DNA of 64,000 nucleotides from Amoebophrya sp. A120. Taxonomy: Eukaryota; Protista; Dinoflagellata. Numbering within the stretch: the first letter of the stretch is position 1; the number at the start of each line of letters is the position of its first letter. A program made the position numbers and the translations under genes. Location of the stretch: positions 2,375,065 to 2,439,064 of the forward strand of contig CAJINV010000003.1 of assembly GCA_905178155.1 (NCBI GenBank), in the 5' to 3' direction. The notes under the pieces are model-generated. The model worked only from the letters and a program-made list of their open reading frames with translations. It was not told where the DNA came from and ran no database searches. Below are positions 1-64,000 of the stretch, in pieces.

Positions 1-57
1 GATCATCCGTGTTCTGGTAAGCAGGATTGTCTTGCGCTTCTATCAGACAAGATTAGA

Positions 58-3000
58 ATGCCTGCGCCAGCAGCAGCAGAGCCAGCGACTCAGGGCCATG
101 AAGACTGCATTGACGAAAGGCGAGCCGGCGCGCATGTTGGCGACGAGGGAGTATCCGACCCCACCCAGGATTGTGAATCTGGCGACACGAGTGACGAAGA
201 TGATGTAGGGAACGAGAGCGGACGTGGTTCGCCTTCTCCGGTTTCCGAGGATCACAATGCTTCGCTTGAGGATGGCCTCGAGTCGGAGCGTCCGGAAACG
301 TCCGAATCCGATGAGGACTCGAACGCGGACGCGGATAGCACCTCGTCAGACGACGAAGATTCCACTGACGAAGAGACCCAGGCGGACAAGGACTTTATGC
401 GCTCGCTGCGAGTCGATGAGGAGCCAGATTTTGTACCGGATCCAGATTTGCCCGCGCTCGTCCCTGGAAATTCCACCTACAACGGACGTGTACCCGGAAG
501 GCCGCGCACTCTTCCGGGAGCGGAAAGCGAGAAATCGCACGAGGCACAGAACGACTTGGCGGAGCTAGCAGAGGTGGAGGGCTTTTTCGATGTACCTGGG
601 AACCCGCAGCCGGAGCATGATTTTCAGGAGGACCTGTCACCCATGACATTTATGCGAGACGCGGTGGCTGCAGGTATCTTCGATGACAAAAAGACCGTGG
701 AGAAGATGGCGCTTGTTGTGCAGAAACTTTCGTACGAAAGTGACGTCCTCTCTTATTTGGATGAGAAGAACGGAAAGACCGAACGGGAGAACATCGCCAA
801 GAAACTGCAATCCGTTACCCTCGAGGACCACGTTCCAGATCGCCCGTATTTCTATTGGCTCTACAAGGCTGCGCACTGTGAACAGTTGACGCGAGAAAAG
901 ATAGTGTCGGAAATCACCAAGAACAAGCGAGCGAGGTACAAGATTCGCAGAGATAGGCGAGGGCCGGTTCACGAATGCTTCACGTACAAGCCCGTGCGGC
1001 CATTCGTGTGGCAATACAAGTTTGCCGACGGAACTGAAGTGGAACCCCCCAAGCCAGCGCCCGATGGTGGCCTGGAGGGCAGCGACGCACCGGTGGAGGG
1101 AGGGCCGGAGGTATTTCCCGTAGCTGTTTTTTTTTGCTGGCGCTTTGACATGAGTAGAGGGAGCAGGACCTGTAGCTGCCTTGTCTTTGTAGTGTACGCA
1201 AATGCTAACTTCTATTTTAGCTGGTGACTGTGCTCATTTAGATTTTCATTTTTCCGGCTGCCACGTACCACAGCTCTCAGTTCAAGCCTTTTTGTCACGG
1301 AAGGTCCTTTGGGAATCCAACCTTGAATCTGAACAAGAACAAACAAAAATTTACGGGATCAGGAATCTGTGGCTGCGGAGAGTGATTCGCTTGAACGTGA
1401 CATCGCTATCAGTGCATCGGCAGACGAGGCGAAGCTTGACGACGAAGACCAAAATCCCACCGGGCCCGAGACAGAGCAAGAAAATCCATATCCGGACGAA
1501 GTAACAGAAAGTAATCCCGAAGCGGACTTTGCAGACGAAGCAACAGAAAGCAATCCAGGCGACAAGCAAAAGAACAAAAAGGCTTCTAAACTGGAGAGTG
1601 CTGGTTCAACGAAGCCTTTGGAGTTTGCTGTTACGAAGCCACGACGGCAGCACGACCGAAGCTGGATTTTTGTGATCCCCGAAGACGATCTTGCCTACGC
1701 GTTTTTCGAAGCTGCCAAAACAGGCTCGGAGAGGACTGTGCTGAGTTTGAAAATGCGGCTTTGCCACAGAGATTTCAGAATCCACGGAGGTGTTTTATTT
1801 TTGCTGATGTATTATACTAAGACTTACAAATATTCAAATGGATGGCCTCACTGTTGGTCATGTGATCTATCCCCCCAACTCAATGGTCTGAAGCTTCGAA
1901 AGATGGCCCTGAAGTCCTCTCTCTCACTTTGTACATGAATGGAAATCCAGATGCCCACCCTTTTGTCCACGCTGTTGTTTGGGTCCAGGGGGATGAACGC
2001 AGAAAATGCTTCAACCCCAAGGGGAGGACGGAGTTTTCGCCCACCTCCCTGAAAAAGGGAGAGCAGGAAATAACGACGGTGGTGCTTGAACCTTTATGAA
2101 CCTGTCCAGGATGCAACGCAGCTAGAGGCTTGCGCCCTGTCTGCTGAGAGATTGACCCGATTGAGGTGCCGCGCGCGGGCCTCTGGCGTACAAGCTTACT
2201 CGCCAAGTGCGGCAGGTGTGTTCAAAGCCCAATAGAAGAAAGCTCGTGGCGCGACGGTGGTGGTGCTCGGGCCTTTAGGACCCTGCGCGGGATGCAGCGC
2301 AGCTCGAGGCGTTGACACCGGCCACCATGCCAGGCTTGTTCTCGCTCTAAGTTCGGACTTCAAAACCGTTCGGAGTTTCTGTTGGTCATGGAAATCGGTC
2401 CCGCACACACGTAACACGATCGCCCCAGATGATGCCTGTTCCCAATGAAGTGACAGATCTGAATGACCTGAACGAGCTAGATCCTTCATTCTGTTCCCCG
2501 ATGTTCATGCAGCAAAGGCGTAGACTAACTGAGGCCAGTCACGACCTGGGTAGCAACTTTGCGCATTATGGAAATTCTCACGAAGCGGATCCGCTTTTTG
2601 GGATCCGCCATGACGCTGAATGCTGCGAGTAGCATCGTGGGGCATCAGGAAAATGGTCGGGATTGCTCTAGATCCTGAGGGGGCCCCTTCACCGTGCCCC
2701 TAGCGAATTCAGGAGGTCAGGAGATGGCGGCGGCTTGATGAGGTGGCGCGCTGTTCAGTATGAGCGTGAATGGACTGAGGCTACAGGATGCAACGCAGCA
2801 AGAGACCTGCGCCACTTGCTTGCTTCCTTGCAATCGGAAGGCTTGGGCTGCTGTTGATAACGAGCCCAGTTGAGCAAGCGCGTGGAAGTGTGTGCGAGCG
2901 TTCTCAAGTCCGCCAACAGTTTCAAAGCGTACAAATGCCGGAGATCGAAAAGCAGAAGGGGGCGACAGCAAATCTGAAGCAGAGCACCACAGAGATGGCC

Positions 3001-6000
3001 CGCATGAGCAAAGTTTTTGCATCTTCGCAGGCATCGCGTTGAGCATACAAAACCCGACCCGATTCCGGAACTTGAGCGATTTGGCCGCGCCAGAGTACTG
3101 CGCTGAGGCTTCTCGGTGGTTCGTCTTTGCCGTTTCGCATGACAGACTTCGGGCGCCGATGCTTTGGCCGCTCAGTGCGCCGGGTTTTTCAAGGTCCGGC
3201 GCTCGCATATCTGCACAGCTGGCGCCCCAGGAGGAAGGCTGCCGATCTGGCGCACCTCTGACATTCTTGCGTTTCGGTTTCTAGGCCAAAATGGTGGCGC
3301 CGCTTTAATTTATCCCCGTTGCGTTGCGTGTCCCTGTCCCCTCGCCGACCCTGGTTTTTTGTTTGGCCCACTCCTTCTGGTATCAGGAAGCGCAGCACTA
3401 TTTCTTCTTCTAACTAATTTCACAGGTGAGATAGACTTATACCGAGACCGCCGTGGGCGATCTGCTTTGCACTACACTGCGATGAGCGGAAACGAGCAGG
3501 CAGTGGATGCACTGCAAGAGTTGGTGAATACGCAGGACCACGACGGGTGGACGCCCCTTCATACAGCAGCATGGTTCGGAAACAGGATCTGCTGCGACAA
3601 GATCGTGAAATATGGCGCCGATGTGGATATTCGCTGCTACGATGGGAGGAAGGCGATCGAGTACGCACGTGAAAACAAGTGGCGCTCCACCGTACAGACG
3701 CTCGTTCGCTTTGGGCTAGATGAGCCGCCAAAAACTCGCGCTGGGAAGAAGAAAAAGTCCGAGGCCGAGAAGCATGCAGATCGTATTAATTTTGATAAAT
3801 TTCTATTGCGACACAATATGAATGCCTTTTTTTTTACGCTGGCTCTCGCTTGTAGAAAGCTTTGATTTTTTCGAGTCGGATCAGCTATAGCAGTTCATAA
3901 TGATCAAAAAATGACTCGAAATCATTATAAGTAAGAATGAACACAAAACAGTTCTGCGAAAACTTGCAAAGAAGGAAGCGAAGGCAGAGAAGGCGAGGTT
4001 GAAGAAGGCGCGACAGAGGCAAGCAGCCGAAGCAGCTGCCCGCGCAGCTGCCGTTCTTGGTGTTGAGGATGAAACGGCGCTCGAAAAGGACGGCACCGAG
4101 AAAGTGGCTGCTACGCTACCTGAAGATGCGAGTGACGTGCCCCAGTCGCCCTCGGATATCCAGACTCGAGATATTGAAGTCACAGCGCCCGCCACAGACG
4201 CAGAGCAGAGTGACGAAGAGTGCCCAGATCCGCAGTCGTCCAGTAAAGACAGCGCTCCAGCTACGTCAAGCGAGGGCAGCGATTCTTCTGCGTCAAGCGA
4301 TGCTGGCAGCGTTCCTTCTGCGTCAAGTGATGGCAGCGCTCCAGTTTCAAGCGAGGAAAGCGCCCCTCCTGCTTCAAGCGAAGGCAGCGCTCCATCTTCC
4401 GCGTCAAGCGAGGGCAGTTTTCCTTCTGCGGAAAGCGACGAGGAAGTTGCTAACGTAGATCACAGCGGCGCTGACGCGGTGTCAGACTCTCAGGCGATTC
4501 CGGCTAGCGCGGACGGCGCCTCCACAGAACTGACCGAGCAGTGTGCTGCAGCACCCAGCGCTGACTCGCCATCTTTAAAAGGAAGCCACTTTGGAATGTA
4601 TTTGCAACACCTGGCGAACACTGGAGTGTCGAACGAAGTGATCGCGCAAAAGAAGTCGCTGTGCAAGGCTAAGGCTGCACACAAAAGTAAGCTAATCGAC
4701 CAGATGAAGGGGAAAGGCGTTGCCTCTAAAGCTAAAGGACCGGTGCGGTTTTCGCCAGGAAAAAGCGTAGACGGGTCCTCCTGCATGACAGAAGGACCTG
4801 GGTGGGAAATTGGGCCAGAAGGTACTTCTTTTGTTTCTCAGCCACGATGCATAAATTTTGCGTTTAGCGGTCGCGGAGGAACCTGAAGATGTACGATTTT
4901 TTTCAGAATGATACTGAACTTGGCCAAAAATGCTTCGATAATATCACAGGTATAGATCCAGCTACGACTACCAAAGGGACGAAGGGACAAAAAGCGGCGC
5001 TGATGATGATGAAGGGGAAAAAGGCGGCATTACTATTCAAAGGTAAAGGAAAAGGATGCATGCCGGAAACATTTGGCAAGGATCTGCCTGGTTTCGGAAA
5101 GGCGCAGTGTCCGGCGACCGTGTCGGACGAAGGAGATGCTGCAGAAGACGAGCTTGATCCAGCTGAATTTGCAAAGCCGGATCCAACACAGCAGGACGTC
5201 TCCCGAGAGCGCCACTCTTTTACCGCCGAGCAGACAGTAGAACACGGGGCAACCGGGGAGCCTAGTGAACCGCTCTTGCTTCCTATACCCTCAGCAAGTT
5301 CTCCCGCGAATGAGGACGAAGGGCTCAGTGAGTCGCCAGCATCGAAGGAACACAAAAAGGAGATGCGTGCCGAAGACGTCGACGATGGAGAGGCGAAAAG
5401 CACAACAGCTGCGCAGCGCATGCAGCTTACGGAAGAGGCTCTCCAGCAACACCAGGAGCAGCAACTGCCGCAAACGCGAGCGTATCTCCGAAAGCGAATG
5501 GCGCAGGCACAGCAGCTGCACCCAGACCAGCACATGGCGCTATCACAGCATCACCCCTTCGAGGAACAGCTTGCACAACTTTCCGCACAAGGACAAAATT
5601 CCTCGCAGCAAGAAAGCGTTTCATCTCAGCAGGATCTGTCTCGCCAAGGATCTGATTTTGTACCTGGAGCACAAAAGCCTGCTTGGGCGTGGGCGGCGAA
5701 GAACCTGAATGCCTACGGAAAAGGGATGAAAATGCAGCAGATTTTCAAAGGCGCGCAACAGAAGGGAAAGATGATTGCACTCCAGCAAGCCATGTCGAAG
5801 AAAATGCAGAAAGGGCAGCTGCAGTATCAGACCGACGCAATAGGTCAGCAGTCTTCGACTGAACCATTGGTGGGAGAGTCAAAATCCTCAGCAAGTTTTT
5901 TAAGCCAAAAAGGCACGGCTGCTTCGTCCCGGCCAGCAGCAGTGCAGCAGCCGGCGGCGCCTAAATCAGGTATCCTTTCGAGAGAGTATGATTGCAAGCG

Positions 6001-6552
6001 ATCGCCACCGTGCAGCCTACAGCGCTGCTATCTATGTTTGCACTTTCTTCTTTGAGTAACTAGTTCCATACTTCAATTAAACTCTTGCAACGTTTCTGAC
6101 AAATTAAACTCACACAAAAAACAGGGTTAGCTATGGCGCGACGACAGCCTCCTCCTGTTTCATCCCTCAGTCTTACGAGCGTTCGAACTCTTGCTGGTCC
6201 AGCACCGCCTGGTGGCCCGGGCGGCCCTTGTGATGAACTGCGACCGCGAGAATTATTTCCGCCGATACGAAATGAACTAAGTCAAACTATGAATGGAGCG
6301 GCAGCTGAAAAAAGCCAACGAACTGGGCAAGGCATTTGTTCGTCCAATCGCATTGCACCAAAGGTCAAGGCACCCCCACCGAACATGGATAGGAACATCG
6401 ACGAAACTCCCGTAAAAACGCATCACCCCTCATGCGTCACGACCTCTCAGCCACGACAGACGACCTACCCCGGTGCCTCATCATCCGATGTGTCACCATC
6501 CGCTGCGGACGCAAACGCCATCGTAAAAGCGACAACCTCCAGCGATGCGTGA
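58..6552 (+). CDS. Large low-complexity ankyrin-repeat protein (6 inferred exons; 5' end may lie upstream of the window)
   Basis: In-frame exon chain 58-1110, 1363-1723, 3426-3782, 3952-4821, 4950-5969, 6125-6552. Joins are GT-AG introns plus one inferred 1.7-kb GC-AG intron (1724-3425). Exon 3 has ankyrin motifs GRSALHYTAMSGN, DHDGWTPLHTAAWFGN and GADVDIR. The rest is acidic/Ser/Gln-rich. Confidence 0.7.
2070..2815. repeat. Degenerate dispersed repeat inside the long intron of the ankyrin gene
   Basis: GACGGTGGTG...CCTTTA.GA.CCTG...GGATGCA.CGCAGCT.GAGGC occurs at ~2075 and ~2253. Its core GGATGCAACGCAGC.AGAG occurs again at ~2786. Confidence 0.55.
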
Positions 6553-9500
6553 AGACATGAATGCGACACAATGATGTGCATATTTTTTTCGTATACGGGT
6601 TTAGGGTTTCCCCGGTTATTGCTCCGCATCGCAGGGTAAAAGATCCGGGGCTTCTGGTCGACGGGGAAGTCATTCTCCTCTCGGCGCCGGCGGTCCGGCA
6701 AGCGCTTGGGTCGAGGTATTTTATTGGCGGAAGCGACGCCCGCGTTGGCCGAATGGAAATAGTTCCGCGGACAGTGCGCACCGCAAAACTAGCACAGTCG
6801 AGACATGCACGCTTTAGGCAACAACGGCGTTTTTTTTTGCAGATCTCGTCTGACTGCGAACACGGACCGATGCGGTCACGGACCACGATCCATCGTCTTC
6901 AAACTCAATCTGGCAGGGATCTAGGAAATGCTTGTCGGGAGTGGTCAACCGTGGTGGTAGGCTTGGCGACACTACGCTTAAGCAAAGTGGGTCTCAGAGA
7001 GACTGCGAGTCTAGCGTCCATACATCATCGCGTCCTTCGTAAGTATTCCGATAAGTACCCATTACAGAGAGGTACCAAGATCGATTTTCATCACCGTTTT
7101 CCGATATTTGACTCTTGTAGTCCAAGCACGTGGTTCTGGTTCAGGTTTTTTCCGTTTAGGGTTTAGGACTAAGATTTTTTTATTTGTCGCAGACCTGTCA
7201 TTCACTTTCGCATCCCCATCGCCATCATACTGCTACTTCCTTGCTGCATGAAAATTGGCAACAAATGAGTATTGTATATTGACTCTGACAAATTGCACTT
7301 GCTAACGTAAGTTGGAGCTCCTGACGAGACTTGTTGTTAAGTCGGGGCTGAAGGATCGACAACTTAGACAACGTTGCAGCAACAAAAGTTCAGACAAGCC
7401 GGTACGATCCTTGCTTTTTCATAACTCCCTGTAAAGTGCAGGCCCGTCGCCTTGTGCTTGAAACCTTTGCAAGTGTTCGAACAATGAACAGTGATCCACC
7501 GAAAAAAAATAATTCACAGCATCGAAATATTATCAAATGTGTTGTTTGCCCTTTTTGATACTGATACGTTATTTTTTAGAAACGTTAGCTCTATCTATCC
7601 GCGATCTTTGTTTTGCACAGCGCGCCCCTCCCTCGCGTTTTCTCCCCGATCATTTTCTGTCCTTTTGTACATTTTTTCGAGTGTAGTAAGAAAGTACATG
7701 TCCGAATAAACTTTGTAAGTGCTACTGTTGCTTTTTGAATTGTGTGATACATAGCAAGTGAATTTGTCTCTTTCCATGCAATTAATTGGCTCGAGTTCTC
7801 GTTTCGTAGGGAAGCAGAAGCTTGAGTGGAGAGGTATCGATATTTCCAACTCCGTCTTTGTCTAAGGTAGCACAGGAATTTCTTAGTTCAGCCATAACCT
7901 CGGCTGGGAAAGATGGGGGTCTCGCGTATCATTGGTTCAATTTTGCTTGCGGCAGCAACGGGAGTCCAGGCTTTGGGAGCATGCTCGGCAGAATCCTGCA
8001 CGGCAGATGGAAGTAGAGACGCTTCTTTATTTTCAGCATGATTCTACGTGATGCGTGGGAATGAGCAGCAACTGCACACGCTATAGTTAAGAGCATGGGG
8101 ATAATTCATTCTAACGCTAACTACATACCAGAATCACTGCAAGTTGCATTTAGGTTGAGCTCGAAATCAAAACAGATTGCGAGGAGCGCAGTTGCCAAGT
8201 AATGGGACCAGCCGACCCGACGAAGAAAAGTGCTAACGGATTTATCATCTCCTGTACGGGCTGACGCTTAAATGCAGAGCACAATGCTGCGCTGAAATCA
8301 TGGCTTCACGGAAATCACGTCGAGAAGTACGACGGGCTGGAAATGGTATTTCTAAATTGTTAGCGGTGCTCTTGGGCTTCGAGAAATAAAAAAGACTTTC
8401 CTCCGTCATAGGTTTAGCTTCTGCTTTAGGATGAAGAATGTGAATGCATTCCCAAAATCAAAGAAATACAAATCTCTCACAGAAATGGGAGCAAGGACAC
8501 AATCCGGAGTTGCACGTAGGGTCGGAAGTCACAGATCTAAATGGGTACGACGAGAACTCCCTGACGCAGCTTTTGCGACAAAAGGGCTTCCTCATGTCCG
8601 ACGAACTGTAGTACATGCCGAAGGTCTCCTCCTGGTATTCCCAGATGTGCATGTTTCTACGGTTTGCAAGAACATTTTCCAGCGACACACGACCCGACAT
8701 TGAATGCATACCACACGTTGGATGTTTTCCCGCCTGTTTGCCTAAAATCGTACTGCGGCTTTACTTCGTGCACCGAGTGCTTATCATGGAGTCTGCTGTA
8801 CCAGACCCAGAGCGCACAGGAGTAGGCACCAGCAGAGGAGCCAGGTGGCTGCGCAGGTGAATAGAGACCGATAGTTTTTCGCTTTCCCTTTTGTAGAGAA
8901 GCGTCACTCTCGAACACATTGTGACGGCACTCGATCGCTCATTTTTCAAGGTGAGACTTACCGATTCGGTGTGCCTGATTTGTCAATCTAATTTCTTTTT
9001 GCTCACAGCGCAGCACTAGAACTGGATTTTTCTGAAGATGTCAGCGAGTACAGGAATAGCCGCAGATGAAGTATGATGACTGTTGCGAGAAATATGACAC
9101 CATGTTTACAGTCGTAAAAATCTATCTTTTTTGTTGTTGTTGTTGATTGAATGACCTATCATGAATGGATGCATCAAAAACCTTTCCCAACCTTTTTGCA
9201 TCCGCGTGTCATCATGGAGCAATAAAAAAGTAAAGGCGGTGCCACGATGGCTTTGTTCCGGTAGCTGAATGATATGGCTAACAAGGTTGCCACTGCTGAT
9301 AAGGATGTTCGCAAAAAAGAAGATGCTTGTAATAGCAGAAAACGGCGGGATCGTGAATTCGATCGAAGGCAGAAATAAATGGAAGGCAGAAATTAATGTT
9401 CCGCGTTGAAAAATTGAGCAGGTCAATGCAATGAGAACTGTGTCGAAGGTCTCTGAAGGGTCTCAAATCTGAATTAGCGGTCGCTTCTGTACTAGTTGAC

Positions 9501-9711
9501 AAGCATTCGCAGCGCAGTTCACACCACGTATTTATTTCGCCGAAGATCAATTTTTCATGTTATGATTGGTGACACGCAATGACAGGCCACCAGTACTGAT
9601 ATCGAAAAAGGAAGTTTCACGCACTAGTTATTTATTTTGCGTTTCCACCATACAAGACGAACATTCACCTTGTTTACTGGCATTTTTTTGATTGTTCTTT
9701 CGCACAAATCA

Positions 9712-10572
9712 ATGGGCCGGTCAAAGAGGTCGCGGAGCCGGCAGAGGCCCCGCGAAGACGACAAGAAGAAAAAGAAGAAAAAGCGCGCCGCCAGCAGTAG
9801 CAGCAGTTCGAGCTCGTCGAGTAGCAGCAGCTCATCGTCCCGACACCGTAAGAAGAAAAGTAAGAAGGAAAGGGCCCGAAATGGGGCGGAAGCGGCGGAA
9901 AATCAAATCTCTCTAGCAACGACGAAAGAGCCACGACACGAGATGGTAAGTAACCAATGGAAAACAAACGAAGACGATCCAGAGAAGGAACAACCGAATT
10001 TCGAAGTGAGCGGGCTGCTGGCGATGGAGGATGCGTACGAACGGGAGCAGGCCCTGGGCGGTCCTGATGCGAAGAAGAAGAACTTTCGTACCGACCTCGA
10101 ATCAGGGGCAGTCATCGCAGCGAAGGCAGGCATACCGATGGATGCCGCGGTACCCAACGGTGACACCTGGCGACTCTATATCTTCGCGAAGGGGGTGCCA
10201 GATCCGAAGATTGCTTATCTCTCGAAGAAGCCCGACTTTCTTTTCGGGAAAGATCGCAAAATTGCCGATGTGCCTACCGACCACCCATCCTGTTCCAAAC
10301 AACATGCGGTCATCCACTTTCGTATGAAAAAGGACAATCAAGCCTCGGGATCTTCCAAGGAGGGATACATGAATCACGCGCGTGGTTCCGGTGGAATGAG
10401 CGCTCTTGCCGCGAATACGATAGTAGTGCCGTACGTCATGGATTTAGAGTCCACAAACGGCACTTTTCTTAACGGGGAGAAACTCGAGCCTGCTCGGTAC
10501 TACGAACTGTTACCAAAGGACAAATTGAACTTTGCCACTTCGAGCCGCGACTACATAATCATGAAAAAATGA
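9712..10572 (+). CDS. SNIP1: FHA-domain RES-complex splicing factor (SNIP1/Pml1/DAWDLE family), intronless
   Basis: R/S/K-rich N-terminus, then PNFEVSGLLA, WRLYIF, FLFGKDRKIADVPTDHPSCSKQHAVIHFR, PYVMDLESTNGTFLNG and RYYELLPKDKLNF, all characteristic of the SNIP1 FHA domain. Confidence 0.92.
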   Translation: MGRSKRSRSRQRPREDDKKKKKKKRAASSSSSSSSSSSSSSSSRHRKKKSKKERARNGAEAAENQISLATTKEPRHEMVSNQWKTNEDDPEKEQPNFEVSGLLAMEDAYEREQALGGPDAKKKNFRTDLESGAVIAAKAGIPMDAAVPNGDTWRLYIFAKGVPDPKIAYLSKKPDFLFGKDRKIADVPTDHPSCSKQHAVIHFRMKKDNQASGSSKEGYMNHARGSGGMSALAANTIVVPYVMDLESTNGTFLNGEKLEPARYYELLPKDKLNFATSSRDYIIMKK

Positions 10573-11194
10573 AAATGAGGCATCGCGGACTTCCCCCGTA
10601 TTACAAACGAAACGACATCAACTACGTGCGCAACACGAAAAAAGAATCAGACGCAGAACTGCGACATTTTACGTTTGGCTTGATTCTTCGCACCCTTCTG
10701 AGCTATTTCTGTTCTAAAGGTTTTGCACAAGGACCACCGACGACTTTGTTTCCGTTTAAGATGCAAGCAAGTCGAGAGAGATCTAAGCTCGTCCTTCAAC
10801 AAACCTTCCAGTAGAAAGCCGAGATCCATTGCTATCGAAGTTCCGGTCACAGAAGTTGAAGTTGCTCCGTGCGCATCATGAGTGTATGGTTTGCTGGCTT
10901 GGGACAGAAATCCAAATGTGTTTCTGTCCAAGACCAAATGTGTTTTCTCTGAAACCTTCTCGTCGATTTTCTTTCTCAGGGGTCGTGGAAGATCAATTTA
11001 TTTTGTAGCTACGTACTACTCTTTTTCACCATTTTTTTTCTAGTTCGGGTATCATGTTCAACGAGAATGTGACCTTTTCAATAAGTAAGTACTGTTTATT
11101 TTTAGTCTCAACAGCTTAAAGTCGCTGGCGCAACTACTTATTAATTTGCTCTCTCTTCGACAAGTTTTTTCCACCTGTGTCAGAGGGACGCAGT

Positions 11195-12571
11195 ATGGCG
11201 CGATTGGTGGCGACAAGTGCAAACGGAGAGGCGCCTCGTGAGCTGTTGTACGACGGGAAGCTCGTGGATTGTCGCTCGCCCGCGCCCCTCTTTGGTACAC
11301 AGGCGGTCGCAGACCTATCGGCCGATGAGTGGCGCTGCCATTTGCGTATTTTCGAAAGCGCCTGCAAGCGAAAGTGGCGCTTTACGTGGACAACTTTTGA
11401 AGTCCGCTGCGAGCTTCTTCTCGTCTACAGTGGCGAGCCGATTTGTCAACCATTAGCAATTCGCTTCGAAGCGGACTTTTCGGATGCGGACTCGCGGCGC
11501 GCAATCGCGGAAACTATGAAGTACAAGGTTTTGCACAAGCTGCAGACTAATGCGTTTACTTCGGTAAGTGTCCGACTGGCGGAGGAACTCGCGGCGAGAC
11601 TCGACCTTTCGGCGCCGCACACTTTTTACTCTGCAACACGTGTGGCCGTGCCACATGAGCGACCCAGGTGCTCGACACTAGTTTTCCGCGGCGAATACAC
11701 TGGTAGATTTTCAAGTGATGTAAAGACCACCGGGGGCCTATGGCTATGGGGGTGGAAGCACCGGCTGGCGCTTTCGTACTGTCCACACAGCAAAAGACCA
11801 TTGCGCTGGGGCGTGATTGCGTACAGAAATCATAGAAGACGTACTCAGACGGACAGACCTGAGGTCGACGAAAGTGAAATGCGGAAGCGAAAAATGCCGT
11901 TCTTCAGCGCTACGGAGCTCAGTGATGGTGATCGCTGCACTATCAAGGCCGGGGACGTGGAGAAGAATGCTATCGAGAAGATTGCTGGGCGATGTACAGC
12001 ACAAGGACCGGAGGCCAAGAGTTGTTACGCACTGCGTGTCGAGCACAATTGTCGTTGCTATTTCAACATTGACGCGGATACCCCGCCACTGACACAATTG
12101 TTTCTTCGCGAAAATTACCAGCACTCCTCTTGTTCTGACAGCCGCACCAGGAGCTTCTGGGCAACTTTTGAGTCTGCTGAGGATGCGGCGAACTTCGTTG
12201 GTGAATTGAAAGTACTGGAGAAGATTCTCTCCGAGCCAGACCGATTCGCCGCGGCCGTGGAGGACGTGATGCGCGCGGACCCGGAAGCCGGAGAGGAGGA
12301 ATGCCTTTCCAACATTTTGGACGCTGTGTGCAACACAAGTGATTGGGAACCGCTGGCGTTGTTTCTGGACGACGACGATCCCGCCGACATTCGCGAAGTG
12401 GAGGACGACGAGGCGACAGTAGCCGTTGTGCGCGAAGTGTTGGAAAACAGACGGAAGGATGCGTCGGGGAAAAGCTTTCGTGATCCAATAACGTTCCGCT
12501 TGGGCCTGAAGGCAGTGGCCTCCGGTACCGAAGAAAGCCAGAAAGAAGGAGAACAAGAAGTGAGAGCTTAG
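11195..12571 (+). CDS. Uncharacterised intronless protein (458 aa), paralogue A
   Basis: Long ORF from ATG 11195. Colinear similarity over the full length to the ORF at 17192-18568 (YDGK, EWR.H, VEHNC, SFWATF, EPDR, ILDAVC, LDDDD, SF.DP.TF.LGLK). Confidence 0.85.
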   Translation: MARLVATSANGEAPRELLYDGKLVDCRSPAPLFGTQAVADLSADEWRCHLRIFESACKRKWRFTWTTFEVRCELLLVYSGEPICQPLAIRFEADFSDADSRRAIAETMKYKVLHKLQTNAFTSVSVRLAEELAARLDLSAPHTFYSATRVAVPHERPRCSTLVFRGEYTGRFSSDVKTTGGLWLWGWKHRLALSYCPHSKRPLRWGVIAYRNHRRRTQTDRPEVDESEMRKRKMPFFSATELSDGDRCTIKAGDVEKNAIEKIAGRCTAQGPEAKSCYALRVEHNCRCYFNIDADTPPLTQLFLRENYQHSSCSDSRTRSFWATFESAEDAANFVGELKVLEKILSEPDRFAAAVEDVMRADPEAGEEECLSNILDAVCNTSDWEPLALFLDDDDPADIREVEDDEATVAVVREVLENRRKDASGKSFRDPITFRLGLKAVASGTEESQKEGEQEVRA

Positions 12572-25500: not shown

Positions 25501-28500
25501 AAAGTGATAAATAAATCTGTGCTGCGTGTAGTACTGCAGTCTCAGAAGCTGAAAAAATGGTGCTGAATGCTCGGCGTATGTTGACAAAAAAAAGCGACAT
25601 CACCAAACAAGTCGAATGAAATCATAAATCGCAGGTTGGGTTTTCCGATCGGCTGTACCTGCCGTTCAACCTCTCGCTGAAGCACATCAAGATTCGGCAG
25701 AACCTGGAGGTGTTCACCGGCACGCGGCCCGAGTTGTACGACGTGACGCGGTGCGCACCGGAGATTTTCGAGATTGTGGAGCAGCTGCGCGAGCTGAAGC
25801 GCGCCACCCGCATCCACCACGCCAAGGAGTACTTGAAGTGCTTTCCCCGGGTGGAGTGCTTGATCAAGCTGGAGATTCTCTATCAAATGCAAAAATGTCT
25901 GGGTCTGGAAGATTCTGGGACTTGTCATGCTCATTTTGCATGAGCCATGACGTCTGTGATGCATGCCCTAGCATCACAGATTTTTTCGGAGCTTCTTGAT
26001 GCCCATTCCGCACGACAAATGCCATCTCCGCCTAGCAAAAATTGCCTTTTCCTGGAATCCAAACGCAGCATCACAAGTTCCAACTCTTCCAGACCCAGAC
26101 TCTTTTGCATTTGATATTCTCTACGGCGACTACATTTCGGACGAGGAGTATGGAAGCGTCAGGTTTGAAATCGTCAAAGTTGAAATAATCTGTAATGCAT
26201 AAAATGCATGATCCGAGGTACTTGTGTTGCAGAGCAGGCAGATGACGCCATTGTAAGCCTGTTTGGGGTTACAGCTCGAGCTGTTAAAGTAGGATGAGAA
26301 AATCACTCTTCTTTGCCTAAACAGCATGACAAACTGGATTTAGGGACCACCGAAATTTGTCATGCGCCACTTGGGAACTGGGTTCCAACTGGCATCCATT
26401 TTATGCATGACAAATTATTTCAACTTTGTCGATTTCAACTCTGACACATCCATAAGGAGCTGGCGGGCGGCATTTCGCCGGAGCTGGCGGCGTACCTGAA
26501 GCGCAAGGCCGAGGAGGAGGCGGAGCTGGCGGCGGAGCAGGGTCTCGAGGTGCCGCACGAACAGCCGGTGGCGGTGGACACGGACGGGGTGGCCCCGACC
26601 GCGTCGAAGCGGGCCAGCGAGAAGATGACGCGCAAAGCCGCCCTGGACACGCAGAACACGGCGTTCGAGGTGGCGGAAGAGTTGAGGAGGACAAAGTCGG
26701 TGCCTATCAAAAGCAAACATGTCTGGGGCTGGAAGAGTGCAAGGTTTATTGTTATGCGCGTTTTGGATAGCCCGCAATGTCTGTGATGTATGCCCTAGCT
26801 GCATCACAGGCTTTCTTGTGCGGCCCTCCTAATGCCTGTCCTGCATGAGAAATGCCCGCCGCCCTGCAGCATAGACTGGATTGCTCTACTTGCGGTTCAC
26901 GCAATGCAGATTTTTTGAGCGTTCGAAGGCAGCATCACAGCTTGTAACCTTCCAGACTCAGTAGACACATTTGCAATGCATAGTGCCCAACCTGGTGCGA
27001 CGGAACATGGCGGAGGTGCACCAGGCATCGGAGGACAACACGCGGTTCAAGTCCATTACCAACTGTAAAAATGTCTTGGTCTGGAAGAATTCATGTTTGT
27101 CATGCTTGTCTGGCATGACTCTTAAATCTGTCATGCATGTTACCCAAGCGCTCCGTTTTTCTGTGATGCAGAAGCGCAGTTTGTCATGCAGAATAGGCAA
27201 CACCTAGGAGCTCAGAAACTTGTCATGCTAAGCCAGCCTCTGTAGCCTCATCATGAGACGCCACCCAGCATCACAAGTTTCCAGACCCAGACATTTTTAC
27301 TTTTGATATCCATGAGCAAAGTGACGCTGGACCTGGAAACCTTCCTCGACCCGCAGGAGGAAGTGTTCATCTACAGCGGGCAGAAGCTGCAGAGCAGCGA
27401 ACTGCAGAAACAGTACATGCGGGCCCAGATGTGGCCGCTGCAGGAAAAGTGCATGTGGACGTACTCCCCGATCTACAACAGCAGCGCCTTCGAGTTCGAA
27501 GAGCTGCCCACCGGGCGCCCGGGGAACGTGGCGATGCGGGAGGAAGTGCCCGTAGTGGGCAAGGTGCCCTTCCAGTACCCCAAGGCGCGGGAATCGGAGG
27601 AGTACAAGAAACCGCAGAGCGACGTGTCGGACTTCCGCAAGTGGGAACTGGAAACCTTCCCGTGGGCCGAGAACGAGTGGCACGGTCTCGCCGTCGGCGC
27701 AGAAAGAAGGAAACCCATCAACGCGAAAAAAATCTTCGACGCAGAGAGGGTAAGGAAGTGCCTACTAAAGAAGAAATTTTTGCGTGCGATGATTTGTTTT
27801 TTGGTCGTCCTGAAAGTAGCTTACGTGTAAAATAACATACGTTTGTTTTGCTTTTGCTCGCCACAGTAACATGGACGTTCCTTGTTCGTCCTTCAATCGA
27901 CTGAAACGTACGTGACGCTTTCTGAATTCTAGTCTGTTCCTCTTCACACCGCACAGGTTCCGCACCTGCGGGAGCACAACGACCGGCCGTTCGACGCGAG
28001 CCTGATCGAGCGCCGAAACCGGGAGTTCGGACCCAAGAGCATGAACGAGACGGTGCACGAGGCTGGGGTGGTCTACGAGAACCACGTGATCGAGATCAAC
28101 CGCAAAGTATCAAGAAGAAAAATCCCCCCTTCCCATATCAGAACAGAGATCTGTGATGCAGATTTGTGGTCACAAATCAGCTTTTTCATGCTAGAAGGCA
28201 AAAGCTGCGGGCTTTAGTGCTGGCTGGCGTGGGAAAGCCTTGCGTCTTCAGCATGACAGGAGGCAACTGGAAGTGGGAAACAGCACGAAAAATTACCTGC
28301 AATTCAGGCCACAACTGCGTCTCTTGGCCTTCTAGCAATACAAGCCGATTTGTGTACTCAGATGCAGCGTCACAGGTTTCGTTTTCGATATGGGGAGGGG
28401 GGATTTTTCACTTTGATACAAGGAGAAGGAGATTCGCGAAGCCGGGCGCATCGGGCCCGACGTGATGGGGTTTTACAACAAGGACTACACCAAAAACGGT

Positions 28501-29458
28501 GTCACCGACATCGACCGCTACGAGCAGATTCTGAAGGACAAGCCAAACATGCGCGCCATCCGGTTCGATCAGAAATTCATGCCGAAACCGATTCGAAAGA
28601 AGTACGGGAAGCACAGTATTCTAGAGAAAATTATCAAGCCGTTGCCGTCCTCCATGCGCATCGCAGAAAACTGGGACGAAACCGCGCCGCAGGTACAGAT
28701 CTTTGCTGCTCGATCGAATTTGTTCACACATGTGCTCGCATATTTTTAGTGCAAATGACTTGGTTGCAATGTTGGGGGGCGCAGAACACACTAATCTCAC
28801 TCTGATTATAGGTCGAGTACGAGGCTCGCATGCGGCAGAACGACGGAGATGCGCCGTATAATGTGAAGACGAACCTGTACCTGAGTCGTCACACGGAGAA
28901 GGACCTGCCGGGCTTCAACCCGACCTTGTTCACGAAGCGGAGCTTCCACGTGGGCAATATGGGTCCGGCGCCGTGGAGGCATCAGCAGATGACCTTCAAC
29001 AAGAACCGTACCCGCAGTCTGAAACAGATCAGCACCTCCATTCGACATCCGGCCTATGATTACGAAAAGAAATACGTTTCAAATCGAGATTTCGACAGGT
29101 AATTGCTACGAGCAGGGCCTTGTATTTAGTTGGCAGAAAGACAAAGTATGACTGGAGAATTCAAATTCTATCACTCTGTATTGCAGTTAAAAACCAAGGC
29201 AGAGTGATCGCACGGTTACACGGCCTGCCCAATCTTATCAGGAAATCGATCAAGAATATCAAAAGCCAGCACTCGAAAAACAACAGGTACTCGCGTCCCG
29301 CACGGAACTACGCGCGTGAAGACTTCATCGAGAAGAACGCTGCGAGAGAGGACATGTCTCCAATGGAACGAACGGGGCCGAAGTTCACCTACACGCAGCC
29401 TCTGCGCGAGCTCCAATACACGGGTTCGCTGGAGGACACGCGAAAAAATAACTACTAG
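22573..29458 (+). CDS. Large 14-exon protein, tentatively cilia/flagella-associated CFAP92(KIAA1257)-like
   Basis: In-frame exons 22573-22731, 22894-23208, 23394-23862, 24035-24500, 24681-25395, 25635-25880, 26122-26148, 26460-26704, 26988-27056, 27314-27749, 27957-28107, 28424-28692, 28812-29098, 29287-29458 (8 GT-AG introns and 5 IR/DR elements). MAPKPKKK start. Motifs LLIEVHDRD, PHGLARF and DILTGY..LD..CRIMVVEGL recall CFAP92-like proteins, from memory and unverified. Confidence 0.7.
25881..26116 (+). mobile_element. Introner family A element (236 bp), DR TTCTC/TTCTC, forward orientation
   Basis: TIR TATCAAATGCAAAAATGTCTGGGTCTGGAAGA / TCTTCCAGACCCAGACTCTTTTGCATTTGATA. Removal gives LEIL-YGDY. 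Confidence 0.95.
26149..26454. mobile_element. Introner-like element with ~58-bp TIR (306 bp), DR AGGAG/AGGAG
   Basis: TATGGAAGCGTCAGGTTTGAAATCGTCAAAGTTGAAATAAT... pairs with ...ATTATTTCAACTTTGTCGATTTCAACTCTGACACATCCATA. Removal gives SDEE-LAGG. Confidence 0.95.
26705..26982 (+). mobile_element. Introner family A element (278 bp), DR GTGCC/GTGCC, forward orientation
   Basis: TATCAAAAGCAAACATGTCTGGGGCTGGAAG ... CTTCCAGACTCAGTAGACACATTTGCAATGCATA. Removal gives KSVPNLVRR. Confidence 0.92.
27057..27308 (-). mobile_element. Introner family A element (252 bp), DR TCCAT/TCCAT, reverse orientation
   Basis: TACCAACTGTAAAAATGTCTTGGTCTGGAA ... TTCCAGACCCAGACATTTTTACTTTTGATA. Removal gives RFKSMSKVT. 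The internal marker TTTGTCATGCAGAATAGGCA is the reverse complement of that in forward copies. Confidence 0.92.
28108..28418. mobile_element. Introner-like element (311 bp), DR CAAAG/CAAGG
   Basis: TATCAAGAAGAAAAATCCCCCCTTCCCATATC ... GATATGGGGAGGGGGGATTTTTCACTTTGATA. Removal gives NRKEKEIRE. Confidence 0.92.
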
Positions 29459-30232
29459 AAGCCTGTGCGTTTGACCTCTTTAATGGCCGCTTCGAGAGAG
29501 GACATAGAACGCCTTGGCGATGGTTAAGAAATTAGACTCACGATGACTCACGAAAACTCACTCAACTAACTCAGATCAAAAACTTTTCACATTTTCTTTG
29601 GACTCACTCAACTGACACGAATAACTAACTCAAACTCAAAAAAAGACCACACTTCGTGGCAACCTATGGACTCTTTTGTTGGAACTGACTTTGCGAACAA
29701 GATAGAATGTACACCAAGAGAACAATGCGCTGTACCGAAATTTTATGAATGCTTTCGATGCTGGGCTGGGCAGCTTCTACCTGCAGGCCCTGCAAAAGCG
29801 AGGAAAACGAATCCAAGTACTCTCTACAGATCGAGAATACAGAACGGAGAAAAGAAAGAAAGTTTAGATTCAAAAACGATGCATATGTCGTTGGAGCGAG
29901 ACGGAAATGGAAAGCAAAGCCCCACGCGCGATCCTTTTCCATGTCGGCACGTGTTCTCTATTGGGGGTCGGAGGGAAGAAACAAATGAAGGAATGAGCTT
30001 GAAGATGGCATCGCTCACACGTCACTCTTGGCTTTGTCGTGCAACCGTGCAACCAATCACTGCCTTGCAATCAGCGATAGAAAGTAGTCTGCTTCAACAT
30101 CCCCCCTCCTCTCTACTAGTGCAAAATCGCGTCGTTTTTTTTGCGTCAAAGTATAAGTATCACCAAATTAAACTCGTTCCTGGATACTCTTCCCTCTCAT
30201 CCTCTAACACACAAAAATCTCCTTCACACTTG

Positions 30233-31588
30233 ATGCAGCTCTCTGTTCGCGGGAATGGTAAAACGGCGAAGCTTGCCTTAGAGCCGGATGACCCGTCGGT
30301 CGCCGAACTGCTTTTGGCGATCGAGCGGGAGCTCGGGATTTGCACCTCGCGGCAAGTGTGGCGAGCCGGGTTCCCGCCCAAGGTACTCGATACCGCCAAC
30401 GTTAGCACGGTGAAGGCAGCAGGCATACAAAATCGCGACGTGGTCACTGTGGCAGAATCAGAAGCTCCACTGCGGGAACGAATAGGGACCACTGGGTACC
30501 CTGCCGCAGAACAAGCACCAGCCGGTCCTCCTCCCGGGGGCGCAGCAACAGCGAGTTCCAGCGCAGCACCGCAGCATAAAAATGCCGGCGCGAGCGCAAC
30601 TCCCTCCGCGGTCGTCCCTGCCCTCCTTCAGGCCACAGACGGCGTGGAGAGGCACATTATTGCGGCCGACAATAGTTGCCTGTTCAATTCCATTTTGTGG
30701 AACTTCGGCCCACGGCATCCCAAGACGAGGACCCAAACAGGCACGACCATGACGCCGCAGGCTCTCCGCGGGGTGTGCGCGCAGGAGATCCGCGGGGATC
30801 CGAGCAAGTGGGACATGCTCACACTGGCGGAGTGCGACAAGCCGAGTCTGGAGTACGCCGACTGGATTTCCAAATCCGACTCCTGGGGCGGCTTTTTGGA
30901 GATGATGATTCTCTCGAACTATTTCCAGACCCAGATTGCCGCCGTGGACATCCGCACCGCGCGCCTGGAATACTTCCCGCACCTCGAGGGCTTAGAACCG
31001 GCGGAGCGGGAAAAGTACAAGGACCGCATGTTCGTGTACTACGACGGTATACACTACGACGCGTGCGCGCGGAAAACGGGTGTTGGGAACAACGACGGTC
31101 TAGTCTCCGGAAATGGCCTCTTTGCGGTGCAGGATGACGTGGCGCTCACGCAAGTCGTCGCGGCCGCGATCGAACTCAAGGAGCAGAAGCAGTTCACGGT
31201 GACGGCAACGTTCACGCTGCAGTGTCAACACTGTTTCAAGTTGCTCACGGGCGAAAAGTATCAAATGTAAAAATGTCTGGGTCTGGAAGATTGCAACTTG
31301 TCGTGCTAAATCTGCAGCATGCAAAAGTCTGTGTTGCATGATTACCAAAAGTCGTTCAGTTTTGACCAAGTCGGGAGGGAGTTTCTCATGCAGGATAGGC
31401 ATTAGAAAGGTCTCGCAGAGTCTGTCATGCTAGGTCCTGCAATCCAGACCTCATGGGTCATGGAAGAGCAGCATGACAAATCGCGCACTCTTCCAGACCC
31501 AGACATTTTTACATTTGATAAAAAGGAAGCGCAAGGACACGCGAAGGAAACAGGGCACTTCAATTTTCAAGAAGCACCAGGATCCTAG
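30233..31588 (+). CDS. OTU1: OTU1/YOD1 deubiquitinase (UBX-like + OTU + C2H2 zinc finger)
   Basis: N-terminal RQVWRAGFPPK. Catalytic motifs IAADNSCLFNS, SWGGFLE and YDGIHYD. The zinc finger CQHC..LLTGEK|EAQGHAKETGHFNFQE is complete only after removing 31259-31525 (exons 30233-31258, 31526-31588). Confidence 0.93.
31259..31520 (-). mobile_element. Introner family A element (262 bp), DR AAAAG/AAAAG, reverse orientation
   Basis: Perfect 32-bp TIR TATCAAATGTAAAAATGTCTGGGTCTGGAAGA. Splits the OTU1 zinc finger. The internal marker TTTCTCATGCAGGATAGGCATTAG is reversed relative to the copies at 26705 and 57304. Confidence 0.96.
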
Positions 31589-32160
31589 TTAGTAGCGCCA
31601 TGGAGTGCATAATTAATTTTCACTTTGCTTCGTGGACGTTTATATCAAGGATAACCACGAAAACGAGCGAGAAGAACACTCGCAACTCATTCCCAAGACA
31701 CACGACACAGGAACCTGCTTGACCTTGGCAATCGAAGAGTTTTCCCGTGATTGTTTGACGATCAATGACGTGTTCCATGAATCGTAATGCGACCACCGAA
31801 ATGAACATGTACATCTACATGCGTAGTCGTGTGTGTGTGTGCAAGTAGAGGACGGGGGTAAGGATCCAGTCACTCCAGCGAAAGCGATGCAGATAGTACT
31901 ACAGAAAAGTGACGCAGTAGCGGACATTCGCTGTTGCGGTTTTTTGGCGATACCACCATCGTGCTGTTTTTCGATCTCACTCGGTCGTCACTTTTCTCGT
32001 AAATATTACCGTCACGACCCTTGCTGCAGGCAGGATTTATAAAAATGAGTTCGGAACAACGTTTGATCTTGTTTCATCCTTGACGCACATTTTTACAGAT
32101 CGTAGGATATTTCTTAAGCGGAGCATTTTCGATTTTCCTTCTTCAAAGGTTGAATATCAG

Positions 32161-33702
32161 ATGATGAACAATTATACGAAGCGCGAGCCGCCTGAGGTGA
32201 TCGTTCTCTCCGATAGCGACGTGATTTCTGTTCCGGGGGATCGGGGCAGTACAGTGGGGCAAACTCGACCCGCGCCTGAGGCTCCTGCAGAAACAGACTC
32301 ACAGGAGCAACTCCTGTTCCCGAGAAAGGGCGGGAAGCAGCAGCCTACCGGATCATCTTCGGTTGGCGCCCAAAATAATAATCTTCCCGACTCTCAGGTG
32401 GTCTCTACGTCGCAGGTTGATTCACAAGAACAACTCGTTCTGCAAGCAGCGGCCTCCTTCAAGAATGCATCTTCGCACCTGAGGAAAAAAGAAAGTGTCG
32501 GACTCATTGCAACTGAGAATTATAACGATCAGAATTATGCCTCGTTCAGTCTTGGAGCTGGTTCTTCCAGTGGAACACCGTTTGGCGTCGAGAAAAAACT
32601 GAACAAGAAGGTTGTCACCTTTCGGGAATCGAGTAGCGAGGTGGAATTCGTGCTTGACCAATCCATATCGAGCGCCGTGCAAGATGGATCTATTGGGCAC
32701 CGGAACGATCCAGGTCTCAAGCGATTCAGTCCGGTTTTGGGCAATGGAGCCGGCACGGGAGGACAAGGTAGTAGTTCCTCGAGCAACTCTCCTAGTAGAG
32801 CGCCCCTCGTGGTGCCGAGCAGTCCCAGCCAGCACCCCCTAGGATCGCAGGCTCAACAATTCTCGCAGCGAAGTGCTAGCCAGAAAGGGACCCCTAGCAG
32901 TGCAAGTGCCAAGGGGCCGCGGGTGAAAACAAGAACGCCCGGGACGGGCGGGAGCAGGACGTCGAAAAAAGCGCCTAAAACGCCGGGAACAGCGAAGTCT
33001 GGAGCATCAAGTAAAGCGGCACGGAGCCAGCAAACGCCCGGTGGACCACCGCTCAGCGCGGGCAAGAGGACGCCGGGGCAGAAAACTACAACAAGCGGGA
33101 AGAGGAAGAACAAGGCCACACCAAAATCTTCAGCTCGGGAGCCGGAGAACCGGGATGAGTTTTATGATTTTGTGTACGAAAAATTGTCTGACGACGCAGT
33201 GAGTCGTTGGTGCTCGCATTTTGGCCTGAAGGTGAACGCGGGAAAAGCGTTTCTGGCACAGAAGCTGGAGGAGATTCTTCGGTTTGTCTTCGACGGGGAC
33301 GAGAAATCCTTTTTGCAGACGATAGCGAAAGCAGTCGTGCCGGGTTTTGGATCCAGTGTGATACCGTTAGGAGGAGGCTCGCAGCACAGTAATAACAGAA
33401 GGACACCAAACAGGAATAACGAGGGGCATCCACTGTGGTCCGCTGCTTTGTCTGAAGACGCAAATTATCACGCTAGTTCCCTCGAGCCTGAATCTGTACC
33501 TTCTGGTAACGACGAGAGTCTCGATGCGCGTCTCATTCACGCGGTTCGGTCGGAAACGGGTTTGTACGAACAAATGTTGCTTTTCACCCCGGTGCAACCA
33601 CTGGAAGTTCAAAAGCTCCTGCGTGAAAACCACAATATACGAATCGGCCTGCAAGTCTGCGTCGATTTCCTTGAGCGTAACAGTATTTTGTATTCGAAGT
33701 AG
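32161..33702 (+). CDS. SLX4: SLX4-like structure-specific endonuclease scaffold, intronless
   Basis: SIM-like EVIVLSDSD and a long disordered region. SAP-like YEKLSDDAVSRWCSHFGLK...LAQKLEEI and C-terminal SLX1-binding-like LIHAVRSETGLYEQMLLFTPV...DFLERNSI. Confidence 0.75.
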   Translation: MMNNYTKREPPEVIVLSDSDVISVPGDRGSTVGQTRPAPEAPAETDSQEQLLFPRKGGKQQPTGSSSVGAQNNNLPDSQVVSTSQVDSQEQLVLQAAASFKNASSHLRKKESVGLIATENYNDQNYASFSLGAGSSSGTPFGVEKKLNKKVVTFRESSSEVEFVLDQSISSAVQDGSIGHRNDPGLKRFSPVLGNGAGTGGQGSSSSSNSPSRAPLVVPSSPSQHPLGSQAQQFSQRSASQKGTPSSASAKGPRVKTRTPGTGGSRTSKKAPKTPGTAKSGASSKAARSQQTPGGPPLSAGKRTPGQKTTTSGKRKNKATPKSSAREPENRDEFYDFVYEKLSDDAVSRWCSHFGLKVNAGKAFLAQKLEEILRFVFDGDEKSFLQTIAKAVVPGFGSSVIPLGGGSQHSNNRRTPNRNNEGHPLWSAALSEDANYHASSLEPESVPSGNDESLDARLIHAVRSETGLYEQMLLFTPVQPLEVQKLLRENHNIRIGLQVCVDFLERNSILYSK

Positions 33703-34581
33703 GGTTGTTTTGATGACGTGAAGCGAAAGAGTAGTGCTAGTGGCAAGGACGTGGACGTCTCCAAGACAGCTACACTTTCATCATTCTCAGTTCGAACAAG
33801 GACCTTGTCCACAGAATTTGAAAATCGAGCGTTTCTCCGCTTGTTCACAGACGTGTTTCATCTCAGCTTTCTTGTGAATGTACTCAAAGAAGATGATGAA
33901 AAGAGTTATCGGTTGTCGTCCCCACAACTGCCAGTGTGCAAAAGATTTTGATTTCGTGCATCCGAAAAAAGCCCAAGTGTGTCGGTTATCAATAGTGCGT
34001 GCTGGAACTACCACTTCGTTCGGTCCGTGCAACCATGATTTTCGTGCCAAGAATTGCGTGCAAAGGAAATTAACTTTTTTCACCGCTCGTAGTATGCTGA
34101 AGAAACAAGTTTTCCTCGTTTACTTTTTCAGGAATCCATGTGAAATCCCCATTTTCTCCCCATGTTAGATCTCTCGTCCCCGTCAAGAAATATTCAACAT
34201 ACCACTTCGTACCACAACGTACGTTTCGTATTTTAGGTAGGATGCGTATATTGATTTGGAGGTAATCACCAGTTGCAGGCCTCTTTTTTACATTCGCGTT
34301 TGACTGTATAACTTGTTCACGTTTATTGAGGCCCTTGCACGAGGTGGGCAAGAAATTCAAATTAGACTCCTATATTACCGGAGCTACCGATACCGTTGTA
34401 GCGCCGAAGATGACGCAGGGCAGCCTTGCGCATGAAGGGTGAGTTTCGTCATTTCGCTGCCACTTGGAGTTCGATTCCGACCAAGCGGGTCATTCAAGGC
34501 TAAAACAAGTGTGCTAGAAGTTGTACTGCAACCAGGCTTGTCCTTTCTTTTTTAGTTTCCTCGTCTCGGTTTGGAGGCACG

Positions 34582-37500
34582 ATGCCTGAGGAAGAAGGAG
34601 CTCCGGACGAGGTGGCAATCGCCGTGGAGGGCGAGGACGAGGCGGAGGCGGGCGCGGAAGAACAGGCGGAGGAACAACCTGAGGAAGCAGGCGCAGAAGC
34701 CGACGCCACCGATGAGAACAAGGGACAAAAGAAGGTTGGATCGGGCAAATACATTTTCGATTCGGAACAGGTTAAAGAGGTACAAGACGACATTGACACT
34801 GCGGATGCCATACGCATTGCAAGAGATACCGATCTGCTGGTCTGGAACAAGATAGCAAATTTGTGATGTTGCAGCTCCCTGAAAACCAGATCACCAAAAA
34901 ATTCTGTCTCGCATGAATCCGAATATAAAATTGCCTTTTTTTTGTGACACGAACTGGGGAGTATTTTGCATCCAGGACGATGAGTGGAGCCTTGTCAGAA
35001 TCTGTGATGCTAGATCATGCATTGCAGAACTTGCGGGACCACGGAGGCATAGAAAATCTGCATCACAAGCAACTGCATTCTTCCCGAGGACCCAGACGTA
35101 CTACTTGCAATCCATACGCCAAAATAAGGAGTAGGCTCAAAGAGAAGCCAAGCACTCTCGGTCGCGGAACCACGCTCGCAAACCTGGAAAAGGCCACGGA
35201 CGAGAATAAATTTGCTCAAGTCGTCGCAACCGCGTTCGGAGAAGACACCGGGTAAGTAAGTAAACGTACAATTTCACCCTATTGACAATTACTGACGCGT
35301 CGCGGGATGCAATAAGGACATCAATACATAAAACTGACAGTAAATAAAAGCTTCCCACGACCGTTGCTCTTCTGCTTTGGTTTTTTTTGGAAGATCATAT
35401 TGTTCTTCCTCTTCGATAAAAAGGATGCTTAGAAGGTCCTTTTTGGGTGAGAAGACGGAAGGTGATGATTTTGCAAGAACTTATGCACCGGAATAAACGT
35501 ACAAATACAAAACAGCATCGGAAAGCATTTAAATGAGCAGTTGGCGAACCGAGAATCGCAGCAGGGGGCGTTCGCCGTGCTGCAGGGGTCCGGCCAGGGA
35601 CGGTCGATGGGGCGGCCGGCCAGTCCGGTCACGCCGTTGGTGCAGCGCGTATATTCCCTCGGTCACATGTTCGACGAGGAAGACAGCCCGCTGGCGAAGT
35701 GCGTGCGGGAGCGGATCGCGTATTTGCCGACGCGGATGGAGTTTATGGATCCCGACTTCGACTGGTTTAAGAGTCGGTGGACCAGTGCCAACCGCGTGGA
35801 GGTGGAGCCCCTGCTCTCCTGGGAAGACCTGATAAAGCTCCGATGGCGACACATGAAGAAGAACGTGGACATGTACTGGCAGGTGTACTCGACAGCCATG
35901 GCGGTCACAGTCTGGGGCACCACCTTGCACGTGGTCGACAAGGGCTTCATGGGAGGAGCGCCGATTGCGAAAGACTTCTTTCTGGAGCGAATGCAGCTGC
36001 CCCCGCAGATGTTCGGTATCTTATCTTTTTCACGCTCAGTTGTTTCCCTTTCTTTCTCGGGCACTTTGATTTTACGTGCCCACACCGCAAAGATAGAATA
36101 AAGAAAAGTAGAAGACCGACAAAATCACCTGATGGTTTGTTCACCATGTACCTTTTTCGTCCGAGCAGTAGACCCCTTCTCTTCTTGGATGTCGTTTTTC
36201 TTTCTCGACATCAAATGTTTCGAACGATATGAAAAAACCTGGTGGATGTTGTGAAATACAAACAAATTATCGATCAACGATAAAACAGGTATCTTCAGCG
36301 GCGTGATTTCCTTCCTGTTGGTGATTCGTGTGAATCTTTCGTACGGGCGTTGGTGGATGGCGCGGCAGGAATTGGAGAAGTTCGCTACCCAGTTTTACAT
36401 GTTCGCCATCACGCTCTGCTGCTGGGACCAGTTCACGGTGACCTCGGGGAAGGACCACTACCTGTTCCGCCGCCGCGTGTGCGGGTTGATTTCCCTAATG
36501 CACGCCAAGTGTTGCGAGGAGTTGCGCGAGAGCTACGAGTCGCCCTCCTTGGGGGACTGGTATTTAGAGGATTCCGTGCAGCGGACGATGAACGACCACA
36601 GTCTCGTTCAGGAGATCATCGGCGTAAACAACGACTCGGAGCCGGTCCGCGACAAGACGGCGCAGGTGTACGCGTGGCTGGTGATGCTGGTCTCCGGCCG
36701 GTTTTTCAAGTGCCACTTTGTCCCCCCGCCGCTCCTGACCCAGATGTTCGCGCTGATCCAAAACGGGATGCAGTCCTTCCACAGCGCGCTGGTGATCCGA
36801 AACACGGAGTTTCCCGAGCCCTTCACTGTGATTGTGGTGAACTTGAGTACGCTGATGGGGTTCCTGATCCCGGTCGTGATCCACCCGCTGCTGGACTTTC
36901 TGCTCTGGAAGTTTCTCCTGCTCACCATCGCCATGTACGGGTTCGTCGTCACGGGCCTGGTGGCCCAAATGCTCGAGGACCCGTTCGGAACGGACACCTT
37001 CGATCACCCACTGGATCAGTACCAGATAGACTTTGACATAGCCCTGATGGAGGTCATCGACAAGTTCGACTACCGAGTGCCCTTCGCCACGGAAAACGGC
37101 TTGCGGGAGGACGACTACAAAAAGGCGATGGCAGAAACCATTCGGTGGAACAACTGCGCCCCGAAGGCACCACGGGAGCGCGTGGGACCCACACAGGGCG
37201 CGCTACGGATCATTCGCAGGGTAGACGCCACAAAGGACGGTATAAGATTGTTCATCAGAGAAGTGGAAGTAGGGGACTCATTCGGTTTCGTTGGTTATCT
37301 TTTGTGCAGCATCGTCCTGCATCATAATACATCTCTGTGTGATCATCCGCTTGGCGTTGTTCATCTGATCCGCGCAGCATTCGCACCGAGACTCACAATG
37401 ATCATTCTTTTGCGCAGCTTTAGACCAGGTGACTTTAATATTGGCTGGAAGCACTGCCACTGAGTCTCGTCGACATGAAAATGTTGATTTTATTTCAACA

Positions 37501-37919
37501 AAACAGGTTGGGATTCCGACGATAGTTGCATCCCCTTTGAGCATGAGCTGAAGCCGAGGCGGCGACCGAAACTGGTAGAGGATAAGGCAGAGCGGGTGAA
37601 GGAGCGGTTCCGATTGAAGGAGGAACTGAAAGAGGCGGCGAAGTTCGCGCGGATGAAGCGGGCTGTGTTCAACATCGAGGCGTACGCCATCATCCATATG
37701 AACGAAAAGTACGGGCGCCACGAGTTCGGAAAGCAGCGGTCGAAGAGGGTCGGGGGTGACGACAATGCAAAAAGCCCCGACGACAACATGGCGCCGCTAG
37801 TAAGCGAGCGACCCAGCCGGCCAAGCACGTTTCGCCAAATGCCGGTTGATGACTCGCCTGCCAACCCGGGGAGGACGCGAGCCGCCAAGAGCATCTACCG
37901 ACCCGATCGCGGCGGCTAA
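34582..37919 (+). CDS. Bestrophin-family anion channel (5 exons)
   Basis: Exons 34582-34810, 35122-35251, 35516-36015, 36289-37239, 37507-37919. Motifs FLLVIRVNLSYGRWWMAR, IRNTEFPEPF and LEDPFGTD. Confidence 0.88.
34811..35116. mobile_element. Degenerate introner-like element (306 bp), DR TGCCA/CGCCA
   Basis: TACGCATTGCAAG ... CTTGCAATCCATA, with internal TGTGATG(C)/GCATCACA motifs. Removal gives TADAKIRSRL in frame. Confidence 0.82.
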
Positions 37920-38924
37920 GTGGATACTGAATTTGTAAGATATGTAGGCTAGACGTTGTTTATCAGAACGAAAGTTCTACGAACTACGTCTACTCTAGGT
38001 GTGAACCGCGATGGAACTACTGCGGCTGCTGTTGTCTATTCTTCCAAAAAAAAACATGTGAAAGTCTGCTTTCCCAAACAAGGTGAAGTTTGCCTGAAGA
38101 GCAAATCCCACCGTCGGAGAATTTCGCTGCAACATTGCAGGCGTCTGATGAGCAAGGTGGTTGTACTTACTAGAGATACGACTTTGATCAACATCTATGC
38201 TACAGACTTAGCATGGGAGAAAAAAAATATACCCGGAGAACCATGAATTTTCTTGTAAAATTAATAACGGCATAAACATATGTCAGTGAAGTTGTGCCAA
38301 TCTCAAAAGCTACCCCGGTACAAACAGAAGTATAAAGATATCAATCGGACTTCCAAAAAGCAACGTTTAAAAAACAGTATTACATTAGGTTGAAATGAAT
38401 ACTTGGATAATTATTCCGTTAAATGTCAAGTGTCTTTTACTTGCGTCTGTAATATGGCAATTGATTTCTAGAGGAAGACGGCGACAACCGCAGTACAAGG
38501 GCTACGCGTACCGGCGCCCAAGGCCGAAGCGTCGCATGTCTTGCAGCTGGCCCTGTTCTGTTTTCGGCTCATCGTTTGTGACAGTGAGTACTGTAACCGT
38601 TGTTCCCAAAATCATGCTCGAACATATCGGACGCAGAGCTACAGCTACGTTGCTCCTACCGCACGCAGATCGGTTGTCTAGTCGTACAAGTGATTCGGCT
38701 GGTGCCTTTTCTCGGTTACTGAGAGGAAGAAAAAAGTGTCGGTGTTGATTCGTCTTTTTCGCGTTTTGAGTTTCGGTCTGCTTCCGCATCCTTTTGCTGT
38801 CGGTTCTCCTATTTCTCTTTTCACGACAATGAGCTCGTGCTTACATCTGTGAGGTGCAGTATGAAGGTTTGTATCATGATTTTTCGTGCGCACTTACTTT
38901 TTGTTTTTCCTGAAAATTTACTCC

Positions 38925-41250
38925 GAAAGCGGGGGTCGTAGGGTCCGGGTCGCCGGGCCCGTCCAGAACTTGCGCAGTACTTCGCCGCGGATGTTTCGCC
39001 TCTGGAATTTCAGAGCCTGTCAGGCACAAGATGGAGTGGTCTTGCGAAGCTAACAAGTGCTCCCAGTGTCGCACTCCGCGAAACGGAGCCGGGCTGCTGC
39101 ACTGAGGTCGCCCCGGGGTCGGCCCCAAATGCTATGCGCCGCGCCAACATTTTGCGCCGGCAGAGGCTTCGGTGTGTCGGCGCCGCGCGCGCCTTCTCCT
39201 TGCTAGTTGCCCAAACCAGGCCGCGAAGACAGGCCGCAGGGACCGCCCGCTGGTGGCTTCAATTCCAGAGGCGTTTCGTTGTCTCCTTGCACACTTGTGC
39301 ACTTCGCGCAAATGAGCTGCTGTGGCAGCGCCATCGCGTAACGCACGTTACACGGCGGCTCTCTGTTTCACTTGTGCCTTCCCGGCCGTGTCAATAGTGC
39401 TCCCCGTGGCGGCCGCTTTAATTTCAGAGGCATGTCCTTGCCTATATGCACGCTTGCGCACGTTGCAAAAAGCTTGCCACCGCCGTGCCATCGTGTAACG
39501 CACGTTACACGACGGCCCTCTGCTCCGCCGCAGCCCCCTTCGTGTGTGGGGAGCTGTGTGCGAAAAGCCTTGCCGCTTTGGGTTGTAAGGAGGCGCCCTC
39601 GTCCTCTCCTCGTCTGGGTAAGGCGCCCGCCAGCTAGCCATAAGAGGAGCAAGGCGCTGCTGGCTCGCCTGCCGGGCTGCGTCTCTCACTCTTGGTAAGT
39701 GAGCAGCGGCCCTCGCCGTCGCCTTCGTGCCCTGGTTAGAGGAGGTGCGCCACTGTGCTCACCCTCGCTCGCTGCAAACAGGCGACGGCCCTTCTGTTTT
39801 GTTCCTGATGCGCCCCACCGAGAGGATTTCTTTTTCTTGTGGCTTGTGCTGGTTATTTCCATTTGTTCTGCCGCTTCTGATCTGCCGCTCGGTGGGTGCT
39901 CTGCTTCTTTCAGAGCTGCGGTCGGATCTTGGCTTGGTCATCCGCAACTTCTTTGGAGATTCGGTGTGAAGCTTCGTCCGGAACTTTTTCCACGATTGTC
40001 TCAGAACTTGGTTCAGAACTTGCAAAAAACTTGTTTTGGAACTTGCAAAGTTTTTTTTTTTGGCTTTTCTTTTTTTCTCGTTCCGCGATGGGATAGCCAA
40101 TTTCTCGCCTTTCTTTTTCGGTCTGCGAAACGTTTTTCTGCAAGTTCCGAGACAAGTCTTCGGACAAGTTCCGAGACTAGGTCCGGAAAAAGTTCCGAAA
40201 CAAGTGCCGCGGCAAATTTCTGAACAAGCCCCAGAGCAAGTAGCCCCGGAACAAGGCCCGGGGCAAAGCTCCTGCGTGTGCAAGGGCCCCGCGGGCAGGC
40301 TTCTGGGGCATTGGTTTCGGAACAAACTAGCTAGGCCCGCTACGTGGCCGGCCCATGAGGGTGGTCCGGGCCGTCGCGCCGGCAGGAGTGTGACGTCGGT
40401 CTGAGGCCGCCGACCTTCGCCACTGCCAGCGGGTCACGTCCTCTGGGAGGGGGCGGCGCTCTGGTGTGATCCGGTTAGAAGGCCTCGCAGCTTTAAAGGG
40501 CGGCCGTCGGACCGCCCAGGGGCGGGGCTTCCGGGACTCTGAAGAAAGGGCAACGGGGTTTCATGGCGTCGGAGGCAGCCTGGGTGCTGGCTCGGCGCAG
40601 CCAAGCAAGCTTGTCTCCCCCGCGGCGCCCGGTGTGGATGTGCCGGCCCCTGTCGTCGGGTGGGCCCGCGGAGACTGTTTCTATTTTGTTGTCATTGCGC
40701 GCGCGCCCGAAGCGCTTTGTTTTATCACATTCCAGCAAACGAAGCCGCGCGCCATCGTGTAACGCGCGTTACACGACGGCGTTGTCGTTTCGTCCTGTCG
40801 CCTGCTGCGCAGCTGTGGCATGCTTCCGGCTCCTGTAGACGCATTGTTTCACCACAGAGCGACACTCGCTCTCGCGTCCCCCCTCTGGCGCAACACCTCA
40901 AAGAAAGGCCTCCCTTCATGTCGTGCCGACAGCCGCGAGCACGGGCGCCCGCGCGGCTATAGGGGAAGCATGCTGCATCGCGCCCATCTTCGCTTGGTGT
41001 GCAAGCGTGTTGCCGTAGCGTTTGGTCGTCGCTGGGGTGGTTCGTCTCGGTGGGCTGCTGCCTCGCACCAACATGCAGCCAGCAACCACCTGAGCAGAAT
41101 AAACCCGTGGAAGGCTCCTCCTACTGGGGCTGGGCCCTCGTTGCCTGGCACCCCGGCGCCCTCTCGTATTGCCCCATCCGGGAATCGGCCCGACAAGTTC
41201 CGGGCAAGTTCTGTGCGAGTTCAGCGCCGCATACATCTAGACCCATGCTT
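38925..41250. other. Second GC-rich non-coding island with palindromes and 12-bp repeats
   Basis: Abrupt GC rise between AT-richer intergenic DNA. Three 30-bp palindromes and CAAGTTCCGAGA-like 12-mers (40141-40260). No credible protein. Confidence 0.5.
39330..40780. repeat. Three copies of a 30-bp near-perfect palindrome
   Basis: GCCATCG(T/C)GTAACGC(A/G)CGTTACACG(A/G)CGGC at 39330-39359, 39487-39516 and 40751-40780. Confidence 0.9.
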
Positions 41251-41536
41251 TCGGAGTAACTGAAAATTGAAAAAAACATGCTTTCTTATCCCAACTACAG
41301 GCAGTGGTAGTCCCACCAAAAGTTGCCGTTTTGGACTATCATTTCCACCAATTTTGAATTTGAACATCATCAAACCACACTTTTCTAAATTCAACTTTCT
41401 ATCACCCACTTACCTTCATTAAGCATGCATCGGAATTCATCAACCTTGTTTCGTTTTGATATCGGGTAACAGTCCGCATCCCGGCTGTTGTGAGTAAGGA
41501 AGGTTCATCTCCACGACCCGATATTGATTATTCATT

Positions 41537-43190
41537 ATGGCGTCAAAGTTGAAGAAGTTACGGGCCGCCGCGGGCGTCAATGAGACTGGTGAGGCGGAGC
41601 AATTGCTTCCCGGTCTGGCCAAGCGCCCCGGCGTCGGGAACTACAAAACCGCAGGAGGGGGCCACAATTCCAAGATCATGAAAGTCATGGCGGACATCGA
41701 AAAGGATCTCATAGAGTACTTCTATCTGTTGTTCCACACCTTTTTTCTCCCGCACCCGTGTCCTGATTGGCTACAAAGATTCTTGCTCTCAGGCCAACGA
41801 GAATGATCAATGTGGGTTCGCCTTAGATAGGACTATAGAAAGACAGAGAACAACAGAGGAATCGCTGCGGCATTGCTTGACAGACATTATTCCTCCCTAA
41901 ATGCAGCCCGTATTAGAAATGTCGTGTGATCATAGATTCATTCGCATACGTCCACTGCATCAAAAGTAAAGACATTTTCTCCTAAAACTCTACTACAGGT
42001 ACCTGGAAGACTTGGATACCATTGCGGCGAACATTGACACGCTGGCGCACGACGTGCGCAGGGTGGCCACGACGAAGGAGGAAGGGCAGAAGGTGAAGGA
42101 GATGCAGATGCAATTGGACCAGTCGAAGCAGTACAATGCGAAGGTGAAATCCTGCCTGGAGGATCTGGAAAACCTCGCGCACGGCAAAAAGTCCCACACG
42201 CTGAGCTCCGCCGAGAAGGACTACTGTAACACCATCCTGGAGACCATGTCGAAGAAGTTCAAGGACTGCGTGAAAAAGTCCCTCGCCGCGCAGAGCAATT
42301 TCGAGACGGCGACCCGGAGCCGGCTGCAGAAGGGGCTGCAGATGATGTTCCCCGACGCGAGCAAAGAGGAGGTGTCCGAGCTCATTTCTGGCGACCCGAA
42401 GCAGATCCAGGGCCTGTTGCAGAAGCAGTACACCAAGGCGGGGAGCCAGGGCGACCGCCAGCTCCACGATCAGTTGTCCACCATGCAGGACAACCACGAC
42501 GCAATGTTGGAGTTGGAACAGTCCGTGCTGGAGTTAAACGAGCTGTTCTTCTACCTCTCCGCACTCGTAGAGAAGCAGGCCCGGACGTTGGAAAGCATCG
42601 AAGCGTAATTTTTTACTATCATATGCTCGGATTTGGTTTTCGTGTTTCTCTCTTTGATGAGCATTTTTTGGGGGTAGTGCTCTTGCTGCATATAACGACT
42701 CGTCCTATTGAGAAGCTTTGCTTTTTTGCTAGCGAGTTTTGTTGCGCTTCAATGCAGCTGCTATCTTGTCCAAAATAGAAATTGATTTTTGTTTCATGTA
42801 CCACGATGATTACCACCTGTATGAACAGAGAACAACAAATGGATAAATAAATCGGAGCAACAAAAATATAACAGGCACGTGGACAAAACGGACGAATACA
42901 TTGGGGAGGGGGTCGAGTCCCTGGAGCGCGCGGAAACCTTGCAGCGCAGCTACGAGTCGAAGCGGCAATGTTTGAAAGCGGTGCTCTGTTGGGGCGGTAT
43001 CGTCGGGATCATCGTGCTCTGCGTCATCTTGTTCTTCTGTGTTATCAAGCCGGCCTGCCTAGAAGGGGGTGGCGGGAGTTTCCTGCAGTTGGGGGGTGGC
43101 GGGAGTTTCCTGCAACGGTCGGATAGTAACCAGGGGAGTCTGCTTTTTTCCAATCCGAAGAAACTCCGTTTTCCCCAGCCTCGACAGTGA
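41537..43190 (+). CDS. Syntaxin (Qa-SNARE) paralogue 1
   Basis: Exons 41537-41715, 41999-42604, 42875-43190 (GT-AG). Habc helices, SNARE motif HDAMLELEQSVLELNELFFYLSALVEKQARTLESIEAHV, TM helix, then a C-terminal extension. Confidence 0.9.
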
Positions 43191-44576
43191 GCGCGGGAGA
43201 TGCCGCGCAGGTGCATTTTTGGGGAAATGGTACTGCGAATTCTACATCTTGCTCTTCGATTGATCGCCATTGAAGCTTGTTTGATACGTTTTCCATCATG
43301 CGTTATTTTTCCCGTGTACAATTTTTACTTTTTTTGATCATAACATTTTACACTTCATCATACATACGTTTTACTGATTATCATTCTAGCATCTTCATTG
43401 AACTTCAACTTATTCACATTTTCATTTACATCTTTGACACTTTTTGCATAATTTGTTCTTGCCTTTTATCAGAGCGTAGACACAACGTTGACAATTTTCA
43501 TTCGCGAAGTGTTGAGCCGTCTTCGGGCGGTCTACCTATCTCGGCAGTTATTTCTGTTGCAAATTCGACATGATTTCCCGCTCATTGCGGGGATAGAGAA
43601 GATTCACTATTGAGTTTTTGCAACAACAATTTTGTAAAGGGATCCTCAGCAATATCTAAATTTCACGACCACTTCTACTACCGATACCTCGACGTAAAAA
43701 GCGAACAGCAGCCAACCGCTGCACACAAGGTGAGACGAGCGAGTAAGTACTAGGTCTCACGTTTTTTGCATTTTCATAAGCAGCGTCAGGTTATCTGCAA
43801 ACAAAAACCAAACGATTTTTGCTGAAGCTGAACAACTACTTGGGTCCATTAATTTCATACTCCAAAGCGACTGCAGCAACTGCTAGCTGCGGACCTACCT
43901 GTCGGGTCATTGGTGTTTCCCATTTTCAGATGTGCGCAGTTCGGTCAGTCGAATTTAGCAGTCGTCGGTTTGTTACACTTTGGTTGTGCTTCGAGTTTTC
44001 GGTCGTTCATGGCACTGCTTACGGTCACAGGCTGTTGCTAATTTCGGTTTCATACGTATGATACGTGTCGGATGTTATAATTTTCTCTCTTGGTAGTTCG
44101 TCGTGATCGTGCAGCGGTACGTACTAACACGCTTACGTTAATATGCAGCGTTTTTCGTCCCTCTCGTACTTGCTCGTGACGGTGAAGCTTTTCAACATTT
44201 TTCAATCTTCGGTTACTTCGCCGCATGGCTCTCTGCATTTCAATCTACAATGGAAGCGAATTCTCCCTAAAAATTGACTTGCAGCTTTCCCTTTGAGCTT
44301 GATTCGAAGTATCGGCTACTTAGATGTTTTTTACTGGTGCCAATTTTCATTTTTGCATGCTCGTGGTAGATACCCTCTACTAGAGCTACGTTTTCCAATT
44401 CCTTTTTTACCATTTTACCGTATCGCGTTTTACTGAGTGACCATATTAGGTATGTTTATAGCTTCAGAGAATCATTCAAACACGCTTGCGAAGCAGGCGG
44501 GCTCGTCCACCAGCACCTGATACTAGTGTAGCGACGGTCCTCGTCATCGGCCGCTTGCTCCTCTAGGGTCGTGAAG

Positions 44577-46502
44577 ATGGCGTCGAGATCGAAATTGGGT
44601 GCCTTACGCGAGGCGGCGGGGGTGGACAAGGATGAGCTGATTGGCAACTACATGGAGGGCCTCCGCCAGTCGCAGGGCGCCGGTTTTGGCGGTAGTCAGC
44701 AGCTGGTGACGATGCGGCCCGCGGGCGCGGAGGAAAAGACGCGGATCATGAAACTGCTGCACACCATCGAGAAGGACGTGGAAGAGTTCATTGAAGATCT
44801 AGAGGTGATCTCCCACAACATCGTCGTCCTCGCGAACGAGGTGAAACGGTCGTTTATTACAATGAAAAATGCCCTCACTCCAGAACTTGGCAGCATTTGT
44901 ATTGCAAACCTTTCCAATGGCAACATTCCCCGTCTTGCAAATGTCAGCATCACAAATTTTCCATGCTGAATAGCTCAAACCTGTGCTGCAAAGGAGCCCA
45001 CCAGCAGCCGGGTCTGTCATGCAAAAGACACCTTTCCCTTGCGCACCTAGATTCTGCATCAGAAAGGCTCGCAGTCCTTTCATGCAAGACAGAAAGCTTT
45101 CATATGGAAACTTTGCATGAGAAACTGTTGCAAATTCTGAAAGGGAGCATTTTTCATTGTAATATCCTTCACGAAGGAGGACGAGGTGTCCAAAGTGCGG
45201 GAGTTTCAGGTCAACATGGACCAGGGGAAGAACTATTGCGCCAAGGTGAAAAACTGCCTCGCCGACCTGGAGAAGCTGCAGGACCAGAAAAACAAAGCCA
45301 GCCAAGCGATGACCAAAAGGGAGCGCGAGTACTGCCAGTCCGTGCTCGGAACCTCGACCTCCAAATTCCAAGCCGCCGTCAAAGAACTACTCGCCGCGCA
45401 AAACACCTTCGAGAAGGAGGCGAAGCACAGGTATTTCATAGCACGTTTGTCTTTCGATTCCTGGAGGGTCGTAGTTGAGAAGTCTGGGAGGGGGCCTTGC
45501 AGATTCAGGAGGCTTTCCGTCCCGATTTACAGAATTTTCAAAGACGATGAAGAGATCAGTAGATATTATGAGAAACTTATTTTCGGTACCCCGTGTGGTC
45601 AACTGGCATCTTGAAGCTGCATTGAAAATTTGGTAAACAATGATCGTCTTCCATTCATCGCGACATTTACATTTTGAATACATTTACGCTGCCTGTTGTA
45701 GGTGCATGATCATGATGCATTTTGCTGTATTTCAATATGCCTTCCTCAAAATAACAGGATGAAGCTTGCGTTAAGCACTTTATACCCGGATGCGTCGATG
45801 GACGAGGTCGCGACGCTTGTGGAGAGCGACAATACGGCTTTGTTGCAGACCGTGATGCGGAAGAGGAGCGACGCCAGCGACGACCAAGCGATGCAAGAGC
45901 AGCTGATGCTGCTGCAGGAGCAGTCCGACGCCATGCTGGAGCTGGAGAAGTCTGTTCTGGAGTTGAACGACCTGTTTTTCTACCTCTCTTCGCTCGTGGA
46001 GCAGCAGGCGCGATCTCTGCAGTCGATCGAGGATAATGTCAACAAGACCGACCAATTCGTGGGCGAGGGCGTGCAGCGCTTGGCCCTGGCAGAGAAACAC
46101 CAGGCGAGCTACGACTGGAAGCGGAAGTGGTTGCAGACGGGGCTGATGATCTTGTGCTGCTTCGGCATCTGCATCGGCTTGGGTTTCATCCTGATGTACT
46201 GCCAGCCGGTCTACGACTGCGTCTACGGCACCGCGGAAGCCGGCGTCGACGGAGCCACGTCCGCCGTCTCTGGGAGCGGGGGCGAAGGAGCGAAGAAAGA
46301 GAGTTCTTTTCAAGAAGTGCTCGCTCACCAGGAGGTGGTTGCGGCTCCCGCAAAAGTAGAGGTGGAGCCGCATGTAGAGGTACTTGATGCCCCCGTCGCG
46401 CCGTACGTCGAACCACCTTCCATATCGCACCGCGGGGGGTACCTCTCGGTCGTGCGGTCGCGTGCCTCCTTGCTACGCCAACGAGCAGTGAAGATGGTTT
46501 GA
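44577..46502 (+). CDS. Syntaxin (Qa-SNARE) paralogue 2
   Basis: Exons 44577-44854, 45170-45430, 45758-46502. SNARE motif SDAMLELEKSVLELNDLFFYLSSLVEQQARSLQSIEDNV, TM helix and ~100-aa C-terminal extension. Confidence 0.9.
44855..45164. mobile_element. Introner family B element (310 bp), DR TCGTT/TCCTT
   Basis: TIR TATTACAATGAAAAATGC / GCATTTTTCATTGTAATA. Colinear with 59715-60020 throughout. Removal gives KRSFTKEDE. Confidence 0.94.
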
Positions 46503-47905
46503 GTTCCTCGAGAAGAAATATTTGGAAAATAGCCATCATTGCCGCAGGTGAATTTTTAAGTGCGTCATCGACATCGATGCAAAAATGCAGCACTAAATTT
46601 CATCGTCCACCTCCTCCTTCTCAGGTTAGAGCATCGATTGAGAACATGACTCAAAAATACAAGTTATCGAGTTCTATGCGTACGCACTGAAGAACGCAGT
46701 CCAAAAAATCATACTTATGTTGTCACTACAGAACGGATAGGTATCTGGTACTTTTTTGCCGAACAGCAGCACGAGAACCTGGCGCGACCATGTGAATTTC
46801 ACCCCCCCGGTACGCTGCCACGGAAATTCGCTACCTAAGAAAATATATTTACAACATGCGGTTATTCATCGTATCTATTCTTTTATTCCCCAGACCACGT
46901 TTTCACACAGCTTTCTGCTATTATTAAGGAAGAGCTCGTACTGTAATTCAATCGACGGCTTCTCGTCGATGTCTTCATGAACTGGCTGTCTACTTCACGA
47001 GATGCTCCCGGCGAACGCTGCAAGCGAACATCTCGCGGTTTCACACTCAGACGCAAAATGCCTTTGGAAAAATATAAACACAGCGCGGCCATCACCGCCG
47101 CATCTATGGTGCACTGCAAATTTTCCTGCGGTCTCGAGGTGCGGCATTCGCTTGTGCTTTCATTCCGGCGGCACATTTTCGTTTTTCATTTTCTCGGTAG
47201 TACTTGTTTATGAAGACGCTATTAATATATCGTTCTCGGTATAGAGTAGAAGCCGCAAGCGCAGCGATCGGTTTGCGGTGCATTCCATGACGCTGTGCCA
47301 GCGTGTATATCGGTCATTCCGTGTGAGCATGCTTTTCTTTCGTTCGGTCGAGGCCTCTTCGTTCAGAATCTATCAGAACTCTGTACGTAACACCCTCGTC
47401 GGTTGAACAAACACTCTTGAGGACAAGCACAAACGTGTCCACTTTTTGCAGTGAATCGGTTTTGCTGGTCGTTCATCCGCACCTGTATCTCTTTTCGTCC
47501 ACTCATCGTCCGTTGCAGCAGTGCGCACTTCGTCGGAAGCAACTCCCACGAAAAGTGTGGAATACGATTTTAATACAGGCGTGCGTTTTCCCCCAACAGT
47601 AGTATTTCCCCCTTGTAATTTTGTCATATTTCGCTTTGTGAGTTTGTAAATTATGGAGCTGTTGATTAGCCTGCGTGGTCGGCGCCGTAAGAAGTATCGG
47701 GCAAGCGACGTAGGCTGATCCAATTTTCAGTTTTTTACCATTTAAAGAGACCCCCAGATTTTTATCATTTCCCAGTTTTTTCATCCCAAAAACCTTACTA
47801 TAACTTTTTCCCCAACTACAACATCTTCGCAAAAATCGTATTTATCTCCGACAGCACTCGAGTAAAAGTTTCTCTACTGTACTAAAAGCTCCCTCCTGCG
47901 GAACG

Positions 47906-49264
47906 ATGAGCACCCGGGATTCCAACCAGAAGGTGCGGGACCGCAAGGGGTCGCAGCGCAAAAGCCAGCGCGGAGGCGGCGGCAAGGACGGGACTACCGC
48001 GAAAAACAGCGGCGGCAAACCGAGTGGCGGGGGCGGGGGTGCGAGTTGGGAACAACAACAAGCCCCCAACTGGGACGCGCAGCTGGCCGCGGCGGAGAAG
48101 ACCAACAGCAACCCCTACAGCAACAGCGCCATCATGGAGGTGCTCCACAACATCGGGGAGAATCTGAAGGAGCACTTGCAGGACCTGGAGGTGGTGACCC
48201 AGAACATGCACGTGCTGGCCGCCGACATCAAGGACGCGCGCGACCAGAACGAACTGAACGCGACACTGAAGCGGATGCACGAGCAGAACGAGATGTCGCG
48301 GAAGTACGCGCAACGGGTGAAATCCGCCGTGCAGGACCTGCAGGACCTGCTCGACAAGCGGCGGTCCGCCCTGACCAAAACGGAGGCGGACTTTGGGGAC
48401 CGCGCGCTGAAGGAGCACTCGCGCCGGTTCCACGCCGCCATCAAGAACATGCTGTCGGCCCAGCATGCGTTCGACGAGGTAACCACGAAGAAGGTGGAGC
48501 AGCACATGCACCAGATGTACCCGCAGGCCAGCCCGTCGGACGTGCAACGGATGGTGCAGGAGCGCCGGCAGAAGGACCAACAGCAGCTCCAGAACCCGAT
48601 GGCGGACGTGGAGGTGGCACGCCAGGAGCTGGACCAGCTGGACGAGGAGGCCCAGGCGCTGTTTGAGCTGGAGGCGGCCATCAAGGAGACGGACGATATG
48701 ATGTTCTACATCAACGCGCTCGTTGAGGAACAGGCGGAGCAGATCATCGACATCGAGGACATGGTGTACGGCGCGCAGGCCTTTGTCGGTGCCGGCGTGG
48801 AACAGCTCGATGAATCGGAGGGCTATTTCAACAGGTACATCTCTGTTCTTGTTGTTCTTTTTCCTAGTTTTGATTTGCCTGTGTGCGTTCTTACCGCGCG
48901 TGTGTTTTTGATGTTTCCATCAAAACAATGGCAGCTTTGAGTTGGAAATTGACCTTGAACCACACGACCTGTGGTGGTGCAATTCTATTGACTGGTACCC
49001 AAAGAAATCTTTTTCTTTTGTTAATACTACAGCTACATGATCAAGAAGATTTGTCTGTCCTGCTGTTTCTGGTGCGGGCTTATCGCCGCGGTGGTTGTGG
49101 GTATCATTTTGTTGGTCATTTTTTGCGGCAACGGCGGCGGGGCGACGGAGGTGCATCTGGTTCAGAGTGCGGCGTCTTTTGTCGAAGAGAAGCACACCGC
49201 CGTTCGGCACGGGCTGCACAACTCCCACGGTCGCAGGACCTCCGCTTGGCTGTCCACCTTGTGA
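47906..49264 (+). CDS. Syntaxin (Qa-SNARE) paralogue 3
   Basis: Exons 47906-48834 and 49033-49264. SNARE motif ALFELEAAIKETDDMMFYINALVEEQAEQIIDIEDMV; TM GLIAAVVVGIILLVIFC. Confidence 0.88.
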
Positions 49265-50207
49265 AAAAACGAGCAGATCACGGCGTTTCCGTACTGAGAC
49301 TGACGCTCCGTAAAAAATTCCTTTATTGGAACGAATGTTTTCAGGAGGAAGTTGTTGTGGAGGAGTTTGAAGTGCGAACCGCTGAAAGGTCTCGCCGTTT
49401 GATGTTATTGCCGCTTTCGACAAGCGCCATGGAAATTTTGTTGGAGAAAGCTTGCTTCTATCAGAGGAGTTTGACACATTTTTACGACACAAACAAAAAT
49501 CACATCAGCAGTTGTGTACTAGTTGTAAAGAGATCTACTTTTTCGCAGGTGCCATTTTTACCAAAGAATTTCTAGAATTATCATTACTTTTCAAATCGTT
49601 TCCAGTACCGAAGTTGACGCAAATCTTGTTTAGCTTGCGAGTTGGAGGTGGTCTCGCAGTAACGAACCAAATTAAAGACGGATCGGATTCGGAGGTTCAA
49701 GACATTTTGTCACAACTCGGCGCTATAGTTGGTCGAAAAAATCTGACCGACTTTGGCAGCTGTAAGTAGGAGGTAATGCTTCTGTATCTTTTCCACAATT
49801 GATTCGATTCGAACACATTTCTTTTTTCTCTGTATCTCTACATGTTCTTCTACCAGCGAGCTCTACCTTGACTTCTACAACTTTTCTTTACAGTAACGAA
49901 CTTAACATGTGCTGCACAACCTGCTTTCTCTAAAATTAAACTATTACAGACGTACTTTCTGAGATCTTTCAAGTATAATACCGAAGGCAGTCGACAAAAG
50001 AATTTAGTAAAACGCTGGCCGCACAAGTGCTCTTTGGGATTTCGATTTGTGGTGTTCGACATGATTCGATGTGTTGCTGGATGTTGATCATGAGGTAATT
50101 AAAGGGCGCTCAGGTTCTGTGCCACCACGGCGAATAGCACGTTGCAAAAATTCTGCACAACCCTATCGTTCACAGAAAAGCAATTCAGCAAAAATTTGCG
50201 ATAGACA

Positions 50208-51167
50208 ATGATGGAACAGCAGGAGCAGGCCACCGAGACCTTCGAGGACGAGGTAATCCGGAGCGTGGTCCGCCAGATCCGCAGCGCTTTGAAGATTCCG
50301 ACGGACATTCTGGAAAGCCGGTGGCGACAGCACCTCGCTGCGGAGTCTGAGGAGCGACATGACGTCCCAGGCACGAGTAGCGGCTCTTCAGCAGCGCACG
50401 ATCGCGGACCACCAGGAGGCCCACCTCTATTGCCCAGAAAGAAGGAGCAGCTGCAACCGTGGGAGATGTTTTCAGCCAAAGCAAGGGCGCTACAATCACG
50501 ACGACCCGCAGAGTCGGAGAAAGATGCAAAGGAAGGTGCTCGGAACGATCCTACAACGGGGCGTGTAGCGCACAAGCAGGGCAGCGCGGCACAAGCTAGC
50601 AAGCCTGCGACATCCTCGGGGGCCGCAAACAAGAGAAAGCGGTCCGACTCTTCTTCGTCCGAAGACGAACTTCTAGAGGACGACGACCTCGAGGAAGTCG
50701 TTGGGGCTGCGACAAACAAAAGCGTAAAGGAACCACCTCAGCTCGACGGCCAAACGGAGGGGTCAAGGGAAAATTTCTCGCCAGGGGACAACTACCAGGC
50801 CGATTTGGCCGTAAGTGCGGCTGCTTTTTTCGACGGCGAAGATGATCTTGCCGTCCCTGCCATTGTCGGTGCCGGCAGCGCCCTCGGCTCAACGAACGGC
50901 ATAGACCGGCTCGACGAAATGCCTGCTGCGTTGCTTCCTTTTGGTTCAAACGCCAGCAGTAGAGATCATTTAGGGAAGGGCGGCCTCCTCGCTCCTGGGC
51001 CGCCTCAATCGCTGCAAAAGCCGGAGAATTTCGTCGTGGGCCGGGGGAGCCTTGAGCGAAGGGACAAGACGAAGTGGCACGTGCGGCTCGAGACCGGTTT
51101 TATTTCCCTCCAAAACGGTCAGCGCGAACTTCTCTTCAAAGAAGGAGAGGCGAAGCTGCATTTCTGA
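50208..51167 (+). CDS. Divergent TFIIA large subunit (TOA1/GTF2A1-like), intronless
   Basis: N-terminal EVIRSVVRQIR...LESRWRQHL and C-terminal ENFVVG...RRDKTKWHVRLETGFISLQNGQRELLFKEGEAKLHF match the two conserved TFIIA alpha/beta regions, with an acidic linker between them. Confidence 0.72.
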   Translation: MMEQQEQATETFEDEVIRSVVRQIRSALKIPTDILESRWRQHLAAESEERHDVPGTSSGSSAAHDRGPPGGPPLLPRKKEQLQPWEMFSAKARALQSRRPAESEKDAKEGARNDPTTGRVAHKQGSAAQASKPATSSGAANKRKRSDSSSSEDELLEDDDLEEVVGAATNKSVKEPPQLDGQTEGSRENFSPGDNYQADLAVSAAAFFDGEDDLAVPAIVGAGSALGSTNGIDRLDEMPAALLPFGSNASSRDHLGKGGLLAPGPPQSLQKPENFVVGRGSLERRDKTKWHVRLETGFISLQNGQRELLFKEGEAKLHF

Positions 51168-51590
51168 ATCAGACGACAACCTTTGATAAGCCTGTTTTTA
51201 TTCTGCATCATCAACGAGTGAAAAAACTAGAATTTTTTTGCGCGAGAAACGCTTATTCTCTGTGTTGCCTGAAGACGGAAGTAGTACGAATGTTCTTTCT
51301 TCCAAGATGCTAGAGCTCTAGCAAAAGAAATGCGACTTTAGTTGTTTTCAAACTTGAAACTTTCCACGGAAATAAGCGCGGCGCACAACGAAAGACCTGT
51401 GGGCGGACAACAGTCGTGCCCACGAGTGATCCGTGTCGAGCGAGAGAGATTTTGCTGCTTCAGTGAGAGCATATGGAGGACTTGTTGTAAATGACAGTGT
51501 TGTCTTTCTCTTTGCACCGGCAACATACTTCATACGAGGAAAGTGCAACAAGAATTTGTAAGATTTGTATCGGTTTGAGGAAATAGAATT

Positions 51591-53128
51591 ATGGCGGTGG
51601 AGGTGCCCGCCGCGCTGCAGCCTGCACTGCAGCAGGTTCAGAAGTCTCTGGAGCCTCTTTACGAATTCGGAAGAAGTACGGCCTCCAATGTGGAAAAGCG
51701 TGCCAAGGAAAATCCTCTGCAAGCGCTTGCCGTCACTGCAAGCGGGGGCATCGTGACCGGATACTTGCTCAGTATTTTCATCGCGCTTTTTTGTTTGTAG
51801 CTTGATTGATGGACGTGGAAAATCTGATGCGAAGATGAATTTCATCACATTAACATAGGTCGGCTCGCAGCAGTTGCCTTTTCGCGAAAAACGGCGGCCA
51901 AAAAGGGCAAGGGATCCGGTGGAAAAACAAGGGTGTACTTTTTGAGGCACGGGGAGTCCACGAACAATGTGCGAACAGAGGAAGCTTTTCGTGAACCCGA
52001 TCCCGGTCTAACCACGCTCGGCACACAGCAGTCCGCAAACATTGGCAATTATCTGTAAGCAAATCGATAATTGTGTTTCTCGGATTTCTTCCTTCGAAAC
52101 GTATTGGTTGACTCGGCCATGCTCCAGTGAAGACATAAGTGTCCACAGACAACATGATCCAGTGAAGACATAAGTGTCCACATTCAAAATGCAGGTCTAA
52201 ACTCGCTTCGTACTACAACTTCAAGCAAGTGTTTGTGTCACCCATGAAGAAAACCCTCGCGACAGCGTCCACTTTGACCAGCTTCCTTGCAGCAACACCA
52301 GCAACTGCATCGATCCATTGCGAGGTAGTACATACGTCCTTACACCTAGTTGTGAAAGGAATTATGTACGATGTTGCGAATGGATAAAGAAAAGGGTATC
52401 CACAGCAATTGTGCAAAGAGATACACTGAGGATTGGTTAGTATACTTCTTCGATCTGCGAGAAGTCAAATAATACGCCACTAAAAGTACGTTTTCAACAC
52501 ACCAAATAAAGGCACACCCACTGATTTACGAGTTTGGAGGGCTCTTCGACGAGAAGTACGGAGCAAGCAAGGGGTTGACAAGAGCGGAAATGCGCGCGAT
52601 CGCGCCCCAAGTGAAGTTACCGGAGGACGCGGATAAGAAGCTCGCGTTTCCATTCCCAGGCGATGACAGCGACGGCTGGTATGAACGCAACGCGAAAGAG
52701 AGCAACGCAGATTACCTCAAGAGGGTCAGTCAAGTGGCAGACTGGCTCTGGTCGCTCGACCAAGCAACCTTGGTATTGCATCTTCGACGAGACTTCTTAT
52801 CGGTTGTTTTGTGCAGATGTTGCTTCTTGCCTTCATTTTTTTTTTCAGAAGGATGGAAAAAGTCGTGGGAATGAAATTTTATACTTCACAGCTGGTGACG
52901 CACGGGAAGTTTCTCGACACCCTATTGAAAGTGCTGCTGCGAGTACCGAGCGCGTTGGAAGCCGATTCCCCCTGCATTTTCCTCCATGGCGGCTGCGCTT
53001 TCTCCTGTGTAGAATTGGACCACGACACGGGCAAGGTTGGGGTCATGTACCTGAATCAACCTATCGTCTCCGAGTCCCGTTTGCGCACCGGGCACAAAAT
53101 CGCGGGCTTCTCCCTGAAGCAGTGGTAA
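51591..53128 (+). CDS. Histidine phosphatase / phosphoglycerate-mutase-family protein with N-terminal membrane anchor (5 exons)
   Basis: Exons 51591-51771, 51859-52054, 52195-52324, 52512-52772, 52892-53128 (all GT-AG). Motifs VYFLRHGESTNN, DPGLTTLG, VFVSPMKKT, IYEFGG and LVTHG. Confidence 0.85.
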
Positions 53129-54036
53129 TGGGTGAAAGGTCGAGGAAACCTGCAAGAAACTTCACCTCGGTCGTGGGAACAACGGTCAACGCGCTAGAAA
53201 TAAATAAGCTCTCTGATGTAGTAACTATCTTGTTCATCCAACTCGATGGAATTATCGTGCCCGTATTTCTTTCGTTTTAACTACGCAATTCAATACACAA
53301 ATCAGAGCTGCTCCACTACAAGCTCAATGTCTAGCTGAAGATGAAAAAACTAAAGTCAAAAGGAAAGGTGAAGATGGTGTCAGCGTCGGATTACCAAGTC
53401 GTCGAGAAAGAACGCACCAGTTGAACCGTTTTATGTACCTAAAGCAAAATCTACGTGAGCAGTGCATGTCTTAATCTTACTTTCAGATCAATCACGAGCG
53501 ACGCTCGGGAATACAGACAAATTTCTAGAAATGCAGGAAGTCGCTACATTGGACTTGAATGATATTACCATGAAATGTAACAAATGATTTATCCCCATGA
53601 TGGCTGCTGGACTCCTTGCAAAAGTCAACGAAAGTCACATTTTGGTAGGAGACGCAAGCAAGGAACACGACCTTCTTCGGGAGTAAGTTCGCGCCATCAA
53701 TATTTGAGGTTGATGACATCAGGGCTAATCTGTTGGAAAGGGTTGCAGGAATGCTGCATTTTGTTTGTGGAGCATTTTGGGGCAGATAAGATGCGAGCAT
53801 TTACTACTGTTCGAACAAGGTGGGGTCCGAGAGATGGATTCGGGGGCTTTGCTGTTTTTTTCTGGCGGAGGCCAATCGATGCATATTTGCTTTTCTGGGA
53901 GCGAGAGTTGTAGTACAGAGGTCGACATTGAATTTTTAGCAAGATATCTGCAATTAGAGTATACTCACTCGTAGTCTACTTTGCCGCTGCAAGCACGTTC
54001 AGAAAAATCTTCACAACCATAAAGAACCCCGCTACC

Positions 54037-55809
54037 ATGAGCGAAGAGGCTTCTTTTGTGGAGCGCCAGCCCCTGCTGTTCCCTTCGGCCGGGTCGTCTT
54101 CCGCGGGCTCGCAAACCGCGGCCTTCTCGCAATACCTCAACCTGTTGGCGTCCGAGCTCACTGCTGCGCATACCGCGAGGCCCGTGTACGAGGAATTTTC
54201 AGCGTCCGTCGTCACATCCCCCGCGGACCTACCCGGTGTGCGGCAGTTGGTTGCTGGGGGCAGTTTGGTGGATGTTGGGGGCGTGCCAAACATGGACAAT
54301 CCGGAGCGGCACGACATTCAATTCGACCTCCCCGAACTGGCCAAGAGCGTCGTGCATGGAAGAACCACAACCAGCGGTACTAGTAGTGCAAGCAGCGCAG
54401 GAGCTGCCAGTTCTACTGCGGCATCAACGGAGTCGTGCCAGTGCCTGGGCGCGTCGGCCGCCGCCCCCATCGTGGCGGGGTGCAATGCGGAGGGGATTCT
54501 TTGCTGCACGCTCGTGGACGGTGGGGACACGGAAAACGCTGGCCATTCGGACTCCAAGTACACGAAAATCACGAGCGACAAGAAGTGGGGACCCCACGCA
54601 CTGCATGTGTACGACGAGGGCCCCCGGCAGCTCCTCGAGCTCCCGCCACCGGCAGGTCCCGGTCAGGAAGTAATAGACCCCTTCGCAACGCGAAGGTACG
54701 AACCAAACGGAAGAAAAGTCGGGTGTCTTGCCAACCTCTACATCGCGAAAAATCATGTAGTTCTTGCGACGGACAGTGTGAAGACTGTTGCAGGACCTCC
54801 TGCTTCGGCAGCACCAACTGGCGATAAAGATGCTGTGTTTACCTTTACATCCACACAGATACTCCGTGTCGAGGCAAAAAAACGCGTTCGCACGACTCCC
54901 AGATATTGTAAGGACAAATCCCATCGTCCCCGCATATTTTTACAGGATATTTCTAAAGATGGGTGATATGTGTACGCAAATAGATCTGGCTTTGTTCCCA
55001 CGCCAGACAGCACTACAGGCCGCATCTCTTCGCTGCTAGCAGGCAGCTTCAAGAACATTTGTGTTAACTTTATGAGTGAATGATGCTACACAGTTTTTTG
55101 AGTATGGGGAGGAGGGATCGTTTTTCATTTTGATACGAGGATACACAGCTTTACGCAGTGGTTGCGGACGACTCTGGAAGCCGAAATCCTGCCGCAGCTG
55201 CAAAAAAAGTTGGCTCAGCAGCAAGCAGCACACGACCCGTCGGCCAAGTTTTACCCGGATGATCACACCAGCGACGCGCGGGGCTTGGGCCTGGGAGGCG
55301 TCATTTTTGTCCGGAGCGGCTACGTGCACGGTCACGTAATGCCGGACTTTTTGCCGGAAAAGATCACCTCCGCGCAGCAGTGCAACGATTGGCTCCGGTT
55401 TTTCCTGTGCGGCCCAGGGCACTTGGTGATGTTCTCGACGCTTCTGGCCCTCCCCACCCCGGCGCAGCTGGAAAGGACACGGTATGCGGGGATGCACCTC
55501 CGCACGGAGCACACGCACTTTTTCGGCTCGGAGCGCTGCGCGAACCAGGGGGGCCACTACCACGGTGACGTCGTGCGGCAGCCGCCAGGGGCTGTGAAAG
55601 AAGCCACCAATCATGACCTTGATGCCGATGGTGAGCGGTACTTGGCGTCTTTGTTCGCGAACGCAGACAGAGAGAACCCTTCTTCAGCCGATATCCACTA
55701 CGTAGCATACCTGGCTCCAGCTGCTGAGATCGTTCGCATCAATGACGCGGAGAAGATACTTGCTAAACAGCAAAAAAACCTCCAGGTTGAGGGCGGTACT
55801 ATGAAATAA
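54037..55809 (+). CDS. Ester hydrolase C11orf54/PTD012 (DUF1907)-like zinc protein
   Basis: Exons 54037-54903 and 55141-55809. Motifs LVDVGGVP, CLANLY, ILRVEAKKR, GLGGVI, HVMPDF, LRTEHTHFF and GGHYHGD. Confidence 0.87.
54904..55135. mobile_element. Degenerate introner-like element (232 bp), DR CCAGA/CGAGG
   Basis: TATTGTAAGGACAAATCCCATCGTCCCC ... GGGGAGGAGGGATCGTTTTTCATTTTGATA, resembling the 28108 ends. Removing 237 bp gives RTTPR-IHSFTQWLR. Confidence 0.8.
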
Positions 55810-56691
55810 AAGACCTAGCGCTTTTTTGCATTCAGGGTGTATTCAGCGAGATTTGCGTGTTGTAGTTGCAAATAGGCAAAATTAACGCCAACTTGTGCAG
55901 GCACGCTATGTATATGTTTTTGATGATACACTTGTTGATGCTTTTGGTACTTGAGACCGTGTTTCTTGGTAGTCCCTTGTATGCATAGAAGACAACTCGA
56001 TGCACCGAGGAAAATGTTTCGCGTGTAATTCTTGTCTCTTGTAGCCCTGCGGAGAGGAGCGTGGTAGCTGATTGATTGTGCATTAAGTTGCCGTCAGGGC
56101 TACTCGCTCGCTCGAGAAGTTTTGCTGTGTACGTTCAGGATAACAAAGACCTGTTGGGTGTGCGACAAAGCAAATCTCTTGGTTGGCAATACACCCTGAA
56201 TGTTGTTGTGCTTTATACTGTAAAAGACTCCAGCACCAGCGAAGTTATGATTTTTACCACCAAGATAGAGTCTCACTCTCAGTGGTCTGACGCGGAGACC
56301 AGTCTCCATGCAAAGAAATACTCAACTGACGAAGCAGCTTCATAATGTGTTCGTTCTCCTAGGAGCGAAAATCGAGGGCTTTGACAGACCTACTCAATGA
56401 ATGTGGAGCCGTGCGATACGAAAACGAGAGAATTTCCTTGGATAAAGTGGCCACTCGATGTTTGCGGAATTTTTCTACTGCTTCTAGCCTGCAGATACCT
56501 ACTTTGAGACGACCAATTTTCACACTCCAGTACCACTTGCGGTCGGACCCAACAGCTGTGCCCTGCTGGAGCGATAAAGTATTACACAACAAATACACGG
56601 GCAAAGATTTTCCATCGTGCAAGAAAAAGAATAGAAGTTCCCTAGACCTGCTGCTTTAAACTACAATTGGAGCAGCTGCAGCACTCAGTAG

Positions 56692-57625
<934 letters not shown>

Positions 57626-58483
57626 TGAACAACCCGCGACGCAGGGATGGAATATCTAGGGTCATCGTTTGCCGATCATCGTTTTCATCGTGTCGTACTA
57701 ACTTGTAGACGGAACTAGTTTTGCTTTTAATTTTGAACTTTTGGTTGTTATGATTTTCATTTTGCTGCAAGACCGAATGAAGAAAAGTAGCTCGCCAATG
57801 ATCAAGTTTTGCGCAGCTGAAGTAGTACAGAGTACAATTATTAATATGAGTCACAGTTGTCAGTAGTTGTATAAACCTCTCCTGCTAGTAGCAACAGCAT
57901 CGCTAGTGAGGTGGAGGTGGATAAGTAAATACGGTCACTACTTTGGAAATTTTGAATTCATGTGACTATGGCATTAAGAAGCTTTTCCTAATATTTTGTT
58001 TCCATTCATCGTTTTGTTTTGTTTCAGCACTTGGAAGACGGGCTTGCATGTGTGAAGATTTACTTGATTGCAAGTTCGTCGTGATCTTCCGAAGGAGGAT
58101 GTGTTTAGAAAATGCCAGAAAATTTTGGAACTTTCTTTATACCCCCGAATGATTCTTTATTGCAACTTCACGTCGAGTTTTCGACCATGAAAGCGAGAAC
58201 AGAAACACGCAGGTGAAAACACGTGTCACCTCGCGGAATTGTGGAGGTTTTTCTTGCCACAGCTGATGTCCCCTTCTGAGAACATGAGAGCGTGAAGCCA
58301 TTGCCACGATGAACCTATGACGAGAGTGAGGACAAAGACAAAAGTGATTTTGTTTGATGTTGATTTTTAGGTTCAGGTATATGCTCTTTGGTCGTTTTTT
58401 TTCCAACTACGCCCCGTCGTTTTTTCCTCCACGTAGTTTGTTGAGCTTCAGCACTGTCGGACACAGAAATTATCTCAGTCAGG

Positions 58484-61400
58484 ATGAGTTTCAACGAGGA
58501 CAAGAAGAAAAAGAAGAAAAGCAAGCAGGGCACCACGCCAGCTTTGGACGAAGCGGCCGGGCGCACAACCAAGCAAGAGACCACTCCCACGATCACCGCA
58601 GAATCTGCTTCGTCAGTAGAAACTGCGGTCGTCGAATCGCCCCAGGGATCTGCTCTTGAGGGAGATAAAAACAGCGTGAAAGAAGTAGATGCAGCTGTGC
58701 CGCCTCTTGTAGTGCCGGATCCTGTTGGTGTTGCCGTGCCAACGGAGAAAAACTACATCGAGGAAAGCAAAGCATCGCGCAGCCCTTGCGTTCCTGCCCT
58801 GGTGCAGCCGTGTTGCGAGGCTCCTATCGCTAGTGGGTCAGAATCCGTCATCGAGGAAAATGCGCCGGAAGCGGACGTTGGCCAACCCAAAACCGCCGAA
58901 GGAATTCCACCGAAAGACGGTGAAGAAGATGAAGCTGCTCGGAATAATATGGAAGTTGCTGCCCTGACGCCTGAAGGCAAAAGCGACACCCAGGTCGTGG
59001 ACGCACCGCGAGGACTTCTTTCGGAGGAAAAAAGCACAGGCGGTTCGCGTCGTGTCAGTCGATTGTCTTCCGCCCCGTCGCCGGCAATCAAAAAGGCCCC
59101 GGGCGATGATGCGAGGTTCGAGGAACCTGGAGATCAACAAGATGTTGAGCAAAAAAATCCGAATCCCTCGTCCGGCGTGGTTGATGAGACGATTGTGCTT
59201 CCCGTTCCCGCGGAACAGACCACCGAGCATGCGAAGCCTGTCCCCGAGACTGCCACGCCCAACCGGTCGGGTTCCCAAGGTGGAACCGAACTCGCCAGCT
59301 TGGAGGTGGTACCCCTCCCGGAGGGCTCCGACCTGGAGTTCGAAGTCGAGGGGGCGGACGAAGAAGTGATGTTCATCGAAGACATATCCTCAGTAAAAAC
59401 GTACCCACACCAGAGTTGTAATGCAAATCTGCATGCTGAAAATGTTTCTCATGCGGAGCCCCATGAGAAGCATTTTCTAGTCGTGTTTTGCAATTTGTCA
59501 TGCTCCAATCAGCATGGTATGCTAGATCTGTGATGCTGCTGAGCTAGCTCAAACAGCACTACACTACGAATCCAAATTTGTCATGCAAAACAGCCAAAGC
59601 TTGTGGATTTGTCTAGCCGATTCCCCATCTTGACTATGGTGTGGGTACGTTTTTACTCAGGATAAGACAGCGCTTCCGGAGCGCTGCGGCACAGCACGCA
59701 CGACCCTAAGACGGTATCAGAATGAAAAATGCCCCCACCCCCGAACTTGAAAGCATTTGTATTGCAAACCTTTCCAAATGAAACATTCGCCCTCTTGCAT
59801 GTATCAGCATTACAGGTTTCCAATCGTGAATAGCAGAAATTTGTATTGCAAAAGACCCCAGCAAGAGCGGCGCTTGTCATGCAAGCGATGCGATACACGC
59901 CTAGACTCTGCATCAGAAAGATTCGTACTCCTTTCACGCATGACAAAAAGTTTTCATTTGGAAACTTAGCATCACAAATTTTTGCAATTTCAGGGGTGGG
60001 GGGCACTTTTGACTGCAATAGACGGGCACCGTGGTATACTCCCCCGATGGGACCCTGCCCGCTGACGCGGCACTACTGCCGCCGGCCTCGCCGGTGCCGC
60101 TGCCAGACGGAGTTGAACTGAACGCGGACGGGGGACTGGACATGAGCACACTCGAACGCGCGATGAGCCCGCATCTGCAGAAAGGCCCGATTTCCGCGAA
60201 GGAGCTCAACAAGCGGATCACGGAACTGCGGAACCACCACACCAGCCGGCGCGGGTCCTACGACGGCGAGAGCGGGGCGGACAGCAGCGCCTCGCCGGCG
60301 GCACGCCGCACGCACCGTGCAAAGAAGATGAACAAACGGGACACGACGACGACGACGACGACTGCCCAAGTGAATGGAATTGCTGAGGATGGTGTAGTTG
60401 GCCACGACTCGTCTTCTGGAGCTTGTTCGACCTCGGGGGTCAGCTCCTCTACCGAACCGCTGAGGACCGACGACGAAATATCCTGAGTAAAAACGTACCC
60501 ACACCAGAGTTGTAATGCAAATCTGCATGCTGAAAATGTTTCTCATGCGGAGCTCCATGAGAAGCATTTTCTAGTCGTGCTTTGCAATTTGTCATGCTCC
60601 ACTCAGCATGGTATGCTAGATCTGTGATGCTGCTGAGCTAGCTGAAACAGCACTATACTACGAATCCAAATTTGTCATGCAAAACAGCCAAAACTTGTGG
60701 ATTTGTCTAGCCGATTCCCCATCTTGACTCTGGTGTGGGTACGTTTTTACTCAGGATACGAAACTGCTGGAACAGGAGTTAGAAATACAGGTGATGGGAG
60801 TTGTAAACCAACTGCAACTGGTACTGGCGCCCAAAAAGTTGCTCTAGACGAATCCGCCTCTACAGCTGAGGCATCGACAACGACCGACCAGGACACAGGC
60901 ACCACCGCTTCGTCGTCGCTAGGCGACGAGGGCGGTGCTACAAAAGCAAAATCGATATCATGTAGTGAAAAGGCGGGTAACGGTACTAAGGACACTTTAG
61001 TCTTGCAGACCACCGCTGGTGCAGGAGCAGGCCCAGTAACCGCGGCGACCACGAGCAGCAGCACAGGCGGCAGCCACGAGGCCGGTGTAGTGATGCTGCC
61101 GCGCAGTGAGTCGGCTGTCAGTTTGCCCGCCATCAACTCCCGCGAGTTCCAGGATTTGGTGGACCAAAACCTGATTTTGGTGGACTGGGAGCGCGAGGAA
61201 GGCATCGGGGTGAAGACCGCGATCTACACCTTGACCGGATCTATCGTGGGTGCGGGCGCCGTCGCGTGCCCCTTTGCGTTTCAGTTCATGGGGCTCGTCG
61301 GCGGTTCGTTTTTCCTCAGCCTAATGGGGTTTCTCTCCGGGCTCTCGGGCTACATGCTCGGCATGGCCGCGCGGAAGACCGGGCTGCACTCCTACGAGGA

Positions 61401-63718
61401 GATTGCGGTCACCACCATGGGTCCGCGCATGGGCAAGGCGCTGGCGTTGCTGTCGGTTATAGGTGTGACGTTCTGCGCTTCCATCGCCTACTGCAACCTC
61501 TGGGCCGACACGCTGCTGCCCATTCTCGCCTGTTTGCTGCCCGCGTCCCAGACCGCCGAGGTGCTGCAGAACACGTCCGTCAAGTCCTTCCGGACGCTGC
61601 TGATCGTCTCCTGCGTCGTATTGATCTTGCCACTCTGTCTCAATCGCACGATGTCCGGCGTTTCCACCGCGAGTCTCCTCTCCATTCTCGCCATGGGCGT
61701 GCTCATGCTCGTCATCTGCTTGTACGCTCTCAAGAACGCACTGCAGTCCGACAGCGAATGGACCATGGAGAACGGTGCGCTAGTGTTTCAGTGTGTGTTT
61801 CAGTTTGTGCTCAGTTGATACGATGCAGCTTATGGCTCTCGTTAGTCTCTTATTTTACTTGAAGAACATTCTGTAGAATGCCTTGAATTTGTACTAGTAG
61901 AAAAAGCAATTTCTAATTTGTCCGTGCGTTATATAAAAATCACAGAGAAGTACGAGTGGCTGGGTCCCAATCCGTTTACGGACGCGCGAAACCACCCTTG
62001 CCACGGGATTTTTTCCGACCAAGACGCGCACTGGGACGACCGGAAGACCTGGCTTAACGATCCGTCCGGTTTGCTGATGGGGATTCCGTACTTCTGCTCG
62101 GCGTTTTTGTGTCACTTTAACGTCTTCTCGGTGTTTGCCGAGATGCGCAAGCCGACGCGGGTGCGACTGCAAAAGGTGATGCGCCGCACCATGCTGATCT
62201 CCGGGAGCCTGTATTTGGTGATCGCAGCCTGCGGTTTCTACGTTGGGCAGAGCTATCATGTTGAAAAGCGCCCCTATATTTTTTCCCAGAACCAACGAAC
62301 TTGAAAGCATTTGTATTGCTGCAAAGCTCCTTATCCTTTCCAATGGAAACATTCTCCATCTTCTTGCATACTCTAGCGACACAAATTTTTGACGCAGACG
62401 ACAAGTTCTTTCCATTTGAAAAAACTTTGCACACTTGTTCTGGTAGAATCGGGGCACTTTTCACTTTGATAAGGGTTACGAGAAGTTTGCTTTCTCGGTT
62501 TCAGACAAGAAAGTGTCGGAGGTCCTCCCGACGCTGAGTAGAACGAGCGGACGCACACTGCTTTCGGAAGTGCCAGATGATTTTGGACAGCAGCTGCAAA
62601 CCCAAAAGTTGCAACAGGAGCACCGTGTTGTTCCAGGCGCTCGACCGGAGCGAGATGATAGCTTTTTCGACGGAATAGAGCATGCGAGCGGGATAATCTT
62701 CGCGGGAAAAGCCCCCGGAAGTCTAGCTGCTTCGTGGCCCGCGACTTCTCCGTCGATTCCCTCACAGTCAAGCAGTCATACCTCGTCGCGCGAGACACAG
62801 AAAATGATTATTCCGGCGACGAGCATTGTTTCCCATTCTGCAAAAATGACCGGGGTGAAAGACGACCAGAAATTAATCGGAGGTAGTACAACCACTGTAG
62901 TTCAACACCTCAGCTCCGCGTCGTGCGACATTGGGGTCCAGGGAAACATTCTCCAAAATTTTCCGCACGACGATTTTTTCGTGAATCTGGGACGGTTCTG
63001 TCTGTTTATCGCCTTGTACTTCACGTATCCGCTGCTAATCCACCCGTGCCGCGCGAGCTTGCACCGCAGTCTGTGCGGCGACACGTACCGAGCGACGGGA
63101 CTTTTACATGGTGGCGAGACCTTCCTGATCATGTTTCTCGCCAGCCTGACGGCGATTTTGGTACCAGAGGTGCAGATCGTGCTCGGCTATGCGGGTTCGA
63201 CATTTGGCATTCTGCTGGCCTTCGTGTTTCCGGCGTTTTTCGTGCTCAAGCTCTCGGTGGCCCGGGACAAGCGCAATCTGATCGCCTTGCTGATCTTCTT
63301 GTTCGGCTGCGTGCTGTGTGTGGCGACGACGGTGATTCAGACGGTGAATGAGGACGTGATGAAGAACGGGAACAACGTGGATGTCCTGCAAGAAGTAGAG
63401 CCGAAAACTACGTCAAACCAACCGGGCGAACGAGAAAGTGCTGCTGTCAGCTGGTACACAAACTACGTGGCGGTCGACGAGGTGACCAAGAAGCCCTTTC
63501 GCCAGGCTGCGCACCCCCGGCAGCTCTGTCTCACCGTGGAAGCGAGCAGCACAACGAAAGTCGAACGGCTGCTCAGATACGTTTCCTTGAAGCAACAGTA
63601 TGACGCCACGGGAACCCCGCCACCCCTCCCGAAAATGGAAAAGTCCTCTGCGTGGGCGCTCTCGCACGGCTGCACGAATGCGACAACCACGGGCGACGCG
63701 GATAGTAGTACATCATAG
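58484..63718 (+). CDS. Amino-acid transporter (Aa_trans / SLC38-like) with long disordered N-terminus
   Basis: Exons 58484-59384, 59670-59714, 60026-60478, 60764-61774, 61946-62253, 62477-63718. Motifs SIVGAGAVACPFAF, SYEEIA, AFLCHFNVF, QGNILQNF, TYPLLIHPCR and GSTFGILLAFVFP. Confidence 0.9.
59385..59664. mobile_element. Introner family C element (280 bp), DR AGACA/AGACA
   Basis: TIR TATCCTCAGTAAAAACGTACCCACACCA / TGGTGTGGGTACGTTTTTACTCAGGATA. Near-identical to 60479-60758. Confidence 0.96.
59715..60020. mobile_element. Introner family B element (306 bp), DR GACGG/GACGG
   Basis: TATCAGAATGAAAAATGCCCCCACCCC ... GGGGTGGGGGGCACTTTTGACTGCAATA. Removal gives DPKTGTVVY. Confidence 0.94.
60479..60758. 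mobile_element. Introner family C element (280 bp), DR CGAAA/CGAAA
   Basis: Perfect 32-bp TIR TATCCTGAGTAAAAACGTACCCACACCAGAGT. Removal gives TDDETAGTG. Confidence 0.97.
62254..62471. mobile_element. Introner family B-related element (218 bp), DR AGAGC/AGGGT
   Basis: TATCATGTTGAAAAGCGCCCC ... GGGGCACTTTTCACTTTGATA. Shares GAACTTGAAAGCATTTGTATTGC with 59715. Removing 223 bp restores the frame. Confidence 0.88.
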
Positions 63719-64000
63719 GGAGGTATTTATTCAAATTCACTGAGCTGCGCTCCTGCCCGTAGAGGCACCAGGAATGGCAATCGAGGAGATATGTCGAAGT
63801 ACTATCTACAGTTGAATTGATTTTCGGAAAGATAGTTTTTACGTTTTCGTTGCAGGTGGAGCCTCTTGTGTTTCGGCGTTCTCTACGAGAATTCAGGAAT
63901 AGACATCAGAGTGGATCACTCAGCTCAAAAAGTGCAGCGACAAAAAAAAATGCAGCAAGTTTGGAATCCGAAATTTTGTTGAGAGAAATGTGAAGATCAT

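What the first reader, a model, noticed from the sequence alone, without database searches (positions are those of the whole stretch)
28103..62476. Mismatches between the two direct-repeat copies are almost all synonymous
Seen: six elements have imperfect DRs. Read in the host frame they are AAA/AAG Lys (28108), GAT/GAC Asp (34811), TCG/TCC Ser (44855), CCC AGA/CCG AGG Pro-Arg (54904, two changes), CGG/CGA Arg (57304) and AGC/GGT (62254; one silent-position change, one Ser/Gly). So 7 of 8 mismatches are at silent third positions. A purely intronic DR copy should mutate at any position. Inference: both copies are constrained. Either the junction slides within the DR so that either copy can reach the mRNA, or the intronic copy is held constant as a recognition/alignment signal while only the exonic copy drifts silently. 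The mismatches are natural markers for mapping the exact cut. The sample is small, and the candidate at 20651 does not fit.
Basis: partly seen in the sequence, partly recalled or inferred. Interest (0 to 1): 0.88.

Follow-up and report, generated by a model that had tools for sequence, protein, structure and literature searches.

The report
Transposon introns cut inside flanking repeat
These are already-described jumping-DNA introns of a marine parasite; RNA assemblies show three of them removed at one narrow spot inside their 5-base flanking repeats, and the 'nearly all silent' mismatch pattern drops to half in 26 cases from a close relative, so it is likely an ordinary half-coding effect inflated by a small sample.

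Summary
In detail: 6 of 15 hairpin-ended elements in the window have imperfect 5-nt direct repeats (DRs), and 7 of the 8 mismatches are silent. The elements match the Amoebophrya A120 introners of Farhat et al. 2021. The inference 'both DR copies are constrained' is not supported. RNA contigs of one run give one joint for each of three mismatched elements; two are hybrids of both DR copies, and all three fit one cut after DR base 3 or 4. So each DR position has one exonic and one intronic copy, which predicts about 34-45% silent mismatches. An independent set from a close relative (176 elements) gave 13 silent of 26 confidently framed mismatches. That rejects 'almost all silent' (P about 4e-6 at 87.5%) and 'no constraint' (P 0.007), and fits the fixed cut. 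The window's 7 of 8 stays high (P 0.013-0.024), and minor slippage is not excluded because contigs drop rare forms. What is worth keeping: DR mismatches map a cut that the paper left unplaced. The scan noted similar hairpin/DR introns in other genomes, not this bias.

The parts
28103..28423 (+). Introner 28108-28418 (311 nt) with DRs CAAAG / CAAGG; mismatch at DR base 4, Lys AAA/AAG; would be GT..AG if cut after base 4
   Evidence: junction not mapped in RNA
34806..35121 (+). Introner 34811-35116 (306 nt, decayed TIR) with DRs TGCCA / CGCCA; mismatch at base 1, Asp GAT/GAC
   Evidence: junction not mapped in RNA
44850..45169 (+). Introner 44855-45164 (310 nt) with DRs TCGTT / TCCTT; mismatch at base 3, Ser TCG/TCC; in one of three tandem paralogous genes (syntaxin-like by recall, no Pfam hit)
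   Evidence: junction not covered in run X1
54899..55140 (+). Introner 54904-55135 (232 nt) with DRs CCAGA / CGAGG in a DUF1907 gene; RNA joint 54900>55138 gives hybrid CCAGG, cut after base 2-4
57299..57571 (+). Introner 57304-57566 (263 nt) with DRs ACCGG / ACCGA in a ubiquitin-conjugating (E2) gene; RNA joint 57298>57567 carries right-copy base 5, cut after base 0-4
62249..62476 (+). Introner 62254-62471 (218 nt) with DRs AGAGC / AGGGT in an amino-acid transporter gene; RNA joint 62251>62475 gives hybrid AGAGT (Ser), cut after base 3-4; the Gly allele is intronic
59380..59669 (+). Introner 59385-59664, perfect DR AGACA; RNA joint removes element + 5 nt
59710..60025 (+). Introner 59715-60020, perfect DR GACGG; RNA joint removes element + 5 nt
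60474..60763 (+). Introner 60479-60758, perfect DR CGAAA, perfect TIR, 95% identical to 59385; no joint listed in X1
25876..26121 (+). Introner 25881-26116, perfect DR TTCTC
26144..26459 (+). Introner 26149-26454, perfect DR AGGAG
26700..26987 (+). Introner 26705-26982, perfect DR GTGCC
27052..27313 (+). Introner 27057-27308, perfect DR TCCAT
31254..31525 (+). Introner 31259-31520, perfect DR AAAAG, internally inverted relative to 57304
19546..19885 (+).
20646..20870 (+). Candidate degenerate element 20651-20865; flanks CGGGA / CCCCG (1 of 5 alike); removing element + 5 nt leaves an open frame, but a GT..AG alternative is also open; unresolved
   Evidence: (no family hit)

Best explanation
The elements are MITE-like transposon introns with 5-base target-site duplications, and RNA assemblies show three of them removed by a cut inside the duplication, likely one fixed cut after base 4, so each repeat position likely has one coding and one intronic copy, which would make about half of the mismatches silent and the window's 7 of 8 a likely upward fluctuation. 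Shown: TIRs, 5-nt DRs, removal of element + 5 nt, hybrid DRs in RNA contigs, 13 of 26 silent in a relative. Inferred: insertion by a cut-and-paste transposase (TIR + TSD anatomy); the TIR stem juxtaposes the ends in the pre-mRNA and the cut is measured from it (intron = left base 5 + element + right bases 1-4) without reading the end bases; a modified U2-type spliceosome as the enzyme (from PMC7789003, not tested).
For: Joints remove element + 5 nt at 5 of 5 elements with a listed joint; cut bounds 2-4, 0-4 and 3-4 intersect at 3-4; two mRNA DRs are hybrids. Retention puts an in-frame stop in 9 of 9 elements tested. TIR ends pair in 7 of 7 folded elements (z -4.3 to -13.7 in five, only -1.5/-1.6 in two). 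Independent set: 13 of 26 silent, 16 of 32 with weak frames included, 4 of 9 in older (TIR<=21/26) elements; expected 0.34-0.45. A120 homologues carry the left allele at DR base 1 (L028; Gly in 5 of 5 homologues) and at base 4 (L035). No base preference at DR base 5 (G 31 of 89, flank G 0.31), both orientations used (28:32), 4 of 104 GT..AG under this cut. [quoted passage not shown]
Against: Window 7 of 8 has P 0.013-0.024 under this null; pooled 20 of 34 has P 0.036-0.074. 13 of 26 is compatible with the intronic half tolerating only 30-100% of non-silent changes. At L131 the A120 homologue has the right allele (Lys) at base 4, which favours a cut after base 3 or needs an exonic Lys>Arg change. 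The RNA evidence is three informative joints from contigs of one run whose RNA status is a tool guess; contigs drop rare forms and no DNA run was laid. The independent set is biased to young elements (29 of 176 mismatched vs 6 of 15 in the window, P 0.035), and its frames are model calls (control 12 of 15 right; 11 of 12 among confident calls). PMC7789003 Fig. 3 legend calls splice sites variable relative to the hairpin.
Confidence: 0.7

Rival explanations
1. A main cut after base 3-4 with minor slippage inside the DR (or a general need for DR likeness) puts weak selection on the intronic half, raising the silent share above the neutral 0.34-0.45.
For: Window 7 of 8; pooled 20 of 34, P 0.036-0.074; point estimate of tolerance 0.5-0.7; conflicting base-4 homologue evidence, L035 left vs L131 right.
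Against: The independent set alone fits the neutral null (P 0.26); one joint per element in contigs; Gly>Glu tolerated at a conserved site in L028.
Confidence: 0.18
2. One reading: both DR copies are constrained, because the junction slides freely or the intronic copy is frozen as a signal, so almost all mismatches are silent.
For: 7 of 8 in the window.
Against: 13 of 26 in the relative: P 4e-6 at 0.875, 6e-4 at 0.8, 0.005 at 0.75. Hybrid single joints. DRs share no motif, so there is no signal to freeze.
Confidence: 0.05
3. The joints are reverse-transcriptase template switches between short repeats at a hairpin base, or DNA-level excisions, so they do not report the real RNA cut.
For: Hairpin plus short homologous repeats is the known artefact substrate, and direct repeats are not strictly required (PMC2923612, passages). 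No DNA run was laid as control; run X1 is RNA only by the tool's guess.
Against: Retention would truncate conserved genes such as the E2 enzyme. The joints keep frame and sit in one register with only 1-2 shared bases at two elements. The same contigs carry canonical GT..AG joints. A120 protein models read through such sites.
Confidence: 0.07

Closest known systems
Introner elements (IEs) among the non-canonical introns of Amoebophrya sp. A120 (Farhat et al. 2021, PMC7789003; sections 10, 11, 16 and supplement legends read)
   Same: TAT-start inverted repeats followed by about 7 variable bases and an A-run, 3-5 nt DRs overlapping the borders, repeated families, roughly 200-330 nt, hairpin, no fixed splice dinucleotides. 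Exons beside the same element families in the relative match A120 proteins at 82-100%.
   Different: The paper leaves the border inside the DR unknown or variable, and 'synonymous' does not occur in its main text. Here the mismatches place three cuts after DR base 3-4 and show hybrid DRs.
Euglenid non-conventional introns (PMC12501133, abstract and section 8; PMC11282704, passages)
   Same: Paired ends, TSD-like repeats, and a cut set by spacer length from the paired motif (3 nt and 5 nt there; likely 1 nt and 4 nt here).
   Different: Euglena needs a CAG/CTG motif and prefers a purine at the exon start; no base preference was seen here at DR base 5. Unrelated lineage.
Introner-like elements of Polarella, Symbiodinium and Aureococcus (bioRxiv 10.1101/2020.10.14.339549, passages)
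   Same: DNA-transposon origin, TIR + TSD, splice points inside or next to the TSD, either orientation in some classes.
   Different: Those recruit GT/GC/GA and AG sites from the TSD; here only 4 of 104 would be GT..AG.

Membership tests
Amoebophrya A120 introner elements | Terminal inverted repeats starting TAT, about 7 variable bases, then 3 or more A | tested here: met
   consensus arm from the relative's copies fits; some window arms are decayed (ungapped 11-15 of 24 at 54904, 34811, 26705)
Amoebophrya A120 introner elements | 3-5 nt direct repeats overlapping the exon/intron borders | tested here: met
   5-nt DRs perfect in 9 of 15 window elements and 140 of 167 found without using the DR; cut lies inside the DR
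Amoebophrya A120 introner elements | Repeated, in families | tested here: met
   window copies 87-97.5% identical to copies in the relative
Amoebophrya A120 introner elements | Removed from RNA, mostly without GT-AG | tested here: met
   5 of the 7 elements in the stretch laid show joints in run X1; RNA status of X1 is a tool guess
Amoebophrya A120 introner elements | Predicted hairpin joining the ends | tested here: met
   7 of 7 folded; strong z in 5, weak in 2; prediction only
Amoebophrya A120 introner elements | Window comes from strain A120 itself | tested here: inconclusive
   No genome held; link is through shared element families and the relative's exons matching A120 proteins
MITE / non-autonomous TIR DNA transposon | TIR, constant-length TSD, no ORF | tested here: met
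   one copy (L060) has an 8-nt repeat instead
MITE / non-autonomous TIR DNA transposon | Cognate transposase recognising the TIR | not testable with these tools
   no whole genome held; PMC7789003 found no transposase in A120
Canonical U2-type or TSD-recruiting introners | GT/GC..AG ends | tested here: not met
   4 of 104 GT..AG under the base-4 cut; of the mapped window joints none is GT..AG
   13 of 26
   one joint per element in contigs, which drop rare forms; the three raw-read runs did not cover the flanks

The most novel reading that the evidence does not exclude
Tens of thousands of Amoebophrya introns are excised by a sequence-blind ruler that cuts 1 base before and 4 bases after the TIR stem, possibly without the spliceosome, and slips inside the direct repeat often enough that the intronic half of the repeat is under protein-level selection.
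Probability: 0.15. Interest if true: 0.75.

Novelty: already known. Interest (0 to 1): 0.36.

Why it matters
How Amoebophrya removes most of its introns without GT-AG ends or a detectable U1 snRNA is an open question (PMC7789003). Perfect DRs hide the cut; mismatched DRs reveal it. The three mapped cases point to one register set by the hairpin, like the spacer rule in Euglena, and the test scales to thousands of elements with existing reads. The headline claim of a silent-only bias would have implied a sliding junction or a new signal, but it does not replicate.

Tried and rejected
No whole genome held, and the relative's records could not be searched further, so no genome-wide table. Raw RNA runs X8-X10 laid 0, 127 and 597 reads, 99% running on unlike the window, i.e. 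another strain sharing only element families: no test. No holder is on record as RNA. Junctions at 28108, 34811, 44855 and 20651, replicate runs and a DNA-run control remain unmapped. Viral contigs held 0 matches. Loose TIR scans were too noisy (328 candidates). Candidate 20651: no family hit, Pfam blank on 4 of 4 exon readings, codon scores -2.8 vs -0.3 for the two open frames; its likeness to scramblases is recalled, not tested; left out of the main count. Dropped before counting: 14 candidates in the relative with DRs 2 of 5 or less alike (8 unique, 6; likely mis-paired ends, nested or other TSD length), and 6 of 32 mismatches with weak frames (3 silent). Two counted elements have weak TIRs (11 of 26) and may be mis-bounded. 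Selection for a GT donor at DR base 5: rejected. An age effect on the silent share: none seen (4 of 9 vs 9 of 17). Literature: six searches found no paper on DR mismatches or cut mapping in Amoebophrya. Most subscription papers are not searched, and Figs S19-S23 of PMC7789003 (DR and IR positions) were visible as legends only and may already show the register. PMC12005148 (passages) had nothing on introners.
Full report
What is there. The window is gene-dense eukaryotic DNA whose coding exons are interrupted by roughly 215-330 nt elements that begin TA(T/C), end (A/G)TA, carry terminal inverted repeats (TIRs) and sit between 5-nt direct repeats (DRs). I count 15, nine with perfect DRs and six imperfect, plus candidate 20651. 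The anatomy matches the introner elements of Amoebophrya sp. A120 in Farhat et al. 2021 (PMC7789003, sections 10, 11, 16 read): IRs starting TAT then seven variable bases then an A-run, DRs of 3-5 nt over the borders, U1 snRNA not detected, border position 'unknown'. No genome is held for the window, so the strain is not established. The same element families occur at 87-97.5% identity in a relative whose exons match A120 proteins at 82-100%.

The observation. All eight mismatches are as described, and seven are silent third positions. Frames were checked by Pfam hits in flanking exons, by gap-free alignment to element-free paralogues at 44855 and by codon scores at 28108 and 34811.

Where the cut is. 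Contigs of run X1 (RNA by the tool's guess; they also carry seven GT..AG joints) were laid on 44001-64000. Five of the seven elements there show a joint, each removing element + 5 nt, one joint per element. With DR bases numbered 1-5, the cut lies after base 2-4 at 54904 (mRNA CCAGG, a hybrid), after 0-4 at 57304 (ACCGA) and after 3-4 at 62254 (AGAGT, a hybrid; the Gly allele is intronic). All fit one cut after base 3 or 4. Homologues give left allele at base 4 in L035 (exons 100% identical to the A120 protein), left allele at base 1 in L028, but right allele at base 4 in L131, a more divergent gene with a Lys/Arg difference. I favour base 4: intron = left base 5 + element + right bases 1-4. 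The three raw-read runs came from another strain and gave no test; contigs drop rare forms, so minor slippage is untested; 28108, 34811, 44855 and 20651 are unmapped.

The right null. With such a cut every DR position has one exonic copy (silent changes only) and one intronic copy (free). Enumerating all changes in the real contexts gives 22-29% silent under no constraint and 32-45% under a fixed cut. The window's 7 of 8 then has P 0.013-0.024: high, but picked after the fact from eight events.

Independent test. A finder blind to DRs gave 167 elements, 140 with perfect DRs; a profile scan added 24 candidates. After removing duplicates and 14 candidates with DRs 2 of 5 or less alike, 176 remain: 147 perfect, 26 with one mismatch, 3 with two. 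Host frames were called from flanks only with a codon model (12 of 15 right on the window; 11 of 12 among confident calls); 121 of 176 were confident. Result: 13 silent of 26 (24 elements); 16 of 32 with weak frames; 4 of 9 in older and 9 of 17 in younger elements; mismatches spread evenly over DR positions (6, 6, 4, 6, 4). This rejects 87.5% (P 4e-6), 80% (6e-4) and no constraint (0.007), and fits the fixed cut (P 0.26). Three non-silent calls had their frames confirmed by homologues; at L028 the right copy reads Glu where 5 of 5 homologues covering the site keep Gly. Against my reading: window and relative do not differ significantly (Fisher P 0.10), the pooled 20 of 34 is marginal (P 0.036-0.074), and a tolerance of 0.3-1 for non-silent change in the intronic half is allowed. 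The relative's set is younger (29 of 176 mismatched vs 6 of 15).

How it likely works. Inferred from TIR + constant duplication: a non-autonomous DNA transposon inserts and duplicates 5 bp. In the pre-mRNA the TIRs are predicted to pair (7 of 7 folded, z -1.5 to -13.7) and removal is obligatory (in-frame stop in 9 of 9). The ends are not read as sequence: no base preference at DR base 5, orientations 28:32, 4 of 104 GT..AG. So the cut is most likely measured from the stem, as spacer length fixes the cut in Euglena (PMC12501133, abstract and section 8). The enzyme is not addressed by my data; the paper's suggestion is a modified spliceosome. Reverse-transcriptase switching at hairpin-flanking repeats (PMC2923612, passages) is a real risk for any such joint but does not explain the kept frames or the common register with 1-2 shared bases.

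Comparison and verdict. This is a member set of a known family (membership table). Introner-like elements of other dinoflagellates recruit canonical sites from the duplication (bioRxiv 10.1101/2020.10.14.339549, passages), unlike these; PMC12130899 and PMC11282704 (passages) list A120 introners as TIR-derived without a cut rule in the passages seen. Six searches found nothing on DR mismatches, with the limits given above. Earlier scan notes report similar hairpin/DR introns in other genomes (unchecked). The silent-only bias is real in this window but does not generalise. The lasting value is the use of mismatches to place the cut. Interest 0.36.

Noticed in passing
L060:1021-1316: A young copy with perfect TIRs (96-97.5% identical to window 59385/60479) is flanked by an 8-nt repeat ACTCGAAA instead of the usual 5 nt: a second duplication length for the same family, or a local duplication.
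   Followed up: no
L001-L151: DR base 1 falls on codon position 3 in 60 of 121 framed elements (P 7e-4), i.e. phase 0 if the cut follows base 4, although no splice motif is recruited; a symmetric target-site model predicts only 39%.
   Followed up: partly
window 20646-20870: Element-like insert whose flanks are not repeats but extend the inverted repeat (GCGGG before, CCCGC after); removing element + 5 nt gives an open frame with a further CC..EF motif like earlier exons (scramblase-like by recall only).
   Followed up: partly
window 59385-60758: Two copies 95% identical 1.1 kb apart in one gene (possible local hop); no RNA joint was listed for the second, youngest-looking copy.
   Followed up: no
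window 59558-59664, 60475-60758: Raw RNA reads of another strain (X9, X10) match only element sequence, with one consistent foreign flank each (agreement 0.82-1.0): the family is shared and present in transcripts there.
   Followed up: no
window 41540-48940: Three tandem paralogous genes (30-39% identical; syntaxin-like by recall); only the middle one carries the introner at the aligned site.
   Followed up: partly
window 16105-16929: Tandem arrays of 40-nt (5-6 copies) and 21-nt (9 or more copies) units.
   Followed up: no
window 39325-40786: Three copies of a 41-nt partly palindromic motif in a GC-rich stretch of about 2.3 kb, forming direct and inverted pairs; possibly another mobile element.
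   Followed up: no
L001-L151 and window: In transcript sense A/G mismatches outnumber C/T (10 vs 5 of 26 in the relative; 4 vs 2 of 8 in the window); may only reflect purine-rich coding strands.
   Followed up: no

Follow-up and report, generated by a model that had tools for sequence, protein, structure and literature searches.

The introners of Amoebophrya sp. A120 and those of a second genome carry a common internal motif, TGTNATGC, whose first copies are phased relative to the element ends and whose substitution rates, compared among aligned copies, support base-specific purifying selection. The motif is probably a subterminal binding site on double-stranded DNA for one transposase common to all families, likely of the integrase type. 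The introners themselves are already known and match the published A120 elements, and no description of the motif or its phasing was found in the literature, as far as the excerpts of the papers cited below extend.

Distribution of the motif

In the window, by which we mean the whole 64,000-nt stretch of DNA analysed (GC content 51.5%; an AT content of 48.8% is given for A120 in the excerpted text of PMC12005148), 40 of the 43 exact matches to TGTNATGC fall within 14 TIR elements (3,840 bp, 10.4 per kb), and three lie in the other 60,160 bp, which take in every exon and canonical intron as well as the intergenic DNA (0.05 per kb), a 209-fold difference in density. The impression of a preliminary description, that the motif is much rarer in flanking exons and conventional introns, is thereby borne out, and three RNA-confirmed GT-AG introns contained no exact octamer and one PWM match. 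Dinucleotide shuffles of the elements (n=1,000) gave a mean of 1.07 copies and a maximum of 5, versus the 40 observed. A de novo enumeration of words ranked the same octamer first among 6-8-mers, and the site extends beyond the octamer to approximately RRAYYTGTVATGCW. At least two exact copies are present in 12 of the 14 elements, and those at 54904 and 62254 have none. The elements are listed below, with sites from a PWM built from the window only.

25881..26116, family A introner, 236 bp; duplication TTCTC; sites +43>, +75>, +98<, +137<, inward 42 from right end; skip of 241 nt (element + 5) in RNA-type contigs
26149..26454, family E introner, 306 bp; duplication AGGAG; inward sites 43, 75 (left), 43 (right); skip of 311 nt
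26705..26982, family A introner, 278 bp; duplication GTGCC; 7 PWM sites; skip of 283 nt
27057..27308, family A introner, orientation opposite to 25881, 252 bp; duplication TCCAT; inward sites 42, 73, 106 (left), 34 (right); skip of 257 nt
28108..28418, family D introner, 311 bp; duplication CAAAG/CAAGG; inward sites 45, 77 at both ends; a piece of an RNA-type contig stops at 28106
31259..31520, family A introner, 262 bp, interrupting the C-terminal zinc finger of an OTU1-like gene; duplication AAAAG; inward sites 41, 72 (left), 43, 75 (right); pieces of RNA-type contigs stop at 31253
34811..35116, diverged family-A-like introner, 306 bp; duplication TGCCA/CGCCA; inward sites 52, 95 (left), 50, 91 (right); skip of 311 nt
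44855..45164, family B introner, 310 bp; duplication TCGTT/TCCTT; 9 PWM sites
54904..55135, family D element, degenerate and shortened internally, 232 bp, lying upstream of an ORF with DUF1907; 0 PWM sites of at least 8 bits; retention would put stops in every frame
57304..57566, family A introner, 263 bp, within a gene for a ubiquitin-conjugating enzyme; duplication ACCGG/ACCGA; inward sites 43, 75 (left), 42, 73 (right)
59385..59664, family C introner, 280 bp; duplication AGACA; sites 33, 63, 112, 145, 195 in a single orientation
59715..60020, family B introner, 306 bp; duplication GACGG; sites 59758(+), 59807(-), 59842(+), 59875(+), 59910(-), 59938(-), 59969(-)
60479..60758, family C introner, 280 bp, a separate insertion with 8 differences from 59385; duplication CGAAA
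62254..62471, degenerate family B element, 218 bp, within a gene for an amino-acid transporter; duplication 3/5; three weak PWM sites, no exact octamer

The seven positions noted earlier in 59715-60020 are correct within 1 nt, four being exact TGTNATGC and three having one mismatch, and PWM sites were likewise mapped in families A and C and in elements 26149, 28108 and 34811, where the motif had also been reported. In the second genome, which yielded 327 further elements, the PWM from the window alone found sites in all 14 multi-copy families, and the exact octamer occurs in 197 of 207 elements with ends outside the scan pattern. Pattern matches in viral contigs (3 in one scan, 0 in another), in prokaryote genomes (6) and in 4 of 146 metagenome loci, those outside the main contig series, had no similarity to the elements and were taken as chance.

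Element structure and removal from RNA

The window elements lie in exons, have TA(T/C)…(A/G)TA ends, and are flanked by a 5-bp target duplication that is exact in eight of the 14, retains four of five bases in four, and fewer in two. With a finder that demanded a duplication match of at least 3/5 and TA[TC] ends, an exact 5-bp flank repeat was present in 208 of 256 elements of the second genome and an exact 6-bp repeat in 0 of 256. End positions 11-13 are A in 590, 615 and 633 of 682 ends in that genome, in keeping with a run of three or more A after TAT and seven variable nucleotides; family E of the window departs from this run. The elements are mostly 100-350 bp long, with TIRs, a constant duplication and no ORF, which are features of MITEs, and their targets are 59% GC. 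The families had been described as unrelated, and this is true of their spacers, as the interiors of the five window families are non-alignable, but not of the rest, as they all begin with TA(T/C), have 5-bp duplications and in most cases carry an A-run at 11-15. A single kind of transposon whose members have diverged is the better reading of the motif-bearing families.

Codon scoring of the flanks, by which reading frames around the elements were assigned, places them almost exclusively in exons, in both orientations within genes. That both duplication copies are read as coding was suggested by window mismatches falling mostly at third positions (manual frames); this was not replicated in 145 framed elements, in which 17 of 37 mismatches at third positions correspond to one free copy.

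Joints skipping the element plus 5 nt were found for five of the seven elements of the covered stretch in contigs of runs X3 and X4, which are presumed to be of RNA type and which also skip GT-AG introns, and the remaining two elements show piece ends. No matching run among those listed is recorded as RNA. Removal is exact in either orientation and in any flanking sequence, the opposite-orientation copies 25881 and 27057 both being removed. Raw RNA run X9 gave 2 reads on the window stretch. In ciliate-type IES, the element is excised from DNA and the joined form exists as DNA; such joined DNA would be expected here under that system, whereas the DNA-like run X1 had depth 0 at all 5 joints listed (143 further joints exist, and contigs drop rare variants). 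Summed X1 depth reached 10^4-10^5 in bins that contain elements of families A, D and E, versus about 25 elsewhere, and element 34811 appeared near single-copy.

It is conceivable, albeit rather unlikely, that a host or domesticated DNA-binding protein on the phased array loops the ends and marks the element for removal from nascent RNA, replacing U1-based splice-site choice. The exactness of removal irrespective of orientation and flank, the almost exclusively exonic location, the lack of an RNA-pairing signature in TIR or motif, the lower terminal-branch rate of the motif (0.044) than of the TIR (0.06), and the report, in the excerpts of PMC7789003, that U1 snRNA was undetected in A120 all fit such a mark. 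However, element 54904 is probably removed from RNA without the motif, since it has no strong site, yet its retention would give stops in all frames ahead of the DUF1907 ORF; 13 copies in low-coding-score flanks, a small and noisy set, keep the motif equally well (rate 0.028 vs 0.037 for the rest); and transposase binding accounts for the geometry without an extra assumption. It is also unlikely that the introns are defined on DNA, in that a domesticated transposase-like protein would bind the phased TGTVATGC array, synapse the ends like a transpososome, and dictate the exact removal of the element and one 5-nt repeat from the transcript, either by co-transcriptional cut and ligation or by the polymerase skipping the looped element. 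If true, such a mechanism would stand in for U1 and splice-site sequence, and a transposon could land at any exonic position without harm.

Phasing of sites relative to the element ends

The first inward site is 33-35, 41-45 or 53-56 bp away from the terminus, and its distances, taken as 16 family-distinct modes, cluster at 32.5-37, 41.5-45 and 54-56 bp, with one at 61. The best period is 10.25 (about 10.3) bp, with R=0.63 at 10.5 and p=0.0008-0.0015 at fixed period or 0.008-0.011 with a period search, values that overstate independence because families may share ancestry. A period of 10.3-10.5 relative to the terminus suits B-DNA. Direct motif repeats have a spacing peak at 31-33 bp, and a general 10.5-bp rule across all site pairs was unsupported (R=0.16 at 10.5 once 28-35 is excluded). 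In families 2, 3 and 4 an inward site is missing from at least one end, and apart from the first site and the 31-33 spacing the phasing is weak, observations that run against a transposase reading.

Helical-face dependence is typical of DNA-bending factors, and the same phasing and conservation data would fit a host architectural (DNA-bending) protein that aids transposition from these sites while the transposase reads TAT-N7-AAAAA only. The near absence of the motif outside the elements, 3 copies in 60 kb, would be unexpected for a general chromatin protein, and we consider this explanation improbable.

Substitution rates within and around the motif

Terminal-branch substitution rates were 0.018-0.051 at core positions, 0.087 at the degenerate position 4, 0.087 in spacers and 0.06 in the TIR, and the branches gave no CpG effect on motif rates, CpG sites being not faster. 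A tree-free comparison of nearest pairs at 8-15% divergence (36 unbiased pairs) gave 0.058 for the core, 0.159 for position 4 and 0.136 for the spacer. The motif/spacer rate ratio is 0.41-0.54 across all age bins, and the youngest nearest pairs, with 2/77 core vs 9/418 spacer changes, provide too few counts. Duplication-mismatch classes have equal motif rates, and no same-site paralogous insertions were found among the elements. A steady rate of about half that of the spacer fits selection on mobility and selection on splicing alike.

These position-specific rates largely refute a reading of the motif as a relic without function, left by a common ancestor or by internal duplications, or as an artefact of composition or CpG decay, which we regard as very improbable. 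The families do share termini and probably ancestry, but motif cores persist between families whose spacers cannot be aligned, the core changes at half the rate of the adjacent position 4, and the shuffles described above account for few of the observed copies.

Pairing between sites in RNA

Some evidence would be compatible with a role of the motif in RNA, in which the terminal hairpin is lengthened by inverted copies, or the sites are recognised during splicing by a (double-stranded) RNA-binding factor. A very stable hairpin is predicted for element 31259 (z=-11.8), with its left and right first sites paired, and in the predicted RNA ensemble the first sites pair at a probability of 0.6 or more in seven of nine window elements. 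In addition, UGUNAUGC slightly exceeds its complement on the sense strand (328 against 268 across 192 elements, and 24 against 16 for the window). Predicted folds thus often pair the two first sites, which also counts against a transposase reading. However, left/right concordance at position 4 (78/199) was at or below the within-family null, with no covariation excess; the distances of the first sites are rarely equal between the two ends; and TIR mismatches on the sense strand had no bias of G·U over A·C (162 vs 150, 180 elements). Moreover, families 2, 3 and 4 are without a symmetric pair, and family 4, with six of seven sites in one orientation, occurs both ways round in genes. The helical period also suits B-DNA, though A-form RNA (~11) would also be compatible with so small a set of modes. 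Taken with these points, an RNA role appears quite unlikely.

A probable transposase-binding array

The motif had been proposed to be a shared binding site, active in either orientation, for a transposase or a dedicated excision factor. An orientation-independent protein site is supported by base-specific selection, by helical phasing, and by the occurrence of the motif in every family and in two genomes, and the transposase half of the proposal is favoured because the geometry favours double-stranded DNA. An integrase-type enzyme would be likely given the TA..TA ends, short duplication and GC-rich targets. We suggest that transposase protomers may contact the DNA at a distance of 3, 4 or 5 helical turns from the cut end and once more 3 turns further inward on the same helix face. 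With its DNA-binding domain on the motif and its catalytic domain on TAT-N7-AAAAA, the enzyme would pair the ends, which would then be cut and inserted with a 5-bp stagger. Spacers and TIR positions 16-30 could drift freely provided that motif and phase are kept, which would explain the coexistence of hundreds of apparent families. Removal from RNA would be a separate step and may not need the motif.

A Pfam scan of 58 of the 377 ORFs of at least 150 aa from the loci and the window found no transposase family. No autonomous element was found among the candidates considered: a 3.5-kb TIR-bounded stretch in L077 consists of two short copies, a 972-bp stretch in L053 is a family A copy with an insert, other long TIR-bounded stretches are nested or paired short copies, and unpaired ends adjoin ordinary ORFs. 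Farhat et al. reported no transposase in A120 and argued against general mobilisation by transposases, according to the excerpts of PMC7789003.

Comparison with known systems

Within the excerpted text of each source, several transposon systems resemble the present elements. Subterminal repeats are bound by Lemi1 proteins in the Emigrant MITE (PMC1636448) and by the BED domains of Hermes (PMC10368747), and in both systems they are likewise short, in both orientations, inside the TIRs and asymmetric between the ends. Unlike these, the present array has one longer site common to at least 14 families with different TIR interiors and helical-turn steps, and its binding is inferred. IS3EU/GingerRoot elements (PMC10045372, PMC6839031) share TA..TA termini, TIRs and GC-rich targets without sequence preference (61% there, 59% here), but they have a 6-bp duplication rather than 5 bp, reach lengths of kilobases with a transposase gene of their own, and receive no description as introns. 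Ginger1 and Ginger2 have TG..CA termini (PMC6839031) in contrast to TA..TA; the duplication is 4 in Ginger1 and 4-5 or 6 by source in Ginger2, so that the 5 bp found here fits PMC10045372 and not PMC6839031. Family 38 of A120, annotated as 'Ginger, 5-bp TSD, TA/TA termini' (PMC12130899), shares the 5-bp duplication, the TA/TA termini and TIRs, whereas, compared by description, it is ~810 bp long with LTR-like homology and the present elements are mostly 100-350 bp without an ORF. Euglenid non-conventional introns (PMC11282704) are also TIR-bounded and non-canonical, with duplication-like junction repeats, although their end consensus differs and the excerpts mention no such internal array.

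The closest likeness is to the A120 introner elements of PMC7789003, for which the excerpts give an IR of TAT, seven variable bases and an A-run, short direct repeats, non-canonical junctions, a length of ~240 nt and co-oriented genes. The TAT-start IR with A-run, the boundary direct repeat, GT-AG-independent removal and genomic repetition were all found here. Unlike the present analysis, that text, as excerpted, gives IR and DR motifs only and keeps 1,954 families separate, and mentions neither an internal motif nor a spacing rule nor selection. The means by which A120-type introners move, and splice without U1 or a recognised transposase, are a question posed in PMC7789003, and one conserved, phased site across all families implies that a single trans-acting machine serves what look like many families. 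The motif array offers a pull-down bait, a signature for the autonomous element, and mutants (core; +5 vs +10 bp spacer) that would separate transposition from splicing.

The elements as introners

Fourteen elements of 218–311 bp were found in the window by a motif-blind search for TA(T/C)…(A/G)TA ends and flanking repeats, finished by eye. Taking out each element plus 5 nt left an open frame at every site, and among the host genes are those for a ubiquitin-conjugating enzyme, an OTU1-like protease and an amino-acid transporter. Between 24500 and 36000, contigs of sequencing runs X3 and X4, which are predicted to be RNA-type and also skip GT-AG introns, showed skips of 241, 311, 283, 257 and 311 nt, exactly element plus 5, for five of seven elements. 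Where the two copies of the 5-bp target-site duplication differ, the RNA-type contig retained the upstream copy (position 1 for element 34811; position 4 for 28108, read from the end of a contig piece). No such joints occurred among the rows listed for the DNA-like run X1 over the same interval, and X1 summed depth was 10^4–10^5 across most element bins versus about 25 elsewhere. In ends, direct repeats and removal features, the elements agree with the Amoebophrya A120 introners, for which the text of PMC7789003 describes inverted repeats beginning TAT, followed by seven variable bases and an A-run, short direct repeats, and a U1 that was not detected.

Once termini and motifs had been masked, the elements of the window formed five groups whose spacers are unalignable with one another; 10 of 91 pairs had a spacer similarity z above 4, every one within a group. 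Retention of the element at 44855–45164 would keep the frame, because element plus 5 nt equals 105 codons and the ORF at 44795–45478 runs across it without a stop. At 28103–28108/28419–28423, a cut one base ahead of TAT would yield a GT…AG intron using duplication bases, and the same use of duplication bases could account for the variety of 5' ends (GT, AT and others) given for the A120 families.

An octamer specific to the elements

The word TGTNATGC has 43 exact matches in the window, 40 within the 14 elements (3,840 bp) and 3 across the remaining 60,160 bp, a 209-fold enrichment; when the elements were dinucleotide-shuffled 1,000 times, its mean was 1.07. The octamer is thus a real feature with high specificity for the elements. 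The seven positions that the preliminary description had placed in 59715–60020 were all correct to within one base, and its impression that the motif is much rarer in flanking exons and conventional introns is borne out by these counts. The shuffles reached at most 5 against 40 observed. A position weight matrix built from 13 elements, with 60479 omitted as a duplicate, lengthens the site to about RRAYYTGTVATGCW and gives 77 sites, at 20 per kb inside elements versus 0.7 per kb outside.

The elements are already known, and many DNA transposons have subterminal repeats, so the idea itself is not new; what is new is a phased single site across many intron-forming families, which makes an open question on such families testable. 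No account of the internal motif, its spacing or its conservation was found in the text of PMC7789003, PMC12130899, PMC11282704, PMC12005148 and bioRxiv 10.1101/2020.10.14.339549 or by full-text literature searches, though one could still exist in figures, in theses, in subscription papers or in bioRxiv supplements.

A second genome with related elements

Scanning metagenome contigs with the end-architecture pattern gave at least 146 loci, 142 of those listed belonging to one contig series. Because window elements match these loci and exons do not, they represent another genome with related elements. On the listed loci the motif-blind finder returned 418 candidates, 357 after removal of duplicates, versus 12 on shuffled loci; 341 were kept at 420 bp or less, and 327 of these matched at four or more of the five duplication positions. 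Among the matches listed, these 327 formed 14 multi-copy families, several without a window counterpart, and the motif is present in all 14 at 5–15 exact copies per kb. Likewise, 197 of 207 listed elements whose ends do not match the scan pattern carry at least one exact octamer. Outside catalogued elements the octamer rate was 1.26 per kb, above the window rate, probably owing to uncatalogued or shortened copies.

In the window and in loci L004–L149 of the second genome, nearly all elements lie within coding exons. In the window, 13 of 14 junctions lie in ORFs of at least 120 codons, which make up 56% of the DNA; among the matches listed, 95% of 329 junctions had a positive coding score versus 61% of background positions. 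Insertion phase is uneven: of 145 framed elements among the matches listed for L004–L149, 65 have their first duplicated base at codon position 3, 42 at position 2 and 38 at position 1. Other features are as follows.

Window 38918–41259: intergenic transposon of a class other than introners; 2,342 bp, with a 13-bp terminal inverted repeat and flanked by an exact 8-bp repeat; it contains palindromes and lacks both a clear ORF and exact copies of the octamer
L053 6538–7509: element of window family A with an insert of about 700 bp that resembles a retro-insertion (flanking repeat about 19 bp, A-rich end)
L080 4002–4253: family A element whose right terminus has decayed and which lacks a matching duplication, next to a minus-strand ORF of 641 aa
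Window 12600–17050: motif-free, repeat-rich non-genic block in which tandem 23–39 bp units occur along with short inverted repeats; no Pfam match for its 463-aa ORF
Window 41540–49270: three similar tandem genes, syntaxin-like by eye, with no syntaxin match in Pfam for the exons scanned

Order and conservation of the sites

Motif sites form an ordered array. The first inward-pointing site starts 33–35, 41–45 or 53–56 bp from the terminus, the distance varying with the family and the end, and the period that best fits 16 family-distinct modes was 10.25 bp (R=0.63 at 10.5; p=0.0008–0.0015 under normal and uniform nulls, 0.008–0.011 with the period searched, values made optimistic by possible shared family ancestry). 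Same-orientation neighbours peak at a spacing of 31–33 bp, three turns, and other site-pair distances have no clear period (R=0.16). In families 2, 3 and 4 of the second genome, one or both ends have outward sites instead of an inward one. GCACTAC or its complement forms a second short word ahead of an internal site in families 4, 7 and 9. Counted from the cut end, a period near 10.5 bp is what would be required by a protein bound along a single face of the DNA duplex; that the sites serve a bending protein of the host is very unlikely.

In gap-free context, the terminal branches of trees built for nine families, with 294 elements (179 once pattern-matched copies were dropped), carried 0.018–0.051 changes per site at core positions. 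The degenerate fourth base and the spacers each changed at 0.087, and TIRs at about 0.06. CpG sites change no faster than others, and tree-free nearest-neighbour pairs gave the same pattern. The core is slower than the fourth base and the spacers, and therefore the motif is read base by base; that it is a functionless relic is highly improbable. Since duplication mismatches suggest less time since insertion than the terminal branches span, conservation does not separate mobility from splicing, nor did age bins, coding-score classes or the youngest pairs. Definition of the intron by a factor bound to DNA is an unlikely though not negligible reading.

The motif might instead act in RNA, since in predicted folds the termini pair, as do both first sites in many cases. 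However, fourth-base concordance between ends (78 of 199 elements) was at or below the within-family null, sense-strand TIR mismatches showed no G·U preference (162 vs 150), both orientations were found in all nine families tested, and two window copies in opposite orientation are both absent from RNA-type contigs, which makes an RNA-level role quite unlikely. The sense-strand excess of one motif orientation is small (328 vs 268) and inconsistent across families. Element 54904 has no strong site, yet its retention would block all frames, which hints that removal may proceed without the motif.

Candidate machinery and known systems

We consider it fairly probable, and the likeliest reading, that a single transposase common to all the families would dock on the array as its subterminal platform. 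No transposase was found in 58 of 377 long ORFs from the window and the metagenome loci listed, in TIR-bounded stretches or in viral-contig scans, and the text of Farhat et al. (PMC7789003) reports none in A120. TA..TA ends, the 5-bp duplication and GC-rich insertion targets without sequence specificity point to an integrase-type enzyme near IS3EU/GingerRoot. Membership of that group was dropped, its duplication being 6 bp in the text of PMC10045372 and PMC6839031 versus 5 bp here; in the text of Gozashti et al. (PMC12130899), A120 family 38 is labelled 'Ginger, 5-bp TSD, TA/TA termini'. Subterminal transposase binding has precedents, cited from the available text, in Lemi1 on the Emigrant MITE (PMC1636448) and in the BED domains of Hermes (PMC10368747), and the proposed A120 array would act like their subterminal platforms.
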